From the IMG/VR virus record IMGVR_UViG_3300031993_000027, positions 63,492-127,491 of that record: a stretch of 64,000 nt of DNA, one strand, 5' to 3'. The position numbers and the translations under genes are program-made. Positions 1-64,000 of this stretch are shown here, piece by piece; position 1 is the first letter of the stretch; the number at the start of each line of letters is the position of its first letter. The notes below the pieces were generated by a model, which ran no database searches, had not been told where the DNA came from, and saw only the letters and a program-made list of their open reading frames with translations. Source of the DNA: a virus. Lineage: Duplodnaviria > Caudoviricetes.

Positions 1-198
1 GGTCTCGTGGTCGAGGTCTTTGGAAGCATCACCATTGAATGCTACGGTGTCGAGAGTGATGATAGGCTCGCCCTCTCCCCATCCGTTACCGATGAAAATG
101 CCCTTTGCCTTGCTGTCCTCGATAATCTTCCTTACCGCCTCACAGAAGTCCTCTGTGATTGGCTGACTTGTTCTGTTCCAATAACGTGTGTAACCCAT
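1..198 (-). CDS. hypothetical phage protein, 3'-truncated by window edge (MGYTRYWNRTSQPITEDF...)
   Basis: Not in ORF track; AAGGAGG SD then ATG at 198, open frame to position 1. Confidence 0.7.
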   Translation of the reverse strand, partial: MGYTRYWNRTSQPITEDFCEAVRKIIEDSKAKGIFIGNGWGEGEPIITLDTVAFNGDASKDLDHET

Positions 199-209
199 AT
201 TGTGCCTCC

Positions 210-995
210 TTATTTCATTCTGTTGATAAGAGTACGGAAGTGGAATCTCTGTCCTCTTCTTCCACTGTCGAGGATAACGTGTTCGTTGTATCCACCTGCT
301 CCGATAGTCTCTACCTTCGCTTTTCCTGTTGTTCCTACGATGTAACCGTTGAGGTCGCCCTTCTCTCCGATACAGAGATTAGAAGCATCGGTTATCTCGG
401 TTACGATAGCCTGTGTACGCTCGATGATGAAATCGTACTTGCGGTCTGCTTCGGCATTGAGGTCTTTGAGAAGTTTCTCTTCGTTCAGATGGTCAGACTG
501 TGAATAGTCGAATAACCACTGCCATGCGCCATAGAACTTAGCCCTCTGCTTGTCGTACTCCTTACGGAGTTCTTCTCTCTTAGCAATGCGCTCCTCTTTG
601 TCCTCGATGTTCCAAAGACCGTCTTCCCTCTCTCTGTGTCCACGACACCAAGCGTACCATTCAGCACGCTCTTCCAAGTACCTAGGATACATTGCCCTGT
701 AAAAATCAAGGGTCTTCTGCTTCCAGTCTGCAAGAAAGTCCAAGATGACCTGAATGTTACGAGACTTAGCCTTGTGGTCGAAGACCTCCAAATCCTTCTT
801 GTATCCTTCGAGACCTGTCTTGGCGTTCTCTAGGTCTCTCAACGCCCACTTCAGGTCGGATTCGTGATAGTAATAAGGATTCTTCTCCCAATTACTAGCC
901 TTTGCCTCTTCGATTCGGGAAATCTTCTTCTCTAACTTCTCGATTTCCTTCTCTTTACCTTCGATTCTCTTTAAGATAAATTCCCTAGTAGCCAT
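210..995 (-). CDS. hypothetical phage protein (coiled-coil N-terminus; C-terminal GKAKVETIGAGGYN..HFRTLI)
   Basis: ORF 210..1004; likely ATG at 995 after AGGAGGTG; directly downstream of promoter 1023-1058. Confidence 0.75.
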   Translation of the reverse strand: MATREFILKRIEGKEKEIEKLEKKISRIEEAKASNWEKNPYYYHESDLKWALRDLENAKTGLEGYKKDLEVFDHKAKSRNIQVILDFLADWKQKTLDFYRAMYPRYLEERAEWYAWCRGHREREDGLWNIEDKEERIAKREELRKEYDKQRAKFYGAWQWLFDYSQSDHLNEEKLLKDLNAEADRKYDFIIERTQAIVTEITDASNLCIGEKGDLNGYIVGTTGKAKVETIGAGGYNEHVILDSGRRGQRFHFRTLINRMK

Positions 996-1022
996 GATTA
1001 GCACCTCCTGTATATCTTAGTG

Positions 1023-1058
1023 TACCCTAAGTATAAACGATAGGGTATCCTAAGTCAA
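1023..1058 (-). promoter_or_regulatory. sigmaA/sigma70-type promoter with TACCCTA/TAGGGTA inverted pair
   Basis: Minus strand TTGACT-17nt-TATACT; TACCCTA-N11-TAGGGTA straddles the -10. Confidence 0.8.
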
Positions 1059-1075
1059 GGGGTTATTTAAAATTT

Positions 1076-1354
1076 CTATACGGCTTTATCGGAATCAGGG
1101 CTTTTGACATAGAAAGAATCTGACTTGGTGTATTGCTCTTTGTATTTTTCTATTGCTTTGTCGTAGACACGCTTTCTCTCTTTATTAAGCGCATCAAAGA
1201 ACTCTTCTATGCTTGTATAAGAAGTTCCTACAACCTTGCCTGAACTCATATGGAAGTCAAGGTGTCCGTTGGTGCACCTGATATAATCTATTCTTTCAAG
1301 GTGGATAGCAGTGTTGTCATCCACCATGAAAAAACCATCATTAATCATTTCCAT
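1076..1354 (-). CDS. hypothetical protein
   Basis: ORF with coupled start/stop to upstream gene. Confidence 0.65.
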   Translation of the reverse strand: MEMINDGFFMVDDNTAIHLERIDYIRCTNGHLDFHMSSGKVVGTSYTSIEEFFDALNKERKRVYDKAIEKYKEQYTKSDSFYVKSPDSDKAV

Positions 1355-1560
1355 TACTTGTTCTCTCCTTCGTCTTCTGTCCCAACAAGGTTCTTAACAA
1401 AGTCATTAAAGTCTACACCCTTGATTTCTATCACTCTTCCTGACAGGAATGTGATTCTTACGCACTCATTCCTAGTAAGACTTGTCTCCATCGGCTGAAT
1501 TGATTCAACCGTATCCAAGTCGATGATAGCCTTGCCCTTTACACTGATAAGATTTGACAT
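1354..1560 (-). CDS. hypothetical protein
   Basis: ORF, TAATG coupling at both ends. Confidence 0.65.
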   Translation of the reverse strand: MSNLISVKGKAIIDLDTVESIQPMETSLTRNECVRITFLSGRVIEIKGVDFNDFVKNLVGTEDEGENK

Positions 1561-1712
1561 TATTCTTTTTCCTCTCTTTCTTCAAATCTGATGTAATCGT
1601 TGTTTCTACATTTTAACCACTCGGTATTGTCCAGTTGACACAGAGGAACATCAAAGTCCATACGTCCCACTTGGACAATCTCGGAGTATTTACATTGCTT
1701 ACAATCTCTCAT
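1560..1712 (-). CDS. small Cys-rich hypothetical protein (MRDCKQCKY..., 50 aa)
   Basis: Below ORF-track cutoff; AAGGAG SD, fills the gap exactly. Confidence 0.6.
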   Translation of the reverse strand: MRDCKQCKYSEIVQVGRMDFDVPLCQLDNTEWLKCRNNDYIRFEEREEKE

Positions 1713-1722
1713 TTCCTGCTCC

Positions 1723-2142
1723 TTATATCTTTATTACACGGTTAAGCATCTTAGGATACTTGTACCTTACTATTGCGGTCTTACCTGATTCACGCTCCTG
1801 TTCTATCGTAACCTCGTCAGGCTTAACTTCTATTACCGTTCCGTAACACACCTGATATTTCCTTCTCTTTTTACTCATACACTCTACCTTGTCTCCTACC
1901 TTGAATACAGGAAGGAAACTAGGGTTGATACGGAGGGTAGGCTTTTTATCTGATAAATCCTCAACGTTGACTTCCTTTTCTTTGTAGGCATAACAATGAG
2001 AACTCCCTATACACGTCATACATAAGTGTTTACAATAACCGCTTTCTCCGTGATAGATACATCTTCTCTTGTGTCTCCTGTCGTCAGTAGCACGAAGAAA
2101 TTCTTTATGCCAAGGAACGCCTGTCATTTCGCTTGCACCCAT
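1723..2142 (-). CDS. hypothetical protein, Cys/His-rich N-terminus plus SH3/KOW-like C-terminus
   Basis: RHKRRCIYH..CKHLCMTC; FKVGDKV; AAGGAG SD. Confidence 0.65.
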   Translation of the reverse strand: MGASEMTGVPWHKEFLRATDDRRHKRRCIYHGESGYCKHLCMTCIGSSHCYAYKEKEVNVEDLSDKKPTLRINPSFLPVFKVGDKVECMSKKRRKYQVCYGTVIEVKPDEVTIEQERESGKTAIVRYKYPKMLNRVIKI

Positions 2143-2154
2143 CAGATATCTCCT

Positions 2155-2376
2155 TTATACAATAGAGTTCCAAATCCTAACTGCATCCGCTATACTCTCG
2201 ATTAAAGTACCCCCTGTCATGCTGAAGAAGGGTTCTCTAGCGGTGCACTTCTTGTTAGTGCCCTCGTGCCAAAAATTGTATTCCTTCCCTAAAGAGTTAT
2301 AGGTGATACTCATTTTGCTTCCACAGAAGGGACATGGTTTAAGAAACGGTACTTCTCTCTTATTCTGTTTTGTCAT
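2155..2376 (-). CDS. Lar family restriction alleviation protein
   Basis: LKPCPFCG motif and A..IWN C-terminus typical of Lar; start adjusted to ATG 2376. Confidence 0.65.
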   Translation of the reverse strand: MTKQNKREVPFLKPCPFCGSKMSITYNSLGKEYNFWHEGTNKKCTAREPFFSMTGGTLIESIADAVRIWNSIV

Positions 2377-2725
2377 TCCTTTTCTCCATTTCCAATCTTT
2401 CTCTGTTCTGCCAGTATGTGAAGACTGTCTTTCCTTCAACACAGTGTTCTGTCGGAAGACATATCTGCCAACGTTCAACAGGGAAACGACAATTTTCTGT
2501 ACTGCCTGAATAATCTAAGTGACTATATAGGTCAATCCCAAGATATCCCATAAGATTTCCTGTTATATCATACACAGGCTGTCCTATTGAAAAGGTGTCC
2601 TCTGCTCCTAGTTGCTGATATCCGATATAGAAGTGATGTTCTTCTTGATAAACTCTCCCTGCATTAAACACAGTGTTGTGTTCTGCTTCGAAGTCATCTA
2701 TGAATTTCTTTATTTCCATTTTCAT
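2360..2725 (-). CDS. hypothetical protein
   Basis: ORF 2360..2782; likely start after AAGGAGG at 2725. Confidence 0.6.
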   Translation of the reverse strand: MKMEIKKFIDDFEAEHNTVFNAGRVYQEEHHFYIGYQQLGAEDTFSIGQPVYDITGNLMGYLGIDLYSHLDYSGSTENCRFPVERWQICLPTEHCVEGKTVFTYWQNRERLEMEKRNDKTE

Positions 2726-3029
2726 CAAAACCTCCTTGACGTTTATCCTTGTCAGAATCTTCACATAACTTAACAACAGCATTGCTCAAATTCCTCTGCA
2801 TTACATAGCGGTATTGAGCAAAGTCTATCTCGGAAGCCATCGGTTCTATCCTGACCAAATCCTTTACCATTGCTTCATGGATAGCCTCTTCTAAGTTTTT
2901 TGCTTCAGTTAACCAGTTAACGAGATTGCGTTCATTCTGCATCATTATCTCTTCGCCTGTCTCCTTGTAGAACTCGGCATTGCCTTTGTGAAGAGCGATA
3001 GCCTCGTCTATGTTTAATACTTTTGCCAT
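2694..3029 (-). CDS. hypothetical protein
   Basis: ORF with AAGGAG SD. Confidence 0.65.
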   Translation of the reverse strand: MAKVLNIDEAIALHKGNAEFYKETGEEIMMQNERNLVNWLTEAKNLEEAIHEAMVKDLVRIEPMASEIDFAQYRYVMQRNLSNAVVKLCEDSDKDKRQGGFDENGNKEIHR

Positions 3030-3038
3030 AATGTCTCC

Positions 3039-3356
3039 TTATATATGAGTTTTGTAAAACTTGCATCCAAAAGGACTTGGTAGTGGAACAGTGTCTAATG
3101 TGCATCCATTATACCCATCATTATGAACACATTCCCACGCAGAACAGAAGGTTTCAGGTATGTCGTCTCTTAGTTCTGTTCCGTCTTCCTCGTCTTCAGG
3201 ATTCGGGTCTTCATCCGTCCAAGATTGCCAAGACATATCGTGATAGTCTAAACAAGCAGGTGGCATTCCCACTCCACCGTAATCTATCTCTATCTCTTCG
3301 AGAGTACAATAACCGTCTTTGACAAACTTACAATCAGCATTGCATTTAATCTTCAT
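3039..3356 (-). CDS. Cys-rich hypothetical protein (two CxxxxC..N..G.C repeats)
   Basis: IKCNADCKFVKDGYC and CSAWECVHNDGYNGC. Confidence 0.6.
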   Translation of the reverse strand: MKIKCNADCKFVKDGYCTLEEIEIDYGGVGMPPACLDYHDMSWQSWTDEDPNPEDEEDGTELRDDIPETFCSAWECVHNDGYNGCTLDTVPLPSPFGCKFYKTHI

Positions 3357-3952
3357 CCTTTAAACCTCCAACGGTCTTCGTGTTCTCTTCTTACAAACTC
3401 ATAGATGTAAGAATCCCTGAATTTACCCTGCCTGTCTCTGAATGTATCCTTCAGGACAAACTTGTTCACGTCCCACATAAAACTCTCTGCGTACTTAGTA
3501 CGGATTTTGTCATAAGCCTTGACAGCAGGATTGCCCTCTATTGCTCTGAACTCAACTCTATGTGGATTGTAGGATTCTATCATTGTTATCATTTCCTTAA
3601 CCGCATTGGTAATCACCCAACTAGGTTTATCTTTGAACGATATAAGACCTACTCCCCATACTCCGCTTGCATAGAAGTCAACATAGAATCCGAGATAACC
3701 TATGAGTTCTGTGGTCTTCTTTATCTCTTTATCTTCCTTCTTTTCTTCTTCAATGTCTTCGTTTTTGTCTTCATCTTCTATGATTTTCTCTTCAACGATA
3801 GCAAATTGAAATCGTCCCTCACTCGCTTCGTCGCTGATATTAAGTCTGCCAAACTCAATACATCCGTTGAAGTACATTGCCTTTTCAGAGTATCTCAAAA
3901 GGTCGAACTGCTTTATCAGTTCATCTTTGTATACGATTGCAGGTACTAACAT
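3353..3952 (-). CDS. putative GNAT (RimJ/RimL-like) acetyltransferase
   Basis: LIGYLGF..GLISF..HRVEFRAIEGNPAVKAY..RDRQGKFRDSYIYE pattern. Confidence 0.5.
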   Translation of the reverse strand: MLVPAIVYKDELIKQFDLLRYSEKAMYFNGCIEFGRLNISDEASEGRFQFAIVEEKIIEDEDKNEDIEEEKKEDKEIKKTTELIGYLGFYVDFYASGVWGVGLISFKDKPSWVITNAVKEMITMIESYNPHRVEFRAIEGNPAVKAYDKIRTKYAESFMWDVNKFVLKDTFRDRQGKFRDSYIYEFVRREHEDRWRFKG

Positions 3953-4656
3953 TATTCCTTAAACCTCTCTGACTTCAATTTGCTTGAATCTATAATAAAC
4001 TCACGGTAATCCTCATAGTCTTTGAATGTACGGAACTCTCCCCTGATTACATCAAGACAGTTCATGTTCCTAGCAAACTCATAAGAGTTAGTAGATACGA
4101 CAATGTAGAGTTCAAGACCCATCTGCTTTGCGTCTTCAATCATCATATTAAACACGCCTTTAACTTCATCCATGTTATCAATGCTAAATCCCGAATCAAC
4201 AGCATCTAACAAGATAAATCTTTTCTTAGGAAGAGGCTTCTTTTCTTCTTCGTTTCCGAATGCTGAACAAAAAACATCAGAGAATCTATCTCTGCTGTAT
4301 TCCCCTGCTTTTAGGAACGTGTATATCTTCCTGCACAACTCACCGATTTTAAAACCTATCTGTTCCCCTTCTGAAGAAAGAAACATAGTAGCCATCTTAG
4401 ACATTTGGTTCGAATACATAAATTCCTCATAATATTTATGTTCGTTCTCTTCTTTATTATCGAACAAAATAGTAGGAATGTCCTTTTTCCTTGTTTGTTC
4501 TTTGATGGTTTGTAGCATTGTCGTTTTCCCTGCTCCGTTACATCCTACAAGGATTGTTACTCCTTCAGGAAGAGAAACGGTATCTGCTAATGTAACACGG
4601 AAACCTTCTCCGTAAGGGTCATCATTAATCTTTATCTTGAACATAAATTCCTCCAA
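3952..4656 (-). CDS. ABC-type P-loop ATPase
   Basis: Walker A GCNGAGKTT, signature-like SEGE, Walker B ILLDAVDSG. Confidence 0.8.
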   Translation of the reverse strand: MEEFMFKIKINDDPYGEGFRVTLADTVSLPEGVTILVGCNGAGKTTMLQTIKEQTRKKDIPTILFDNKEENEHKYYEEFMYSNQMSKMATMFLSSEGEQIGFKIGELCRKIYTFLKAGEYSRDRFSDVFCSAFGNEEEKKPLPKKRFILLDAVDSGFSIDNMDEVKGVFNMMIEDAKQMGLELYIVVSTNSYEFARNMNCLDVIRGEFRTFKDYEDYREFIIDSSKLKSERFKE

Positions 4657-4696
4657 TAAAAAACTTCCTAATTCTCTTAACGAAAAAGGAAGTTTA
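4657..4696 (-). terminator. probable intrinsic terminator
   Basis: Minus strand AAACTTCCT...AGGAAGTTT stem followed by TTTATT. Confidence 0.5.
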
Positions 4697-4700
4697 AATC
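4675..4700 (-). promoter_or_regulatory. bipartite motif copy 1 (GATTTAA-N10-TCGTTAAGA), putative phage-specific promoter
   Basis: One of six intergenic copies with identical 10-nt spacing. Confidence 0.6.
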
Positions 4701-4701
4701 T

Positions 4702-4998
4702 TCACTCTTGTATCGAAATCGCCTTTTTTATTTCTAAGGCAAGGCGTTTAGCCTGTTCCATCTGTTTGTCGGATAAAGGGATACCTCTCTGTACCCTTTG
4801 AGCGAACGAGTAAATGTAATCATATCCTTTGAACGTGTTGGAAGGAGGAGTACGGTTGCTAGGAACGTCGATACGTTCCAAGTCGGCAATCAGGTCGTCC
4901 TCGTTGTCATAGATATCAGTCCAAGGAACTCTCCTGAAATGAGCCTTGTACTCATAATCTAGTTCCGTACATATCTTCTGTGGATTTCTTTTGTACAT
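4702..4998 (-). CDS. hypothetical protein
   Basis: ORF, GGAGG SD. Confidence 0.65.
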   Translation of the reverse strand: MYKRNPQKICTELDYEYKAHFRRVPWTDIYDNEDDLIADLERIDVPSNRTPPSNTFKGYDYIYSFAQRVQRGIPLSDKQMEQAKRLALEIKKAISIQE

Positions 4999-4999
4999 A

Positions 5000-5284
5000 T
5001 CATTTCCTCCAATCTATCTCTGTCCATCCGTCATCATCGGCATCCATGAAGTCTTCAAAGTATATCGCATGGTTTCTGAACATGATATGCAGTCCATCAA
5101 CACGATTGTACATCACCTTGCGCCTACATGACCTTACAGGCTGACCCTCGAACTGATATTCAAGAGTAATTACCTGACCTTCACTGAAGTATCCGTCACA
5201 TCTGATACGAAGTTTCGTCCAGTTGTTGTCATCAAGTTCAGGTGACATATAGGAATATTGAGCGTCGTCTTTGATGTGGAACAT
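5000..5284 (-). CDS. hypothetical protein
   Basis: ORF, AAGGAG SD. Confidence 0.65.
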   Translation of the reverse strand: MFHIKDDAQYSYMSPELDDNNWTKLRIRCDGYFSEGQVITLEYQFEGQPVRSCRRKVMYNRVDGLHIMFRNHAIYFEDFMDADDDGWTEIDWRK

Positions 5285-5642
5285 CTTAAATCTCCTTAAA
5301 CTTATCCCTGAAGTCGAACTTCTCGAATCCGTGTCTCTTGTTCTTACTGTCCCTTACAAAAATGCAAGGAAGACCGTCGATGGAGACTTCCTTCTCAAAT
5401 GTGAACTGTTCTCCGTTCGGGTCGTTCCTGCGTACATAGACCTTCTTTTCATTCTCTGTTACTCTCAACATAAGTGTCTCCTTTACTGATAGGAATAGTA
5501 CCATAGGTCGTTGATGATATCCTGTATCTTCCAACCTAGTTTCTTGCTAATGTTCTTCCTTATAAACTTAGCACACTTTGAAAGAGTATGAAAGAACTTG
5601 TCTTTACGATTTCTCTCTTTGATTGTCATAGCCGTATCCTCC

Positions 5643-6077
5643 TTATAAAACCTCGTACTCGATACCTTCTTCGTCAAAGGTAGAAGTATAGATATGAAGT
5701 TCGTCAGTAGGAACTTGGATAGTTCCCCACTTACCCTTCATTGCTCCTTGTGACTTGCTGTGTACTCTAAGAGTAGTCTTAGGCTTTGCAACCCATCTAA
5801 GGTGGCTCTCTACGGCTCTGTTGAACTGTTCGATAAAGAAGTTAACGAATGTGAGTACGTGTACTCTGCTGTCTCTTGTACACTCGTCAAGGTCTGATAC
5901 ATCAGATTCAAGGTGAGCAATCTGCTCGGAGAATTTGCACTGAACCCTGTCCCAACAATCGTAAGGATGGTCGCCCAACTCATACTTCTCGCAAGCATCC
6001 TTGACTTCCTGCATCTTCAGCATAGCCTGTTCCTGTGTAGTTGTTCGTTTGTCTAAAAGAGTAATAGGCGTAAACAT
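5643..6077 (-). CDS. hypothetical protein
   Basis: GGAGGT SD, first gene after promoter 6113-6141. Confidence 0.7.
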   Translation of the reverse strand: MFTPITLLDKRTTTQEQAMLKMQEVKDACEKYELGDHPYDCWDRVQCKFSEQIAHLESDVSDLDECTRDSRVHVLTFVNFFIEQFNRAVESHLRWVAKPKTTLRVHSKSQGAMKGKWGTIQVPTDELHIYTSTFDEEGIEYEVL

Positions 6078-6112
6078 ACTTAGTACCTCCGTGTATTTGT
6101 AGTAGTGTCCTA

Positions 6113-6141
6113 AGTATAAACTATATGCTACCCTACGTCAA
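6113..6141 (-). promoter_or_regulatory. sigmaA-type promoter with TAGGGTAG in spacer
   Basis: TTGACG-TAGGGTAGCATATAGTT-TATACT. Confidence 0.8.
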
Positions 6142-6868
6142 TACCCTGTTTGCAGATTATCAAAATCAAATCCCATTTGTCCGTCAAGTTCGTATTCCTT
6201 CTTAGCAGGAAGTTCCCCTGTCGTCATATGGATTCTCTTATTGGCTATATCGAACCATTCCTTGTTAAGTTCACAACCTAGCCATTGTCTATGGAGTTGC
6301 TTCGCAACAAGTAAGTGACTTCCTGAACCACAACAAGGGTCAAATACCACATCATTCTCGTTGCTGTTGTCGAGAATAAGTTCCTGAAGAAGTCCGTGTG
6401 GTTTTTCCGTTGGATGAATCTTACTTGCCCCAACAGGATAATTGAACACTGTTCCTTTACAGAATGCGTTAAACACTCCCCCACGCTTTTTAAACCACAC
6501 AGCATTCTCTATGCTTGACAAATAGATGGTCTGACCATTCATAGGGGAAGGATTGGTTTTGTTGTAAATCAGTTGTCTAACTGTTCCTTTTCCTTGCTTT
6601 TGTTTGTTATCAAAGTATTCGTGTATTTCTGAAAACTGATTCTTCCCACAGAATATAATTATCGTACTCGAAGTTATCCTGTAAAGTTCATCTAAAAAAG
6701 AGATAAGGTCGAAGGTCATAATATCTGCCTTACCCTTATCTAGTTCTCTTAGTCCGTTGCTAGACCTGTTTACTTCTCCATAGGGAATATCTGTGAGAGT
6801 AAGTGTTACCCCCCCTCAACTATATTTGACATATATTCCATACAGTCAACATTCACTAGTTCATTCAT
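6138..6868 (-). CDS. N6-adenine/N4-cytosine DNA methyltransferase (beta class), out of frame at a G7 tract (6809-6815)
   Basis: N-terminal MNELVNVDCMEYM in one frame; TDIPY, HPTEKP and VFDPCCGSGS motifs in another; one extra G restores the frame. Confidence 0.85.
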
Positions 6869-6871
6869 TTT

Positions 6872-7399
6872 TTATTTCTCCAAATCTTCAAAAGTGACCT
6901 GACCTTCTATCGGACACTCTGCATTACTATCAGGTTTGAAGTCCTCGTACTCTTCCAAGTCTTCGAGCAGGACATATCTCTTACAGTTGTTTTTGAAGAA
7001 GACAACAGCGACTTTCGGTTTGTCAGTTATCTCTTTAAAGACTGTTTTACTCTCTACGCCTCTGAAATCCCACGCTGTATCCGTTCCTATTAAACCTTTG
7101 ATATTGATACGAGTATAGCCAACAAGAAAACCGTTAAAGGATTTCTCGACCCTCTCACGGTATTCCTTCTCTACGGATTCACCACACCAATCTGACAGGT
7201 CGGCAAGTTTTTCTTTCCCTTTGAACGCTTCGGCTGTATCCCACTCTCTACGACTTTGAGCAAATCCACCATCTTTGTTGTATATCTGAATATAAACACC
7301 ATCACTGATTTTTTTCATATAAGCCTTACAGTGAACCTTGGTAAAGATTTTCATATCGGTCTCCTTTACTGTCCATATGGTTTCGGGAACGGTTTCCAA
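6872..7399 (-). CDS. hypothetical protein
   Basis: ORF; C-terminal PIEGQVTFEDL typical of clostridial phage small genes; true start may be MKIFTK. Confidence 0.6.
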   Translation of the reverse strand: METVPETIWTVKETDMKIFTKVHCKAYMKKISDGVYIQIYNKDGGFAQSRREWDTAEAFKGKEKLADLSDWCGESVEKEYRERVEKSFNGFLVGYTRINIKGLIGTDTAWDFRGVESKTVFKEITDKPKVAVVFFKNNCKRYVLLEDLEEYEDFKPDSNAECPIEGQVTFEDLEK

Positions 7400-7785
7400 G
7401 CGATAATCTCTATCGCTGAATCAATCAAGTCCCAATCCTGTGCTCTTCCGTATTCCTTCAGGAAGTCAACTATCGTAGCGTGCCACCAATACCAATCCCC
7501 TTTACATAGAACGGCAATAGCGACCTTCGGTACATCCTTTATTTTATCATAATAAGGCGGTGGATTGTGGTTAACGTAGGTTACTATGACAGGCTCGCAA
7601 TCTTCAGGAAGAACCTGCGAAGCAACCGTCCAATCCACTTCAGGCTTGGGTGTTCCCTTAGAGACACCTTCCTTATATCCTTCCTGATAAGCCTGAAGAA
7701 TAAGTCCCTGTATCTCCATCTTCTTTTCTTCAACTTGCTTGTAGATATTGTCATGTTTTTTCATTTTTATCTTCTCCATCGTCAT
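7366..7785 (-). CDS. DUF551-like protein
   Basis: WTVASQVLPE..VIVT..IIAWKPFPKPY pattern. Confidence 0.6.
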   Translation of the reverse strand: MTMEKIKMKKHDNIYKQVEEKKMEIQGLILQAYQEGYKEGVSKGTPKPEVDWTVASQVLPEDCEPVIVTYVNHNPPPYYDKIKDVPKVAIAVLCKGDWYWWHATIVDFLKEYGRAQDWDLIDSAIEIIAWKPFPKPYGQ

Positions 7786-8101
7786 TCACAAGATAGTTCA
7801 CATAATGGTCTCTTTCTTTTTCAAGTCTGACATAATGTTTATAAACCCAATCAGCACCTTCAAACCAACCCTTTGTTTCTTCTTCGGTCATACCATCAAA
7901 GCATTTCACAATCTGACGACATTCTTCGTCAAAGAACCTAAAAGGACAACAGTAAGGTCTATACTCGTGTGTTTTACCGTCCTTGTCTTTTGTGTTAACT
8001 CTATTGTCAGCAACACAGGTCTCTTCTTTTGTTAGAAAGCGACAAGTCTTACAACTGTGTGCAACATCTTTATCTTTCGACAGAAAAATCAGATAACTCA
8101 T
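7751..8101 (-). CDS. hypothetical protein (CxxC)
   Basis: SCKTCRF..RPYCCPF. Confidence 0.6.
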   Translation of the reverse strand: MSYLIFLSKDKDVAHSCKTCRFLTKEETCVADNRVNTKDKDGKTHEYRPYCCPFRFFDEECRQIVKCFDGMTEEETKGWFEGADWVYKHYVRLEKERDHYVNYLVNDDGEDKNEKT

Positions 8102-8147
8102 TCCTAACTACCTCGTCCCTGTTTCTGATTGCCATTTTAATCACCTC

Positions 8148-8411
8148 TTATTCTATCTTATGGTCTCCACATAAGGAACAATGGTAAGAGTGCTCATTGT
8201 GTCCTTCTGCGTACTGACCATCGTCTATCCAGTTGTGCTCACATAATTCAGGACATATCTTGCCCTGAACTTCTAAACATCTTTTGCCGTACTTTTTACA
8301 GTATCCATAAGCGTGTGTCACTCCAATCCTGTGAAAGTTAGCAGGTACATATGAAGTAACCCACGTCCTTCTCTGATAATAGTTACACTTCTCGCAAGCA
8401 GACACCTTCAT
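8148..8411 (-). CDS. Cys-rich hypothetical protein
   Basis: ORF, GGAGGT SD. Confidence 0.6.
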   Translation of the reverse strand: MKVSACEKCNYYQRRTWVTSYVPANFHRIGVTHAYGYCKKYGKRCLEVQGKICPELCEHNWIDDGQYAEGHNEHSYHCSLCGDHKIE

Positions 8412-8412
8412 C

Positions 8413-8688
8413 TTACTTTACCTCCAAATCAGGGTCATAGACCAGTGTACAGCCGAACAAATGAACACAGTATTTCTTTCCGTCCATGCTGATAACGAGC
8501 CTGTTGTATTCCTTATCTATCGACCAAGAATCAATCTTACCTTCAACACACTCTCCATTCTGTAATCTTATATAGGCATAGTCTACTATATATCCTTCTC
8601 TTTCAAGCAATTCGAACAATTCGACTGCATCATCCCCGAAGAAATGGGTTACTTTAATTTCCGCTACTTTCCTGAACATTATTGTCAA
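8413..8688 (-). CDS. hypothetical protein
   Basis: ORF coupled to upstream gene. Confidence 0.55.
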   Translation of the reverse strand: MTIMFRKVAEIKVTHFFGDDAVELFELLEREGYIVDYAYIRLQNGECVEGKIDSWSIDKEYNRLVISMDGKKYCVHLFGCTLVYDPDLEVK

Positions 8689-8954
8689 CCTTCCTTCGGT
8701 TTCATCCCGAAAACTACATATTCTTCATTCACTCCCCATCCGCTTAAAACGTAGGTGATTTTGAATGTCATATGTTCAAGCATATCGTAAATAGGTAGCC
8801 TATCATATACAGGCAAACCGTGTCTGTTCACAACGTTAAATCTCACGGTGTCGCCTTTTTGGAATCCCCTGTCGTTTTGTCTTACTTCAAAATTTTTATC
8901 CCCCGATACGATAGGTTCTACAAATTGAGATTGAATTTTAAGAACGTGTTCCAT
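8685..8954 (-). CDS. DUF3850 / ASCH-PUA domain protein
   Basis: HVLKI..SGDKNFEVRQNDRGFQKGD..ITYVL..YVVFG. Confidence 0.85.
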   Translation of the reverse strand: MEHVLKIQSQFVEPIVSGDKNFEVRQNDRGFQKGDTVRFNVVNRHGLPVYDRLPIYDMLEHMTFKITYVLSGWGVNEEYVVFGMKPKEG

Positions 8955-9162
8955 TGTTTTCCTCCTTCATCTTCTTACCGCAGAACGAACAAAAATTGCC
9001 ATCTTCTTTGGTTATCCACTCACCCTCTTGCCTTGCCTCAACTGTCGGGGCATTGTCGATTTCTGTTAATGGTGCATCATAAGTGTCTATTCCTGCCATA
9101 ATGCCCATACAGATAAATTCCATATTTTTTCTCAATAAATCTGCATCAATCGGTCTTGTCAT
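8938..9162 (-). CDS. small phage protein of IDAD..IDNAPTV family with zinc knuckle
   Basis: RPIDAD, IDNAPTVE, FCSFCGKKM. Confidence 0.65.
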   Translation of the reverse strand: MTRPIDADLLRKNMEFICMGIMAGIDTYDAPLTEIDNAPTVEARQEGEWITKEDGNFCSFCGKKMKEENNGTRS

Positions 9163-9547
9163 TGTCTGCCTCCCTTAGTTCTTTCAGTATCTTGACTATT
9201 TCTGAATTTTTCTTCCCTGTTGTCTGTATATCCTGAAGTTTGGCGTCCCCCATATGATAGCCATACCATACTAAAACCAAAATCAAAGGGTCATCAAGAT
9301 TTCCGATTTGATAAGGTTCACGAACTATGATTCCTTTGCATCCGTCAACAATTACCTCGTCACCAACCGCAACATTTGGCAACTCTCTTTCTTCGAATCT
9401 TGAGCAATAGTCACTATCGGGTTCTATCTGTGAATAATCAGAAATTCCGAATCTGTTATCACAAACGTATTTTATGTAAGGCTTTTCTCCTTCTTTTTCA
9501 TAATGATTCTCTTTACAATATTTACAGTATTTGCATTTTTTAGTCAT
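9146..9547 (-). CDS. hypothetical protein (CKYCKYC)
   Basis: ORF with GGGAGG SD. Confidence 0.6.
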   Translation of the reverse strand: MTKKCKYCKYCKENHYEKEGEKPYIKYVCDNRFGISDYSQIEPDSDYCSRFEERELPNVAVGDEVIVDGCKGIIVREPYQIGNLDDPLILVLVWYGYHMGDAKLQDIQTTGKKNSEIVKILKELREADNDKTD

Positions 9548-10008
9548 TGTCTGCCTCCCATTGCCTTGCGTATTTTTTCTTTTATCTCACAATCTGAACA
9601 ACCTGTTTTGTTATATGAACATTCACCAAACATTGTTAATACACAGTTTACCGCATTTTCAGGTACTTCAACTGTTGGAGCATTGTCGATGATACCTAAA
9701 ACTTCATCTTTCATTATCCAAGTGTTTACACCATCATAAGAATAAGCACATTCTTTAAGCACTTCTTTCAAAGCACTACGGCTAATCAAATCAGTATCTC
9801 TACCATAGATTCTCCACCCTTCTTCCTGAAGTTTCTTGACAAATTCTGCCTGTTGTTCTTTTACAAGTTTCATCATAGAATCTCCGAAAGTAAACCTCGC
9901 TGATAACTTCTTCAAATCAGAAGTTATTTTAGATAGCAGTCTTGTAACTTCTTTATTGTATGCTTCATCTGCTAATTCATATCCTTTTATCTCTTGTTTA
10001 TTTTTCAT
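9544..10008 (-). CDS. DLISR..IDNAPTV family protein
   Basis: Motifs shared with 8938, 62586, 63343. Confidence 0.6.
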   Translation of the reverse strand: MKNKQEIKGYELADEAYNKEVTRLLSKITSDLKKLSARFTFGDSMMKLVKEQQAEFVKKLQEEGWRIYGRDTDLISRSALKEVLKECAYSYDGVNTWIMKDEVLGIIDNAPTVEVPENAVNCVLTMFGECSYNKTGCSDCEIKEKIRKAMGGRQ

Positions 10009-10462
10009 CTTGATTTCTCCCTATAACAAACTCATACAACGGAAGTCCGTGAAATTGCTTTGAAGAAAGTTTAATCTTCCCCTCTTTAAGAAGTCTATTA
10101 AAGGTTGACTTTGCCACCACAGGAATCATTTCAGCCCAACCTTCACGATAGGTTTGAGTTACCAACTGATAGATTGCCCCATTGTCAAGTATTTTGTCTT
10201 TTTCAGTAACTTCAAATTCTCTTCTGCCACACTTAATCTTCATTTTGCTCACCTCCATTTTATTTAATCTCGCTCCACAGTAGTCAGGCACACCCTCACT
10301 AACAGGTGTCCACTTTTGCTCCTGCTCTGTCTTATCCTCTTCGTAAGGTACAGAACTTTGGATTAGATTAAGTGCCACCCTGCTTGCTACACTTCCGTTT
10401 TGCACTTTGTTATTAAGTATTGCTTCATAAAGTGCGTCAGAAATATCAATAATTCGTTTCAT
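9998..10462 (-). CDS. hypothetical protein; probable second in-frame start at 10243 (MKIKCGRREF)
   Basis: Internal GGAGGTGA SD before ATG 10243. Confidence 0.6.
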   Translation of the reverse strand: MKRIIDISDALYEAILNNKVQNGSVASRVALNLIQSSVPYEEDKTEQEQKWTPVSEGVPDYCGARLNKMEVSKMKIKCGRREFEVTEKDKILDNGAIYQLVTQTYREGWAEMIPVVAKSTFNRLLKEGKIKLSSKQFHGLPLYEFVIGRNQDEK

Positions 10463-10490
10463 CGTCTTTTACCTCATGTACATCTTAGTG

Positions 10491-10526
10491 TACCCTAAGT
10501 ATAAATGATAGGGTAGCATATGTCAA
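10491..10526 (-). promoter_or_regulatory. sigmaA-type promoter with TACCCTA-N11-TAGGGTA
   Basis: TTGACA-17-TATACT; near-duplicate of the 1023-1058 element. Confidence 0.85.
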
Positions 10527-10761
10527 CACATATTTTCATCATCAAGTAGAGACATGGTTTTTATGTATGTTTTATATCCTTTGTACGGACTGTTCTTTGC
10601 GAATATCCTGCCGTTCCATTTCTCTTCGGCAATTTCTCTCTGCTTGCGAGCCACCTCTATATTAGCGCAAACAGCGTCAAGATGGTCTGACCCATTAAAG
10701 GTGTGAGTTATAACCGCAAACGCAACTTTAGGTGATTCTTCATCCATCAACAAATTGCGTC

Positions 10762-10974
10762 TCATACTGAATCCTCGCTTGTTAACTTTAGATGTATATC
10801 GTTCATTTCTTCTGAAAAGCGAATCAAGCATTCCTTACACATTACTAAGTGATGGCTAAACGCCACATTATCAATAGGTATCTTGATATCGTACATTTTG
10901 GCTAAAGAATGGCAATACATACAGGTTGAAGTAGAGAAGGGCATCTTCTTTACTTCTATTTTTCCGTATTTCAT
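10762..10974 (-). CDS. small zinc-binding hypothetical protein
   Basis: CMYC..MCKEC; AAGGAGG SD. Confidence 0.6.
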   Translation of the reverse strand: MKYGKIEVKKMPFSTSTCMYCHSLAKMYDIKIPIDNVAFSHHLVMCKECLIRFSEEMNDIHLKLTSEDSV

Positions 10975-11004
10975 TAGTATTCCTCCTTAAATGGTCTTCA
11001 CCCT

Positions 11005-11030
11005 TCTTAACGAATTTTTTCGATTGAAAC
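11005..11030 (-). promoter_or_regulatory. bipartite motif copy 2 (GTTTCAA-N10-TCGTTAAGA)
   Basis: Intergenic, same spacing as other copies. Confidence 0.55.
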
Positions 11031-11060
11031 TACAAAGGACAGAGAAATTAATCTCTGTCC
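11030..11060 (-). terminator. probable intrinsic terminator
   Basis: GGACAGAGA-6nt-TCTCTGTCC stem then TTTG on minus strand. Confidence 0.55.
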
Positions 11061-11110
11061 CTTGCGAGGAATATATGGATACCCTGTGGGGAGGGTAGGC
11101 TTGATATTAG

Positions 11111-12007
11111 TTATTCCCATTGTCCATAAGCATCTGCCATGATGTAGGATTCTAACCAGTCTGATTCTCCATCACTAGATTTACCTGCACTTACATTGAT
11201 TTGATACAGGGTCTTTTTTACAATATCATACCAGTCAAAAGTTATCGTAAAGTTTCTTTCATTCTCTTCTTCAGAAAGTACACAAGTGCTGATAGATACT
11301 CTTTTTGTTACTGTTTGTGAAGGGTTTGTTTCATCATAAGTCAAATTAAAATAGACCGCTTGGTAATTGCTTATTGCTTCCCAAATCTCTTCAAAGTCTT
11401 TATTTATCGTCAATTCTTCATACGTGGTCAGTGCGTCTATTGTAGCCGAAATAACAAGAGGCGCATTGATACCAAGGTCTTCGTTGGTCAAGTTTCCTTC
11501 CAGTTTTACACCGTTGATTTGCGGTTTGCCCTGAAGGTCGTTGTAGTTCATAGGCGCAAGGTTTGTTACTGTATCAAACTCTGCATCTATCACTAGAGGT
11601 TCTTCTATCGGTTCTGTCACATTCAGGTTAGCACCGTACATAATACCTTCTCTAATCGACTGAAGGATTGTAATAGAAACCTTTTTGGAAATGGTTCTTA
11701 CACCGTTGTCAAGCAGGACGCTAAGTTCCATATCTGTTGTAAGGTTATTCTGATACCCAACAGACTTGACCGTAGGAATAAGTCTAAGGGTCTCCTGCTG
11801 TGTAAGAAGTACCCATACCCTGTTATTCTCCACGTCTACATTGATAGTATCTGTTTCTCTCTTGATGATAGGTTCTGATGTAGCACCGCATTGAGAGATT
11901 GAGAACCAAAGATTTCTTGCTTGGCTTATATCTACCTGTTCTTTTGGAACGTTAACGATAATAGTCGGGGTCGTTCCACGTTTTATCTGCAAAACCTTGT
12001 CTCCCAT
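11111..12007 (-). CDS. putative baseplate upper (BppU-like)/tail-associated protein
   Basis: IKRGTTPT N-terminus and NYNDLQGKPQINGVKLEGN motif; start after AAGGAG at 12007. Confidence 0.55.
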   Translation of the reverse strand: MGDKVLQIKRGTTPTIIVNVPKEQVDISQARNLWFSISQCGATSEPIIKRETDTINVDVENNRVWVLLTQQETLRLIPTVKSVGYQNNLTTDMELSVLLDNGVRTISKKVSITILQSIREGIMYGANLNVTEPIEEPLVIDAEFDTVTNLAPMNYNDLQGKPQINGVKLEGNLTNEDLGINAPLVISATIDALTTYEELTINKDFEEIWEAISNYQAVYFNLTYDETNPSQTVTKRVSISTCVLSEEENERNFTITFDWYDIVKKTLYQINVSAGKSSDGESDWLESYIMADAYGQWE

Positions 12008-12023
12008 ATTTTTCTCCTTCCTG

Positions 12024-12866
12024 TCAGATAAGTAATTCGTCATCTAAGTCTATGTCACCTAAGAGCATATCTATGTTGTCTATATTTGACGTTACTCTAT
12101 CGTAAAGGTCTTCCTCGTCTTCTTCATCATTGATACCGCTAAAGTAATCAGACAAAGTTCCTTCAAACACTACCTGATAATCGTCAGGCACAGGCAGTCC
12201 TTGTATATTGGTCACATACACCTTTATTGTATCAGATTCCACGTCTTCTTCGATATCGGTTATAACATCATATCCTTCTTTTTTACAACCCTCTTTAAAC
12301 GCATCTAAGATAGCCCCTAGGCAAGAATCCGTAAGTTCATAGTTATGTTCTTTTGCTACATCCCAAATAATATCCTCTACGTCACAATCAGAATTAAACT
12401 GTTCCATCCAGTATTTAAGGTCTTTTATGTTACTGATAGCATTGTATCTATCTTCCTTTTCTTGGTCGTATGCTCTGACTATAAGGACAGGAAACTTCTT
12501 GTCCCAACCGTACAGATTGCCCACAACTAACATACGGTGTAGTCCTTCTTGTCCTTTGTCAGCAAAATTGATAAAAGGAAGGTTGAGTTGTCTTCCGCTT
12601 TGTAGTTCGTTAGTCATCCATTCTATCGTATCAGTATCACGTTCTCTCTGTCTCTTCAAGTCTTCTACGCTTGATTTAGGATGAATATATTTCGAATCAA
12701 GTTCAAAGTATTCTTTTGGAGACATATAAACGATTTCCCCTGTCCTGTTCTTGGCTTTCTGCTTGTAAGCCAATTCTTCAGGGTCGAGGAAATCATCGTA
12801 ATAGGACATACCTACTTTGTCTGTCCTAAAAGGTTGTTTAGTTAGTTCTTCATAAACACGTAACAT
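12024..12866 (-). CDS. ParB/Srx-like domain protein with leader MLRVYE
   Basis: IVYMSPKEY..LPFI..QEGLHR..FPVLI; acidic C-terminus. Confidence 0.55.
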   Translation of the reverse strand: MLRVYEELTKQPFRTDKVGMSYYDDFLDPEELAYKQKAKNRTGEIVYMSPKEYFELDSKYIHPKSSVEDLKRQRERDTDTIEWMTNELQSGRQLNLPFINFADKGQEGLHRMLVVGNLYGWDKKFPVLIVRAYDQEKEDRYNAISNIKDLKYWMEQFNSDCDVEDIIWDVAKEHNYELTDSCLGAILDAFKEGCKKEGYDVITDIEEDVESDTIKVYVTNIQGLPVPDDYQVVFEGTLSDYFSGINDEEDEEDLYDRVTSNIDNIDMLLGDIDLDDELLI

Positions 12867-12873
12867 ATCAATC

Positions 12874-13131
12874 TCACAAGTTTAGTTTATTGACACTGTA
12901 TTTAATTACAGGCTTTCTTCGCCACTCGTCCATATCATTGTCCCACGCTTCTTGATTAAACCTGAAACTACATACATAACTGTACCCATCTTCAACAAGT
13001 TCTTCTACACTGTCTGTATTGCAAACAGAATACTGATTATCCAATTTTATAACAGACACATCCTGTTGATTCATAGCGTGTTTCTTTGCATTGTTCACCG
13101 CACCTTGATAAGTCATATTATCCACGTCCAA
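12874..13131 (-). CDS. hypothetical protein
   Basis: ORF in tight operon. Confidence 0.55.
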   Translation of the reverse strand: MDVDNMTYQGAVNNAKKHAMNQQDVSVIKLDNQYSVCNTDSVEELVEDGYSYVCSFRFNQEAWDNDMDEWRRKPVIKYSVNKLNL

Positions 13132-13981
13132 TAGCCTTAATCAAAGCAGGTGTGTATCCACCCTTGCCTCCATTAGCCTTGTAGTATGCCATACAGAGGT
13201 CTTCAATATATCTGTACCAATCAGCCATTTCATAATCCGACGTAATGCAAGAATATCCTGTATATTTGAACTCTCCATTCTTGACAATCCAATCAATATA
13301 TATGTATTCTGCATCGAATATCTTAGACCTACTTGTTCTTATGTAAGCCTTACCGCCTACGTATTCAGCCATAGCCTTTGCTGTCTCTACATAGCCTACG
13401 TCCTTACGAACGTCATACATACGAACTAACTCGTCATATACGTCTCTTACATCAGGAAGAAGAGGGTCGCCTGTAAAGTCACTCTCGGTCAACCTAGATT
13501 CATAAGCAAAACGATAGGACAATCCACCACGCTTTCCACGTCCGTAATAGTCCATTGTATCGAGGTCATAAGGCATCGGGTCTTTACCCTTTACCTGCTC
13601 GTAGGAAACGTCCTCAATAGCATCCTCGTTATCTGCGTTCATAGGAAATGCCTTGTACTTAGGTCTGCCTCCACCAAGGCTGTTTTTCTGATAGCAATAC
13701 CAACCTCCCTGACTTCCGACATAAGTATAACCATCCTGCTTTAACTTGTCGTGAAGGGGAGCGTTGTAGAACTCTGTAAGACAGGATTCGTCATAGATAT
13801 CCATATCATATTCTTCATCCTGCCAAGCGAAGTTAATCCTGTCTTTCAGGTCATAATATGTCTCATAGTCATAATCAGACCACTCGTTCTCGTTAGGATG
13901 CTTCTTTAAAAAGTCCTGAAGTTGTCTTTCTAACGCTCTAGGGTCTTCATAATCCCTATACGTCTCAACTACTCTAATCAT
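13118..13981 (-). CDS. multidomain hypothetical protein with leader MIRVVE
   Basis: ORF; internal CLTE and RLTE sites. Confidence 0.7.
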   Translation of the reverse strand: MIRVVETYRDYEDPRALERQLQDFLKKHPNENEWSDYDYETYYDLKDRINFAWQDEEYDMDIYDESCLTEFYNAPLHDKLKQDGYTYVGSQGGWYCYQKNSLGGGRPKYKAFPMNADNEDAIEDVSYEQVKGKDPMPYDLDTMDYYGRGKRGGLSYRFAYESRLTESDFTGDPLLPDVRDVYDELVRMYDVRKDVGYVETAKAMAEYVGGKAYIRTSRSKIFDAEYIYIDWIVKNGEFKYTGYSCITSDYEMADWYRYIEDLCMAYYKANGGKGGYTPALIKAIGRG

Positions 13982-13991
13982 ACTTAATTCT

Positions 13992-14143
13992 CCAATATAG
14001 AAAACTTATAAGAAGAAAACTTCTATGTTTCTTTCCTACTTCAACGAGTGTGCTTTCTTAATTGTTACCAATCAATACTCACAAGTTCTCGCACTCTCCA
14101 TAGGCGTTAATTTCCGACTATTGTATCGGTATCTGTTTTGAAA
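13992..14143 (-). ncRNA. putative TnpB omegaRNA scaffold / IS right end
   Basis: Non-coding, directly 3' of tnpB; CCGA..TCGG hairpin, GCCTA..GTAGG and GAGTG..CACTC pairings; resembles clostridial IS607-type right ends (recalled, not searched). Confidence 0.6.
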
Positions 14144-15301
14144 TTATATCAGGGCATAATTTCTTAGATTTACACTTGCCTGATAATCTCTATCTATTAT
14201 ATTCCCACAAACATCACATCTATAAATCCTATTACTTAGTTTTAAGTTATGTTTTATGTTTCCACACTTACAACACTTCTTAGAACTAGGATAGAACCTG
14301 TCAGCAATAACAAGTCTTATGTTGTTCCATTCACATTTGTATTCTAACTGTCTGTGAATCTCACGGAAACATTGTACCTGTATTGCCTTAGATAAGTGTT
14401 TGTTCTTCATCATTCCTTTTACATTCAGGTCTTCTATAACAATGAAACTTGGTTCTCGTCTTATTATTTCAGAAGTCATTTGATGTATAAAATTATGACG
14501 AATATTAGATACCTTATGATTTAGTCGAAGAAATTTAATCTGTTTCTTCTTAATATTCTTAGTTTTTCTATACTTACCTCCTTCTTTATTATTTTCATAA
14601 CTACGAGATATACTTCTTTGTATTCTCTTTGTCTTTTTATCTAATTGTATCAGTTTCTTGGCTTTATTGATATTAGAATATACAATTTCATCAGAACAAA
14701 TTGCTAAATCTTTAATTCCTAAGTCAATTCCTATTCCTTCATTAGAAGGATTCTTTTCTTCTAATTCTTCCTCAACGCCAACTGTTACCCACCAATTTAT
14801 ACCATCAAAAGTGAATCTTGGATTATAGTATTTAACTCCTGTTGGTATTCTATTTCTTTCTGCTAGTCTAATCCAATTTATCTTTTGTTTATTGGATTTC
14901 TTACTTTGAGTGAACCCTTCAACTTTAATCTGCGTTTCTGTCACTTTGATTTTACAAGAATCTTGAAAGAAACTAGGCTTACTTTTTCTTTTACTTTTGA
15001 ATCTTGGATACTCGGATTTTCCTTTGAAGAATTTAATATAAGAAGAACAAGCATCTTTTATCGCTTGTTTTGTTACTTCATTAGAAACCCTATAAAGCCA
15101 TTCATTCTCTTTTTGTTTCTTGTATTGAGTGAACAGTTTCCTAAGTTCTCCGTCTTGAACAAAGGTTTTGTTTTCTTGATAAGACTTATTTTCTTGTTCT
15201 ATAACCCAATTATAAGCATAACGAGAAACATTTGCATAGGCAAACATCTTTGTCATTTGCTTATTATTAGGTAAGAGCATTACTTTATAAGTCTTTATCA
15301 A
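14144..15301 (-). mobile_element. tnpB: TnpB RNA-guided endonuclease (IS607/IS605-type), no tnpA
   Basis: HTH_OrfB N-terminus, RuvC GIDLG / IEDL / DRD intact, SSKKCCKC..CDVC zinc ribbon. Confidence 0.93.
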
Positions 15302-15768
15302 GTTTCTGTACCTCCATCATAATCTTCAAGGGTAATCTTTTTTCCTGTGACAGCAAACTTCCTTGTATCGTACAATTCTCTCTTCAATTCAGGTCTTTGC
15401 TGAAGAACGGATTCTTTTATCATTTCGTACTCTTCGTCATCCATATTATCAAGCAAAGAAGTAACCGTTGAATTTCTCTCGCTCTCCATCCAATCCTTAA
15501 TGACCGCACAAATAATCTCTTTGTTGTCATTGATAATCTCGTACAGGTCTTCTCTCTTGGCGAACGCTTCATCAGGTTCGATAGTATGACCTTCAGGACA
15601 GAGTTCGGTCAACTCGTTCTCGTATACATCAAGGTTGTTTGCGAACAGGTTGATAATCTCTTCGAAAGCAAGGTCAAAACCTTGAACGAAAGAATCGTCT
15701 CCCTCGTTCAAGAACTTCTCATTGTAATCACTGTCATTTCTTACATCAGGAAATAAGGACATATGCAC
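15298..15768 (-). CDS. acidic hypothetical protein
   Basis: ORF; stop overlaps tnpB start. Confidence 0.7.
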   Translation of the reverse strand: MHMSLFPDVRNDSDYNEKFLNEGDDSFVQGFDLAFEEIINLFANNLDVYENELTELCPEGHTIEPDEAFAKREDLYEIINDNKEIICAVIKDWMESERNSTVTSLLDNMDDEEYEMIKESVLQQRPELKRELYDTRKFAVTGKKITLEDYDGGTET

Positions 15769-15769
15769 C

Positions 15770-16087
15770 TCACAACATTGTAAATAGTTTAGAATTACGG
15801 TTTGTTATAGCGTACAGGTCTCCTGTATTTTTATCTCTAAAGAGAATTGCATTGTAGCCATAACCGTTTCTACTTTTGCCTAAAACCTCTTTCTTGATAG
15901 ACTGAAGAAACTTTTTAAATTCCTCGTAGGAATAGTTAGATACATCTTCTGCCATACCGTTTTCTACGTACCAAAGTATGTCCTCTTTAGTACAGGATGT
16001 ACCTCTTGTATTGAGAAGGTCTTTGTATTGATGATTCGACTTAGACCTTCCCCACGTTCTTGCCTCTACCTTGATTTCTCTTATCAT
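15770..16087 (-). CDS. hypothetical protein with leader-like MIREIKVE
   Basis: ORF, ATGA coupling. Confidence 0.65.
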   Translation of the reverse strand: MIREIKVEARTWGRSKSNHQYKDLLNTRGTSCTKEDILWYVENGMAEDVSNYSYEEFKKFLQSIKKEVLGKSRNGYGYNAILFRDKNTGDLYAITNRNSKLFTML

Positions 16088-17070
16088 AACTCAATAGTCT
16101 CTGCATCCCACTCGTAACCGTCGTCAGAAACGCCCTTGGATACAAACAGATAAGCAGGTTCGTCATCGTCGTTAAAGAATCCTACTTCGCAAGGCTTGTC
16201 ATATTCACCTTCGTCGATATATCCTGCGAGCGTGTAGTCAACGAGACCGTTGTTTACCTTCTTAGGAGAAGCATTGTCGTCAATCCAATATGTGACACCG
16301 CCACCTGTTCTCGGTGCATCTTCACCGCAAACCTTTTTCTGATTGAGAACCTTCTTCTTTTTCTTCTTAGAGCCACAACCTTCGTAAAGGTCTGAATCCT
16401 CGTCGTCGAAGTCGTCCCAATCATCATCGTCAGCAGGGAGGTTAGCGTTGAACTCGTCGATAAACTTATATCCTTCATCGAGAATCCATCCGAAGTCTGA
16501 AGAATCTGCTGAATAGATTGACATATCGGTATCCAATGTGTCACCGTATTCGTTTACAGGATAAGGCATAAGCCAATCCCACTCGTACTCGTTCATCATA
16601 GAGTTTCTAGGACAGTAAGCGAACTTTGCCTGTACAAAGTCTGATTCTCCGTCATAGCCGTAACTCTCTGCACTATCTTCGTCCATATAGCACATAACAA
16701 CAGCGAAGTCGTTCTCGTCGTTGTAACCGATATCTACCCAATAAGTAGCGGATGGGTCTTTATCACTCATTGCTCTATTGAACTGTTCCTCGCACTCTTT
16801 AAGAGCCTGTTCCATTTTCTTAGTAACAGTGATTTCAGTATCACCTGCGGAATTTCCAAATCTTTCACTCATATTCGTTTTATTCTCCTTTACATAGTGA
16901 GAATTGCCACCGTTATAATAGTTTTGAAGCAGGTACAACGCTTCTGTGTCAAGACTAATAGCCTTACTGTTAGCACTCTTCAACATAGCGTGTGCGTATT
17001 CGTCATTTGCTAAATCATTTAACATAACGCTTATTTGTTTAACTTTGTAATCGTCAAAAGGCATATTCAT
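16084..17070 (-). CDS. acidic multidomain hypothetical protein with Asp-rich and poly-Lys linker
   Basis: DDDDWDDFDDEDSDLYEGCGSKKKKKK. Confidence 0.7.
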   Translation of the reverse strand: MNMPFDDYKVKQISVMLNDLANDEYAHAMLKSANSKAISLDTEALYLLQNYYNGGNSHYVKENKTNMSERFGNSAGDTEITVTKKMEQALKECEEQFNRAMSDKDPSATYWVDIGYNDENDFAVVMCYMDEDSAESYGYDGESDFVQAKFAYCPRNSMMNEYEWDWLMPYPVNEYGDTLDTDMSIYSADSSDFGWILDEGYKFIDEFNANLPADDDDWDDFDDEDSDLYEGCGSKKKKKKVLNQKKVCGEDAPRTGGGVTYWIDDNASPKKVNNGLVDYTLAGYIDEGEYDKPCEVGFFNDDDEPAYLFVSKGVSDDGYEWDAETIEL

Positions 17071-17076
17071 TCTCCT

Positions 17077-18081
17077 TTACTCTTCTTCGTCAAAATCTTC
17101 GTCTTCTTCGTCCTCGTCCCAATCAGGTTCGAGTTCGTCTTTGTGTTCTTCCCACTTTTCTTTCGCCCAACGTTCGAAGTTCTTATAAAAATCTTGTTCG
17201 AATCTTTCAAGTTCTTCCCTTGTTAGGTTATCTATTTCAAAACCATCGTATTGATTATATACATCAATATAACCATTATCACGAACATAATCTCCATAAT
17301 CAATGAAGTCTTCTATTACATCTGAAGCATCAATAATACCTGCTTCGTGGAGTTCATCAAAATAAGAGTTCATTCCAAGGTTTGCATCGTAACTATGACA
17401 GTGACCTTTTTCTTCCCAATACTCAACGTGACTATTGTCTATTTCTTCATCATAAGAACGACAATCTGCTGTTGCAGGTTCAGCAAATAATTCAAGGTTT
17501 GCTTCAAGATAATCTACGATTGCTCCTGCAAGAGTTTCTTCGATAAACTTAGTATAAGCATCGTCGTTTATTTGATAATATTCTATATGTTTATAAGCAT
17601 AATCTTTAAGAAGTCTTGCGATAGTATCATCTGTTTCTTCAATAAGGAATGAGGCATCACCGCCACACGTTTCAAGACCATAACCTTCGTAGTATAAATC
17701 GCCATCATTATAGTTACGGTAAGCAATCCTGTTGTACGCTCTTACAATCTCACCGCCTTGCGTATCGGAAGTGCCTGACTGTTTAACAAAAGGCTTAAAC
17801 AAATCTTCCAACTTCTCGTCTGCGGTCTTATCGCTTTCAAGGATATCTCTAGCAACAGAAATCTCGGCTTCGTGCTCCTTGATGAAAGCCTGTTTTTGTC
17901 TCTCGGCTTCCTCACGCTCTTTAGCCAATCTCTCTGCTTCCTTCTCGTCATCGTACTTCTGCTGTGTCTTACGAGTAACCGTGTCGTAAGAATCGTATCC
18001 GTACTGACTTGCATCTTTAGGAAGCATTATATTACCAACACGGATATAATCATCTTCCGCTTCAAACAGATTAAGTCTCAT
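17077..18081 (-). CDS. acidic hypothetical protein with leader MRLNLFE
   Basis: AAGGAG SD; GEIVRAYNRIAYRNYNDGD domain. Confidence 0.75.
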   Translation of the reverse strand: MRLNLFEAEDDYIRVGNIMLPKDASQYGYDSYDTVTRKTQQKYDDEKEAERLAKEREEAERQKQAFIKEHEAEISVARDILESDKTADEKLEDLFKPFVKQSGTSDTQGGEIVRAYNRIAYRNYNDGDLYYEGYGLETCGGDASFLIEETDDTIARLLKDYAYKHIEYYQINDDAYTKFIEETLAGAIVDYLEANLELFAEPATADCRSYDEEIDNSHVEYWEEKGHCHSYDANLGMNSYFDELHEAGIIDASDVIEDFIDYGDYVRDNGYIDVYNQYDGFEIDNLTREELERFEQDFYKNFERWAKEKWEEHKDELEPDWDEDEEDEDFDEEE

Positions 18082-18135
18082 AATTATTCTCCTTTAGATT
18101 TTTACATAAAAATACCTACTGTTTCCATTATTAAA

Positions 18136-18170
18136 TAAAAAGCCCCTAAATGCAAGACTTAGGGACTTTA
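18136..18170 (-). terminator. intrinsic terminator
   Basis: AAGTCCCTAAG-loop-TTTAGGGGCTT followed by TTTATTT. Confidence 0.7.
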
Positions 18171-18184
18171 AACATCAAACATTA

Positions 18185-18997
18185 TTAGAAATAAAAGTCT
18201 ACGTAGACCATCTTATCGCCCTTGAAATCACGCCAAGAGTTCATATCGGAATACTTCGTACAACCGAACGTTCTTGTTGCCCTGTCATACTCACCCTTGA
18301 TATAAACCTGCGAATCCTTTGGAGAAGGAATATCCTTCAGCGTAAAGAGGTCTCCCTGCTTCAAGGACTTCAACGGAACAGGTGTTTGAGCACTCCAATT
18401 AGTCGTATCAACAGCATCTTCGTCGTACTTCTCTGTGAACCTGATAGGAACTCTGAAACTTACCAACTGATTGTTCTTGTACTTTCCTGTCGGTATGTAT
18501 CCTTCAAATTGGAAGCCAAACCTATTAATTTTGTCTTTAGGAAGTTTAGTTCCGAACTTGTCGTCATCGTCAGTAGCGTTATTAGGTCTAGTGAAGTTCA
18601 ACGTTCTCTTGTCGAACGTTACCATCGTAGAACCGTCGGATACATAGATAATGCCGAAGAAATCTTCATCCTTCCAAATGATAGATTCCTGATTGAGAAG
18701 TCTACCGATTTCAAGAGCCGTTTCCTTCTCAATGTTGTAGAGAATAAAACTCTTCTCAAAGCCTACCGTTCCACTATCATAGGTATAAGTTCCGTTGACA
18801 AAGTTGAAGCCACGAACCTTGCCCTTGTCCGAATACTTGCGGATAAGGTCTCTAAGTTCGTCATACCTGCTCTCGTAGGTATCCTTGTCCTGACTTCCTA
18901 TAATAGCAAAAGTAACACTATCGGTAAGATGTTGATAGATTCTACCATAACTTGCTTCTAACAGATTGTCTCTGCTTTCAAGTTCTATAACTGCCAT
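18185..18997 (-). CDS. hypothetical protein, DUF3293-like domain, leader MAVIELE..LLE
   Basis: FAIIG..V.G.Y..EKSF..GRLLNQESI pattern. Confidence 0.55.
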   Translation of the reverse strand: MAVIELESRDNLLEASYGRIYQHLTDSVTFAIIGSQDKDTYESRYDELRDLIRKYSDKGKVRGFNFVNGTYTYDSGTVGFEKSFILYNIEKETALEIGRLLNQESIIWKDEDFFGIIYVSDGSTMVTFDKRTLNFTRPNNATDDDDKFGTKLPKDKINRFGFQFEGYIPTGKYKNNQLVSFRVPIRFTEKYDEDAVDTTNWSAQTPVPLKSLKQGDLFTLKDIPSPKDSQVYIKGEYDRATRTFGCTKYSDMNSWRDFKGDKMVYVDFYF

Positions 18998-19043
18998 TTG
19001 TCTTTCCTCCTTCTTCTTAGATTACAGGGCATCCCTGCATCTT

Positions 19044-19069
19044 TCTTAACGAGACAGCGAGATTGAATC
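19044..19069 (-). promoter_or_regulatory. bipartite motif copy 3 (GATTCAA-N10-TCGTTAAGA)
   Basis: Intergenic, same spacing. Confidence 0.6.
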
Positions 19070-20762
19070 ACCACCCACGTTTAATATACTTCCAAAAACG
19101 ATTGATTGCTTCTTCATCCGAATTTGCTCTTAGGGACATTTTTGCATCGTCGTCCTTCAGGATGATATACTCGTCGGTGTCACCAAATGTGGAATCCTTG
19201 ATAAGTTCCCACTCGCCTCTCTTGATGATAGATACTTCATCAGTAGTCTTGGTGTTAAGAGCCTCTACCTCATAGGATGTTGTGTTATCGTCAATCATCT
19301 TGTCAAGAGCCTTTGTATTAGCAAAGTAAGCAGAACCGTTATCATCTGTTACAACAAGGTTTCCGTTTGCATCTGAACCAAGAACCAAGTTGTACTTAGC
19401 AATAGTCTTTACTGTTTCCCAATTAGTAAAGTTGTCGTTAATAAGTTCTTCCAACTGATATGTGTCACAAACTACAACTTCACTTCTCTTTGATTTTAAT
19501 AACTTACAGATATTGTCATCGGCTCTTACCCAGTAATCCATGTCCTTATCGTCCATGTTGTTAATCATACCTTCTTCGATATCATCGAGAAATCTATAAT
19601 CTACCTTATCGCTTGCACTCTCTAACTTCCTTCTCATAGTCCTGTTTCCCTTTCTGCTTTCAAGTGTTGTTTTATTTAATGGAATAAGTTTGAGTTCACT
19701 ATAATCAGGGTGATGTATAAGTTGAGCCTCAAAGTTCTTATCACAGTCATTGCAAAATACTTCTGTGTAGTCTCCGATAGAATCTATATGGATGGAGTTC
19801 TTAGCACCGCATTCAGGGCAATCTACGTCTTTATCAATATATGTCATAGACCACTCGTTTTTTCTCTGTCTGTTTTCAAGTGAAAGTTCCTGCGACCTTA
19901 ACTTCATATAACTGTCCTTTAAATCGGACAGCAGACCAAGGTTGCGAATCTCCTTGAAGGTCTGATTTCCTTTGCCGTATTCTCCTTCAGCAAGGAGACC
20001 GTTCTTACGAAGCAGGTACAGGTCATCGACCATCTTGTTTATCTTATCAGGGTCTTTGCTGTCAAGAGCCTCATTTATCTTATTCTTCCATTCGTCGATA
20101 TCTGCTTCGATATCAATTTCAGGAACTTCGATAGGTTCGGGTTTCTTTATCCACTCTTCCGTCATTACGGAGTAAATGCCGTTACTCATAGTGGATGCGT
20201 TTACATCTTCAACATAGAGTTCAACGTCTATGCCGTGAATAGAAATATCATAGGATTCGTTGAAGTCTGCCTTGGAGAAGTTCATAAGGGTCTGCACTAA
20301 TCCTGTATTGTCATCTATTGTCAGAAAGTTAACAACGATATGAACGTCAATATCGGAATGACTTGTATAGTTATAAGAAGCATTAGAACCCAACAGATAT
20401 ATATCTATCGGGTTGATATCTATTTCGGTCATGCCTTTAATTGTCTCTCTGAACTCTTCCACGATTTCGAGAATCTTTTCTCTTACGTCAGGAAGCAGGT
20501 TCATATTGGTATCCCACAACTTAGGATTGAGTTCTTTGTGTACCTCTAATTTCTCCGTTATTAGGCTTTCAGTAGCGAACGGTGGATTATATGGTTTGAG
20601 TTCTTTGCTAGAGAACACAGGAGCACTGTCACCGTTCCAAAGGCTAACAGAGTATTCGTCGTCTTCCTCATTAGCATCAACGACCTTACCCCACTCGCCA
20701 CCGTACCATTCACTGTTTTTCTTTATCTCTACGTAGTCGCCTACTTTAAACTTCTTCGCCAT
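19068..20762 (-). CDS. multidomain protein: SH3/KOW-like, Pol-beta-family nucleotidyltransferase, zinc ribbon, unknown
   Basis: FKVGDYV; LLGSNASYNY..SDIDVHIV..VELYV; CPEC..CNDC. Confidence 0.75.
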   Translation of the reverse strand: MAKKFKVGDYVEIKKNSEWYGGEWGKVVDANEEDDEYSVSLWNGDSAPVFSSKELKPYNPPFATESLITEKLEVHKELNPKLWDTNMNLLPDVREKILEIVEEFRETIKGMTEIDINPIDIYLLGSNASYNYTSHSDIDVHIVVNFLTIDDNTGLVQTLMNFSKADFNESYDISIHGIDVELYVEDVNASTMSNGIYSVMTEEWIKKPEPIEVPEIDIEADIDEWKNKINEALDSKDPDKINKMVDDLYLLRKNGLLAEGEYGKGNQTFKEIRNLGLLSDLKDSYMKLRSQELSLENRQRKNEWSMTYIDKDVDCPECGAKNSIHIDSIGDYTEVFCNDCDKNFEAQLIHHPDYSELKLIPLNKTTLESRKGNRTMRRKLESASDKVDYRFLDDIEEGMINNMDDKDMDYWVRADDNICKLLKSKRSEVVVCDTYQLEELINDNFTNWETVKTIAKYNLVLGSDANGNLVVTDDNGSAYFANTKALDKMIDDNTTSYEVEALNTKTTDEVSIIKRGEWELIKDSTFGDTDEYIILKDDDAKMSLRANSDEEAINRFWKYIKRGW

Positions 20763-20773
20763 AGTCTTAATCC

Positions 20774-21115
20774 TTATTCTTCAAATTTATCAAGCAGTTC
20801 ATCTTCGTAGTATATCTCGTCATATTCAATGCCGAGTTCGTTCAGATACTCTACTAACGGATACCTGCCATACTCGTCTTCTAAATTTTCCCACAGGTCT
20901 TCATAATAATACGAGCGATAATTCTCGCCATCATCTATTTCTTCGACCAATCCTTCTTCAAAGTAGTCATTATAATTCATGTCGCTATCAACTTCTATGC
21001 CTAACGATATGCAAGCAAATATTTCAGGGTCAACTTCAACAACATCAAACAACGTCCAATGGAGTTGAGGCATATAGGCTGTGCTTAAATCTGTTTCTGC
21101 TACAACTATTCTCAT
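20774..21115 (-). CDS. very acidic hypothetical protein with leader MRIVVAE
   Basis: ORF, AGGAG SD. Confidence 0.7.
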   Translation of the reverse strand: MRIVVAETDLSTAYMPQLHWTLFDVVEVDPEIFACISLGIEVDSDMNYNDYFEEGLVEEIDDGENYRSYYYEDLWENLEDEYGRYPLVEYLNELGIEYDEIYYEDELLDKFEE

Positions 21116-21118
21116 ATC

Positions 21119-21604
21119 TCATTTTCTCCTATGTTCATATAGTTTACCGAAGATATAGAACCTTCTTATTTTATCCACAACTTCATCAGATATCATATCA
21201 GACAATCTATACTTCTGCACCTGTCCATCGTAGGTATAGACTTCAACGAAGTTTTGTTTCGCCCCTAACATATCAAGCCACACAAGAAGAACCTTGTACT
21301 GTTCATCGGTCAACTGTCTTTCAGGTAAGACCATATACCACTTTGTCGTATCGCATCTGATACATCCAAGGTCAAACATGGTTTGACTTCCCTGTGTTGC
21401 TTTATACTCGTTTTCGGAGTATCCGTTGTCAATCAGGAACTTCTCAACGTCCGAATGATGTGTATATCTTCTTAAATCCAAGAACTTGCCATCAGGCATT
21501 ATGTAGGTAATGCCTTTAAACGGTAAATCTTCTGTTCCAAATTCTTTTTCAATTATGGAAAGAAGTTCTTTTTCAGTTTGTTCCTGTTCTAAGAAGAGTT
21601 TCAT
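21119..21604 (-). CDS. hypothetical protein with leader MKLFLE
   Basis: YIMPDGKFL..H..GCIR domain. Confidence 0.7.
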   Translation of the reverse strand: MKLFLEQEQTEKELLSIIEKEFGTEDLPFKGITYIMPDGKFLDLRRYTHHSDVEKFLIDNGYSENEYKATQGSQTMFDLGCIRCDTTKWYMVLPERQLTDEQYKVLLVWLDMLGAKQNFVEVYTYDGQVQKYRLSDMISDEVVDKIRRFYIFGKLYEHRRK

Positions 21605-21608
21605 TTAA

Positions 21609-22613
21609 TCACCCAAAATAAATGTCACTAGGAAGGTCATAACCCTTCATATATTCTTCAACACCCTCTGCGGTATAGAGATAGTCGCTATAATCATCAA
21701 GTCCTCTCGGAACTCCAACAGCACCGAAGTTTTCTCCACCATAATAATCTACACAGGCTCTAGCAAACCACATAGGGTCTGTGTCCTTCTTACAATCTGC
21801 ATAGGATTCAACCGCATCAACGTCAATCCAAGAATCGTTGATATCAACTGTTCCATCTTCAATAAGATAAACGTATTCATCATCAGGTGTGTCATAAACA
21901 TAATTGCACCTAACGAAATCATATGTTCCGTCACCGTTATCAGAAATAATAAAGCCACCGTCAAGGAAGTTAACGTCTCCAATGTTCTCCCAATTTTGAG
22001 CGTTCCTGTTCTCGAAAAGATTAAGTTTCATAGTATTTATTCTCCTACTTTCTCCAAAATACTCGGCTACATAAGTGTCGAACTCTTCGCCTGTATATAA
22101 TGCTTTTTTCTTGCCACTCTGAATGTCTTCAATCTCGTCATCAAGAGCCTCGGCAAAGAATGTTTCCGTATCGGTAACTATTCCATTATCATCATCCAAC
22201 ATCAGGAACAAATCATCGTGAGAATAGAATCCGTATTCCTTGGTCTTCAGCATACATTCAAAATCAACTATACCGATATAATCCTGCGGAAATGAGATAA
22301 GAATTTGACCCTGATATTTGCTCCTGTTCTTGATGCTGTCAAAGATGCTCCAATCGTTGTTGAACTCGAAGTCGGTTACATCGTCTCTAAAGTATGCGTT
22401 AACAACATCAGAGAAGAGTTCTTCAGCACTAAGATTGGCTGAAGTGAAGGTCGAGATACCGCCCTCGTACTTCTCGTCTTCAACATAAAAAGTGATTTCA
22501 TCAAACTCGATTTCAGAGCCAACAGTAAGACCTTCGATTTCGAATCTTCCCTGCTTGCCTGAAAACTGATTTCCACTCTTAAATTGGAATGTCAGGTTAG
22601 TTACCTTTGCCAT
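21609..22613 (-). CDS. acidic fusion protein; internal leader MKLNLFE with own SD at ATG 22031
   Basis: ORF; AGGAG upstream of internal ATG. Confidence 0.7.
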   Translation of the reverse strand: MAKVTNLTFQFKSGNQFSGKQGRFEIEGLTVGSEIEFDEITFYVEDEKYEGGISTFTSANLSAEELFSDVVNAYFRDDVTDFEFNNDWSIFDSIKNRSKYQGQILISFPQDYIGIVDFECMLKTKEYGFYSHDDLFLMLDDDNGIVTDTETFFAEALDDEIEDIQSGKKKALYTGEEFDTYVAEYFGESRRINTMKLNLFENRNAQNWENIGDVNFLDGGFIISDNGDGTYDFVRCNYVYDTPDDEYVYLIEDGTVDINDSWIDVDAVESYADCKKDTDPMWFARACVDYYGGENFGAVGVPRGLDDYSDYLYTAEGVEEYMKGYDLPSDIYFG

Positions 22614-22625
22614 GTTCTTTCTCCT

Positions 22626-23606
22626 TTAATCTAACACTTCGATTTGCGGAATCCCTAACTTGTTGCAAGTATCGAAAGCGAACTGTTTTTCTTCTTCAGT
22701 AGGTCTGTAAAGTCCATCCTTCGCATACTTCTTGAAAAGGCTGTAAAACGTATCTTCACAATCCTTATATTCATCTTCGTTGGATGCGATATAAATGAAG
22801 TCATCTTCCGATGGTTCGTCAGGACATACGTAAATCCAAGAGTAATAAGCATCCTCGTTGTTCATCGAAGTCATAACGTTGTGCATCAACTTAATGTTGT
22901 TCAAGAGTTGCTCGTCGTACTTCGGGGGTTCATCTTCTTTTACTCCGTTGTTAAGGATATCCTGTACATAATCCATTATGAAGTCTAATGCCTGTTCATA
23001 GGTCTCTATATCGTAGATATTACTTGCATCTAACGTTTCGTTTTCCTTGCTGTATGTAACCCTTACCCAACTTGCTGTAACAATCCTTTTTCCAAAGGCA
23101 TTTATACTATATTCAAAATCCCAATTTACCTTGAATGTTTCTTCGTATTCTTCTACTCTGAAAATATCTATATACCTTGAAAATCTTTCTGTATCAAACG
23201 GAATACCTAAAGATTTAATCGCCATATCTATTCCGAATCCAACAACCTCACGGAAATAAGCAGGGTCGATTTCATCTGAAAAAGCAATGTTAACGGATGA
23301 ACCATCATTCTTGAATACATCATAGAACCTGTATCTAGCATTATCGTTAATGCCGTATTTGTCCTCACAGAGATTGAGTTTCATAGAGCCGTTGTTTTTG
23401 TTCTCATAGAATACGTCATCATATTCAAGAATTTCGCTCTCTCCTGTTTCTGTATCCGTGATTTCTACTACGTGTCCGTTGCCTACAAATTCATAGGCGT
23501 TAGCATAAGCCTCGGATTTGTCATCAGTATAGAAATCATCTGCGAGACCACGAAGGTTTCCGTCGTAGTATGCTTTCACCTCATATCTGTAATCTCCGTA
23601 TGCCAT
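22626..23606 (-). CDS. acidic fusion protein; internal leader MKLNLCE at ATG 23384
   Basis: ORF, AAGGAG SD. Confidence 0.7.
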   Translation of the reverse strand: MAYGDYRYEVKAYYDGNLRGLADDFYTDDKSEAYANAYEFVGNGHVVEITDTETGESEILEYDDVFYENKNNGSMKLNLCEDKYGINDNARYRFYDVFKNDGSSVNIAFSDEIDPAYFREVVGFGIDMAIKSLGIPFDTERFSRYIDIFRVEEYEETFKVNWDFEYSINAFGKRIVTASWVRVTYSKENETLDASNIYDIETYEQALDFIMDYVQDILNNGVKEDEPPKYDEQLLNNIKLMHNVMTSMNNEDAYYSWIYVCPDEPSEDDFIYIASNEDEYKDCEDTFYSLFKKYAKDGLYRPTEEEKQFAFDTCNKLGIPQIEVLD

Positions 23607-23810
23607 TTATCTAATCTCCTTCTCAATCTGTTCTACTGTCATATCATCAAGGCTCTTTAAAACCGCCCTAATTTCGTCGCTGTCGCAATCGTACCTGTCC
23701 GAATAGAAATCTATTACTTTTTCTTTCAACGCAATCTGAAGCGATTCTGTGAGGTCACAGAGCCTTTTACTCTTTAATCTGTATGGAATTTTCAGATTTG
23801 CTGTTGTCAT
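23607..23810 (-). CDS. hypothetical protein
   Basis: ORF, AAGGAG SD. Confidence 0.6.
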   Translation of the reverse strand: MTTANLKIPYRLKSKRLCDLTESLQIALKEKVIDFYSDRYDCDSDEIRAVLKSLDDMTVEQIEKEIR

Positions 23811-23934
23811 CGTGTATCTCCTTGTCTATCAGACGTGTCACAAACTGTTCCAATTCTTCTTCTGTCATACTGTTAACCGCCTGTCTATTTTGTGGGAATA
23901 GAACCACGCCCAAAGGAGGGCGTGGGGTTAACCT

Positions 23935-24804
23935 TTACTCTTCTTCGTAATACTCTCCGTTAACATACTCGTCGTAGTCAGCGTCATCTTCTGCGTTATA
24001 GACAGTTTCGTAATAGTCATCATAGTCCCAATCTCCTTTACCGCTTGTAAGGATTTCGTACTCCATGTCTACATAGCAATCAGACCAGTCTATGTCACCA
24101 ACTTTACCTTCGGCAATCTCGTTGTCGATATATTCCTTCAGGTAACTAATCGCTTCATCATCATCCTCAAAACCGTCCAGTGGCTCTCCATTAAATCTAG
24201 CCGTATAGATACGGTTATCGCCTGTTACGGCTTTATCAATATAGTCTGTTACGAACTTCTCGACTACATGGAGATTTGCAACGCCCTCGTCATAACTATT
24301 CTCTATATCAAGGTCTTCAATATCGCCTGTGAAGGTTGAGTGCGACCAACCGCCACCGAGTTTAGCCGTTCCTGACCAATTTATATCTTTGATAAGGTCT
24401 TGGATGTATAGAGGGTCTATATCATCAGCATCAATACTACTAGCAATCCAGTCAGGGTCAAGGTCGTCAATATCTTCTGCGACCCTAGAGTACCAATTCT
24501 CTTTTCCACGGTATTCTTCGACCATTCTCTCGATAGCATCTTCTGTAAGAATGTCGCCATTATAGCCGTTACCAATGCCAAGAGGAATACTTATTTCAGT
24601 ACAAACAAGGTCTACGTCCTTAATGTCACCTGTTCCGTAGTAATAAGATTCAGCACTAACATCTGCCTGTATCTTGATATCACACTTGATTTTTACTGTA
24701 ACATCGTAGTTGTTTTTTTCTTCGATTTCGAATGACTTTACTTCGATATCTCCTTCGATTGAACCGTTACTGATTGTTACGGTATATCCTGCTCCTGCGC
24801 CCAT
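23935..24804 (-). CDS. very acidic hypothetical protein
   Basis: ORF, AAGGAGG SD. Confidence 0.75.
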   Translation of the reverse strand: MGAGAGYTVTISNGSIEGDIEVKSFEIEEKNNYDVTVKIKCDIKIQADVSAESYYYGTGDIKDVDLVCTEISIPLGIGNGYNGDILTEDAIERMVEEYRGKENWYSRVAEDIDDLDPDWIASSIDADDIDPLYIQDLIKDINWSGTAKLGGGWSHSTFTGDIEDLDIENSYDEGVANLHVVEKFVTDYIDKAVTGDNRIYTARFNGEPLDGFEDDDEAISYLKEYIDNEIAEGKVGDIDWSDCYVDMEYEILTSGKGDWDYDDYYETVYNAEDDADYDEYVNGEYYEEE

Positions 24805-24816
24805 ACTTTTTCCTCC

Positions 24817-25122
24817 TTAAATTTCTGCCCAAACACGAAGGGCATCACAAAGGTCATAGAAGTTATTAAGAATATAGTTTACATTATCCTCAACATCTTC
24901 GTATTCCATACCGTATTCTTCATAGTTTTCAAGGTTGTCTTCCTCATTCTCAATTTCATCAAGGTCATCCTGAAGGTCGTCTTCGTCATACTCTTCAGGG
25001 AACTTCCTGTGAATTTCATCATAGCAATCTTTAAGAAGTTCAAGAACTCTTCCCATATTATCACTACGAATTGCGTGTCTTAGTGCCTTACCATGTTTAA
25101 GTGTATACTTCCATTCAGCCAT
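24817..25122 (-). CDS. acidic hypothetical protein
   Basis: ORF, AAGGAG SD. Confidence 0.7.
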   Translation of the reverse strand: MAEWKYTLKHGKALRHAIRSDNMGRVLELLKDCYDEIHRKFPEEYDEDDLQDDLDEIENEEDNLENYEEYGMEYEDVEDNVNYILNNFYDLCDALRVWAEI

Positions 25123-25134
25123 AGTTTTTCTCCT

Positions 25135-25365
25135 TTATTTTACTTCCCAATCACATCTATCGGTCACATCATAATACTTGCCATTTAAATCCCAACTTAA
25201 AAGTTTCCCACTATCGGTAACAATATATGAAGTCCACCAATTAGATTCGTCTTCAGGTGTATATTCATAACCATCACCAAATTCAGACCCTTGTCGAGTT
25301 CTTCTTATGTATTCTTTGCCATCAACATAGAGTTTATCTTCAATGCTTTCTCTTACAGGTATCAT
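25135..25365 (-). CDS. hypothetical protein with leader MIPVRE
   Basis: ORF, AAGGAG SD. Confidence 0.65.
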   Translation of the reverse strand: MIPVRESIEDKLYVDGKEYIRRTRQGSEFGDGYEYTPEDESNWWTSYIVTDSGKLLSWDLNGKYYDVTDRCDWEVK

Positions 25366-25376
25366 TCTTATTCTCC

Positions 25377-25580
25377 TTACTTATACTGACTAAGTTTTCT
25401 GACCCAGTGCATGAAAATTCCAAACGAAGGGAATGTGTTCGGGTCAAGGTCATCACTTATATTGTCGTAATACTCTCTCAACTCTTCGTTAGACAGACCT
25501 CTCAACATTTCAAGTTCCTTGCTAGAAAAGTCGTGAGTACCAAGTTTGTCCTTCTTGGCTTCCGTAACTTCGATAACCAT
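25377..25580 (-). CDS. hypothetical protein with leader MVIEVTE
   Basis: ORF, AAGGAG SD. Confidence 0.65.
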   Translation of the reverse strand: MVIEVTEAKKDKLGTHDFSSKELEMLRGLSNEELREYYDNISDDLDPNTFPSFGIFMHWVRKLSQYK

Positions 25581-25607
25581 ATTAATTCTCCTTCCAATAA
25601 CATCATT

Positions 25608-25636
25608 AGTTTAGCACTATACTACCCTAATGTCAA
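25608..25636 (-). promoter_or_regulatory. sigmaA-type promoter with TAGGGTAG in spacer
   Basis: TTGACA-TTAGGGTAGTATAGTGC-TAAACT. Confidence 0.75.
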
Positions 25637-25694
25637 CAACTATCCTTTATTAAGTTAAATTTACACTTTTCAACATAAAAAGGCAAGAGTTGAA

Positions 25695-25979
25695 TCAACT
25701 CTTACCTTCCCAAAATTCTGATGTTAGTGCGTCCTCTTTAGCCAAGGCATACAGACTATCTATGTCATATCCTTGGTCGTCTGTCCAATAATCCTTAAAG
25801 ATTGCAAACTCGTCGTTCTCAATAGGATAGATGGAGTAGAATACATCGGGGTTCTGTCTGTCTCCAACGAACCACCACCTGCGTCTTGCATCGTCTGTAC
25901 CGATTACTTTTGCCACAGACCAGTCGAAGTCACTTTCGGAATACCCTTCGTATCTATTCTCAAACAACGGAAGTTTCAT
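25695..25979 (-). CDS. hypothetical protein with leader MKLPLFE
   Basis: ORF, AAGGAG SD. Confidence 0.7.
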   Translation of the reverse strand: MKLPLFENRYEGYSESDFDWSVAKVIGTDDARRRWWFVGDRQNPDVFYSIYPIENDEFAIFKDYWTDDQGYDIDSLYALAKEDALTSEFWEGKS

Positions 25980-25991
25980 GTTTATTCTCCT

Positions 25992-26318
25992 TTACCATGT
26001 AATTGTGGCAATCAGTCTGTCTCTAAGAAACGCCTGTCTGCCCTTATATTTTGTCATAGAACGAGGATTGAACTCGCCCTTAGTTGCATATTCATAGTCA
26101 CCTGTTTCAAAGGAAATGTCAAATCCGTTATCAACGAACCATTTACCGAGCATACCGTCGCTCATAAGTTCCTCTTCAGTAGTGCCTTTAGGAAAAGGAA
26201 TGATTATCTTATGATTTTCGTCATCAAACGTTGCCCCTTTAAACGGTTTAACGTGATTATATGCTTGCCAAAGAATATCACCTGATATTTCTTTTTCGTC
26301 CACTCTAATCATACTCAT
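25992..26318 (-). CDS. hypothetical protein with leader (MS)MIRVDE
   Basis: ORF, AGGAGGAG SD. Confidence 0.7.
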   Translation of the reverse strand: MSMIRVDEKEISGDILWQAYNHVKPFKGATFDDENHKIIIPFPKGTTEEELMSDGMLGKWFVDNGFDISFETGDYEYATKGEFNPRSMTKYKGRQAFLRDRLIATITW

Positions 26319-26330
26319 TCTCCTCCTAAC

Positions 26331-26663
26331 TTATTTATACAGTATGCTTGCAATTTCTTCTACGTCACGTAGTTCACCTTTTGCAATACTTAGAACGCAC
26401 TCTATAAGTTCGTCTTCAGTACAGGTATAGTCGCATATAATAGCACCTATTATCGTTGCTGTTCTTTTGTTTCCGTCTTGGAAGCCGTGTCCAATAGTAA
26501 GAGACCTTACAAGAGCACTTGCTCTTAATCTGTCATCATCATACCACTGTTGAGTACCCAAAGCCGACAGTAGGTTATCCTCGTTTATAACAACTGAACG
26601 TTCGTGAGCAAGATTACACACGCACTCGTTAACACCGATTAAGTAGTCAAGGTCAATTATCAT
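26331..26663 (-). CDS. doc: Fic/Doc family (death-on-curing) toxin
   Basis: HGFQDGNKRTA Doc signature. Confidence 0.85.
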   Translation of the reverse strand: MIIDLDYLIGVNECVCNLAHERSVVINEDNLLSALGTQQWYDDDRLRASALVRSLTIGHGFQDGNKRTATIIGAIICDYTCTEDELIECVLSIAKGELRDVEEIASILYK

Positions 26664-26824
26664 CCAAGAACCCTCATAGCCTTTGCATACTTCTTCACAT
26701 AGAACATAGCATCACGATAGCCTCTTTTCTGCGAAGCGGTCAACTCTCTTCCATCAAAAGATTCCTTCTTAACAGGAGTGTTATGATTCTTATTGTTATA
26801 TTTATTTTCGATTACTCTAATCAT
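26660..26824 (-). CDS. putative Doc antitoxin (54 aa) with leader MIRVIE
   Basis: Below track cutoff; AAGGAGG SD; ATGA overlap with doc; C-terminal KKYAKAMRVLG helix. Confidence 0.55.
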   Translation of the reverse strand: MIRVIENKYNNKNHNTPVKKESFDGRELTASQKRGYRDAMFYVKKYAKAMRVLG

Positions 26825-26836
26825 AGCCTTGCCTCC

Positions 26837-27259
26837 TTATCTATCTAAATAACACTTGTAGTGTTCAGAACCGTCAGGGTTCATTACTACTTTAGTTATA
26901 CCATTGTTCTTAGTTAAATTGAACTTATCTATTAACCAATCTAACACTTCCTGTGTACAAATATTAGGATTAGCATAAATAGTTGCTTTTCCTCTATTTA
27001 TTTCAATTCTTCCTCTAGGGAAATAATCAAAAGGTTTGTTGTGTGTCTCTTTAGGAGTTAGTTCTTTCCAAACTAATCTATGGTTATAGTTGTCTCCGTT
27101 CTTAGAGTTCAGGTGCATCACTTCAGGATTTATTACTATTCCATCCGAAGTAACAGGTATTTGAAAGTACAACTGATTAGCATACACGTTGTCTAAATCA
27201 GTTATCCAAAAGATACCCTTATATAAATCCCTGTCTTCTGTTAAGAGCCTTATAGCCAT
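26837..27259 (-). CDS. hypothetical protein with leader MAIRLLTE
   Basis: GIFW..NH..W..FDYFPRGRI..HY pattern; AAGGAG SD. Confidence 0.75.
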   Translation of the reverse strand: MAIRLLTEDRDLYKGIFWITDLDNVYANQLYFQIPVTSDGIVINPEVMHLNSKNGDNYNHRLVWKELTPKETHNKPFDYFPRGRIEINRGKATIYANPNICTQEVLDWLIDKFNLTKNNGITKVVMNPDGSEHYKCYLDR

Positions 27260-27282
27260 ATTTTATCTCCTTTATGATAATC

Positions 27283-27318
27283 TACCCTAAGATTATCACT
27301 TCTACTACCCTATGTCAA
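27283..27318 (-). promoter_or_regulatory. sigmaA-type promoter with two direct TAGGGTAG copies
   Basis: TTGACA-TAGGGTAGTAGAAGTGA-TAATCT-TAGGGTAG. Confidence 0.75.
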
Positions 27319-27321
27319 GTC

Positions 27322-27609
27322 TTACCAATATCCTTTGTCTTTCATCATTTTAGAATACTGTTCGTAGTGTTCATCCGTCATATATTCAGTAGGAGAATGG
27401 AACTCTTTAAGAACGTTTCTCATATAGTCTAAGCCTTTAAAAGAACTGTGTTCTCCGTTTTCCCAATCCACCTCTATTGGTCTGTATTCACGATTAGTGT
27501 CATCGTCAAATTCAATCTCGCCCTTGTAAATATCAACGACATAAGGCTTGTATTCTTTAGGAATATACTTCATAAGATAAGGGTCACGATTTTCCAATAT
27601 GTTTATCAT
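27322..27609 (-). CDS. hypothetical protein with leader MINILE
   Basis: ORF, ATGA coupling. Confidence 0.65.
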   Translation of the reverse strand: MINILENRDPYLMKYIPKEYKPYVVDIYKGEIEFDDDTNREYRPIEVDWENGEHSSFKGLDYMRNVLKEFHSPTEYMTDEHYEQYSKMMKDKGYW

Positions 27610-28088
27610 ACTCTCTTCCTGCCTCCGTACAGCGTCTTAACCACTTCTCTAGTGCTCATAAACACCTGATTCAGTTTCGTTGAATCTCCGTGTACATAAT
27701 CGTTCAACGCTTCAGTGATTGCCGATACGTTCATTATATCAGCATATTCCTGCACGTCGTCCTCGTTATTCTCCTTGACCAACTGTTTCGTATGAATCAA
27801 GGTCTGTGTCAGCAACGAACTCAAAGCGATTGCTTGGTCTTCGTCGCTTGCGTTCTCGTTTACCAAGTTCTTATACAACGGAGACTTGCCCATACGTTTG
27901 TAAATCTCGTTGTAGGTAAAGAGTTGCGGTAAACCGATGTGCCTGTTGATAAAGATAAGAACCTCGTAAGGAACGGTCTCTGACACCGCTAGTTCGTGGA
28001 TGTACGGTGTCACGTTTATCTTGCCGTTGGATTCGTTCTTAATCCTATTCAGGTACGCATATGCTCTTGTCTTATCTAATGTTTTCAT
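27606..28088 (-). CDS. hypothetical protein
   Basis: ORF. Confidence 0.7.
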   Translation of the reverse strand: MKTLDKTRAYAYLNRIKNESNGKINVTPYIHELAVSETVPYEVLIFINRHIGLPQLFTYNEIYKRMGKSPLYKNLVNENASDEDQAIALSSLLTQTLIHTKQLVKENNEDDVQEYADIMNVSAITEALNDYVHGDSTKLNQVFMSTREVVKTLYGGRKRV

Positions 28089-28104
28089 CTTATCCCTCTT
28101 GGCA

Positions 28105-28401
28105 TCAGTGCCTTAAATAATAATCAATAACCTCATTAGTTTCTTTTCTATTGAACTCACCTTCACGTTTGTATGAAAGCCAATCCTTTTCAGAAAAAGT
28201 CAAGTGAATAACCCCTGTGAAGTTATCCGTTTTACTCCACGCCCTTAGAGCCTTTTTATAAATACTATCTCCTGTTGTTCCTTCGTCATATCCTTCACAT
28301 ATCACACGTAGAGTATCAAGACGGTTAAGACGTTTGATAAACTCTTCCATTTTTAAATTAGTTGTGTATGACATTCCGTCAGGAAATGTGTATCTATACA
28401 T
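28105..28401 (-). CDS. hypothetical protein
   Basis: ORF, AAGGAG SD. Confidence 0.65.
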   Translation of the reverse strand: MYRYTFPDGMSYTTNLKMEEFIKRLNRLDTLRVICEGYDEGTTGDSIYKKALRAWSKTDNFTGVIHLTFSEKDWLSYKREGEFNRKETNEVIDYYLRH

Positions 28402-28412
28402 TGCTCGTCTCC

Positions 28413-28703
28413 TTAATATCTAGGCGTATCGTCTGTTTCAATCCAAAAGTGGTGTCCTCTGTCCATCGAGTATTGCTTCCAATCGAACTTGTCTACTCGG
28501 ACATAGGAAGAGATATGTCTTCCTCCTGCACCTGTCCAATATCCGTTCTTAACCATCTTACAGCGTTCGCCTGTATCTTCGATTGTCCCACTGATTACAG
28601 GGACGTAATCAACGTAGTCTACACCGTAACCTTCGTTGCCTTGCCAATCTTTTCCGTCAGTGCCACCGAGTTCGTTTATATTGTCTTCCAACGCCCTAAT
28701 CAT
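28413..28703 (-). CDS. hypothetical protein with leader MIRALE
   Basis: ORF, AAGGAG SD. Confidence 0.7.
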   Translation of the reverse strand: MIRALEDNINELGGTDGKDWQGNEGYGVDYVDYVPVISGTIEDTGERCKMVKNGYWTGAGGRHISSYVRVDKFDWKQYSMDRGHHFWIETDDTPRY

Positions 28704-28714
28704 AGTGATTCTCC

Positions 28715-29044
28715 TTAGTATTTGTCTATCTTTGCCAACGCTCTATCATCAGGGAACACCGCAAAAAAGAAATCCCAAAATTCTTTTGCTAATTCCCTAT
28801 CATCAATATCTCCATATTCATACTCTTTAGCGAGTGTTTCCCCTGTACTTCCCTTAATCGGATTAGTAGGGTCAGATATTGCTTTCCAAAACTCCCTACA
28901 CACTTTATAGAAAAGATTGTAAGGGTCAGAATTGATAGCATAGTTCCAATCCTTGATTTCATTCATAAAAGCCTTCATAGTGACAGCGTTTTGAACGGCT
29001 TTTATTCCATCAGAGTCATATAACATTTCTACTACTCTAATCAT
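28715..29044 (-). CDS. hypothetical protein with leader MIRVVE
   Basis: ORF, AAGGAG SD. Confidence 0.7.
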   Translation of the reverse strand: MIRVVEMLYDSDGIKAVQNAVTMKAFMNEIKDWNYAINSDPYNLFYKVCREFWKAISDPTNPIKGSTGETLAKEYEYGDIDDRELAKEFWDFFFAVFPDDRALAKIDKY

Positions 29045-29424
29045 AGCAGGTCTCCTTTATCTACTTGTTCGTCATAAACATATACTTCATCAAGCCAATC
29101 ATAGCGACTGTGACCATCACGAACGTCTCCTGCAAGAACAATTTTTACTGACAAACTTTCTTCGCCAACACTTCCGTATCCGTAATCTTTTCTGCCCTTT
29201 TTGTGATAAGGTTTCAAGTCGATAGACTTCATAAACTGTTTTGCTTCTGTCTTTGTCCTGAATCCTTCAGGTGTAGTGTAAATGTTTCTGCGGAAAGTTT
29301 GACCTGTTACTCCTTCTGCATATTGATAAAAATACCTTGTCTCAATAACATATCTGTTTTCAGGGATGTTTAAGTTCTCCCATCTACAAGTTCTAGGCTT
29401 TTCGCTCTCTAAAATTCTAATCAT
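29041..29424 (-). CDS. hypothetical protein with leader MIRILE
   Basis: Start moved to ATG 29424 after GGGAGG. Confidence 0.7.
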   Translation of the reverse strand: MIRILESEKPRTCRWENLNIPENRYVIETRYFYQYAEGVTGQTFRRNIYTTPEGFRTKTEAKQFMKSIDLKPYHKKGRKDYGYGSVGEESLSVKIVLAGDVRDGHSRYDWLDEVYVYDEQVDKGDLL

Positions 29425-29426
29425 AT

Positions 29427-29873
29427 TCAAACCTCCCAACCTATTTTTTCTGTCGTCTTCTTCAGGTTATTAAAAAACCTATTCAACGTAGAGAGACATT
29501 CCTTCTCTCCAAATGTAAGGTTAAACTTAGGACTTTTTACCCAATGATACGTCTGATTACCATAAACACCCATCTTCTTAACGTAATGCCTATAACAAAG
29601 TATTGTAGGCACATCACTATCTTTTAGCGATTTATAAACGCTAACCTCGACCTGAAATGTGTCGTTCGCTCTGTTTGCTTCTTCGAGACTAGAATAGTTT
29701 CCGTAGAAGAATTTGAACATATTAACATCGTCCTCTCCGTCATCATCATCAAAGTCGTATACTTTGCCGTGTTCATAGAAGCAAGAACCATTAGGGAAGA
29801 TACTAAGATACAGGTCTTTTACTTGCTCGAAGAAGTCTTCGTATCTGCCGTTGTTTTCTATAAGTCTAATCAT
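29427..29873 (-). CDS. hypothetical protein with leader MIRLIE
   Basis: ORF, AAGGAG SD. Confidence 0.7.
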   Translation of the reverse strand: MIRLIENNGRYEDFFEQVKDLYLSIFPNGSCFYEHGKVYDFDDDDGEDDVNMFKFFYGNYSSLEEANRANDTFQVEVSVYKSLKDSDVPTILCYRHYVKKMGVYGNQTYHWVKSPKFNLTFGEKECLSTLNRFFNNLKKTTEKIGWEV

Positions 29874-29888
29874 AATTAGTCTCCTTTA

Positions 29889-30269
29889 TCACAAAGTACC
29901 TAAAACTCGCCAAGGTGCTTCTTCATTAAACAGGTCTTCTCTTATCCACTTTGAAGCCTCTGTTGTTGTAGTAGCACCGTAGTTAAGAATAATTAGTTTA
30001 CCGTCTTCTATCTTATAACCCATCCAACCATATGAGCCACGATAACGAGAACCTTTTGGAATGTGTCTCCCAACAATTCCGTACTCAACGCCATTCTTAC
30101 TTCCTAACTTTTTCATAAGTCCGAAAGCATTTTCTCCTGAATAACCACGTAAAGGGTTATCATTATGCCCTTCAGGATACTGAACCCTTCCGTTAACAAT
30201 ATTGAGTTTACCGTAACCTGTTCCATTCTCCCTTCCCATTACATCTATATATTCTGCTACTCTAATCAT
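29889..30269 (-). CDS. hypothetical protein with leader MIRVAE
   Basis: Start moved to ATG 30269 after AAGGAG. Confidence 0.7.
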   Translation of the reverse strand: MIRVAEYIDVMGRENGTGYGKLNIVNGRVQYPEGHNDNPLRGYSGENAFGLMKKLGSKNGVEYGIVGRHIPKGSRYRGSYGWMGYKIEDGKLIILNYGATTTTEASKWIREDLFNEEAPWRVLGTL

Positions 30270-30273
30270 TTTA

Positions 30274-30768
30274 TTATTCTCCTTTGTTATTGTGAAAGTT
30301 AACAAGGTTGTACTTTCTACAAAATTTTTCGAGTTCTCCAATGCTAGATATTTTGTTTAATATATCCTCATACTCCTTGTAAAATTCTAAACATCCAAGA
30401 AACTCTTTAAAGGATATGCTTCCTTCAAAATAATCCCTGCAATCTTCTTCGTTGACCATGCCATCCCAAGCCAAGCAGAAGATAACCAAATATTTGCGGA
30501 AGAAATTCTTCATTTCTCTTATTTCTTTATTGCTAATTTTTCTTGGCTCGTTTCCTTTAACATAGTCCCAGTTGCTATGAAGTTCAAGATTCCCTGCATC
30601 TTCGATATGAATCTTTTCAGGGTCAAACAGTACCTTAACTCTAATATCGTGGCTAGAGTTCTTTCCTGAAAAATAAAATGAAAAAGGCAATTTGTCCGTG
30701 ACTTTAACTTTTGCTCCACGGACGTTAGCCATTTCGAACAAAAAATCTTCGTTTGAAACTTCAATCAC
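30274..30768 (-). CDS. hypothetical protein with leader MIEVSNEDFLFE
   Basis: AAGGAGGT SD, GTG start. Confidence 0.7.
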   Translation of the reverse strand: MIEVSNEDFLFEMANVRGAKVKVTDKLPFSFYFSGKNSSHDIRVKVLFDPEKIHIEDAGNLELHSNWDYVKGNEPRKISNKEIREMKNFFRKYLVIFCLAWDGMVNEEDCRDYFEGSISFKEFLGCLEFYKEYEDILNKISSIGELEKFCRKYNLVNFHNNKGE

Positions 30769-30782
30769 AGACTTTACCTCCT

Positions 30783-31160
30783 TTAACTAAAACATTCAAT
30801 CCACATCTTATATGTGGAATCGTTTGCATATCCTGATATCAGTGCTTCGAGGTCTGACACGAAGTTAAGGTATCCTTCGTCCTCGTCATACTCGAAGTTG
30901 CCGTTGTTGTCCTTCATCGTCTGAACGATTTTGTCATTGTACTGCTTCGCCCATCCTGAAAAGTCACAGCAAGCGCAATATCCCGACACAGAGACAATCT
31001 CTACGTTCCTTGCCAACATATCAAGGAACTTGTAGTAGTTGTCCTCCAAAGGGTCATGTATATCATAACACAGAGCGACCATCATATCGAGTTCTGTATC
31101 GCCTACATCTTGGTCAAAGTATCCATCGTCTACTTCGATTGCATAATCCCTAATCTTCAT
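30783..31160 (-). CDS. acidic hypothetical protein
   Basis: GAGGAG SD; downstream of promoter 31206-31235. Confidence 0.7.
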   Translation of the reverse strand: MKIRDYAIEVDDGYFDQDVGDTELDMMVALCYDIHDPLEDNYYKFLDMLARNVEIVSVSGYCACCDFSGWAKQYNDKIVQTMKDNNGNFEYDEDEGYLNFVSDLEALISGYANDSTYKMWIECFS

Positions 31161-31205
31161 TGTCGTATTCTCCTCTCAAAATAAAATAACCTATTCGGTA
31201 ATCTA

Positions 31206-31235
31206 AGATTACCATAATAGGCTACCCTATGTCAA
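31206..31235 (-). promoter_or_regulatory. sigmaA-type promoter with TAGGGTAG in spacer
   Basis: TTGACA-TAGGGTAGCCTATTATGG(18)-TAATCT. Confidence 0.7.
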
Positions 31236-31243
31236 GAACTATT

Positions 31244-31624
31244 TTATTTTGGATATACGACAGGTATATCGTGGTGGATTAAGTTGTCTACTCTCTCCTG
31301 TTCTGTGGAATAGTTAGCAGGGTTGATATAGGAATTATCCCAAGCCTCTTTGAGTTGTTCTGCGTAGGCTTTGTCGATATCATCGGCACTACTGGTAGGT
31401 GTCGCATAATAATCGTTCAGGATTGCCACGATTTCTGCTTTTCTAGTAGAAGTGGCACTTGACCATTCTCCCATAAATCCGATGATTTCATCGAGCATAT
31501 CATAGGAATAGTCTTTTTCCATAACGTCTTCCGAAGAGAAGTTAGCGGATGCTTCTGCTGATACTGTGGTTATCAGGAAGTCAGAAATGTTGTCCAATCC
31601 ATTTGAAGTAACATAGAGTTTCAT
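31244..31624 (-). CDS. hypothetical protein
   Basis: ORF, AAGGAG SD. Confidence 0.7.
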   Translation of the reverse strand: MKLYVTSNGLDNISDFLITTVSAEASANFSSEDVMEKDYSYDMLDEIIGFMGEWSSATSTRKAEIVAILNDYYATPTSSADDIDKAYAEQLKEAWDNSYINPANYSTEQERVDNLIHHDIPVVYPK

Positions 31625-31641
31625 TTTTTATTCTCCTTCCA

Positions 31642-32073
31642 TTATGGTTTCAAAATACAATTATCCAACCACGCATCAATCTTAGTTGGATTCCACAATT
31701 CAAAATACCATTCACGATTATACTTTTTAAGAACTTCATTCATCTTATCTTTTAATGTAGGAGTATCATACATCATTCGATAGTATTCTTCTTTACTCAT
31801 AGGAGTTTCACCAAGTTCTCTACTGATAGACTTATATTCTCCATAATCTATAAAATCGTTTTCATCAAAATATGCTTCGGCTTCCATAGATACTTTTATA
31901 TTTTCATCTTCTTTTCCAATATCTACTCTTAACATATAATCATCAGAAGGAAGTTGACCATATAATTCTTCATAGTCATAACCAAAATGCTTATTGAATG
32001 TATCAGTAAGTTCTTTCTCTAATTGTGATTTACTAATCACTATTCCTTTAGATTCATTTAATACTGTAATCAT
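31642..32073 (-). CDS. hypothetical protein with leader MITVLNE
   Basis: AAGGAGG SD; visibly more AT-rich than neighbours. Confidence 0.7.
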   Translation of the reverse strand: MITVLNESKGIVISKSQLEKELTDTFNKHFGYDYEELYGQLPSDDYMLRVDIGKEDENIKVSMEAEAYFDENDFIDYGEYKSISRELGETPMSKEEYYRMMYDTPTLKDKMNEVLKKYNREWYFELWNPTKIDAWLDNCILKP

Positions 32074-32393
32074 TGTTTGTCCTCCTTATTAGGTTCTGTC
32101 GGAAGAGCCAAGAACTTAACTCTAAGGTCATCTATTACTCCGTTAGCACCTAGACAGTGATATTGCTTATACATATTCTCGAAGTCGTCTCTGACCCAAA
32201 TAGGGGCATATCCGAGGTCGGAATATTTTTCCCATAACTGAACTAATGAGTTCCTAAGTGATGCTTGTGTTCCCTTTGCTATTGCTTCAATCTTTTTTAG
32301 AACGGCTACAAATCCTGCCCACATAGCACCACCAAGAATAGCAGGAATACCAAGGATACCTAAGACTGTCATTACATTGCTAAATGTTTCCAT
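32070..32393 (-). CDS. holin-like single-pass membrane protein
   Basis: N-terminal TM; GTQASLR..ENMYKQYHCLGANG..LALP family often found next to lysis genes. Confidence 0.55.
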   Translation of the reverse strand: METFSNVMTVLGILGIPAILGGAMWAGFVAVLKKIEAIAKGTQASLRNSLVQLWEKYSDLGYAPIWVRDDFENMYKQYHCLGANGVIDDLRVKFLALPTEPNKEDKQ

Positions 32394-32577
32394 TTCCGAT
32401 TCACCTATTTCCGTTTCGCATATTTCCTTTTAAATCAAGGTTCTCTTCAAAATTATAATATCAAAGAGAACCCTGTTGCGCCATACTGCAATAGCAAATA
32501 TTTAGTTGTTTTTTATCTACATAACATAGATTTCAAGACTACTGGCAAGTTCTTCTATTTCTGTGCTTGCCTTTTTA

Positions 32578-33378
32578 TTACCTCTCAAAGTCTTCAAGGA
32601 ATCCATCTTCAGTATACGAACCGCCATAGCGAGCGATATCGTGGGCATAATCAGCGTAGTCGAAGTATCTTTCAAGGGTCTCTTTTCCTAACTCTTTTAT
32701 GTCTCCGTAGACCTCGGCAATATAGGCTTCACCCAAAGCACTGTCGTCACCTTCAGCAACGTTATACCAATCGTAAGCGGAAATATCAGCAAGGTCATCT
32801 ACGCCATAGCGTTCAAAGAGTTCAGCGATATACTTTTCGTCATTAGGGTCAACGTAATCGTTAGCATCGAAGTACAATGCTTCTTCCCTGCCGTACATTC
32901 CGTAATCAAAGTGATTGGAAAGAGTATCTTCATCTACGTTCTCTATACCACCTTCGAGTTCGTCAATGATTGTTCTTCCGAGAGTGTCATCATCATAAAC
33001 ATCTTCATAAAGATAGAATCTGTCAGGGTCGAAGTCTTCGATATCTTCTGCATCAACAAATCCTGCCTCGACAGCGTTCTTGAACTTCTTCATATCATAG
33101 TCGCTAAGATTGTCAATAGCCTCGGCAATCTCGTTCAACCTGCTAAGAGAATCATATTCACCGATTTCAAATCCTTCGATATCCGTTTCGTAGTCCGTGA
33201 TGAAATACTCTTCGTAGTAGTTACCATCTTCGTCAGGTTCGTCACTGATACCGATACGAGCAAATACTTCCTGAAGTTCATCGTCATCAACAGGAAGGTC
33301 TACCCATTCGCCTATCAACTCACCCTCGTTGTATTTACCGAGATTAGTAAGATATACTTTGATATGTGACATATACAT
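32578..33378 (-). CDS. ardA: antirestriction protein ArdA
   Basis: VYLTNLGKYNEGELIGEWVDLP..EEYFITDYE..YFDYADYAHD. Confidence 0.9.
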   Translation of the reverse strand: MYMSHIKVYLTNLGKYNEGELIGEWVDLPVDDDELQEVFARIGISDEPDEDGNYYEEYFITDYETDIEGFEIGEYDSLSRLNEIAEAIDNLSDYDMKKFKNAVEAGFVDAEDIEDFDPDRFYLYEDVYDDDTLGRTIIDELEGGIENVDEDTLSNHFDYGMYGREEALYFDANDYVDPNDEKYIAELFERYGVDDLADISAYDWYNVAEGDDSALGEAYIAEVYGDIKELGKETLERYFDYADYAHDIARYGGSYTEDGFLEDFER

Positions 33379-33383
33379 TCTCC

Positions 33384-33620
33384 TTACATTTCCTGTACCA
33401 TTATATAGAGAAGACCGTTATTAGGGTCAATCTCCATAGGTGAATAAAGTTCATATGTGATGTAGTTGTCTTCCTCTGCCAAATTCCTGAAGTGATAAAA
33501 AGCGTCCCTTACTGTGCCGTTAAAAAGAACATAATCGTCATCGTTAGCGTGTACGTCCTCAATCTGACACTCAATATCACCTGACAGCCAATCTCTCAAT
33601 AAATCAATCAACTCTAACAT
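33384..33620 (-). CDS. acidic hypothetical protein
   Basis: ORF, AAGGAG SD. Confidence 0.65.
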   Translation of the reverse strand: MLELIDLLRDWLSGDIECQIEDVHANDDDYVLFNGTVRDAFYHFRNLAEEDNYITYELYSPMEIDPNNGLLYIMVQEM

Positions 33621-33632
33621 AGTTTTTCTCCT

Positions 33633-34418
33633 TTATCTGCTTTTTCCAATAAGAGTATAAATATAAATGTTGCAGTCCGTATTTACTTTTCTTATTAGTC
33701 TCACCAATTCTTGTATTGTATTCCCTGTGGTAAGAATATCATCTACCACTAATACATTCCTTGCATCTTCTAACTTAATTGCAGTATTTAAGTCCTGTTC
33801 AGATATGTTTAAATAATCCATTATAAATCTTCTATATTTAGGTCTTACATCCCTAGCCAAAGAGAAATAATCAAGTTTATGTATCTTGGGCATAAGCACA
33901 TTGTTAACATAGTCTAACATTTGTTTCTTAGAATATTCGTTTTCTATCTCATAATCGAATCTTTCGTAATCAAAGTTGATTTCGCTAGGTATGGATTTGA
34001 CCGCCTCAATAGAACATCTTTTCATATCCCTTGATGTTACATCCCCAATAGCCTTGATTATTTTATTTACAAGTTCACTTCTGCCTGACCTTGGGCAAAC
34101 AAAACAGTCAATGGAATGAGTTCTAATGTGTTTGTCCAGTTCTCCAAGAGGTCTTTTCAAAAACCTATCAAGAGTGAGTTCGGGTACACTTCTATCTGTA
34201 AGTCCTTTTAGAAAATAAATAAACCTTTTTCTTTTGTCAGAAGTAGATGTATCGGAAAACTCATATCCAAACCAAAACGTCTTATCGTCAGCATCAAAAG
34301 AGCGCAGGACAGGATTAACAAACTCAATTAAGTCTGAAGATTCATTATTTTCAAAGTCAAACTCAAAATCATTTGTTTTAGGATTAAATCTAATTCCCTC
34401 GTTTATAACCCTAATCAT
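33633..34418 (-). CDS. type I phosphoribosyltransferase domain protein with leader MIRVINE
   Basis: PRPP-binding loop VLVVDDILTTGNT. Confidence 0.75.
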   Translation of the reverse strand: MIRVINEGIRFNPKTNDFEFDFENNESSDLIEFVNPVLRSFDADDKTFWFGYEFSDTSTSDKRKRFIYFLKGLTDRSVPELTLDRFLKRPLGELDKHIRTHSIDCFVCPRSGRSELVNKIIKAIGDVTSRDMKRCSIEAVKSIPSEINFDYERFDYEIENEYSKKQMLDYVNNVLMPKIHKLDYFSLARDVRPKYRRFIMDYLNISEQDLNTAIKLEDARNVLVVDDILTTGNTIQELVRLIRKVNTDCNIYIYTLIGKSR

Positions 34419-34429
34419 GCACTTCTCCT

Positions 34430-35131
34430 TTATCTTATATTGTCGAGATAATGTTCTATAAACTCGTATGCCTCGTCATAGGCTTTCCACAAAGCCTTAT
34501 TTCCGCTTCCCACGACAGGGAAGAATGCTACTTCCTCACCGTCGATTTCTGCGTAGAAACCATCCTTACCGTCACGATAATCGTCATATCCGATTGCACA
34601 ACCGTTGTCCAACTCGTCATACCATTGAGGAACGTTGTTAAAAAGCCACTCACGAGCATATTCTTCATAGTCGTCATCGTAATCCTCTCTGTAATCCTCG
34701 TTCCTTGTAAGGAAGTCAAGAAGGGAAGAAACCTTACGGAAATCCTCTTGGTCTTCAAAGTCTTCAAGGTTGTTCGCCATATAAGAGAAGAATCCGTCAT
34801 AGGAACTGTACTTCTCTTTAAGGAATTGAGCAAATTCAGGGTCGTTGATGCACTCGTCATATATCTTCTGATAATCCTCGTCAGAGATATCAAGAGTGAA
34901 ATTGAGTGTATCTGTTTCGAAGTTATAGTACCTCGGCATATATACGGAAAAATCAGATATCTTGGCACTAGGGCAATACTCTCTGATTCTCTCTTCTACC
35001 AAGTCAGGTGCATTAGCAAGAATACAGTTCTTGATATCATCTGCATCACATACGAAATCCTCGTACATCGGTGTTCCATAACTTCCTACATAGATAACAG
35101 GAATTAGGTTGTTACTAACTTCAACTCTCAT
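34430..35131 (-). CDS. acidic hypothetical protein
   Basis: PRYYNFETD..YSSYDGFFS; AAGGAG SD. Confidence 0.7.
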   Translation of the reverse strand: MRVEVSNNLIPVIYVGSYGTPMYEDFVCDADDIKNCILANAPDLVEERIREYCPSAKISDFSVYMPRYYNFETDTLNFTLDISDEDYQKIYDECINDPEFAQFLKEKYSSYDGFFSYMANNLEDFEDQEDFRKVSSLLDFLTRNEDYREDYDDDYEEYAREWLFNNVPQWYDELDNGCAIGYDDYRDGKDGFYAEIDGEEVAFFPVVGSGNKALWKAYDEAYEFIEHYLDNIR

Positions 35132-35142
35132 ACTTTTTCTCC

Positions 35143-35511
35143 TTATCTCATTGCGTTTTCGATTGCTTCTTCAACAGTAATCTTTTCTACTTTAGGGTCG
35201 TCTGACATATACTCGATAGCGTATACAAAATCAACGTTTTCAATATCGTAACCTTCTTCTTCAAAAGCATCTTCAAGGGATTCATCAAGTGGATACTGAA
35301 GAACCTGTTCCATTGCGCCACTTACTTTTCCGTTTTCCATTTCCTGAAGCCATCCCTGCTTATCAGACCAATCCTTATCAACATAATCCCAAATAGCCAC
35401 AGGGTACAAATCCCAAACTATGTAGGTGTTGTTATCAAGGATTTCTTCTTGGCGTTCCATACGAGCGTTTTTGATTACATAAAGGCGTTTGCCATTAAAA
35501 ACTAATCTCAT
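35143..35511 (-). CDS. acidic hypothetical protein
   Basis: ORF, AAGGAG SD. Confidence 0.7.
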   Translation of the reverse strand: MRLVFNGKRLYVIKNARMERQEEILDNNTYIVWDLYPVAIWDYVDKDWSDKQGWLQEMENGKVSGAMEQVLQYPLDESLEDAFEEEGYDIENVDFVYAIEYMSDDPKVEKITVEEAIENAMR

Positions 35512-35522
35512 GTTTTTTCTCC

Positions 35523-35834
35523 TTAATATTTTTCGTAATAATATCTGCTGTTACTGTTGTCACTGTCCCAAAACTCCGTTTGAAAGAGTTTCACGTCCAA
35601 AGAAATCTTACACTTGTTGATTTCCATTTCAACGGTCTTGTAGTAAGGTGACATAACCTCATACCACATAGCGTTATCTTCGCAAAGGTATTCTTTGTGA
35701 TAAGAACTGTACTCGTCCATAGGGTTTGTATAGACCTTTTTAAGACCCTTATGTTTCTTAATGAACGCCTTTTTCTGTTCGTTGTATTCAGCCTGTGTCA
35801 CTACCATCATACCGCTACCCTCCTTCTTAATCAA
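35523..35834 (-). CDS. hypothetical protein
   Basis: ORF; true start probably MMVVTQ. Confidence 0.65.
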   Translation of the reverse strand: MIKKEGSGMMVVTQAEYNEQKKAFIKKHKGLKKVYTNPMDEYSSYHKEYLCEDNAMWYEVMSPYYKTVEMEINKCKISLDVKLFQTEFWDSDNSNSRYYYEKY

Positions 35835-36520
35835 TCCTGACGGAAGATATAAAGGTCGTTCTGAATGTTTTCTTTTCCATCATATCTAGCAAGGTTGTTA
35901 CCATAGCCATCCCATGACTTAACCTCGTCAACGATAGCCTGAAGGTCGTATCCTGCTCCGATATATCCTTCGCTGATACCATTATTCAATTCACTCTCTC
36001 CGTAAACGTCGATGTACCATTGAACATAATCACCGTTGTACTCTTCTGCATCTTTTTTGTTGAGATATTCTGTATACTTGTCAACAAGGTCAAGGTCTCC
36101 CTCGTAGTTACCATCATCGTCAAGTTTAGATTCAGATATGATATCTGCTTCAAGACACTCGTCGATAAGCCTGTTTGCTCCTATTTCACCGCTTTCTGAC
36201 TGGATATCTTCAGCATACAACCTGTTATCCTCTTCACAGGCTTCTTCAAACCAATCTTGGTCAAGAGCGTTTTGGCAAATCCAATTAAAGAAGTCAGGAG
36301 AGAAACTGCTGATACCTACCTCGTCAATGAAGTTATCAACATCTTCATAAAGGGCATCGTCGGCTTCGACCTCGGTCATAACCGTGTAGGTCTCTCCGTC
36401 TACTTCATACTCGTCCCACTTATCAGGATTGTCAGGGGAAGACCCCTTGTACTCTACCTGCGATTCATCTACTTCCATAAATTCTGCAAGAGCCTTAATC
36501 TTTTCATCTAAAGTTGCCAT
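35831..36520 (-). CDS. very acidic hypothetical protein (possible DNA mimic)
   Basis: First gene after promoter 36553-36581; D/E-rich. Confidence 0.7.
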   Translation of the reverse strand: MATLDEKIKALAEFMEVDESQVEYKGSSPDNPDKWDEYEVDGETYTVMTEVEADDALYEDVDNFIDEVGISSFSPDFFNWICQNALDQDWFEEACEEDNRLYAEDIQSESGEIGANRLIDECLEADIISESKLDDDGNYEGDLDLVDKYTEYLNKKDAEEYNGDYVQWYIDVYGESELNNGISEGYIGAGYDLQAIVDEVKSWDGYGNNLARYDGKENIQNDLYIFRQD

Positions 36521-36548
36521 TCTTTTTCTCCTTTGTTTAGTATCGTAA

Positions 36549-36581
36549 ACTTAGGATAGCATATATGCTACCCTAAGTCAA
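36549..36581 (-). promoter_or_regulatory. sigmaA-type promoter overlapped by a 30-bp near-perfect palindrome containing TAGGGTAG
   Basis: TTGACT-17-TATCCT; ACTTAGGATAGCATATATGCTACCCTAAGT. Confidence 0.75.
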
Positions 36582-36592
36582 CAACTTTTTAT

Positions 36593-39514
36593 TTAGCCAA
36601 TAACATTTCCTCTTCTATCAAGTTTCTTCCCTGCTTTGAGGTTGTTATAGATATCCATAATCCTTGTCTTACCTGCGGTAATATAGATTACTCCGTCTAA
36701 CTCTCCTTCAGGGTGATAGAGGTCTCTCTTCTTGTTCCCAAACTCGTCGAACGCTCCTGCATTACTCCTTGCTACGGTATGGTTAGAAACTCTATAATTC
36801 TGACCATCTATTGTAAAGTAGTAGGAATCGTTGGACATGGATGATTTTATACCATTCTTGACACAGAACTCGTCTATCTCGTCCATCTTCTTAGCGAACT
36901 CTTGTGCCTGTGCTTTAGAAGGTTTCCATCTTCTTCCGTAGGTTTCTTCAAGGTCTTCCTCTTCGTCTTCGTCATCGTCCTCGGTGAAGAGGTCAATCTT
37001 CTTATGAGAAGCAGGGACGTTAGCGATAGCACCTGCGTTAGTTGCTTCTTCGAGGTCTTCAGGTTCGTCCTCGTACCAATCGTCACCGTAAAGGTCTTTC
37101 AGCAGGGAGGAATTACGGATGTTCTCTTCGTCGTCGCTACTAAGGTATGAGGAAGAGCCGTAATAGTCATCCTCTGTCTGAAACGGAGAATCAATGGTAC
37201 GGTCATAATAGTACCTGTCATCTTCTCCGTCCTGCATAGCCTTAACATATTCTTCCTCTTCGTGAGCGACCCAATCCTGATAGGATTTATAGTCAGCATA
37301 GTTCTTGAATCCGAAAGCATCAGCAACGGTATTGAAGATTTCTTCCGCATCGTTTGGATGGTCTTCGATGAATTTCTGAAGGATAGACCAATTAGAATCC
37401 TGCCACATCTTATCCCACTCTTTTTCAGGCATTTGTGCCATCACTTTGAGTTCAGCAAGATTGTCGATAGCGTTCTCGGAATTATCATAAGTTCCTGTGG
37501 TCATATTCATGCTGTCGTTGTCAAAGAGTTCTACAACGGCAAGAGCAAGTTCTTTAGCCCTACTGTTATCATCCTCTTCAACAAGAATCTCGTCTTCGTC
37601 GATATCATCCTCAAAGTCAAGATTGTCCTTGTCATCTGCGAAGTGACCCTCGTCGGGTACTTCTTCATCAGAATCATAGATTACTTCCTTATCGTCCTTT
37701 TCATTCTTCATTCTTATCAACTCCTTTTTACGCTGATATGATTCTCTTACTTCAGGTTCTTCACTGGGTTCTTTGTTGGATTCTTCATCATAATAAATAA
37801 TTTCGCAGTTTTCAGGCAGACCCCACTCTTCGATACCTTCTATTCTTGGTGTCCAAATCATTTCCAAGTTGGGACACTTAGCAAACGCATTAGGATATAC
37901 CTTTTGAAGCGTTCTAGGAAGTTTGATTGATAAAAGGTCTGTACATCCTGCAAACGCTCCCTTATCAATAACTTCAACGTTGCTATTTCCAAATCCTCTT
38001 ACTGATACGAGGCTTCTATCTTCATAAAAAGCATATTTGCCTATTACTTTGACTGATTTAGGAATAAAAATACTTTTCAAGTTAGGACTATAAGCAAAAG
38101 CAAACGGACTTATTACGTCGATGGTCGATAAAGTAGGAAATTCGAAACTAGTTATTCCACTATGAGAAAAACTTGCTTTGCCTATCTCGTTTAGTTTTGT
38201 TGTACCTTCATTGAACACTTTAATATTAGGACACATCCTAAACGCATCTTCCTCAATCTTTTCAAGGTTTTTAGGAAGATAAATATTTGAAAAATTTGCA
38301 CACCTATGAAAAGTTCCTTCTTCTATTGTTTTCAAATTATCAGGAAGAAAAACCGTTACCAATTCTGCACATTCAGCGAACGCATATTTGCCAACCTTAG
38401 TTACTGAATCAGGAACTTCAATACCTGTAAGAGAGGATTCTGCAAAAGCAAAATCTTCGATTACTTCAAGAGTTTCAGGCAACAAAATATGCTCTATTTT
38501 ACACCTTTGAAAAGCGTTTGCCTTGATAGTAGTAATACCTTCAGGGATTGTGATTTTTTTAGGGCAATTCTCACGTCTAAGAACGTCCTTTACTTTCGTA
38601 ATTGTCGTGTCACCTTCAATCACAAAATAATCGTTTTCAGTAAATTCCTTTACGTACTTCTTGATTTCCTGTTCAACATTGAATCCTGCCACCTTAGAAA
38701 GTTCAGCATAGGTCTTATACATATTATCTGCGCTGTCAGGAGATTTTATGCCTACATGATTACATCTAAGGGTGACATTTTTGAGATTGCCATATTCATC
38801 AGTCCTGATAGCCATCAAAGAGTTGCCATAGTCGTCTCTAGGATTTTCACGATTGGATTCTGCATCAAAAGGAATATTTTCCCAATCGTTATTCTGAAGA
38901 ACAAAGAATCTGCCTCCATCTTGTGTCCAACTATTGTAAGTATCTTCATCGTTGGTATGACACCAAGCCGTACCGCCACCACCTGCGTAAGCATCGGATT
39001 TACCGTCACCTGTCGCCTTACCACCGTAGAGGCTGTGCATCTGCTCATAGGAATCAATAGGAACAATCTTAAAATTAGAGGAAGAGAAATCCATCTTAGA
39101 CAACTCTTCCTTTGATTTTACATCTAATTCGTCCTGTATCCTTTTCAGTTCGTCCTTAACGTCTTGAAAAGACATTTCATTATTAAACTTGTTGTCAAGG
39201 GCAGTGCCACCCATCTTCTCTCTGTTCTCTCTAACCCACATCAAATACTGGTCGAAAACAGAAGGGCACTCTCTAAGGAACGCCTCTGCTCTGTGGGGGT
39301 CTCCGTTTGCTTCATCAACAAGCATCCTCGCAATACCCATGAGGTACTTTTCGAGCCAAGCAGGAGAATGGACAAAAGCATGGATATCTTCTTTGAACAA
39401 AGCCTGAATGATAGCGTTACTCACTTCCTCATTAAACAGACCTGAATCCGAGATAATCTTCGATGCCTTTTTGTCGTACTTCGTACCTTCAACTAGAATC
39501 ATCTGTTCACTCAT
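36593..39514 (-). CDS. BspA-type leucine-rich repeat (LRR_5) protein, paralog 1, leader MILVE, acidic multi-module tail
   Basis: Repeats such as IPEGITTIKANAF, LPETLEVIEDFAF; N-domain with GGGGTAWCH. Confidence 0.85.
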   Translation of the reverse strand: MSEQMILVEGTKYDKKASKIISDSGLFNEEVSNAIIQALFKEDIHAFVHSPAWLEKYLMGIARMLVDEANGDPHRAEAFLRECPSVFDQYLMWVRENREKMGGTALDNKFNNEMSFQDVKDELKRIQDELDVKSKEELSKMDFSSSNFKIVPIDSYEQMHSLYGGKATGDGKSDAYAGGGGTAWCHTNDEDTYNSWTQDGGRFFVLQNNDWENIPFDAESNRENPRDDYGNSLMAIRTDEYGNLKNVTLRCNHVGIKSPDSADNMYKTYAELSKVAGFNVEQEIKKYVKEFTENDYFVIEGDTTITKVKDVLRRENCPKKITIPEGITTIKANAFQRCKIEHILLPETLEVIEDFAFAESSLTGIEVPDSVTKVGKYAFAECAELVTVFLPDNLKTIEEGTFHRCANFSNIYLPKNLEKIEEDAFRMCPNIKVFNEGTTKLNEIGKASFSHSGITSFEFPTLSTIDVISPFAFAYSPNLKSIFIPKSVKVIGKYAFYEDRSLVSVRGFGNSNVEVIDKGAFAGCTDLLSIKLPRTLQKVYPNAFAKCPNLEMIWTPRIEGIEEWGLPENCEIIYYDEESNKEPSEEPEVRESYQRKKELIRMKNEKDDKEVIYDSDEEVPDEGHFADDKDNLDFEDDIDEDEILVEEDDNSRAKELALAVVELFDNDSMNMTTGTYDNSENAIDNLAELKVMAQMPEKEWDKMWQDSNWSILQKFIEDHPNDAEEIFNTVADAFGFKNYADYKSYQDWVAHEEEEYVKAMQDGEDDRYYYDRTIDSPFQTEDDYYGSSSYLSSDDEENIRNSSLLKDLYGDDWYEDEPEDLEEATNAGAIANVPASHKKIDLFTEDDDEDEEEDLEETYGRRWKPSKAQAQEFAKKMDEIDEFCVKNGIKSSMSNDSYYFTIDGQNYRVSNHTVARSNAGAFDEFGNKKRDLYHPEGELDGVIYITAGKTRIMDIYNNLKAGKKLDRRGNVIG

Positions 39515-39674
39515 ACTTACTCCTTTTCGCTATCTCTCCAATTCCTTATAGCAAATCCTGTACCATATTTTTTATCTAACGACTTTAAATAGTCGTTTCT
39601 TTGTTTAATCAACTTCTTCGAATCCTTCATAGGGATAAATATTCTTTCCCTGCAATCGTAGTCTTCGACTTTAA

Positions 39675-41501
39675 TCATACTTCAATCTCTCCGAGGTCTT
39701 CACCGCCAAGTTCTTCACCCCCACCAAGTTCAGGCTCGTTGAACTCTTCACCACCACCGAGGTCAGGTTCTTCGTTACCGCCACCAAAGTTCATGTCAAT
39801 GTCGGTGTGACTGCCACCGAAATCTCCACCGCCTCCGTGACTTTCCATATCGAGGTTTGCTTCTTCCTCTTCTGTCAATTTGTCAAGCGTTTCATCCTGT
39901 TCTACCATAGCACTGATATCAGGCTGTGACAGGTAGTTAGAGAGATAATTGACAATGATTTCTTTTCTTGTTTGAGGGTCAATCATATCTTCAGGAATGA
40001 GACCGAGAACTCTATCGACAACATCTGCTCTTGTTCCGATAGTCTCGTCACGCTCTGCATCCTCTGTCGTAGCAGGAGAAGTCATCTTAACGGTAAAGTT
40101 GTTGATGTACTTATTGAATCCCCTGTCAAGGGCAAAGATATTTATAAGCGTTGTTATAGCAGAAATATAGGCGTTCTGTATCCTCTTGATAGTTCTAGCA
40201 TATCTTGAATCAAGTTTAGTCAGGGATGTACCACCGTTGAAACCTGCGCTATCATCGGTATCGCCAAGAAACATCGGGGGTATCTTTAATCCACCGTACA
40301 ACTTCTTCTTGAAGTGGTCGATATCAGTAATAGATTTTACGTCTACATCACCGCCAAGGCTCGACATAGAGACAGCACCCTTACCTTCTCTCGTAGGAAC
40401 ATAGAGCACGTTATCAATAGCAGAAGGAGAAGCCGAAGATGTGAACGTTCCTTGGTTCTTATCCATGAAGTTCTTCTGCTCGATAAGTCTCTTGTATTTA
40501 CGCAAGACTTGTTCTGCCTGATTCTGTGGCATATCTCCAATCTCAATCTGCAAGATACGGATAATAGAAGACCTCGTAACACGGTTAAGAAGAAGAGCGT
40601 CTTCCATCAACTGCAATTCACGATAGGTCTTGTATGTATCATAAAGGATGGACTTGCCACGCTTAACCTTATAGGCAACTGTCTTCAGTGTTGTTTCGTT
40701 AGTCTCACTTCCATTTACAGGCACTTCGAAATTTATCTTGAAGGTTTCAGGAAAACGGTCTGTGTCCGTTCCGAGCATAGCGTGAACAAACTTGTTTGAT
40801 TTGTATATCTGAATGTTATTATCGTCTGCATTATAAACATATGACCTGAAGACATTATCTTGGTCACTATTATCATAATTGTGTACTCCGACAAATCCGA
40901 CGGTCTTGCCTCTTGAAGCAAGGTCAAACATATCGGCAGGATTAGGTACGGCATCCAAGTATTCAACTAATTGTGAACCCTTCTTTGTGGATACCAAGTC
41001 GATATCGGAGTGGTCTATCTTATTAATTATAGGGTCGTCTTCAATCTCACCGTCTTCGTAGAGTTGGAGGTAAAGGTCTCCGTACTTACAGAGCGAGTAG
41101 ACGTGTGACCAAGCGTTCTCATTGATTTGAAGCACGTCGATAAGTCTGTTAGCAAAAGCGGATACGTTCGGGTCGTCAGATTCTACCCAAATAATCTGTC
41201 CGTTAGTGTTGTATTGTGTCGCATCATCAGTATAGAGTTCAAGGGCGGTAGATATAATCGTATCCAACGCCATTTCGTCATACATCCTGTACTGTGAGTT
41301 CCTGTCTGTACCGAGAGTACGGAACTTCTGAAATTCTGCAAGGTCTACTAGCGAAGAACTTTCATCAAGAGCACCGAGGACGTTTACAAGGGAATTTGAC
41401 TTAGAGGCAATTCCTATCTCTGTTTCTTTACTCGGCTTACCTTTAACTCTAATCTTCAGAAAGTCTTCGTGAAGATTCTTTTTATTACTATTTTCTGCCA
41501 T
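39675..41501 (-). CDS. portal protein, T4 gp20-like
   Basis: YDEM..I..AL....DDAT, CKYGD, GKSIL, LQLMEDALLLNRVTRS, DIDHFKKKLYGGLKIP, YARTIKRIQ. Confidence 0.88.
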   Translation of the reverse strand: MAENSNKKNLHEDFLKIRVKGKPSKETEIGIASKSNSLVNVLGALDESSSLVDLAEFQKFRTLGTDRNSQYRMYDEMALDTIISTALELYTDDATQYNTNGQIIWVESDDPNVSAFANRLIDVLQINENAWSHVYSLCKYGDLYLQLYEDGEIEDDPIINKIDHSDIDLVSTKKGSQLVEYLDAVPNPADMFDLASRGKTVGFVGVHNYDNSDQDNVFRSYVYNADDNNIQIYKSNKFVHAMLGTDTDRFPETFKINFEVPVNGSETNETTLKTVAYKVKRGKSILYDTYKTYRELQLMEDALLLNRVTRSSIIRILQIEIGDMPQNQAEQVLRKYKRLIEQKNFMDKNQGTFTSSASPSAIDNVLYVPTREGKGAVSMSSLGGDVDVKSITDIDHFKKKLYGGLKIPPMFLGDTDDSAGFNGGTSLTKLDSRYARTIKRIQNAYISAITTLINIFALDRGFNKYINNFTVKMTSPATTEDAERDETIGTRADVVDRVLGLIPEDMIDPQTRKEIIVNYLSNYLSQPDISAMVEQDETLDKLTEEEEANLDMESHGGGGDFGGSHTDIDMNFGGGNEEPDLGGGEEFNEPELGGGEELGGEDLGEIEV

Positions 41502-41568
41502 TACGATACCTCGTTATCTTACGAAACACGTTTAGTGCCGTTTAACTATAATACGGCACTATACTTAA

Positions 41569-41597
41569 TTTATACACTTTATATTCCTAAAAAGCAA
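41569..41597 (-). promoter_or_regulatory. possible promoter for portal, followed by hairpin 41533-41561
   Basis: TTGCTT-17-TATAAA; TAGTGCCGT/ACGGCACTA inverted repeat. Confidence 0.4.
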
Positions 41598-41819
41598 TTA
41601 ACTGTTAAGATGTATCGCCCATAACTGTCTCGGCTTACTGCCTATTAAAGATTTAATAGACTTAACTCCTTTGATTTCCTCTCCGTCTACATATAACTTC
41701 GTATACTGCGTTATCTTTTCTTCGTTCTGATAATAGCAAAGATTTGCTTCTTCCTTATTATCAAACTCGTATGTATGCACCACTTCCTGTGCAATAATCG
41801 TTTCTATCTTATATTTCAT
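41598..41819 (-). CDS. hypothetical protein
   Basis: ORF, GAGGTG SD. Confidence 0.6.
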   Translation of the reverse strand: MKYKIETIIAQEVVHTYEFDNKEEANLCYYQNEEKITQYTKLYVDGEEIKGVKSIKSLIGSKPRQLWAIHLNS

Positions 41820-41830
41820 TTAGCACCTCG

Positions 41831-43318
41831 TTAAAATAATATGAATCCGTTGTACAGGTCTCTAGCATCGTCGTCGATAGGTGGTTTAATAGCCTTATCC
41901 TTTGGTATACGATTGACTAGCGCATCTTTAGGACTAGCAACAAGACCGTTTACAAAGTCAGTTGAGAAGTCTTCTTTAGTGTCGTTAACACCGCCAAAGA
42001 GCATAGCATCATCAACAAGATGGAATGCAAATTGACCGTCGTGAAGAGAAGCATTAAATACCGCACCTGCAAGCGAATCTGCGATATCCTTTGAAAATTC
42101 AGGTGGATGGTCAATTTTACCTGTTTGATTGTCTTGTTTAAGATTTACCAATTCTGTTACTAACTCGTCTTGATGTGCAAGAAGCATTATTCTTCTCTCA
42201 ATAAGAGCCGTTTTAAACGTCTGATATCCGTCAGGTTTCTTGTCCAAAGAAATAATGGTAGTGTCTTCAAACCCTGTTGTTTTGAACGTCTGCATCATAT
42301 CTCTGCTTTGAAAACTATCAAGAGATATTCCTTTTATGTTCCAACCTAATTCGTTTTTTAAATAATATACAAATTCTCTGTCCTTCCTAAAAGATATCTC
42401 CGAGCCACTAGGACACTGAATGCCGATAGAAAATACCTGTCTGTATGCTAGTTCTTTTATCTCGGTATGTTCTCCTGTAAAAAAGTCATATCCTTGTCTA
42501 TTTGTATATCCTAGAACCGCAACACAACTTATTCCTGTACGGTCTCCTGTAATAGAACAGTCAAAATGAATAAACAAAGGTTTAGAGTATACTTCCTGTG
42601 GTACAAGTTCGGGTTCAAAAAAATCCCTGTATTGAAGTTTATCTAACATACCAATCATAAGAATATTCGTTTTAAACGGATTCTTAGGTTCTACCATACA
42701 TTGCTGTATCGAAGGATAAGAAAGAAATCTCGTTACACCTGATACGGATATACCGCATATATCCATCAACGCTCTATCCATATTCATTTCAAATTCCTGT
42801 TTATGTTCCACAGGAACTTCTTCTATTGCATATCCTTGTGCAATGTATGTCTCACTATCTTCATTATCAGGAATGATTTTAGATGGTAAATTAGAACCTC
42901 CTACGGCTACTCTAAATTTCCTTCCTGAATAAGTACCTTGTGGTTTTACTTCATAGAGTTTTGCATCTGCAATATAAACTCCTTCTTTGCCTTTTTGTTT
43001 CTTTACGTAGGTTTCGATAAAGTCATACTCTGATTTCTTGGATGATACAAGGAACAACTTACCTCTGATTTTACCGTCAACGATAAAACGAGATTTGATA
43101 CGAGCAAGAACTGAAGTGTATGTCTCCATAATTCTCGTTTTTTCAAACTCAACCTCGGCTGATTTTGTAAAATTTACCTCGTCCAAAATTCCACAATTAT
43201 GCGACACCACGTATCCGCTTGGAGTTTCTATAAGGAAATTATGAGTTTCAGGAACATTTATAACATCATAAACATCTGTCTTTTTAGTCGTTATTTTTGT
43301 CACTTTTTTTACTTTCAC
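41831..43318 (-). CDS. terL: terminase large subunit C-terminal part, beginning with a 41-aa split-intein C fragment
   Basis: AAGGAG SD then GTG 43318; MKVKKV..VYDV..HNF..SHN|CGILDE (Walker B), LVSS motif C, nuclease IHFD and SKDIADSLAG. Confidence 0.85.
   Translation of the reverse strand: MKVKKVTKITTKKTDVYDVINVPETHNFLIETPSGYVVSHNCGILDEVNFTKSAEVEFEKTRIMETYTSVLARIKSRFIVDGKIRGKLFLVSSKKSEYDFIETYVKKQKGKEGVYIADAKLYEVKPQGTYSGRKFRVAVGGSNLPSKIIPDNEDSETYIAQGYAIEEVPVEHKQEFEMNMDRALMDICGISVSGVTRFLSYPSIQQCMVEPKNPFKTNILMIGMLDKLQYRDFFEPELVPQEVYSKPLFIHFDCSITGDRTGISCVAVLGYTNRQGYDFFTGEHTEIKELAYRQVFSIGIQCPSGSEISFRKDREFVYYLKNELGWNIKGISLDSFQSRDMMQTFKTTGFEDTTIISLDKKPDGYQTFKTALIERRIMLLAHQDELVTELVNLKQDNQTGKIDHPPEFSKDIADSLAGAVFNASLHDGQFAFHLVDDAMLFGGVNDTKEDFSTDFVNGLVASPKDALVNRIPKDKAIKPPIDDDARDLYNGFILF
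43196..43318 (-). other. split intein C fragment (IntC, 41 aa)
   Basis: Block F VYDV..HNF, block G SHN, +1 Cys; basic N-terminus. Confidence 0.85.
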
Positions 43319-43667
43319 TCTTTTCTCTCCTTTTCTTTTTAACAAGATTTGTTATACAATATATTCCTGACGTTTTACAATTTCCGCTATCTAAATCCAT
43401 ACCCTCGGTTAAATCTTTTGCTTCAACATATTCACCTGAAGCAAGTCTAAGTTTATGGTTATAAGTACATCTTAAAACACAACCGTCTTCTAATTCAATT
43501 TCGATTAGGTCTGTTTCTGTTCCTGTTTTTCTGATTTCCACAGGTGAATCTGTTAATTTAATTGTTCCATCATCATACTTTGTATAAACTCTTACACATT
43601 GACCCTCTAAAGTTTTTAGAGAGCGAACACCTTTTTCGGTAAAAATCCTTGTTTTTTCATCAAGACA
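43284..43667 (-). other. split intein N fragment (IntN, 127 aa including tail)
   Basis: Block A CLDEKTRI, block B CTYNHKL, EAKDLTEGMDL; no block F/G before stop. Confidence 0.85.
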
Positions 43668-44702
43668 AAGGATAGCCTTACCTAATGAGTGTTCAGGCTG
43701 TGAACCTACCGTAAATTTGATATCAGCGTTTTCCGTTTTATTCGGTACGTATTCGAGATATTTCGTTCCTGTTACAGTACCTCTTGCCATAAACCAAGGT
43801 GAATGTTGTAACAAACTTTGAAACTTATTAAATGCAACACCTTTTGAAAGTTGAAGAGTAGCATTAAAGAATACTACGAATATTGTATCTCCACGACCAA
43901 GACCAAAGTATAGGTTAGGGTCTCTCAAACACATCGTCCAATAAAGAGTATAAGCAAGACCTATTACCGCTATTGTGGATTTTCCGCATCCGATTGAATT
44001 ATGTGCTACAATGCCACTTTCGGTAACAAAATTATGATGCTCTTCAACCGTTAAATCATAAACATATTCTTCTCCAACATATTCGATAGAGACAACACTC
44101 AATTCATTACATCCATCTGAAGGCAACAAAAGAGTTCCTATTTCTAAACCATTATCAATGCTTATCCACGTTATATTACTATCTATAAATTTATGATTAG
44201 ATGTTGCCTTGATACTTTTTCCGTTATCAAGGGTTATCTTGTAAACCTTCTTTATCCCTGTACAAAAGGCTTGTGTAAGATGACCAACAGTATATTCGTT
44301 TCTCTTTATATCAAACGAGTATACATATTCGTCTAAATCTCCTATTTCAGCCAAGTCCTTCATTGTTACATTCTTGCCATTTAGTAAAGGAATTAGCGTG
44401 TCACCTGTTAAACAGCCACCAAGCACTATTTCAGAGAAGTTTTTACTCTCGTCAAATATTTCCCTTAACTTTTGTCTCCAATAAGGGAATATATTCTTTC
44501 CATTGTTAGTAAACCACCCTGCAAACTCGTCGCTCTCGATGAACTCGTCTATACTGACAGGAACTTCAATAAAGTCATCCTCGTATAACTTCTTCAGGGT
44601 TTGGGAGTGCCCCTGCTCCGTGTACTCACCGAGAATCTTTTTGACCGCTTCCTGCTCTTCAGGACTTAACTTAGCAAGAACATTGTCTGTAAGTTCTGAC
44701 AT
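43284..44702 (-). CDS. terL: terminase large subunit N-terminal part with cis mini-intein and split-intein N fragment
   Basis: Walker A rebuilt as GG|SIGCGKS after removing intein 1; ends in second Hint N-half. Confidence 0.85.
   Translation of the reverse strand: MSELTDNVLAKLSPEEQEAVKKILGEYTEQGHSQTLKKLYEDDFIEVPVSIDEFIESDEFAGWFTNNGKNIFPYWRQKLREIFDESKNFSEIVLGGCLTGDTLIPLLNGKNVTMKDLAEIGDLDEYVYSFDIKRNEYTVGHLTQAFCTGIKKVYKITLDNGKSIKATSNHKFIDSNITWISIDNGLEIGTLLLPSDGCNELSVVSIEYVGEEYVYDLTVEEHHNFVTESGIVAHNSIGCGKSTIAVIGLAYTLYWTMCLRDPNLYFGLGRGDTIFVVFFNATLQLSKGVAFNKFQSLLQHSPWFMARGTVTGTKYLEYVPNKTENADIKFTVGSQPEHSLGKAILCLDEKTRIFTEKGVRSLKTLEGQCVRVYTKYDDGTIKLTDSPVEIRKTGTETDLIEIELEDGCVLRCTYNHKLRLASGEYVEAKDLTEGMDLDSGNCKTSGIYCITNLVKKKRREKSESKKSDKNND
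43998..44414 (-). other. cis mini-intein (139 aa) in TerL Walker A
   Basis: CLTGDT..ATSNHKF..VYDLTV..HNF..AHN|S; no endonuclease domain. Confidence 0.92.
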
Positions 44703-44860
44703 TACTTCTTATCCTCAATCTTCTTGTATTCTTCTCGAATGCAATGACTAATGAAAGCCGATGCGGAAGTCTCGTGATAGTTAGCCAATGACTTTAGTTT
44801 CTGTTTATCATTCTTAGTCATCGACACTGTTATTACTGTTCTTTTGATTTCGTCAGGCAT
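44702..44860 (-). CDS. ribbon-helix-helix (CopG/Arc-like) DNA-binding protein
   Basis: TVITVSM..KQKLKSLA..SASAFI; start moved to ATG 44860 after AAGGAGGT. Confidence 0.65.
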   Translation of the reverse strand: MPDEIKRTVITVSMTKNDKQKLKSLANYHETSASAFISHCIREEYKKIEDKK

Positions 44861-44894
44861 AAATACCTCCTTTGTAAATAATTCTGCTTTATAT

Positions 44895-44923
44895 ATTATA
44901 CAGTGATTATTTATTTCAAGCAA
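44895..44923 (-). promoter_or_regulatory. sigmaA-type promoter for RHH-terL
   Basis: TTGCTT-17-TATAAT. Confidence 0.55.
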
Positions 44924-44960
44924 TAAAAAGGAGACAGCATTGTGGAAGTTGCTGTCTCCC
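44922..44960 (-). terminator. intrinsic terminator ending the tRNA operon
   Basis: GGAGACAGCA-10nt-TGCTGTCTCC stem then TTTTTATT. Confidence 0.75.
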
Positions 44961-45070
44961 TACTACTAAACAGGAGGTACACGATTGCCGTGATACCTTG
45001 GTATAGACCGCAACGAGCGTGACTTTACTGTGATTCATCCCTGTGTAAAAGTAAAGTTGTCACGGTCTAT

Positions 45071-45145
45071 TGGTCACTCTGAAGGGAATTGAACCCTTGT
45101 CTCCACCGTGAAAGGGTGGTGACTTAACCACTTGTCCACAGAGTG
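45071..45145 (-). tRNA. tRNA-Glu (TTC), CCA encoded
   Basis: CACTCTG/CAGAGTG acceptor, CCACC-CTTTCAC-GGTGG anticodon arm, TTCAATT T-loop. Confidence 0.93.
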
Positions 45146-45150
45146 ATAAT

Positions 45151-45396
45151 TGGCAAGTGAGAGATTCGAACTCTCGGTGGCTTTCGGCAATCACTTCCGT
45201 ATGCGGATGATATTGACCCTACTACGCCACACAATCAGATAATGAAGATAACCACTCGCATCCCACCGTTCTGTTAGAACTCAATTAGAGGTATTAACGA
45301 TTACTCTCCCTCGCTTATACATTCTTCACACGCCAAAGCCTTGTCCGTTTCTTCGGCAACCTGCTGTCGCATTTAACCTGCCTCTGCCAACTTGCC
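45151..45396 (-). ncRNA. 246-nt tRNA-like RNA with greatly expanded anticodon and variable arms
   Basis: GGCAAGT/ACTTGCC acceptor, D arm GCA..TGC, T arm GAGAG-TTCGAAT-CTCTC, about 170 extra structured nt. Confidence 0.7.
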
Positions 45397-45459
45397 ATTT
45401 TGTCGATGTAGGTCGTCATCGACGAACGAGAAGATTTTAGGATAACATCTTCAAACCAT

Positions 45460-45547
45460 TGGCGCAGACAACAAGATTCGAACTTGTACTAGTATTGCTA
45501 CTAGGAAGGATTAGCAATCCTTTGGGTTACCGTTACTCCATATCTGC
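45460..45547 (-). tRNA. tRNA-Ser (GCT), CCA encoded
   Basis: AAGGA-TTGCTAA-TCCTT anticodon arm, long variable arm CTAGTA-GCAA-TACTAG, discriminator G. Confidence 0.92.
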
Positions 45548-45554
45548 AACTAGT

Positions 45555-45681
45555 TTGCTTCGGCAGGATTCGAACCTGCAAATGTGGCTTTTTGTCGGCA
45601 ATTACCACTCCAATAACTTCGAGCATAAGCCAACTTTTTATTGCTCTAAGTCCGTTCGCTCTCCCATTGGGCTACGAAGCA
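45555..45681 (-). ncRNA. 127-nt tRNA-like RNA with extended anticodon and variable arms
   Basis: TGCTTCG/CGAAGCA acceptor, T arm GCAGG-TTCGAAT-CCTGC, no canonical 7-nt anticodon loop. Confidence 0.65.
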
Positions 45682-45883
45682 TTATTATCAGATACTAACC
45701 GTTTCGGATATCTTTTGCAAGTAGAACTCTCTGTTTTATACTTACCTTTTCACTAGCCTGTTCCGATGTTTTTATGTGCCAATGCCATTGCGTGCTATGT
45801 TGACACCCTTCTTGTTGTTGAAGAGGATACCTCTCTATCAAAAGTTTCGAACCTTTTGATAGTGGCATTACAGATAGTACCTG

Positions 45884-45958
45884 TGGTTGAGGTAACAGGA
45901 TTCGAACCTATGAATGTGGGAGTCAAAGTCCCATGCCTTACCACTTGGCGATACCTCA
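45884..45958 (-). tRNA. tRNA-Gln (TTG), CCA encoded
   Basis: TGAGGTA/TACCTCA acceptor, TGGGA-CTTTGAC-TCCCA anticodon arm. Confidence 0.93.
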
Positions 45959-45966
45959 ATATTTAA

Positions 45967-46062
45967 TTCAGCAGGTAAGGATTTGCACCTTACATAGCAC
46001 TCTTTTATAGATAGTCTGTGCCTTTAACTATCCTAAGCGTCTACCTATTCCGCCACTGCTTC
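45967..46062 (-). ncRNA. atypical Leu-like tRNA or pseudo-tRNA (96 nt)
   Basis: Leu-type D arm TGGCGGAATAGGTAGACGC, T arm GTAAGG-TGCAAAT-CCTTAC; only 5-bp acceptor and 11-nt anticodon loop. Confidence 0.55.
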
Positions 46063-46217
46063 ATATCAAGTATATTAAAGGAACGCCTTTTGAGATTAAA
46101 TCTCTTTAACGGACTAGGCAGGGATTAACATTATGTGGATACCAACGCTTATGAGAGATATTGTTTATGAGGTTGCCGTACCGAGGGCGTTATTTACTTG
46201 TCAAGATTCATGTTTTT

Positions 46218-46246
46218 ATTATATTGATTAGGGTAGCGTATTTCAA
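46218..46246 (-). promoter_or_regulatory. sigmaA-type promoter of tRNA operon with CTACCCTA in spacer
   Basis: TTGAAA-TACGCTACCCTAATCAA-TATAAT. Confidence 0.8.
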
Positions 46247-46573
46247 CTACTCTTCGTCGTCTTTACCAAAACTAAACTTAGTAAAGGATGCGTTCTCACT
46301 TTTGAGAACTCCGTCTATGTACTCTTGGTCTTCCATGAACTCACACATACGGCTTACAACAGGTGACAAACCAAGAGCAAGTGTATTGTCGTCGAGTTTA
46401 TCTGCGTCGCCATGACACCCATCTTCCGCAAGATAGAGGATGTAAAACATCAATGCCTGTGCCAGTTCGGTTGTGATTTGATATCTTGCTCCCATCATCT
46501 GACACGTATTGGTCATTTTATCGTCTATCTTAGGAGTTAAGTTGCTTTTCGGAAACAAATTACAATAAATAAT
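46247..46573 (-). CDS. hypothetical protein, probable ATT start
   Basis: AAGGAG 7 nt before in-frame ATT 46573; track start TTG 46558 lacks an SD. Confidence 0.6.
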   Translation of the reverse strand: MIYCNLFPKSNLTPKIDDKMTNTCQMMGARYQITTELAQALMFYILYLAEDGCHGDADKLDDNTLALGLSPVVSRMCEFMEDQEYIDGVLKSENASFTKFSFGKDDEE

Positions 46574-46604
46574 TTTCTTTCTCCTTCTTTTTTGTCCTCA
46601 CTTC

Positions 46605-46630
46605 TCTAAACGGAAAGTAAGAATTGAATC
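46605..46630 (-). promoter_or_regulatory. bipartite motif copy 4, variant (GATTCAA-N10-CCGTTTAGA)
   Basis: Intergenic, same spacing. Confidence 0.45.
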
Positions 46631-46639
46631 ACCACTGAT

Positions 46640-46906
46640 TTATTCAACTATTGCAATGATTGAAGGAAAATCCATGACGTATATGGTCTCGCCTTTTTCT
46701 TCATAGGCTTTAATGCCACGCCATCCGTTCTTAATGATAATCTTTGTTCCAACCTGAAACTCCTGATATTCAGGGTCTACCTCTTTAGGAAGTTTGACTA
46801 TCTCGTAAATCATGCTGTCCTGTCCAACGATATATAAACCTGAAGGACTTTCCTTGTGCTGTTTTACAAAACAGTGTCCCAACATAGGGGTATAAACTCT
46901 ACTCAT
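46640..46906 (-). CDS. GroES/Cpn10-like co-chaperonin
   Basis: PMLGHCFV..SPSGLYI..FQVGTKI..YVM..IIAIVE; 88 aa. Confidence 0.65.
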   Translation of the reverse strand: MSRVYTPMLGHCFVKQHKESPSGLYIVGQDSMIYEIVKLPKEVDPEYQEFQVGTKIIIKNGWRGIKAYEEKGETIYVMDFPSIIAIVE

Positions 46907-46926
46907 TTTGCACCTCTCTTAGTTTC

Positions 46927-47211
46927 TTATTGTTCTCTGTACATAATCACAAGACAGAACGTATCATCCTTACTGTAAGTCATATTAGATTCAACGATAC
47001 AATTCCCGATAGTTCTAAGAAAATCGTTTACCCTATCATCAAAATCCTTATCAGGTCTTTTCGTGGTGAATGTTTTTATCTGCCACGGTCTTACATCTAT
47101 GTCAGGCTTGACCAAACGAGGAACATCGGCACACTCCCTACAAAAGAAGCGTCCATCGGTCATTCCATAAAGTCTGTTTGTCTGTTTACCACAGTTTTCG
47201 CACTTATTCAT
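46927..47211 (-). CDS. zinc-finger hypothetical protein
   Basis: CENC..CREC. Confidence 0.6.
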   Translation of the reverse strand: MNKCENCGKQTNRLYGMTDGRFFCRECADVPRLVKPDIDVRPWQIKTFTTKRPDKDFDDRVNDFLRTIGNCIVESNMTYSKDDTFCLVIMYREQ

Positions 47212-47915
47212 TTTTCTTCTCCACGTTCAGTACAATCTACGCTTGTTCTCTTCAACTTAGGATGTTCAATCTCTTCAAGAATCGTTAATTTGAATACATT
47301 TCTTATTTCATAACTGCCATCTTTGTTAGTAAGGACTACTGCGTTAGAAAAGTATGTTGGTTCTCCCGAAGTAGAAAAGTAGTTATCTCCAACCTTCATA
47401 TAGGCATTAAAGCCTTGAAAATATGCGATACAGTTAAACCAGTACATATTGTTAGGGATAGTTCCATCCAAGAGATATTCTAATCCCTTGATAATTGCCC
47501 ATCTACTAGCCTTGGTACAACTTGTAGAACACCAACCGCCACTTACCGTGGTAAACTGTCCACTAGCCGTGAGAACGCCTGTTACGGTGTTAGGGAAGGA
47601 TTTAGAGAATACTCTGCTCCATATACAGGAAGCAACGTATATCCTTCCATCAGTTGTTTCTCCATCTTCGAAGTATGACCTGTCTGATTCTGCTTCTACA
47701 ACATTAGCAAATAGATGAAAAGATTCTACATCTAATCCTACCGCTTCTGCCTGTTCTTCCATAGAGGCATTGTACTGTTCCTCTTCGGTCATGTCTTCCC
47801 ATGCGGTCTCAACATCTTCATCTGCAAAGCAAGTCCAATTTACTGTCAGTAATACTGTACACGCCATTGTTACTGTCAACAGCGTGGCAAGTATCTTCTT
47901 TGTGTTTGTCTTCAT
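47208..47915 (-). CDS. SleB-like cell wall hydrolase (Hydrolase_2) with signal peptide
   Basis: LFANVVEAES..VASCIWSRV..FPNTVTGVL..GQF..VGDNYF; hydrophobic N-terminus. Confidence 0.8.
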   Translation of the reverse strand: MKTNTKKILATLLTVTMACTVLLTVNWTCFADEDVETAWEDMTEEEQYNASMEEQAEAVGLDVESFHLFANVVEAESDRSYFEDGETTDGRIYVASCIWSRVFSKSFPNTVTGVLTASGQFTTVSGGWCSTSCTKASRWAIIKGLEYLLDGTIPNNMYWFNCIAYFQGFNAYMKVGDNYFSTSGEPTYFSNAVVLTNKDGSYEIRNVFKLTILEEIEHPKLKRTSVDCTERGEEK

Positions 47916-47943
47916 TAAAATCTCCTTTATTGTCCTCGTATTA

Positions 47944-47969
47944 TCTTAACGATGTTTTAGGATTAAATC
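47944..47969 (-). promoter_or_regulatory. bipartite motif copy 5 (GATTTAA-N10-TCGTTAAGA)
   Basis: Also shares upstream GAGTGAA with copy 1. Confidence 0.6.
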
Positions 47970-47970
47970 T

Positions 47971-50919
47971 TCACTCGCTGATATATCTTAATACAGGGAA
48001 GACCTGTTCAACCTCAACTTCCACTGTCCTGCCTTTGTACTGAACCGTGGTGTTGTAGTTTCTAAGCAGGTACTTGACCTTATCCGTGAAGTATTTGCCC
48101 ATAATCTTGAAGTCAACTTCTACCTCGAATGATACTACTCCGTACTCGTCATCACAGTTGGTATACTCAATCTCAAAGTCGTTGAACTGATTGCCCCTGC
48201 ATATATACTCTTTATTTGCCCTTATTTTCTCTTCTACGAGTTCTCCAAGAGCATCAAGGATAGAACCCTCGTCCACAATATGCTCGGCTTCTCCGTTGAT
48301 GATATCGTAGTGTAATTGGATATCGAGTTTATAGAGTTCAGGCAGGTCGCTCTCATTAAGAGATAACTTGTACTTACTGTACGATTCATTTGCTTCTACC
48401 TGCCTTTTTGTGATATTGGCATTTGTTCCATCAAATACATCCTTATCATATCTAAGCGTGCTCGGAATAGATATTGAACCAAGATTAGGGCAATCTGCAA
48501 ATGCTCCATCCTCAATCTTTGTTACGTAATCAGGGATATACAAAGATATAAGACCGCTTTCGGAAAAGGCATATGTTCCTATTGTAGTAAGAGATTGAGG
48601 TAATCCTATATATTGCAAATTGTCGCAACCTAAGAAACAACCGTCAGGAATTTTAGTAATTCCTTCAGGGATTTGAGTAACAGCACTTCCAAGTGTTTCA
48701 CCACTCTTTACATAACCAAGATTTGTACAACCTGAAAATGCACTTATGCCAAGGTCTACTAATGTAGATGGAAGGTAGACCGTTTCTAATTGGGTACAGT
48801 CTTCAAATGCTCCTGAACCTATTTTAGTAACCCCTTCAGGTATAATTACTGTTTTAACAGAATTATTAGAAGCAAACGCTCTTTCTCCAATTTCAGTTAC
48901 TTCGTTAGGTATAGTAATGAGGGTAACTTGTTTTTGAGTTGCTTTCTTTGACTTTTGAAGACCAAGGCACTTCGTTCCGACAATAACATATTCGTTATTT
49001 TCATCGGTCATCTTCGTTCCTTCGAATGCTGTCTTATCTACTTCAATTCCACTAGGTATAGTAACAGATAAATTTTTACAATCCTTAAATGCCTGTGCTC
49101 TGATTCTTCTAAGCGAAGAAGGGAACTTAACATCAGTAAGAGCCGTACATCCTTCAAAAGTGTTAGGGTCTATCGTTTTCATTCCATTAGGCAAAGTAAT
49201 TGATTTTAGTTTTTTACAATTTTTAAACGAACTACGACTAATGTCACAATTATCTGCTAATCCAACTATCTTCTCAATACCGCTATTTTCAAAAGCACAT
49301 TCTTGAATATAAGTAACAGCACCCCAATTTATGTTTGTCAAGTTAGTGCAATTTCTAAATGCACCAAACTCAATTCTTTCTACTGAAGGGCAATTTATTT
49401 TTTTCAAGTTTACACATCCATCAAATGCACCTGCCTTGATTGTGTCAATATTCAAAGGAATAGTTATTTCTTCAAGTGAAGTACAATCTTGAAATAAAGT
49501 CATAGGGATTCTATCGTAGTTCTCATTATCAGGAAGGGTCACTTTTGTAAGGGAAGAACATCCCTTAAAAGCACTTGCATCTATACTTGTAACTGAAGAT
49601 GGGAAGTTAATTTCTTTAAGTGAAGAACAACTTAAAAAAGCACCTGTTGATATATTAAATATTCCTTCAGGCAACAAAAGCGTTTCAAGAGAAGTACATA
49701 TACTAAATAATTGGCTTGACAAAATTTCAATCTGTGAAGGTATATTTATTTTCTTTAGTGCAATACACTTAGTAAAAACACCTTCTCCAAGGTCTTTTAA
49801 TGATTCAGGTAAGACTACTTCAACAAGTTCAGGGAGATTTGCAAAAGCACCTCCTAAAATATATTCAATACCTTCTTCAATGATTATCTTTTTGACGTGA
49901 GGTAATTTGCCTAAAAAAGAAAATTGACGAATCCTTTTTATTTCTTTTTCTCCAATTTTTGAAGGTATCTTCAACTCAAAAATATTGTCAATATCGGATT
50001 CGTCTGTTATTCCACTAATGGCATCGTAGTCATATTCAAATTCAACTAATCCCTTGACACGCTCTTCACAGTATTTCTTGATTTCCTGTTCTACATTAAA
50101 TCCTGCAATCTCTGACAGGTCTGCATAGGTTTCATATTGATTGTCAGGACGAGAAGGGTTTCCTACGTGGTTATTACGAAGCGTAACTTTTTTAAGAGTT
50201 CCGTATTTGTCCGTAAGGATAGCCATAAGGGAATGACCATAATCGTCTTTACCCTGTGTTTTGGCATTACTCTTAGCATCAAAAGGAATATCTTCGTAGT
50301 TATTATTCATAAGTACGAAGAACTTATATTTACCACCGCTTACCCAATTTTTATAAGTATCTTCATCGTTGGTATGACACCAAGCCGTACCGCCACCTCC
50401 TGCGTACAAGTCAGAAGAGCCATCACCTGTTTTCCTGCCTCCAAACAACTTGTGCATTTCTTCATAAGAGTTGATAGGAACAAGTTTAAAGTTTGAAGAA
50501 GTGAACTCCATATTTGCCATCTTCTCGGCATTCTCTTTTTCACGTTCTTCTTGGATTTCTTCTAGTGCCTTTTTTACGTCATCGAACGACATTTCCTTAT
50601 TGAACTTGTCATCAAGAGAGTTACCGAATTTCTCACGATTTGCTCTAACCCACATAAGGTACTCGTCAAACATAGGTGTAGATTCTTCTTCGAACGTATC
50701 AATCTGTTCCTGACTGCCATCAGTATTCTCTCTGTACATACGAGCAATACCTATGAGGTATTTCTCTAGCCAAGAGGGAGAATGAACAAAGGCGTGAATC
50801 TTGTTTTTGAATATGTCGTTAATAAGATTAGTAGCAACGGTTTCATCCCAACCTGCGTTCACTAAATCTCTTATAGCATTTCTGTCGTATTTTGTTCCTT
50901 CATTGAGTGGACGTATCAT
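47971..50919 (-). CDS. BspA-type leucine-rich repeat (LRR_5) protein, paralog 2, leader MIRPLNE
   Basis: Many IPxxVTxIGxxAFxxCxxL repeats; N-domain homologous to 36593..39514. Confidence 0.88.
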   Translation of the reverse strand: MIRPLNEGTKYDRNAIRDLVNAGWDETVATNLINDIFKNKIHAFVHSPSWLEKYLIGIARMYRENTDGSQEQIDTFEEESTPMFDEYLMWVRANREKFGNSLDDKFNKEMSFDDVKKALEEIQEEREKENAEKMANMEFTSSNFKLVPINSYEEMHKLFGGRKTGDGSSDLYAGGGGTAWCHTNDEDTYKNWVSGGKYKFFVLMNNNYEDIPFDAKSNAKTQGKDDYGHSLMAILTDKYGTLKKVTLRNNHVGNPSRPDNQYETYADLSEIAGFNVEQEIKKYCEERVKGLVEFEYDYDAISGITDESDIDNIFELKIPSKIGEKEIKRIRQFSFLGKLPHVKKIIIEEGIEYILGGAFANLPELVEVVLPESLKDLGEGVFTKCIALKKINIPSQIEILSSQLFSICTSLETLLLPEGIFNISTGAFLSCSSLKEINFPSSVTSIDASAFKGCSSLTKVTLPDNENYDRIPMTLFQDCTSLEEITIPLNIDTIKAGAFDGCVNLKKINCPSVERIEFGAFRNCTNLTNINWGAVTYIQECAFENSGIEKIVGLADNCDISRSSFKNCKKLKSITLPNGMKTIDPNTFEGCTALTDVKFPSSLRRIRAQAFKDCKNLSVTIPSGIEVDKTAFEGTKMTDENNEYVIVGTKCLGLQKSKKATQKQVTLITIPNEVTEIGERAFASNNSVKTVIIPEGVTKIGSGAFEDCTQLETVYLPSTLVDLGISAFSGCTNLGYVKSGETLGSAVTQIPEGITKIPDGCFLGCDNLQYIGLPQSLTTIGTYAFSESGLISLYIPDYVTKIEDGAFADCPNLGSISIPSTLRYDKDVFDGTNANITKRQVEANESYSKYKLSLNESDLPELYKLDIQLHYDIINGEAEHIVDEGSILDALGELVEEKIRANKEYICRGNQFNDFEIEYTNCDDEYGVVSFEVEVDFKIMGKYFTDKVKYLLRNYNTTVQYKGRTVEVEVEQVFPVLRYISE

Positions 50920-50989
50920 AGATATTCTCCTTAGAACATATTAATCTATGATAATTTTACCCCTTAAAAGACCAGTTATCAACGGCTTA

Positions 50990-51415
50990 TCAAATTTCGC
51001 CCTTTTCGAGCAGGAAGATGCCGTTCTGTTCAAGGTTAGCCTCTGACAAAGAAATGAAGAACTCCTTGCGCAACGGCTGAATCTGATAGATGCCTGTATT
51101 CTCGTCATATCCGATGACCTTACCGAAGTTATATGTTTCTCCGTTAACGCCTGTGATACCAAGTGTGTCCCCTACTTCGATTTCATCGGTATCAAAATCT
51201 ACATTGAAGATTTCCTCACCCAAAATGAGTTCAATAAGGTCTTCATGCTTGATATATTCTATTCCGTCCTCATAGTTGAACAACCTGTTAAGCGTTGACT
51301 GACTAACGCCAAAAACCTTAGCCATTTCGGTCTGTGTATCGTACTTCATCAACTCCTTCTTCAACTTCCTCTTGATAAAGTTTGTGTACTTTTCCTTAAA
51401 ATCGTTGTACGTCAT
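50990..51415 (-). CDS. XRE-type helix-turn-helix protein
   Basis: TQTEMAKVFGVSQSTLNRL. Confidence 0.7.
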   Translation of the reverse strand: MTYNDFKEKYTNFIKRKLKKELMKYDTQTEMAKVFGVSQSTLNRLFNYEDGIEYIKHEDLIELILGEEIFNVDFDTDEIEVGDTLGITGVNGETYNFGKVIGYDENTGIYQIQPLRKEFFISLSEANLEQNGIFLLEKGEI

Positions 51416-51429
51416 TTTTTATTGTCTCC

Positions 51430-51696
51430 TTATTCTTCTACGTTTACTCCGCTTTCCTTGTCTCTTGAAATGTTCTCTATCAAGTCAAGGAATATTGCCG
51501 TTTCAACAAATCCACCGATTTCTATGCCTCTGTTGAGGTTGTCATAGTTCTGTTCGAACTCCTCTACGTGTTCCTTGCCAAGATTCTTGGCAACCCATTT
51601 CTTACCATATTCCTTCAAATCCATTTCCTGTATCTTCCTCCTTTTAAGGATTCTTCCGTAGGCTTCTTCTATCTCATTCGCCAGTTTCTTCTTCAT
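51430..51696 (-). CDS. hypothetical protein
   Basis: ORF; true start probably MDLKEY after AGGAGG. Confidence 0.55.
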   Translation of the reverse strand: MKKKLANEIEEAYGRILKRRKIQEMDLKEYGKKWVAKNLGKEHVEEFEQNYDNLNRGIEIGGFVETAIFLDLIENISRDKESGVNVEE

Positions 51697-51901
51697 TTTT
51701 GAGTTTCCTTGAAAGTTCTGTCAGGTCTTTGATAACCTCGTCAAGTTCTTTTACTATCTTGTCCTTATCTTTTTCCATTTTCTTAGCACACTCGTCACAA
51801 AAGTAGTAAACTCTACAAGACCTCATAACTTCCTTTTTCAGTTTATCTTCAGGAAGAACTTTCTCACAAAAAGAACACTTTTTCATTTTTGCTTTCGTCA
51901 T
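51674..51901 (-). CDS. small zinc-finger protein
   Basis: CSFC..FCDEC. Confidence 0.6.
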   Translation of the reverse strand: MTKAKMKKCSFCEKVLPEDKLKKEVMRSCRVYYFCDECAKKMEKDKDKIVKELDEVIKDLTELSRKLKNEEETGE

Positions 51902-52437
51902 TTCAGATAATCCTCCTTTATACCTTCGTTACACTTGATAACATCATCAAGAGTTCTCGGTGTGTAATCAAGGATTTCTACTCCTACGTTATATGCGTTC
52001 TTAACATTGACCATGACCTTAAACGCCTGATTCTGAACATTGTTATGAATATGTCCGAACAGGTGAGTTGTGCCCTTGAAATAACCGTTCCACTCGACCA
52101 TAGGATAGTGGGACAGTATAATCTTGCGGTCATTGTCATATATCTCGGCATATTCCTTTATCCACTCGAAGTAAGGCTTCCAACTCTTATCAACCTTATC
52201 ATGGTTTCCCTTAACAAGATACTTCTTACCGTTAAGCCTCTCGAAATACTCCGTAGGCTTCTTGGAAGACCTGAACACTATGTCACCCAAGACGTAAACC
52301 TCGTCATCAGGCTTGACGACCTTGTTCCAGTTCTCAATAAGGGTTTCGTCCATCTGTTCTACACCACTGAACGGTCTGTGGCACAGCCTTATGATATTCT
52401 CGTGACCGAAGTGCAGGTCTGATATGTAAAACTTCAT
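51898..52437 (-). CDS. calcineurin-like metallophosphoesterase
   Basis: SDLHFGH, LGD, GNHD, HYP, FGHIH. Confidence 0.9.
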   Translation of the reverse strand: MKFYISDLHFGHENIIRLCHRPFSGVEQMDETLIENWNKVVKPDDEVYVLGDIVFRSSKKPTEYFERLNGKKYLVKGNHDKVDKSWKPYFEWIKEYAEIYDNDRKIILSHYPMVEWNGYFKGTTHLFGHIHNNVQNQAFKVMVNVKNAYNVGVEILDYTPRTLDDVIKCNEGIKEDYLK

Positions 52438-52454
52438 TTTTGATATATTCCTCC

Positions 52455-52500
52455 AAATAAAAATACTCGTTAAAAACTCCTCACTGTTCTTAACGAGTAT
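52455..52500 (-). terminator. probable intrinsic terminator
   Basis: ATACTCGTTAA/TTAACGAGTAT stem followed by TTTTATTT on minus strand. Confidence 0.5.
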
Positions 52501-52513
52501 CTGTTTTTGAATC
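52488..52513 (-). promoter_or_regulatory. bipartite motif copy 6 (GATTCAA-N10-TCGTTAAGA)
   Basis: Intergenic, same spacing. Confidence 0.6.
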
Positions 52514-52521
52514 TACGCTGA

Positions 52522-52713
52522 TTACCACCAAATAGTATAAAAATCTTCAGCAAGCCAACAGTCACTAGGAAGATTTTCTTTGATTTCTTCTGTGTCGTAA
52601 GAACTATATACTATTTCTTCAACTTCTTCAACAGAAGTGTTTCCTTCGATAACAACGATTCCATATGCCCCTCTGTCACTACTATCGCTGTTTTCTATTA
52701 TGACAAACCTCAT
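52522..52713 (-). CDS. small acidic hypothetical protein
   Basis: ORF preceded by G8-TGA SD-like run. Confidence 0.55.
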   Translation of the reverse strand: MRFVIIENSDSSDRGAYGIVVIEGNTSVEEVEEIVYSSYDTEEIKENLPSDCWLAEDFYTIWW

Positions 52714-52779
52714 TACTTCACCCCCCCCGATAAAATTTCGTTGAGAATGTTTTTCTATAACGATATTTTTAGTATATCA

Positions 52780-53061
52780 TTATTTTGTCAGCCTGATAAT
52801 CCATTTGAAGAAGAAGTCTTCTAAGACAGGTAAACGATAAGGTTGTCTCTCGATAACCTCGATTTCCTTCCACAACATCAGGTCTCTCGAATTGGTCTTA
52901 ATATACGTCCTGTAATCTCTCGTGAAGAAGACTTGCAGGAAGATATGATTATAGAACTCAATACGGAGATAATCGTAACCCTGACGAGCAATTTGTAAAT
53001 TTTTGTGTATGTCGTCCTTGGTCATTACCTGACCTCTAGTTAGTTTCAGGGTCTTATACAT
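52780..53061 (-). CDS. hypothetical protein
   Basis: ORF coupled to holin stop. Confidence 0.55.
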   Translation of the reverse strand: MYKTLKLTRGQVMTKDDIHKNLQIARQGYDYLRIEFYNHIFLQVFFTRDYRTYIKTNSRDLMLWKEIEVIERQPYRLPVLEDFFFKWIIRLTK

Positions 53062-53456
53062 TACTTGTAGATATCCTGTTCTAAGAGTGGTGTCTTCTCC
53101 TGTTGTGGTGCTTCAGGAAGAGCCACAACTTCCTTGTTGAGTTCTGCGTTCATTTCCTGTACAAACTGTTCAAGTAAAACACGCACTTCGGATGCGGAAA
53201 TCTCGATACCTTTTGAGAGAAGAATATCGGTTGCGTACTCGATAACCTTCTCCACCTTCGCATCCCCATGCAGTTCTTTGAACATCTGTTCCGTTGCTCT
53301 TACACAAGCCTTAACAACTTCTCTCTTAGTCTTGTCATTAAGATACTTGGCAATAAGACCTTTAATGGTTATTCCGAGATAACCGAGGATAGCCGTGATT
53401 ACTGTGTACAGGATAGTTGCTCCGTACTGTTGAATAAACTCACCGAATGCGTTCAT
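53061..53456 (-). CDS. holin, LL-H family
   Basis: Single N-terminal TM; VKACVRATEQ..G.AK..IE/LEQFV; adjacent to endolysin. Confidence 0.75.
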   Translation of the reverse strand: MNAFGEFIQQYGATILYTVITAILGYLGITIKGLIAKYLNDKTKREVVKACVRATEQMFKELHGDAKVEKVIEYATDILLSKGIEISASEVRVLLEQFVQEMNAELNKEVVALPEAPQQEKTPLLEQDIYK

Positions 53457-53531
53457 AAAGATTGCACCTCCAATAACTTCATCATTTTATTTTATCTTCG
53501 TCATTTCGTTAAAAATGACGAAATTGAATCT

Positions 53532-54497
53532 CTATTGTTCCAACTTTGCTAACGTTTTTGCTCCTACCACGCCATCGTGCTCTTTAGGTTGATTAGGAAA
53601 CGCCTTTTTCTGAAAGTTAATCGTAGCCTGTTTGCTTAACTTACCGAACACACCGTCTATTACAAGATTAGCACCGTCTTTTTGATTAAGCAAGTATTGG
53701 CAATACTTTACATCGTTACCTACACAATTAAGTTTAATAACTCTTGTAGGTCTTGTATAAGGGTTCTTAGGTTTTGCAGGTTCTACTCCGATAACCTTGC
53801 TCTTATTCTCGATAAGTTTCTGTCTCGTAATCGCTCCGCACACAGCATCGGCTTCGATACCTACCGCCTTTTGAAAGTCAAGGAGAGCCTGTTTCGTGGC
53901 TTTACCGAAGTCTCCGTCCAGTAGAAGAGAAGCACCTGCTTCGTTCAGTTCCCATTGCAACCAAAGGCAACCTTGCCCTTGCGTTCCAAACGAAATCAAA
54001 GAAGTCGGCATTGGATATGGATTGCCTGAAGAACTCTCTTCCTCTTCGTATCTAAGAACATATTGCCAACCGTAAGAAGGGTCGTAGAAACTTCTTGTAC
54101 AGACTTCCTTCCCTGTGTTGTCTCCTTCTTTACCATATTTACCACCAGTCTCGCTTGAAGAGGCATGAACGATTAAGCCGTTTCCAAGATAGCAAGCGGT
54201 GTGGTGTTCCTCATTCAAGAGGATATCGCCCTTGATAAGCGACATTCCCTTCTTGTAAGGGATAGCCTTAAACCCTGCCTTGACGAAAGCCTGTTTCATA
54301 TTCCCAGTGAAAGACGCTCCGTACTTGGACTTAACAGGAAAACCTTCTACTGCTGTTTCCCATGCCAATATTATAAAAGACGAGCAATCTATATCGGGAT
54401 TGAGCCAACGCTTGTTCGCATCCTGTGAGTAACCGTGAGAATTGTCGTTGGCAATGTTAACGAGCCAATCGCATACTTTGTTGATTGTCTTTCCCAT
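53532..54497 (-). CDS. endolysin: NlpC/P60-type Cys-His peptidase/amidase plus two peptidoglycan-binding domains
   Basis: GYSQ..DCSS..GDILLNEEHHTA; WLQWEL..DGDFG..T..A..FQ twice. Confidence 0.88.
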   Translation of the reverse strand: MGKTINKVCDWLVNIANDNSHGYSQDANKRWLNPDIDCSSFIILAWETAVEGFPVKSKYGASFTGNMKQAFVKAGFKAIPYKKGMSLIKGDILLNEEHHTACYLGNGLIVHASSSETGGKYGKEGDNTGKEVCTRSFYDPSYGWQYVLRYEEEESSSGNPYPMPTSLISFGTQGQGCLWLQWELNEAGASLLLDGDFGKATKQALLDFQKAVGIEADAVCGAITRQKLIENKSKVIGVEPAKPKNPYTRPTRVIKLNCVGNDVKYCQYLLNQKDGANLVIDGVFGKLSKQATINFQKKAFPNQPKEHDGVVGAKTLAKLEQ

Positions 54498-54923
54498 ACT
54501 TTCTTCTCCTTTCATTTCTTATGATAATCATGTCCATCAGTACAAATGATTGCAAACATTATTAAAACCATTGTAACTGTAAAAATCAATAATATCCATT
54601 CTTCAAGTGTCATTTTCAGTACCAATCATCTTCCTCAAAAGGACAATTCTTTAAAAGAAGAGGACAACCTAAACAATCAGGATAATTAAGTTCACACACT
54701 TCTTCTAAGAAGGATTCATAATCATCATAATCCATGGTCAGTTTTCCTCCATTTCTTCATTAAGTTCATCAACATTCATCATCATTGCTCCACAATTCCC
54801 ACAGAAATCTATGTAATACTGTAAGTCTTTCTTTGCTTCACATTGCGAACAAACATACTCATTGTTATCATTAAGAACCCATTCAGCCGTTCCAAATCTT
54901 TCTTTCATCATATATCTTCTCCT

Positions 54924-56702
54924 TTAAATAAACTTAATACCAACACACATAAACCAGTATACCCAAGTATCAACAGCAAATTCTGTAATGGTAAAGGTAT
55001 TTAACTGATTGTATTTATTTTCTACAAACGTACATCCTTCCATTATCTCTTTTTGCCCTATACAGATAGGTGTATTGCAAGGTTGTGTTTCCGTTGCATC
55101 ACCTGTGCAAGTTGCGAAAAACAGATAGTCATAGTCAAACAGAGAAGTTGCTGATGTAATTACACCACCTGTTGCTGATATACTTTGTTTCTCGAAAATC
55201 ATAGTTTTACTAACAGTAGCATTGGTACACTTTATTCCAGTTACTTTGGTAATATTACTGTATCTGTTATTTGTTCTTGTCCAAGTATTGCCTGAATGAG
55301 AATAGCAACAGTAGTTATTGCTATTCCAAAAGTTCAGATTAAACTTGCCTGAACTGTAAGTAAAAGCATCTGTGATTACTTCGGGGATAGTAACAATTCT
55401 TTTTGTACCAAGGGTTGATGAAGTAATCTCAAACTCTATGAAATCATAGTTCTCATAATCATCAGACAATGTGAATGAAGTGTCCTGTGCTGAATTATCT
55501 ACCAGTACAGTTGAAGAGAATATTGGAGTTACAGAACCACTATTCGGTGTATAATATTCCGCTTCCACTTCACTATTACCTACGTTCAAGTAGATATTAT
55601 TAGTTCCCTTCACAGAATTAACCGCCACAGAATCAACTGTAAGAGAAGTAGGTGTAGCAAGTTTATATACAAAAGTTGTCGGATTGTCAGCAAACCATTG
55701 TGTAGCCTGTTCTTTCGTTGTAATCGTTTGGTCAGCAAGAATACAGACTAAAGTATGTCCACTATTAGTGATATAACAATGGTCATCACCGCCTGTCAGA
55801 CCTGTCCGAGTAACGAACTTATCCGAATAGACAGTCTTAGCACTTGCTGATGTATTTTCACTATCAAGACCTACGGCAACTGTTACAAAATATGTTCCAC
55901 TACTTTGTGAAACGGCATTTACAGAAACACTACCATCAAAGTATAAAGCATCGCTCCAAGTTTTATCAAAATTTCCACTTTCATCACCTTCACCACCGTA
56001 TACAGTAGTGCCAAATGATACAGGATATGTATTGCTTGAATATGCTTCATAAGAGGTTTCGCTTGAAGGATAATTGATTGAAACATCATTCTGATAAGAT
56101 GTTCCATAAGCATTTGTCCCTCTAATCTTAAACAAACTCGCATTGTCAGGTGCGGTAATTACTGTGTTTGTAATATTTATTGTTTCAGAAATAAAGTTCT
56201 CACTGCTATCATACCAAAGTACCCTAATAGGATTGTTTGAGCCGACTTTAACAGAATAGTTTTGTCCACCTTTACAATGCGAAAAAGTTTTCGAGCGAAT
56301 TTGTGTTGTACTTGGGTTTGGTACTCCTGTCGTATCGTTTATCGTACCAAGTTCAGTATCTTCGTTAAAGAAATTCTTCTTACACCTTATTATGTTTAAA
56401 GATGATACTCCAACTATGGGTCTTATGTTGCTTGGACTAGGGTCTCCTGAACCTGACTGAAATGGTAGAAAACTATAATTTAAAGATTTAAGAGGGGCAT
56501 TTTCTCCGTCAAAAGAAGCAATAGCACCTCTAACAGTCTTTGTAGGCATAACCATCATAGTCTTTATCGGATTTACAATATTTTCAGGATGACCAACAGA
56601 ATAAGGAATGGTATCTGCACTCCCTGTCTTTGTCCTTATCGTATTGGCTATCGCTGTGAAATCTAAATCTAATGTATCGCCATTAACTAAATTAACTGAC
56701 AT
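54924..56702 (-). CDS. putative tail fiber/receptor-binding or minor structural protein
   Basis: IANTIRTKTG, QSGSGDPSPSNIRPI, KNFF, YKLATPT..GTNNI motifs; S/T/N-rich. Confidence 0.6.
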   Translation of the reverse strand: MSVNLVNGDTLDLDFTAIANTIRTKTGSADTIPYSVGHPENIVNPIKTMMVMPTKTVRGAIASFDGENAPLKSLNYSFLPFQSGSGDPSPSNIRPIVGVSSLNIIRCKKNFFNEDTELGTINDTTGVPNPSTTQIRSKTFSHCKGGQNYSVKVGSNNPIRVLWYDSSENFISETINITNTVITAPDNASLFKIRGTNAYGTSYQNDVSINYPSSETSYEAYSSNTYPVSFGTTVYGGEGDESGNFDKTWSDALYFDGSVSVNAVSQSSGTYFVTVAVGLDSENTSASAKTVYSDKFVTRTGLTGGDDHCYITNSGHTLVCILADQTITTKEQATQWFADNPTTFVYKLATPTSLTVDSVAVNSVKGTNNIYLNVGNSEVEAEYYTPNSGSVTPIFSSTVLVDNSAQDTSFTLSDDYENYDFIEFEITSSTLGTKRIVTIPEVITDAFTYSSGKFNLNFWNSNNYCCYSHSGNTWTRTNNRYSNITKVTGIKCTNATVSKTMIFEKQSISATGGVITSATSLFDYDYLFFATCTGDATETQPCNTPICIGQKEIMEGCTFVENKYNQLNTFTITEFAVDTWVYWFMCVGIKFI

Positions 56703-57033
56703 ATACTTTCTCCCTTGTCTATTCTATGAAAGTAGAAAACGTATTTACCTCTCTGATTCGTACTCAATACCATTAGAAGAACAAACAACAAAATGTCCGT
56801 TTGTTCTTTCACCCTTTGATTTTCTTTTCTGAATGTATTCGTTATTCAGTTCATCACATATCTTTATAGAATCTTCCAAGTTATCCGAACCTCTCTGAAA
56901 GTGGATAAGACCTCCTATTTTATCAACAAACTTATCATAATTACGCCAATATTTGTCTGCTTTAAAATAAATATCATAACGTGTATCATCAGCACTCTCT
57001 AAAACGCTAATCATAGTTGAATCTCCTTTATAA

Positions 57034-57267
57034 TCAATAAAAATGAATTGTGTTCCACTCGTCTCTATCAAGAAATCTCATGTTACTAGGAAAATATTTC
57101 TCTGCATCATACAAAGAAAACACCTCTTTGTCTTTACCTGCTTTATTCCAAATAATATCATAGACTTCTTTCCAAACATCAACTAAAGGTTTATTGGTCT
57201 CAACAACAACGATATCTATGATTTTGTTTCTTTCATCTAAAATAGGAATTACTACCATTGGTTTCAT
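57034..57267 (-). CDS. hypothetical protein
   Basis: ORF, AAGGAG SD. Confidence 0.6.
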   Translation of the reverse strand: MKPMVVIPILDERNKIIDIVVVETNKPLVDVWKEVYDIIWNKAGKDKEVFSLYDAEKYFPSNMRFLDRDEWNTIHFY

Positions 57268-57298
57268 AAATTTGTTCTCCTTTAAATTTTATATTTAC

Positions 57299-58933
57299 TT
57301 AGAAGTTTCCTCCATTCCATGCACTGATAGTAGTAGCAACAATATTTCCACTAGAATCAACGGTTAAGAATTTGTTTTCATCTGCACTTGTTGTAGCAGG
57401 TAATCTGTCATCACTATTTTCCCAAGTACCATTATTGTATCTAAGCACCTGACCATCAGTAGGTGAAGAGATAGCAACATCAGAAAGTCCTGCTAATGTA
57501 GAACTTCCACCTCCACCGCCAGTAGGAGCATAGATATCTATTACAGTTCCGTCTATATCAATCTCTGCTATCTTAGTTCCTGTTAATTGCAGTTGAGTAA
57601 AGGAAACAACAGAATATCCTGTATCATTATTAAGTTCTGATAAATCAGTAGGAATATCACCTGTATCTGCTTTACCACTTAATTCGTTCGATATCTTATC
57701 TGAACTCCAAGTCTTATCTACTGCCGTAGTTGAATCATCAATAGTAGCACCGCCACCAGTTGCGTTTAATGTACCGTCAGGGTCAATATTAAGATTAGTG
57801 CCTACTTTAATAACACCAAGAGTGTCCGTAGAGGCTTTCGGGATATTTACAACATGATTGTTAGGCGTAAGGTCTGTTCCGTCTATCTGAACACCTTTTA
57901 TGATAAGATTATAGTCTTCTACGGCAATACTGTTAGGCACTTGTTCTTTGATGTAGAACGTATCATCTGCCCAAGTAGAATCCGTGTTCTGAACATAACT
58001 GCCACTTACTAACTTGTAGTAATCTGTATAGTTAGTATCCCAATTCGTAGGCTTTGCTTCCAACAGGAAATAATAGTCAGTAAGACCGAGTTGGATACCT
58101 GTACCTGCTACATAGGTATAACCATCCTGTGAGGTCAGAAGTTTCCAACGTGTTGTTCCGTCGGTAACATACATATCGCCCCAAAATACCAACTCACCGT
58201 TGTTGCCAGTGATGACAGGATTTCCTGAAGCGTCGTGCTCTCCTGTGTAAGTATTAGCCGAGAATATCTGTAATGCACCTGTACTGTCTGCATCGCCTGA
58301 AGGAAGAAACTTGATACCTCCACCAAGAAACGAAGAGATAATAAGGTCGTTTACCGATTCAAAGACAGTTTCTTCATAATAGTACGTATCTGTCGCCCAT
58401 GTAGAACTCGTGTTAGGCTTGTACTCTCCATCATCATAGATGAAGTAGTCCTGATAGTTTGTAGACCAGTCATCAGGCTCGTCAGTAAGCAGGACGTACC
58501 TTACGACAGCGTTGCCCTGCGAGATACTTAACTTACCCTTGATGACCCTGTTACCGTCACGGATGACAACAGAACCGTCTCCGAGAAGACCATTGTTATC
58601 AAGTACAGCGTTTGGGTCATTAGTGTTCGGACTAATGACGTTATCGTTATAGTAATAGCCTGATGGATTGGAAGAATAGTTACCTTCAAGGACAATCCAC
58701 TTGCTGTTATACGTCCATAAAGTGTTAGTCTCCCAAACATAGTAAAGGCTACCGTTGATTGGACTAATGTTAGTTAGTCTTTCTCTTTCGGTAGCAATCA
58801 TCTTTACAGCCTTGATTGTTCTTACATTGTTTTTGTCACAAAAGACCTGTTTAGTGTCCGTAGTAACATAGTAATTACCGTTGGTAATCGCTGTGCACTT
58901 CAGGTCATAAGCGGTAAGTTTATAAATGCTAAT
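57299..58933 (-). CDS. putative tail fiber protein, probable ATT start 44 codons upstream of the track start
   Basis: P.DW.TNY.DY repeats, ASTDTLGVIKVG, TWSSDKI, LSELNND, LAGLSDV..DGQVL; open frame from ATT 58933 with AAGGG SD. Confidence 0.65.
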   Translation of the reverse strand: MSIYKLTAYDLKCTAITNGNYYVTTDTKQVFCDKNNVRTIKAVKMIATERERLTNISPINGSLYYVWETNTLWTYNSKWIVLEGNYSSNPSGYYYNDNVISPNTNDPNAVLDNNGLLGDGSVVIRDGNRVIKGKLSISQGNAVVRYVLLTDEPDDWSTNYQDYFIYDDGEYKPNTSSTWATDTYYYEETVFESVNDLIISSFLGGGIKFLPSGDADSTGALQIFSANTYTGEHDASGNPVITGNNGELVFWGDMYVTDGTTRWKLLTSQDGYTYVAGTGIQLGLTDYYFLLEAKPTNWDTNYTDYYKLVSGSYVQNTDSTWADDTFYIKEQVPNSIAVEDYNLIIKGVQIDGTDLTPNNHVVNIPKASTDTLGVIKVGTNLNIDPDGTLNATGGGATIDDSTTAVDKTWSSDKISNELSGKADTGDIPTDLSELNNDTGYSVVSFTQLQLTGTKIAEIDIDGTVIDIYAPTGGGGGSSTLAGLSDVAISSPTDGQVLRYNNGTWENSDDRLPATTSADENKFLTVDSSGNIVATTISAWNGGNF

Positions 58934-58947
58934 ATAAATCCCTTCTT

Positions 58948-59052
58948 TCTGAAGTTATTCTTCCTACGAACACCTTGTAACCAAGATTATTTAGTAGGCT
59001 ATCCCCCTATATTCTAAGGTTCTTTTATTCTAAAGTTATTTTCTTTATTATA
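58948..59052 (-). ncRNA. putative TnpB omegaRNA scaffold
   Basis: Non-coding 3' of tnpB; AGAACC..GGGGATAGCCTAC..CTTG-GTTA-CAAG..GTAGGAA resembles IS1341/IS605 right-end RNA (recalled). Confidence 0.5.
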
Positions 59053-60141
59053 CTAAATTGCTAATAGTTTTAAACCTTCTCTAAGAATGTTTTTACTAGC
59101 ATTTATATCCCTATCTACTTCGTTACCACATTCAGGACAAGTCCAATAGCGAATCTTTAAATCCTTTACAGCCTTGTTCTTATATCCACAGTTGTTACAG
59201 AGTTGCGAACTAGGATAGAATCTATCAACCTTGATTAGTTGCTTTCCATACCATTCGCATTTGCAGGTCAACTGTCTTACAAACTCCGACCAAGAAACAT
59301 CTGATATAGACTTAGCAAGATTATGATTCTTTACCATACCTGCTACATTCAGGTCTTCAATACAGATGTTGTCATAGTCTCTGACAAGTTGAGTAGATAG
59401 TTTGTGTAAGAAGTCCTTCCTTTGATTTGTTATCTTCTCATAACATCTAGCAACCTTGATTCTTGCTTTGTTACGATTAGAACTACCCTTTGGTTTTCGG
59501 GATAACTCTCTTTGTAACTTAACAAGTCTCTTTTCTGATTTTGCTAGATACTTTAGATTCGGTATCTTAACTCCATTACTTAGGATAGCGAAGTCTTTAA
59601 GACCTAGGTCTATTCCAATAGACTGATTTGTTTTAGAAAACTGTTCAATCTCTACTTCGCAACCAAGCGATACATAGTATTTACCGCTAGGCTCTTGTGA
59701 TACAGTAGCACTTACTATCCTACCTTGAATATCATACTTATCTCTGAACTTCACTTTACCAAGTTTAGGAAGTTGAATACACCTATCAAAAATTCTAATG
59801 TTTTGATTAGTAGTATAAGAATTATGGTTATCTCTCTTAGATTTAAACTTAGGATACCCACTTCCTTTAAAGAACATCTTGTATGCTGAATCTAAATTCC
59901 TAAGAGCATTCTGTAAAGAAAACTTATCAGGCTCTTTCAACCATCTGTTTTCTGATTTTAATATAGTAAGTAGTTTGTTTGTATCACAATAAGACAATAA
60001 TCTTTTCTCTTCCTTGTATACCCTGATTCTTTCAGCAAGGAAATAATTATAGACAAACCTACAACAGCCAAAAGTCTTGGCTATAAGAATACGCTGTTCC
60101 TTGTTCGGATATATTCTTATCTTGTAGGCTTTGTTAAACAT
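59053..60141 (-). mobile_element. tnpB: TnpB RNA-guided endonuclease (IS605/IS1341-type), no tnpA
   Basis: KAYKIRIYPN..FGCCRFVYN; RuvC GIDLG / IEDL / DRD intact; SSQLCNNC..CPEC. Confidence 0.95.
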
Positions 60142-60649
60142 TCACTTCTCCTTCTCCTGTCGCAGGTAAATTAGCCAAGATTTCTGCTACCGCCCTTCTC
60201 ACACGTTCTCTACTCTTCGGGTCAGATAAGTCGGCAACAACCGAGTTGCTTCCACCAACCTGAATATTTGAATCCGATATGTTGTTCTGTACGATAGACA
60301 GGTTCATTATCTTCTCATTGTTCACAACGTCCTTAATGAGTTGATAACTTCTCTCTAACGACCTAGATACATTTTCAATCATTTGAGGGAGATATTCAAG
60401 AGCCGAAGGGTCGTTGTTCATTGCCATAAACTCTAAGGCTTTATCCTGATACATAGCCTGTGCCTTATCAAGAAACTCGGTCATCTTAACGATTCTTTCA
60501 AGTTCCTGCCTAGCCTGTGCTACTAAAAAGATACTGACAGAATCCTTTGTCTCGTCAATCAAGGATTGAGAGAAGGTCTTATTGGCGATAACATCTTCAG
60601 GTCTAAGTGTGTTTACCTGCTGTTGTAGTTCTCTTTTCTTCTTACCCAT
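60134..60649 (-). CDS. helical hypothetical protein (possible small terminase-like)
   Basis: Coiled-coil then IVQNNI..IQVG; weak resemblance only. Confidence 0.3.
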   Translation of the reverse strand: MGKKKRELQQQVNTLRPEDVIANKTFSQSLIDETKDSVSIFLVAQARQELERIVKMTEFLDKAQAMYQDKALEFMAMNNDPSALEYLPQMIENVSRSLERSYQLIKDVVNNEKIMNLSIVQNNISDSNIQVGGSNSVVADLSDPKSRERVRRAVAEILANLPATGEGEVNV

Positions 60650-60655
60650 ATGACC

Positions 60656-60985
60656 TCACAGTAACTCGTTGTATTGTCTGTTAATCCTTTGTATCAAAGA
60701 TTCTGTTGTTGCCGTTGCTAGAGCCGACTTGCCCTCTAACGCTTGCCTAACCTGCTTATCGAACACTTGTGTCGGGGTAAACTTATAAGACCCCTTCTTC
60801 TTATTATATACTAATGTTCCGACATTAGGTATGTCAATCACGGCTTTTTGCAAACGTCCGTCAGTTTTCGTAAGGGCATCCTCGGCTACTTGGTGAACTA
60901 ACATTAAGGGGTATATCTTCTTATACCCCTGTATCGAACGTTCTGATAACCCTGTAAGGGTAATGATATCCTTATCGTTAATCAT
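60656..60985 (-). CDS. hypothetical protein (weakly HU/IHF-like)
   Basis: IDIPNVGTL..YKFTPT..DKQV. Confidence 0.3.
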   Translation of the reverse strand: MINDKDIITLTGLSERSIQGYKKIYPLMLVHQVAEDALTKTDGRLQKAVIDIPNVGTLVYNKKKGSYKFTPTQVFDKQVRQALEGKSALATATTESLIQRINRQYNELL

Positions 60986-61433
60986 TCAAGACTTCCCCTG
61001 TATCCGCATCTATGTACTTAACGTTAATCTTCCTAGGCATATCAGGAACAGTAAAAGGAAACTCGATATATTCAATAGATTCTGTTCCTAAGAAGTTCCA
61101 TGTCTTGCCACCGTCAGTGCTGAATATCTTTGCCTTGGTGTAGTAAGGTCTGCCGTTCTTACCAGTCTTAAATACCGAGAAACACCTTTTGTTCTGATAC
61201 CTAGCAATTTCATCAGGGCACTCGTCAACCTTATTCCATTCGTCGTCTGTTCCCTGAAGCGGAGACAACGGTTTGAAGTCCATGAGCCTGTTCAGTATTC
61301 TTGCTGTCTCTTGGTGACTTGAACTGTTCAACTCTTCCATCTGACTAATCAGGTTCATTATCTGCTGTTTCTTTTCAGCAGAAATATTGTCAGCAAGTTT
61401 TAATTCTCTATTCGCATATTCCTGAAGTGTCAT
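60978..61433 (-). CDS. conserved phage hypothetical protein
   Basis: FKPLSPLQGTDDEW..YQNKRC.SVFK. Confidence 0.65.
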   Translation of the reverse strand: MTLQEYANRELKLADNISAEKKQQIMNLISQMEELNSSSHQETARILNRLMDFKPLSPLQGTDDEWNKVDECPDEIARYQNKRCFSVFKTGKNGRPYYTKAKIFSTDGGKTWNFLGTESIEYIEFPFTVPDMPRKINVKYIDADTGEVLND

Positions 61434-61644
61434 CTTCGCCCTCCCTTAATTCCATAAGCATAGGTTGAGCACTCTCAATGTCAATCTTAGCCCTTAGACA
61501 CTCAATGCTCTTACGTTTTCTATCTAACTTAAAGAACGGACATTCTTCACCGTAACACTCTGCAAACTCTTCGGTTGTTGAACTGACAATCGTTGTTCCA
61601 TAAACAAAATTGTTTTCTGTGATTTTCCTATATGTACATTTCAT
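61408..61644 (-). CDS. Cys-rich hypothetical protein
   Basis: AAGGAGG SD. Confidence 0.6.
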   Translation of the reverse strand: MKCTYRKITENNFVYGTTIVSSTTEEFAECYGEECPFFKLDRKRKSIECLRAKIDIESAQPMLMELREGEDDTSGICE

Positions 61645-61659
61645 AGCCTATTGCCTCCT

Positions 61660-61860
61660 TTATGCAGAAGCAAATGAACTATCAGAACCATCACAGTGTA
61701 TATTAAATCTGATAGTAATATCTGTCAGTTCTCCGCATACCCTGTTGATTTCAATGTCCTTTACTTCAGACAGGTTTATTCCTAAATTATTAGGGATAAA
61801 TGATAGCACCTGCTTTCCTGCTGAATCTTTTTTAATCTCTTTTAATCTTTTATCTGTCAT
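61660..61860 (-). CDS. hypothetical protein
   Basis: GAGGAG SD. Confidence 0.55.
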   Translation of the reverse strand: MTDKRLKEIKKDSAGKQVLSFIPNNLGINLSEVKDIEINRVCGELTDITIRFNIHCDGSDSSFASA

Positions 61861-62119
61861 TGTCTTTTATCTCCTCAAACATAGATATTTGTTCTGTGGT
61901 TATCTTGTGTGGAAAATGAGCCTTAGTATGAGGCTTGTATTCCTTACTTGTGTCATAGGCATCCATTTCACAAAACTCAAACTCCTTGCAGGTGTTGATA
62001 CATTTTGTGGTGGATTCAGCCAGTATCTTGCGCTTTGCCTGACAGTAGATACCGTTTCCGACATATAGATTTATACAGTAGCGACAATATTGTTTCATTT
62101 TGACACATCCTTTGTCCAA
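61850..62119 (-). CDS. Cys-rich hypothetical protein
   Basis: YCRYC..YC..C; true start probably MKQYC. Confidence 0.55.
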   Translation of the reverse strand: MDKGCVKMKQYCRYCINLYVGNGIYCQAKRKILAESTTKCINTCKEFEFCEMDAYDTSKEYKPHTKAHFPHKITTEQISMFEEIKDNDR

Positions 62120-62631
62120 ATCGTCATGTAACCGTTTTCTTTCACCTTTCTAGCAAATTCTTGTTCCTTCAAAGATTTGATTGCTATATCTAACGCCTTT
62201 TCATATTTCTGATTCAAACATACTGCCAACTCTTTAACTTCTTTTAAAATATCTATTGCTTCTTCGTCGCTTATTTCTGTACCATAAGGTTCGGGTTCTT
62301 CATCACTTGGCATCCAAGCAACTATCCTATCTTTACTAGTAAGAGCAAAACCTCCACCAGTAAAATAGTCAGCCGAAACTCTTCCATCAACAGTTGTTAT
62401 CCAACACCTGCAATATTCAGAGGGAACACCTTCACTAATAGGTGTCCACTTCTTCTCTTTTTTCTTCTCGTAAAACGAGCAGGAATCCGCAACGTATTCG
62501 TCTTTTACTCCGTTTGCTTTGCACAAATCTTTGTGAATACAACCCTCACAATTTACCATCTTTATCACCTTCTTTCCATTTCCAATTATACCTTTCTGCC
62601 ACCTCTCATATCTGCACCACAATTCGGGCAA
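62095..62631 (-). CDS. DUF551-like protein
   Basis: KWTPISEGVP..IVAWMP..PEPY; true start probably MVNCEGC. Confidence 0.55.
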   Translation of the reverse strand: MPELWCRYERWQKGIIGNGKKVIKMVNCEGCIHKDLCKANGVKDEYVADSCSFYEKKKEKKWTPISEGVPSEYCRCWITTVDGRVSADYFTGGGFALTSKDRIVAWMPSDEEPEPYGTEISDEEAIDILKEVKELAVCLNQKYEKALDIAIKSLKEQEFARKVKENGYMTIWTKDVSK

Positions 62632-62963
62632 AATTTATATTCCCAAGGTGAGTAAAGACAATCGTCTGATACCTTTATCATTGGACAATCTATATGAATA
62701 AATCCTCCACAATAAATTCCTCCATCTGTCCATTGGTCTATTCTTTTCCACTTGCCCTGTGGTCTTTTTTGACCATCTTCTAAGCCTTGAACATATCCAA
62801 TATCGAAGTTATCTCTGATTTCAACCGTCGGGGCATTTTCAATTAATTTACACTTGTAAAAACTATCTTCATTTCTGAAATTTCGGCATGTCTTACAATT
62901 ATGACAACACAAATTATCAAATGCGTCTTCAAGATATTCACGCCTGATTAAATCATTGTTCAT
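62586..62963 (-). CDS. DLI.R..NAPTV family protein with zinc knuckle
   Basis: IENAPTVE, GKW, FCPNCGADM. Confidence 0.65.
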   Translation of the reverse strand: MNNDLIRREYLEDAFDNLCCHNCKTCRNFRNEDSFYKCKLIENAPTVEIRDNFDIGYVQGLEDGQKRPQGKWKRIDQWTDGGIYCGGFIHIDCPMIKVSDDCLYSPWEYKFCPNCGADMRGGRKV

Positions 62964-63147
62964 TGTCTACCTCCTGTTCTGGGTATACCTGTTCGCCTCC
63001 TATCAGAACCTTAACTTGCTTCTTCTGTTCGGCTTCGAGCAATCCGTATTTGTACCCACGTTCCCATGCTTGTGCTACTATCTGTTCGATTGCCCCCTTC
63101 ATTCCCTCAAGATTTTTCAGTTTTGTTTCTGTCTTTGTCTTACTCAT
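62953..63147 (-). CDS. hypothetical protein
   Basis: GGGAGG SD. Confidence 0.55.
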   Translation of the reverse strand: MSKTKTETKLKNLEGMKGAIEQIVAQAWERGYKYGLLEAEQKKQVKVLIGGEQVYPEQEVDNEQ

Positions 63148-63342
63148 TGTCTGCCTCCCTCATATCATCAACCAAAGTGTCAATATACAATCTTGTAGTC
63201 TTTTTAGTGTGAATATCAGTACAAGCCACATATCCGTTAGTATTTTCTATAAGGTGTCCTATTTTGTACTGTCTATCATTAAATTCAAATATTTCGCCTG
63301 TGTGCATAAATCCTATGGTTGTTTTACTCATTGTTCTACCTC

Positions 63343-63879
63343 CTAACAAATTACAGGCTTCGTTCCTAACGTGCAATGACATATTCCGTCTCCACCGTTT
63401 GACGGATGTGAAGGACAGTTCTTACAAGCCTGTGGAATATCCACAAAAGCAGGAGACGTAGATACCATAGGGAAGGTTGGAGTTTTCCTAGATGCTCTTT
63501 CGTATCCTTCGGCAAATCCTTGTTCATAACCTCTTATATAATCATCCCTCACATTCGTGGCTATATCTCTACATTCGGTAATGGATGGTTTTTCTGCGGT
63601 TTCATAGAAAATCTTTTGCAATTCCTTTTTGCTAACTGTCGGGGCATTGTCGATTTCATCAATAATATCCGATACAATACCTTCTTCCGATTTACTCCCA
63701 ATATAATCACAGGAATATACATATTGAAGTTTTCTTTTTAAAGCCTCACGGCTAATCAAATCGCCCTCGGTTAAAACAGGTGTGCCATTTGCGATTGCCG
63801 TGTGAATATCATATCTGTAATCTTTTCCATTCTGTATTGCTTTTACAATTTCTTCGGGTATATCAATTATCAGTTTCAT
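63343..63879 (-). CDS. MKLIIDIPE / DLISR / IDNAPTV family protein
   Basis: Motifs shared with 8.9-10.5 kb genes; C-terminal CKNC..CHC. Confidence 0.65.
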   Translation of the reverse strand: MKLIIDIPEEIVKAIQNGKDYRYDIHTAIANGTPVLTEGDLISREALKRKLQYVYSCDYIGSKSEEGIVSDIIDEIDNAPTVSKKELQKIFYETAEKPSITECRDIATNVRDDYIRGYEQGFAEGYERASRKTPTFPMVSTSPAFVDIPQACKNCPSHPSNGGDGICHCTLGTKPVIC

Positions 63880-64000
63880 TCTTTATCACCTCTCATACTC
63901 TTTTAAAGAAAAATTCATAGTTCCATATTTTTTATATTTAATATACTGATAAGCATATTCAACCAAAGCACCTATCAATGTTGAATGTTGATAATAATTT

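Follow-up and report, generated by a model that had tools for sequence, protein, structure and literature searches.

The window, a stretch of 64,000 nucleotides, belongs to the 127.5-kb genome of an uncultured phage (G000) and carries, as originally predicted, a T4 gp20-type portal gene (39675..41501; PF07230, E=1.7e-57). This gene is the upstream border of an array of genes, all of them on the minus strand like the other window features described here, whose products begin with a short leader ending in a hydrophobic residue, any residue and Glu. Just outside the window, at genome positions 53998-55572, we found the anticipated gp21-like prohead protease (Peptidase_S77, T4 gp21-type). It forms a fusion with a coiled-coil scaffold domain, and a gp23-type capsid gene lies beside it. 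The array sits between the portal and protease genes, and because the order in the compact relative L100 is portal, one gene, S77 protease and capsid, it represents an insertion into the head operon. Within the array there is also an untagged ArdA antirestriction gene (32578..33378; PF07275, E=7e-32) that is conserved in a 128-kb relative, G001.

The leader consists of Met followed by 4-7 residues, among which P3 is aliphatic and P1 is Glu, in G000 mostly as M-I-R-h-h-E. All 24 N-termini listed in the original prediction were found at their starts, all on the minus strand. The core form, MIR-x-x-(x)-E (^MIR.{1,4}E), is present as MIRVVE (13118..13981, 287 aa, with no Pfam or PHROG match, and 28715..29044, 109 aa), MIRVDE (25992..26312, 106 aa; MSMIRVDE from an alternative start at 26318), MIRVIE (26660..26824, 54 aa), MIRALE (28413..28703, 96 aa), MIRILE (29041..29424, 127 aa), MIRLIE (29427..29873, 148 aa) and MIRVAE (29889..30269, 126 aa), in a PRTase-domain protein as MIRVINE/G (33633..34418, 261 aa; PF00156; a slash marks the predicted cut) and in a BspA-type LRR protein as MIRPLNE/GTKYD, followed by a conserved N-terminal domain of ~300 aa (47971..50919, 982 aa). 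An LRR paralog directly downstream of the portal gene (36593..39514, 973 aa) starts, from the ATG backed by a Shine-Dalgarno (SD) site, as MSEQMILVE/GTKYD, the MILVE listed earlier being at an internal ATG (39502); the alignment agrees with the claim that these two proteins, with their different leaders, match from E/GTKYD onward.

Near-core leaders are MLRVYE (12024..12866, 280 aa, weak SD) and MINILE (27322..27609, 95 aa), and MITVLNE (31642..32073, 143 aa) has a form found also in G001. The remaining ones are MAIRLLTE (26837..27259, 140 aa), MIPVRE (25135..25365, 76 aa), MRIVVAE (20774..21115, 113 aa), MKLFLE (21119..21604, 161 aa, weak SD) and an M-[KR]-L-x-L-F-E subtype with MRLNLFE (17077..18081, 334 aa) and MKLPLFE (25695..25979, 94 aa). 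Looser members are MAVIE/MAVIELE (alternative forms; 18185..18997, 270 aa) and MVIEVTE (25377..25580, 67 aa), both within the background rate, MIEVSNE (30274..30768, 164 aa, GTG start; MIEVINE in G001) and MIREIKVE (15770..16087, 105 aa, without SD and overlapping the upstream gene). A further leader-like start missing from the earlier list, MIKVED, in which P3 is not aliphatic, belongs to a 53-aa gene flanked by those of the portal and an LRR protein (39517..39678). Leaving aside the two LRR proteins, the tagged proteins of G000 are not paralogs of one another. Pfam recognizes among them only PRTase (34418) and LRR_5 (39514, 50919), so the ParB-like and antitoxin domains suggested earlier were not confirmed, and the 10 tagged proteins compared with PHROGs gave no match.

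The core motif occurs in 9 of the 51 called genes between 12 and 51 kb of the window (10 with the gene at 26312) and in none of the 146 elsewhere in the genome (Fisher p=3e-6), and it was found at only 1 of 654 internal Met positions. Under a stricter definition (first Glu at residue 5-9, aliphatic P3, no Asp before the Glu and at least two hydrophobic residues), leaders were found in 17/51 genes of the portal-to-protease interval vs 9/146 elsewhere (p=5e-6), and in 14/38 vs 6/122 in G001 (p=3e-6). The motif had been described as absent from 1-11 and 51-64 kb, which is the case for the core form, but MLRVTE (5286..5471, 61 aa) and MISVLE (56745..57014, 89 aa, 100% identical in G001) lie there. 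For the loose h-x-E motif the background is 7.5-12%, so that roughly 3-6 of the 24 listed leaders, e.g. MAVIELE, MVIEVTE, MIREIKVE and MIEVSNE, could be chance matches and the original count of about 24 is somewhat inflated. Since the loose motif is also present on tail-sheath proteins (MPSITINE, MPRVIINE), some matches are indeed due to chance. The idea that the whole set is a product of chance or of start-codon choice, which could draw on this background and on three listed starts without a good SD (12866, 16087 and 21604), is hardly credible in view of the core-motif counts, the replication in G001 and the leaders of other relatives; chance is excluded for the core set and plausible for about 3-6 loose members.

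The array of G001 has its own leaders (MITVLNE, MIRVIIE, MKINLSE), although its tagged genes and those of G000 are almost all non-homologous, and other relatives use further dialects (MIK-h-I-x-E, MKYKFRLIE, MRFLFE). We considered whether the peptide could be the by-product of a nucleic acid element such as a translation-initiation enhancer, a RegA-like repressor operator or a cassette-shuffling boundary. In G000 the leaders follow a strong conserved SD context (ATAAAGGAGA-N6-ATG) and there is a ATGATTAGAGTA run, and other gene families of this phage share 5' ends including the upstream DNA (MNNDLI.., MKLIIDIPE..). Furthermore, whereas the Arg and Glu codons vary, as the original prediction had noted in favour of selection on the protein, the Ile-2 codon is ATT in 14/18 leaders vs 36% genome-wide, so the likeness of the MIR starts is in part due to a recent shared origin of the 5' ends or to their recombination. 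However, the SD context is common to untagged genes as well, and DNA conservation around the leaders ends at the SD site plus ~4 codons, with identity never exceeding ~25 nt. Codons change while hydrophobicity and the Glu are kept, and the G001 leaders, behind varied SDs, use synonymous codons at genome-wide frequencies, so selection acts on the protein. As the motif also recurs at internal domain borders distant from start codons and co-varies with sites in other proteins (see below), an origin at the nucleic acid level is very unlikely.

The position of the site with respect to the folds was followed in 67 homologs of the N-terminal domain of the LRR proteins (the GTKYD domain). P1 is Glu in 61/67 and P3 is L/I/V/F in 67/67, and the cleavage-type site immediately precedes the domain in leaders of every length from 6 to 319 aa, with a second site at the N-terminus in 23 of 40 long leaders. 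The AlphaFold2 models of the PRTase protein (residues 1-5 with pLDDT<50, first strand at residue 8) and of the LRR protein at 50919 (residues 1-6 with pLDDT<50, fold from about residue 10) place the leader outside the fold in both proteins. The GTKYD module is fused to varied C-terminal domains (LRR, ART-PolyVal, GNAT, LIM). Such a conserved N-terminal module with swappable effector domains resembles the polyvalent proteins or MuF-type polymorphic effectors of phages, reportedly described by Iyer et al. and Jamet et al. in 2017 and thought to travel in the virion; in contrast to them, the GTKYD domain gave no Pfam match and no MuF-like fold match, and the tagged set of G000 is made up mostly of small orphans that stand alone. 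Leader-type sequences appear within other proteins too. An in-frame copy, MKLNLFE (22011..22031), preceded by AGGAGA, is found at residue 195 of a 334-aa protein (21609-22613) and can be read either as a fossil gene junction or as an internal site. In a 564-aa multidomain protein (19068..20762), the last domain (residues 500-564) corresponds to a stand-alone G001 protein starting MIEVINE/ANN, the G000 junction being SYEVE/ALN.

The aliphatic-x-Glu end of the leader agrees with the site at which the head protease of this phage is predicted to cut. The capsid has a propeptide with a site of the same form: among 94 capsid homologs (40-90% identity) the propeptide contains two sites in which the Glu is invariant and P2 and P3 vary, and the site of the present phage reads ..AME/ATNP. 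The Glu-type scaffolds are enriched in h-x-E (18 vs 11.4 expected in G000, p=0.013; 14 vs 6.4 in G004, p=6e-4) and have 0 A/S sites. A sister lineage (G002, G003 and L107), whose protease is also S77 by Pfam, has instead leaders ending in Ser or Ala (MKIYIHA, MKIYVKS, MKRYIKS, ..PISA/G, ..PIFA/GTKYD), a capsid site IMGA/TNTS or IMAA/TNTS, in an alignment at 27% identity, and a protease/scaffold junction IAA/S vs KVE/S in the Glu type. Its scaffolds are enriched in [ILV]-x-[AS]-S (9 vs 1.0 expected, p<5e-4, and 6 vs 2.0, p=0.013) and not in h-x-E. In alignments, homologs of the PRTase protein from other phages have at the equivalent position a leader of either the Glu or the Ser/Ala type. The strongest evidence is that the last residue of the leader and the P1 predicted for the protease sites of capsid and scaffold change together across lineages, a switch that amounts to essentially one independent contrast as the three phages look related. 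The I-x-A/S form of the leader, capsid and scaffold sites of this lineage recalls the maturation sites of herpesvirus assemblin (aliphatic-x-Ala/Ser), a protease that we take to share its fold superfamily, but the phage enzyme is S77 by Pfam and its specificity is deduced from sequence only.

The leader could alternatively be an uncleaved signal, either a short amphipathic strand at the N-terminus by which the tagged proteins dock to one common partner (a chaperone, a non-cutting scaffold or a RiPP-like modifying enzyme) or a degron, and the hydrophobic pattern is in fact kept in all dialects, even in those without Glu. We consider this rather unlikely because a partner other than a protease leaves unexplained why the last residue shifts together with the capsid and scaffold sites, and the site is also found far from the N-terminus, right before a domain whose leader can be as long as 319 aa; in addition, no radical-SAM gene was found in G000, G001 or G002.

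We therefore favour, with a probability of about 0.6, a reading of the leader as a removable tag for capsid targeting, a variant of the capsid targeting sequence (CTS) of T4, in which the cargo would be cut, packaged and delivered with the DNA. The tag would dock the protein onto the scaffold/protease core during prohead assembly, the protease would cut after the Glu, as predicted for the capsid propeptide and the scaffold, freeing the mature protein inside the head, and the trimmed protein would exit with the DNA at infection. This central idea of the original prediction is partly supported: every in silico analysis agrees with it, the sequence data show the motif, its enrichment, portability, fold-boundary position and co-variation, and from the model of the T4 CTS we infer that the proteins are targeted, cleaved, packaged and ejected and that they act as effectors. 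Its caveat that two tagged genes lie behind sigmaA promoters, suggestive of early expression, carries little weight, since the number of sigma-70-like sites does not differ from chance (62 vs 56.6 +/- 7.5 expected).

In T4, the CTS is present on the internal proteins IPI, IPII and IPIII and on Alt and is removed by gp21 (PMC9026906, PMC3012670); in IPIII, residues 1-10 are enough to direct the protein to the head, and processing requires residues 8 and 10 (PMC9026906). Both systems have a short N-terminal propeptide ending in aliphatic-x-Glu on unrelated, fast-evolving proteins, a gp21-family protease, a gp20-type portal, a gp23-type capsid with a Glu-cleaved propeptide (predicted here) and cargo genes in a hypervariable island. 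However, the tag has 5-8 residues here vs 10 in T4, with similarity ending at the cleavage motif, which speaks against our proposal; and T4 has a handful of tagged genes vs ~17-22 here (roughly 10% of the proteome). Also different from T4 are the insertion of the G000 array between portal and protease genes, the fusion of the protease to the scaffold and the dialects proper to each lineage, one of them ending in Ser/Ala. The propeptides of the giant phages phiKZ and SPN3US are generally long, with a reported small-x-Glu motif. In these phages many head-internal or ejection proteins are likewise cut after Glu by gp21-related prohead proteases, gp175 and gp245 (PMC5694885, PMC7411985, PMC10052503), and a uniform minimal N-terminal tag is not known from them.

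A genuine S77 site could also serve a cytoplasmic timing or activation switch or a polyprotein-style maturation, with no capsid address, packaging or injection. This would fit all the cleavage-site evidence equally well and also the acidity of the tagged proteins (median pI 4.6-4.8), which counts against our proposal since T4 internal proteins are basic; moreover, phage protease enzymes are reported in a preprint to activate CBASS immunity proteolytically (PMC12991175). We find it unlikely, as gp21-type proteases assemble into the prohead core and become active there (T4; PMC9026906), the G000 protease is fused to a scaffold domain, the array lies inside the head-morphogenesis operon, and the loss of 6 residues outside the fold would hardly activate ~20 unrelated proteins.

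Returning to the capsid-targeting tag, its cargo in G000 would be a set of ~17-22 proteins, mostly acidic orphans plus the PRTase-domain protein and the two LRR proteins. Because the array is a fast-turnover island that includes the untagged ArdA and lies between portal and protease genes, these proteins most likely enter the cell by injection and serve in counter-defence or host takeover. If this is true, G000 would use the same principle as phage T4, on a much larger scale.

The N-termini listed in the original prediction are all present, and the leader, a tag of 5-8 residues ending in aliphatic-x-Glu, is enriched in the interval between approximately 12 and 51 kb of the window from which they were listed. 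M-I-R-x-x-(x)-E begins ten genes, and the nine of them in the automatic gene set represent 9 of the 51 genes of the interval and none of the 146 elsewhere (p=3e-6), while the pattern follows internal Met positions in 1 of 654 cases. When Ile-Arg was not required and the rule was relaxed to a first Glu at residue 5-9, an aliphatic P3 (the last residue being P1), no preceding Asp and at least two hydrophobics, it was found in 17/51 genes in the interval vs 9/146 elsewhere (p=5e-6), and the same rule picked out 14 leader genes in the portal-protease interval of the relative G001 (p=3e-6). In these 17 and 14 array genes P3 is V, L, I or A and P1 is E. Chance could explain the loosest members, because the loosest pattern of the original prediction has a background of 7.5-12% and about 3-6 of the 24 listed starts could therefore be coincidental; three leader-like starts (5471, 39678, and 57014) were found beyond that list. 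Common descent of the tagged proteins was rejected, as an all-against-all blastp after trimming ten residues related only the two leucine-rich repeat (LRR) proteins. The Pfam matches among tagged proteins were restricted to a PRTase motif and LRR_5 repeats and a PHROGs search with ten of them gave zero matches, so that the ParB-like and antitoxin labels previously proposed were not reproduced.

An RNA or DNA element, rather than a peptide, could also be what these genes share. In the phage studied here (G000), the DNA common to leader genes consists of a Shine-Dalgarno sequence (SD, often ATAAAGGAGA), a variable 6-nt spacer and ATGATTAGAGTA, with nothing conserved farther upstream, and the Ile-2 codon is ATT in 14 of 18 leaders compared to 36% genome-wide, a bias suggesting that the MIR subgroup has probably spread recently via its 5' end. 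In G001 the leader codons follow the genome-wide synonymous usage and are preceded by varied SDs, and across phages the leader residues vary (IRV, ITVLN, IKVIK, KYKFRLI) with hydrophobicity and the final Glu held constant, which together argue for selection on the peptide. An extended DNA cassette, an alternative raised originally, was rejected because the upstream regions differ beyond the SD and the G001 codons are synonymous-random. The earlier caveat of early expression from sigmaA promoters has little weight, since sigma-70-like promoters are no more frequent than chance would give and the array has few strong terminators.

A different kind of shared 5' end, which includes upstream DNA, was observed in small-gene families (window 1-11000 and 59000-64000; genome 1816-2568 and 59368-60671). 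In one family it reads ..GGAGGCAGACA ATG AAC AAT GAT TTA (MNNDLI..) and in another ..GAGAGGTGATAAAGA ATG (MKLIIDIPE..), and members of both show mosaic internal similarity. This is a phenomenon apart from the leader, reflecting DNA-level module shuffling or paralogy. Furthermore, an adjacent pair of small genes (MSKTKTET.. and MSKTTIGF..) is duplicated with 96% identity approximately 66 kb apart (window 62953-63382 vs genome 59800-60290). There are also two TnpB/IS605 OrfB (Cas12f-like TNB) genes (window 14144-15301 and 59053-60141; PF01385/PF07282), one of them within the leader array, and a short fragment of another TnpB copy (window ~14144-14410).

The position of the leader relative to folded domains can be seen in the two tagged LRR proteins (starts 39514 and 50919). 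Their first ~300 residues form a conserved domain starting with GT(K/R)YD (the GTKYD domain), which 70 proteins encoded on large phage contigs carry in front of varied C-termini (LRR, ART-PolyVal, GNAT, or LIM). In the 67 proteins whose domain start could be recognised, 6-319 residues precede the domain and the three residues immediately ahead of it are (L51/I10/V3/F3)-x-(E61/A3/K3), and 23 of the 40 long leaders have a second hydrophobic-x-Glu (h-x-E) leader at the extreme N-terminus. According to AlphaFold, residues 1-6 of the GTKYD protein (model pLDDT 85) and 1-5 of the PRTase protein (model pLDDT 74) have pLDDT<50 and structure starts directly past the Glu in both. Moreover, a 71-aa G001 protein (MIEVINE↓ANN.., the arrow marking the predicted cut) corresponds from residue 7 to the final domain of a G000 protein of 564 aa, in which the junction reads SYEVE↓ALN. 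Residues Cys181-His182, Asn250-His251, and Asp259 are invariant in the GTKYD domain (motifs ..TAWCHTN.. and ..RCNHVG..; window 49960-50919 and homologs P0001-P0070), a set which suggests that it could be an enzyme. A MuF identity was not supported by the searches: residues 1-320 of the LRR protein gave no Pfam match, including MuF (PF04233-like), the AF2 model had no PDB match at E<=1e-3, its best VIA match (Z 6.9) was to helical proteins that are unrelated, and matches to predicted viral structures (BFVD) were limited to weak PcfJ-like ones (TM ~0.25).

The G000 record is complete (127,491 bp, with direct terminal repeats) and the window is its right half (63492-127491), where every plausible gene is on the minus strand. 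In the direction of transcription it contains small genes, an LRR gene, a tRNA region, the terminase, the portal, the leader-rich array (window ~39.5 to 12 kb, minus strand) and further small genes. The portal (window 39675-41501, minus strand) is of the T4 gp20 type, as originally claimed (PF07230, E=1.7e-57). Directly past the left edge of the window are the protease, capsid and then tail genes, and we were able to identify the gp21-like enzyme for which a search had been proposed as a 524-aa protein with a Peptidase_S77 domain (S77; PF03420, E=6e-10, residues 32-167) and a coiled-coil scaffold-like tail (genome 53998-55572), adjacent to a Gp23-type capsid protein (genome 52555-53979; PF07068, E=3e-53). 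In L100, a more distant relative, the portal, one small gene, an S77 protease and the capsid follow in series, suggesting that the arrays are insertions into a head-morphogenesis operon. The terminase is split over two overlapping ORFs (window 43284-44702 and 41831-43345), and a 250-aa stand-alone ORF (genome 1816-2568) shares 81% identity with the C-terminal portion of the large-subunit gene (window 41831-43318). A cell-wall hydrolase domain (PF07486) is present in a 235-aa protein whose N-terminus is hydrophobic (window 47208-47915); its gene lies between the tRNA region and the LRR gene and is kept in G001.

The head proteins present the same kind of site as the leaders, a check that had been proposed. 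The propeptides of 94 capsid homologs (40-90% identity) share two invariant-Glu positions with variable P2 and P3, ..h-x-E↓K/S and ..h-x-E↓(A/S)T(N/Q)P, and the G000 capsid, whose alignment with mature T4 gp23* starts at residue 68, has AME↓ATNP 13 residues ahead of the aligned region, so we infer that the propeptide is cut after the invariant Glu. The G000 scaffold tail is also enriched in [ILV]-x-E (18 vs 11.4 expected, p=0.013). Among homologs of the PRTase we found leaders of another dialect, with Ser or Ala as the last residue (MKIYIRS↓G, MKKYIQS↓G); the array surrounding one such homolog contains MKIYVKS, MKIYIHA (twice), MRKYIHS, MKIYIRS, and MKIYIHE, and four exceptions in the GTKYD family start with MKRYI(R/K)S (MYRYIKS in P0037) and have PIFA↓ at the domain start. 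The comparison of dialects used the IMG/VR records G002, G003, and G004 in place of the ENA/Logan contigs L102, L103, and L107. G002 and G003, of the Ser/Ala dialect, both have an S77 protease and a gp23-type capsid gene, with capsid propeptides ..SIMGA↓TNTS and ..AIMAA↓TNTS (plus KITA↓G and SITA↓N) compared to AME↓ATNP in the Glu clade, and a protease/scaffold junction IAA↓S compared to KVE↓S in G000 and VVE↓S in G001. In both scaffold tails [ILV]-x-[AS]-S is overrepresented (9 vs 1.0, p<5e-4, and 6 vs 2.0, p=0.013) and h-x-E is not. G004, predicted to be Glu-type from its PRTase leader ..ELNE↓G, has ..FMAE↓A in the capsid, LISE↓G at the junction, and 14 h-x-E sites vs 6.4 in the scaffold (p=6e-4) with zero A/S sites. 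The last residue of the leader therefore changes jointly with the predicted P1 of the structural substrates of the protease, across three classes of site, although G002, G003, and L107 seem to form a single lineage and this is essentially one independent contrast. None of the best 120 capsid homologs was of the Ser/Ala type.

The simplest reading is still that of the original prediction, a capsid-targeting and cleavage tag, to which the fold-boundary position and the co-variation with capsid and scaffold P1 can now be added; cleavage and packaging are what we infer, and we give the full model, in which the leader would be a propeptide cleaved by the prohead protease from a packaged protein, a probability of roughly 0.6. 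Like the T4 capsid targeting sequence (CTS), the leader would be recognised by the prohead protease/scaffold core and would be cut inside the assembled prohead. It is possible that it is processed without packaging, but gp21-type proteases act within the assembled prohead and cleavage there would imply encapsidation. It could otherwise be an uncleaved docking or modification signal, against which stands the absence of a radical-SAM enzyme: PF04055 is missing from G000, G001, and G002 and was detected in 14 of 14 control genomes, a result by which a RiPP-like leader with a radical-SAM/SPASM partner is also rejected. All of these alternatives, including a nucleic-acid element and chance, explain the co-variation and the fold-boundary positions jointly less well than cleavage and packaging. 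The array island also holds an untagged ArdA antirestriction gene (window 32578-33378; PF07275, E=7e-32; 63% identity in G001), one of the few array genes kept between G000 and G001, and a multidomain protein with weak nucleotidyltransferase/Lar-like similarity, and in relatives the leader is found on ART-PolyVal proteins; these are consistent with injected counter-defence cargo.

G001 (128,410 bp) has the same core gene order as G000, with capsid and portal 70% and 62% identical, and its array leaders include MITVLNE, MITILNE, MIRVIIE, and MKINLSE. Homologs of 65 of the 197 G000 proteins were found in it, with almost no tagged ones among them, and the 71-aa MIEVINE protein described above is an informative exception. 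Its capsid gene seems interrupted (G001 45389-45598 and downstream; L090), as only a 69-aa N-terminal ORF is called and the C-terminal part (residues 300-473) matches farther along, which could be due to an intron, an intein or a frameshift. Other dialects are MIKLINE, MIKVIKE, and MIRIIKE in a 205-kb contig, MRFLFE and MKYNIVE in further relatives, and MKYKFRLIE on the ART-PolyVal proteins of L102 (a 128-kb Logan contig, DRR595523). L102 belongs to the same phage group and has a recoded stop codon: its genes have in-frame TAGs and translate only with TAG as Gln. An IMG/VR scan for SD plus MIR-h-h-E DNA gave 79 single matches, near a rough, uncomputed chance estimate, and no contig with multiple copies, suggesting that the exact MIR-h-h-E dialect is private to G000. 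Megablast with 20 kb of G000 found no match among GenBank phages, IMG/VR searches with single capsid and portal proteins found only G001, and most portal relatives in metagenome assemblies are on contigs too short for arrays to show. We tentatively propose, as a possibility somewhat short of even odds, that in a clade of uncultured T4-headed phages a minimal leader of 5-8 residues may serve as a plug-and-play loader, both address and cut site, turning any acquiring gene into capsid cargo; the injected effector repertoire (~20 proteins, almost wholly different in the sister phage) would be readable from sequence, and the address would co-evolve with the P1 of the protease (Glu in most lineages, Ala/Ser in one) as a private code for each lineage.

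In T4, a CTS of ten residues is enough for targeting, and its processing depends on positions 8 and 10 (PMC9026906). G000 resembles T4 in having a gp21-family (S77) protease, a gp23-type capsid and a putative N-terminal propeptide ending in aliphatic-x-E. However, its leaders have 5-8 aa instead of 10 (PMC9026906) and, by inspection, no homology to the CTS, and no IP-family matches to tagged proteins were found in Pfam or PHROGs, so the leader is an analogue and not a homologue. In contrast to the small basic DNA-associated internal proteins of T4, the mature parts of the tagged proteins are acidic (median pI 4.8 in G000 and 4.6 in G001, with only 2 of 17 basic), and G000 has far more tagged members, in a group with lineage-specific dialects. 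If the tag works as proposed, sequence alone would be enough to list the proteins injected along with the DNA of an uncultured phage, and these, mostly orphans in G000, would be prime anti-defence or host-takeover candidates. The T4 internal-protein principle would then scale to ~10% of the proteome with a tag of 6-7 residues, which could also serve in phage engineering as a minimal tag for encapsidation. Finally, the joint change from Glu to Ala/Ser in leaders, capsid propeptide and scaffold would represent a natural experiment in which a gp21/assemblin-type protease and its substrates switched specificity together.

Follow-up and report, generated by a model that had tools for sequence, protein, structure and literature searches.

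What is an anticodon-less, tRNA-shaped RNA of 246 nt doing inside the tRNA operon of a phage? The window, by which we mean the whole 64,000-nt stretch of DNA analysed here, makes up the latter half of the record of a rumen phage, which is complete at 127,491 bp and carries direct terminal repeats. Near-identical DNA was found in bovine-gut sequencing runs, and an adjoining endolysin-type gene indicates a bacterial host. The minus strand carries an RNA operon (about 46060-45071), within which the RNA in question, here called A, lies between tRNA-Ser and tRNA-Glu, reading from 45396 to 45151. From 5' to 3', the operon and its putative signals are as follows.

46218-46246, minus strand: promoter-like site TTGAAA-17-TATAAT upstream of the RNA operon (11/12, a consensus match only)
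45958-45884, minus strand: tRNA-Gln, called by ARAGORN and Rfam
45681-45555, minus strand: RNA B, a 127-nt 'tRNA' called by Rfam
45547-45460, minus strand: tRNA-Ser, called by ARAGORN and Rfam
45151-45396, minus strand: RNA A, the whole 246-nt tRNA-like RNA, defined from its sequence and a homolog on the independent contig L028, with its stems checked base by base
45145-45071, minus strand: tRNA-Glu, called by ARAGORN and Rfam
44925-44959, minus strand: terminator-like hairpin GGAGACAGC..GCUGUCUCC followed by UUUUU, read from the sequence, after tRNA-Glu

The last of these was missed by our terminator scan, which had a loop limit of 8, because its loop is 12 nt. The three canonical tRNAs (Gln, Ser and Glu) encode their CCA; A and B do not, and in A the discriminator base is followed by AUU. 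RNA B resembles tRNA-Leu(UAG) with a 43-44-nt insert at 37/38, as do its relatives at L054:3401-3544 and L055:1868-1996, and the array holds odd tRNA-like elements besides A that differ between the window and L028. Homologs of RtcB, RNA ligase, CCA enzyme and Pnkp were sought in the phage, and none was found.

Position p of RNA A corresponds to window position 45397-p on the minus strand. Numbered in this way, the frame consists of the following parts.

45390-45396, minus strand: 5' strand of the acceptor stem, GGCAAGU, positions 1-7, in perfect pairing with 239-245
45369-45387, minus strand: class II D arm, positions 10-28, with a 3-bp stem (GCA/UGC, 10-12/26-28) and a 13-nt loop with GG
45359-45367, minus strand: 5' strand of the long 'anticodon' stem, ACAGCAGGU (ACAG-CAGGU), positions 30-38, paired with 157-166
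45231-45240, minus strand: 3' strand of the same stem, AUCUG-A-UUGU, positions 157-166, paired with 30-38
45177-45230, minus strand: 54-nt extra (variable) arm, positions 167-220, with a GUGGC/GCCAC stem (167-171/216-220) around a hairpin at 186-207
45159-45175, minus strand: T arm GAGAG-UUCGAAU-CUCUC, positions 222-238
45151-45158, minus strand: 3' strand of the acceptor stem, ACUUGCC (239-245), and discriminator A246

The 7-bp acceptor, the discriminator A, the class II D arm and the T arm had all been described in the initial annotation, and each was confirmed base by base. Its variable arm, GUGGC..GCCAC with a long hairpin inside, is likewise present, and the anticodon arm is indeed replaced by the ACAG-CAGGU/AUCUG-A-UUGU stem, which has 9 bp, a bulge at A162 and 118 nt inside it. 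The tertiary hallmarks of a tRNA are all intact (U8, the GG of the D loop and the UUCGAAU T loop), and the T arm is of the Leu/Ser kind. When the D arm was compared with 1002 phage tRNAs, the best 12 listed were all tRNA-Ser, tied at 9; the mean was highest for Ser, and the best Leu also reached 9. The best explanation, judging from these arms, is that a class II tRNA whose D arm was serine-like gave rise to the frame. The element AUUGCCGA..GCCAC in the extra arm is common to A and the 127-nt RNA B. The minimum-free-energy fold of A (z = -1.2) lies at -71.3 kcal/mol and is not the comparative fold, which reaches -57.6 kcal/mol when constrained; we count this mismatch against the carrier reading proposed below.

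Is A then a member of a class that is already known? At default settings, neither ARAGORN nor Rfam, two of the detectors named in the initial annotation, calls it, and an Rfam search of 44600-46400 at E values up to 10 found nothing on A, be it tmRNA, group I intron or anything else. With introns allowed, ARAGORN reports a 'tRNA-Met, 157-nt intron', an artefact in which the D stem is borrowed as an anticodon stem. Held against the tRNA family (RF00005), A has the 7-bp acceptor, the D arm and a T arm with a UUCRANY loop; it has no 5-bp anticodon stem with a 7-nt loop bearing U33, an anticodon and R37, and neither reaches the gathering cut-off of 29 bits nor draws a default ARAGORN call. Nor does it fit tmRNA (RF00023). 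The third acceptor pair is C3-G243, hence there is no G3:U70, a 3-bp D stem is present, no tmRNA is called by ARAGORN or Rfam and no tag reading frame occurs in A, in agreement with the earlier opinion that this is not an ordinary tmRNA. The same annotation had thought a typical group I intron improbable, and that also stands: the group I model (RF00028) does not match A and did find the introns at two other loci (L024 and L050). What A does fit is the type of the phage T5 RNA1 and RNA2, an anticodon-less tRNA-like frame encoded in a tRNA cluster.

Much of the answer lies in what the 9-bp stem encloses. The initial annotation had seen about 120 nt with further helices; the size holds, at 118 nt, and the helices resolve into one defined module joined to the stem by a 4-nt/3-nt internal loop. 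The module is laid out as follows.

45244-45354, minus strand: the cargo, a module copy including its closing helix P1, positions 43-153, about 111 nt; full-length match to covariance model R1 (118 bits, E 1.6e-28), which was built from 14 sequences that include the window and L028 copies
45331-45349, minus strand: 5' core AACGGACAAGGCUUUGGCG, positions 48-66; the 19-mer AACGGACAAGGCTTTGGCG has exact matches in 18 IMG/VR contigs, which come from quite different phages
45269-45329, minus strand: junction and variable part, positions 68-128, with RUGA at 68-71, P2, an inner hairpin and AACAGAA at 122-128
45250-45268, minus strand: 3' core CGGUGGGAUGCGAGUGGUU, positions 129-147; the pattern GGTGGGAYGCGNGTGGTT is present in 109 IMG/VR stretches

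This is the sole R1 copy in the window. Combining the searches with the 19-mer and with the 3' pattern, we collected 82 distinct instances of the module, from 50 to about 220 nt in length. Their alignment, together with RNAalifold, gives a common architecture in which P1, a covarying closing stem, forms from the flanks and the two cores pair as a long irregular helix, followed by a junction RUGA / AACARR and then by an optional P2, often with an inner hairpin GNNG-GAGA...CGUUAAUA-CNNC. The 3' core has the family consensus CGGUGGGAYGCGWGUGGUU. All of the family's marks are found in the cargo of A (AACGGACAAGGCU..GGCR, YGGUGGGAYGCGNGUGGUU, P1 and RUGA/AACARR): its P1 is GAAGA 43-47 / UCUUC 149-153, its P2 is AGAA 72-75 / UUCU 118-121 and its inner hairpin is GAGG 85-88 / CCUC 106-109. 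The helices UGAAGA/UCUUCA and GUUCU-AAC-AGAAC of the initial annotation did not survive this comparison; they are complementary as written, but the family alignment gives their strands other partners, in P1 and P2, and UGA 69-71 and AACAGA 122-127 emerge from it as conserved junction residues.

Of the 82 instances, the majority of them collected through the 3' core pattern, 79 retain the element AACGGACAAGGCU; since the cores were partly used for finding, the conservation of each is independent only in the set found through the other. Pairing offers a further line of evidence. With 73 distinct sequences aligned to R1, two-sided changes occur in 14 of 25 pairs, and the covariation score is 0.273, compared with 0.085 for shuffled alignments (none of 500 reached the observed value) and at most 0.069 for slid controls. 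Pair 19/c-1, which adjoins the core, is G-C in 40 instances and A-U in 37; pair 20/c-2 takes all four Watson-Crick types, and the position after it switches between G.A and A.G. Covariation is also seen in P2 and in the inner hairpin, and between the window and L028 the P2 pair A72-U121 changes to G-C while A74 and A75 become G.U. By these sequence comparisons, the insert is one copy of an independently occurring, covarying RNA family. At one locus (L053) the module appears circularly permuted, with the 3' core first, P1 capped and the ends at the P2 side.

RNA B had looked like a possible degenerate copy of the module, a candidate that we rejected, as R1 does not match it even with filters off and E values up to 10; the AACGGAC that it has in common with the module is a coincidence, for its relatives read GCGGAC and ACGGAU. 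No family in Rfam 15 covers the module, and a full-text literature search for the core sequences returned no RNA paper. With no match in the searched databases and literature, we regard the family as undescribed there and as a new RNA family. Possible resemblances to 4.5S RNA, 5S loop E, the T-box sequence and Y RNA were set aside; none of them has an Rfam match.

The places where the module occurs point mostly to tRNA genes. Among the 81 copies outside the window, 57 lie no more than 300 nt from a tRNA gene, all on the same strand and mostly at a distance of 6-20 nt, and the window copy itself sits inside a tRNA operon on the strand of its tRNAs. Module-bearing arrays also hold ROOL, drum, cow-rumen-3, tmRNA and group I introns. 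At three loci (L103, L140 and L145) the module begins 8 nt past the stop codon of a PolyA_pol/CCA-type nucleotidyltransferase gene. At another (L040) it lies between genes for a PNKP phosphatase and a PNK-like kinase and adjoins an Rnl1-type RNA ligase gene, a block that corresponds to the tRNA-repair set of phage T4, and CCA-type or tRNA-repair genes are found within 5 kb of it at two more (L128 and L158). At L062, L084 and L100, small proteins that belong to a single family have their ends 6-10 nt upstream of it.

The family is spread over phages of several bacterial groups. A blastn search of cultured phages with the minimal form of the module returned 126 records, from 121 Streptomyces, 4 Arthrobacter and 1 Synechococcus phages. 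In Streptomyces phage Faust the module (NC_070783: 79016-79115) lies in a gap in the tRNA/tmRNA region (R1 79.7 bits), in CeilingFan (PV165877: 93192-93245) it lies 40 nt past tRNA-Arg, and in every cultured-phage record looked at its site carries no annotation. A search of 185,579 prokaryote species genomes for the exact 19-mer produced 11 matches, three of them true; these (L057, L058 and L062) are on MAG contigs assigned to Bacteroidota (Prevotella, Paludibacteraceae and Rikenellaceae), and the L062 copy (1752-1801) has the minimal length of 50 nt. The other eight were rejected as chance matches in coding sequence, several of them in DnaJ-type glycine/phenylalanine-rich regions. A metagenome scan restricted to gaps of 30-60, a range shorter than the common 100-nt form of the module, found only L067 and L068.

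Enclosure in a tRNA frame is the exception in this family: it is seen only in the window and L028, 2 of the 82 instances, and about 80 other distinct phage loci carry the module free-standing. Two further candidates for enclosure were examined and rejected. An 'enclosing frame' at L101 is a chance match to the T arm of the neighbouring tRNA, and a tRNA-Glu call over the module at L058 is weak and does not amount to a second tRNA-framed copy. These counts bear on the proposal, made in the initial annotation, that A is a tRNA scaffold carrying a novel RNA domain. Its central idea is supported by the independent covarying family and by the preserved structure of the frame; what has to be given up is the notion that the insert is peculiar to A.

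How the frame itself has evolved can be read from the L028 homolog (L028:4131-4376), which we reached through a homolog of the neighbouring terminase. Homologs and covariation had been named at the outset as the check to make; a homolog of A and covariation in the module family were found. On L028, A is 94% identical and B 100% identical. The 15 differences in A fall into 4 in the 135-nt frame and 11 in the insert, and all 4 frame changes (3%) preserve structure, at a locus where 8 of 64 positions (12.5%) differ in the adjoining 5' spacer. The T-stem pair A223-U237 is replaced by U-A in L028 (GUGAG/CUCAC), a compensatory change, and in the lower stem G33.U163 gives way to G-C and the bulged nucleotide is U in place of A162. 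The extra arm is identical in the two; as A is represented by only two haplotypes, the extra arm and the D arm have no covariation support. Taken together, the sequence changes support a frame that is probably under structure-preserving selection.

Other relatives of A are few. Read comparison revealed close variants in three other sequencing runs. A 199-nt contig from one RNA library spans 45226-45425 unspliced; it could come from DNA, and we read it as a hint of an unspliced transcript and nothing stronger. In run X3, contig record 13 appears to join positions 27-61 of B to positions 48-151 of A, which would put the module in a tRNA of the B type. Searches of IMG/VR with an exact 28-mer from the 5' end of A, and with the pattern AUUGCCGA..GCCAC..T-arm element, gave no match, and blastn of the array against cultured phages returned ordinary Gln and Glu tRNAs only. 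Loci reached through the intein-bearing terminase were distant and offered no relative of the frame, those reached through the portal protein were without tRNAs at the corresponding place, and the closer terminase relatives (L026 and L029-L035) have ordinary tRNAs and no module.

The reading that we favor, at a probability of roughly 0.6, is that A is a non-decoding, tRNA-shaped carrier RNA, a natural 'tRNA scaffold' for the conserved phage module. The frame would keep acceptor, D arm, T arm and long extra arm, and the 9-bp stem would continue into a full copy of the module. A would be transcribed as part of the tRNA operon, between the promoter-like site (46246-46218) and the terminator-like hairpin (44959-44925); host RNase P would then cut at G1 and, since no CCA is encoded, a 3' enzyme such as RNase Z would cut after A246. 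The tRNA-like ends and elbow may protect A and hold the module on a rigid arm, which is the principle of the engineered 'tRNA scaffold', and in other phages a free module could be released through processing of the neighbouring tRNAs. The module would be the working part of A. Its neighbours (tRNA arrays and CCA-type and Rnl1/Pnkp genes) suggest an action on the maturation, repair or defence of tRNAs, for which the likeliest means would be binding to a host or phage factor that is very conserved. We count against this reading that the need of RNase P and RNase Z for the frame, in freeing the neighbouring RNAs, could be the sole reason for its persistence.

The alternative that holds up best, though we consider it unlikely, is an accident: the module would have recombined into a tRNA gene, leaving a frame that is a decaying pseudogene or a mere processing signal. 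The restriction of the arrangement to a single phage lineage would suit such an event, free-standing copies indicate that the module needs no frame, and the other odd tRNA-like elements of the array are not the same in the window and L028. A decaying frame, however, would hardly be expected to diverge by 3% next to a spacer that diverges by 12.5%, even with only two haplotypes to compare, or to show a compensatory T-stem pair, a G.U to G-C change and intact tertiary hallmarks.

A neighbouring view, also unlikely, puts the weight on the cargo's activity and on charging. It takes the roughly 50-nt core (AACGGACAAGGCUUUGGCG plus CGGUGGGAYGCGWGUGGUU) to be invariant and to define a new class of phage RNA with a direct action on tRNA maturation or repair, either a ribozyme or a tight binder or inhibitor of some universally conserved factor that handles or cleaves tRNAs, which is here fused to a serine-type tRNA body, processed, CCA-ended and perhaps charged. 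If it were true, A would be a second natural design, besides tmRNA, that joins a tRNA to a functional domain.

More doubtful still is an intron-like insertion, in which the module would have entered a class II tRNA gene, once functional, at its anticodon loop, and its removal, by itself or through host enzymes, would give a working tRNA. Deleting the module with its P1 (43-153) does leave exactly a 5-bp (9-bp) stem and a 7-nt loop, the apparent inserts at 37/38 in B and its two relatives offer a parallel, and the apparent circular permutation at L053 recalls a trait common in ribozymes. However, the leftover loop, UGCCAUU, has neither U33 nor a purine at 37, and the bulged 9-bp stem and 54-nt extra arm also speak against this reading. 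None of the deletion constructs of A given to ARAGORN yielded a credible tRNA, and no group I intron matches. Nor do the junctions, as read from the sequence, form a bulge-helix-bulge, being a 4-nt/3-nt internal loop with unbroken helices on either side. The phage encodes no ligase or RtcB, and some 80 other copies of the module lie outside any gene. No spliced joint was seen in one RNA library (run X24), a weak point given that neither this absence nor the uncovered parts in that run are evidence either way.

It seems quite improbable that A is a decoy whose frame or module soaks up a host tRNA-cutting defence enzyme. The idea, offered in the initial annotation, draws on the module's place in tRNA arrays, within the Rnl1/Pnkp tRNA-repair block of L040 and beside the CCA-type enzyme gene of L103, L140 and L145, a neighbourhood that is the whole of its evidence, and it is at odds with the lack of an anticodon stem-loop in both module and frame. 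As it concerns the function of the cargo, it is compatible with the carrier explanation. Weakest, and very improbable, is a charged tmRNA-like RNA whose Ser-like frame is aminoacylated and brings the module to the ribosome or EF-Tu: charging of an anticodon-less A is conceivable because SerRS and LeuRS ignore the anticodon (the Ser, Leu and Ala synthetases do not read it), the D arm is most like tRNA-Ser, the extra arm is long and T5 RNA1 is of Leu type, but no CCA is encoded, the discriminator is A and not the G usual in bacterial tRNA-Ser, there is no tag frame and no tmRNA found by ARAGORN, and elsewhere the module works free of a tRNA frame.

For the carrier reading, the closest natural relatives of A, by comparison of their annotated forms and folds, appear to be the T5 RNA1 and RNA2. 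The T5 record (NC_005859) places RNA1 at 30501-30644 (144 nt) and RNA2 at 32959-33083 (125 nt), inside the tRNA cluster, and annotates both as 'tRNA-like stable RNA with unknown functions'. As in A, acceptor, D and T arms are present and an elongated lower arm replaces the anticodon arm. The fold of RNA1 is a Leu-like frame whose lower arm is long; it differs from A in its Leu-type D arm, its 144 nt and an arm without the module, whereas A is Ser-like, 246 nt long and bears a widely shared module and a 54-nt extra arm. The engineered tRNA scaffold of Ponchon and Dardel presents the same design, in that the anticodon stem-loop is swapped for a structured cargo as a hairpin extension, with recognition by cell factors and protection as the purpose (PMC3753655). 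Acceptor, T and D arms are kept in it, and the cargo occupies the anticodon stem-loop site, as in A; it differs in being man-made, from human tRNA-Lys3 or E. coli tRNA-Met, whereas A is known here from sequence.

Other systems resemble A more distantly. tmRNA also combines a tRNA-like domain with a lower half that is a large functional domain, and it too occurs in phage tRNA arrays; A differs in having no G3:U70, a true D stem, no tag frame and no ARAGORN or Rfam match. tRNA genes with group I introns have a large structured insert at the anticodon arm, but A does not match Intron_gpI, its insert measures 111 nt, and what remains once this is taken out has no anticodon loop. ROOL, GOLLD, drum and cow-rumen-3 are, like the module, structured phage RNAs near tRNA genes, from which the module is set apart by its unrelated sequence and fold and its small size (50-220 nt). 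The linker region of GOLLD sometimes includes tRNAs (PMC12286853), the reverse of the arrangement in A, where the RNA lies inside the tRNA frame.

What is chiefly new is the module family, which its neighbourhood links to tRNA maturation and repair. This RNA family is small and sharply conserved, its phages infect Actinobacteria, Cyanobacteria and gut and rumen bacteria, and the presence of the module in easily grown Streptomyces and Arthrobacter phages makes its function directly testable. Its neighbours suggest that it has a part in the competition for tRNAs between phages and host defences, an active field. If A is indeed a carrier, phages would be using the tRNA shape to carry another functional RNA, and the 'tRNA scaffold' of biotechnologists would have been invented independently, a finding that may bear on the stable tRNA-like RNAs annotated in the T5 tRNA region.

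RNA B, which lies with the 246-nt tRNA-like RNA A in its minus-strand operon, has relatives elsewhere; together they form a small family of genes resembling tRNA-Leu(UAG), whose L054 member may carry a CUA anticodon.

Window 45555-45681, minus strand: RNA B, 127 nt, tRNA-like; relatives at L055:1868-1996 and L054:3401-3544

Every member (B, L055 and L054) carries a 43-44-nt insert directly 3' of the anticodon, with which the anticodon pairs; the resulting long hairpin shows covariation (GAGCA/UGCUC versus GACCA/UGGUC). In the L055 member the anticodon stem GCGGA/UCCGC is perfect. This insert belongs neither to the group I nor to the bulge-helix-bulge introns.

An element with a Leu-type D arm lies farther upstream in the operon.

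Window about 45966-46058, minus strand: element with a Leu-type D arm (GGCGGAAUAGGUAGACGC); counterparts in L028, a relative's contig, at about 3000-3560

The window's element lacks an anticodon loop; its acceptor stem has only 5 bp and its T stem 6 bp, and its T loop, UGCAAAU, is unusual. L028 holds three such elements, one of which has the same ends as the window's but an insert of ~125 nt in place of the window's 43 nt, and the T stem of these elements covaries (GUAAGG/CCUUAC versus GUGAGG/CCUCAC).

The module, the phage RNA family with one copy inside A, may also occur in other arrangements.

L053, around the match at 1551-1569, minus strand: module copy, apparently circularly permuted in the order of its cores

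In this copy the 3' core (UGGUAGGUGGCGAGUGGUU-GACCA) comes first, followed by a P1 stem capped by a 51-nt insert and then by the 5' core; its ends are closed by CUGAGAGG/CCUCUCAG, and it is without the RUGA/AACARR junction. A contig from sequencing run X3 (record 13; 1482 nt, depth 28.7) aligns to the module (A positions 48-151), then jumps directly to B positions 27-61 and continues into a tRNA T arm, and it may come from a relative carrying the module within a B-type tRNA.

Minimal module copies of 50-62 nt lie 6-10 nt downstream of the ends of small protein genes.

L062:1490-1744, L100:3162-3380 and L084:853-1071: small protein genes, one family, 72-84 aa

Identity within the family is 33% between lineages, and its match to the Tis1 immunity protein (PF24154) is weak, falling below the cut-off; its product is a possible partner protein of the module.

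Other elements occur in the window and its relatives.

Window 14033-14104, minus strand: RAGATH-18 RNA (Rfam, 63.8 bits), directly downstream of a 385-aa ORF (14144-15301)
Window 41831-44702, minus strand: split terminase large subunit with intein (Hint) segments (Pfam)

The terminases of relatives have GIY-YIG or HNH inserts (Pfam) in place of the intein segments. Two group I introns lie directly upstream of the portal gene in L024 (3302-4623), the region where this phage family has its terminase.

All three canonical tRNAs of the array (Gln, Ser and Glu; window 45071-45958, minus strand) encode the 3' CCA, but the oversized A and B do not, which suggests that the 3' maturation route of A and B differs from theirs. 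The spacer between tRNA-Gln and B is better conserved against L028 than the other spacers.

Window 45682-45883, minus strand: spacer, 202 nt, 99% identical in L028

It contains a T-arm-like hairpin (AUCAAAAGGUUCGAAACUUUUGAU), is covered by one RNA-library contig and may be a further non-coding RNA. In L028 the array lacks tRNA-Ser, a deletion shared with run X2 (joint 45457 to 45555), and has an extra 165-nt element (4377-4539) between A and tRNA-Glu (window counterpart 45146-45150). By these sequence comparisons, the tRNA array is undergoing reshuffling among close relatives.
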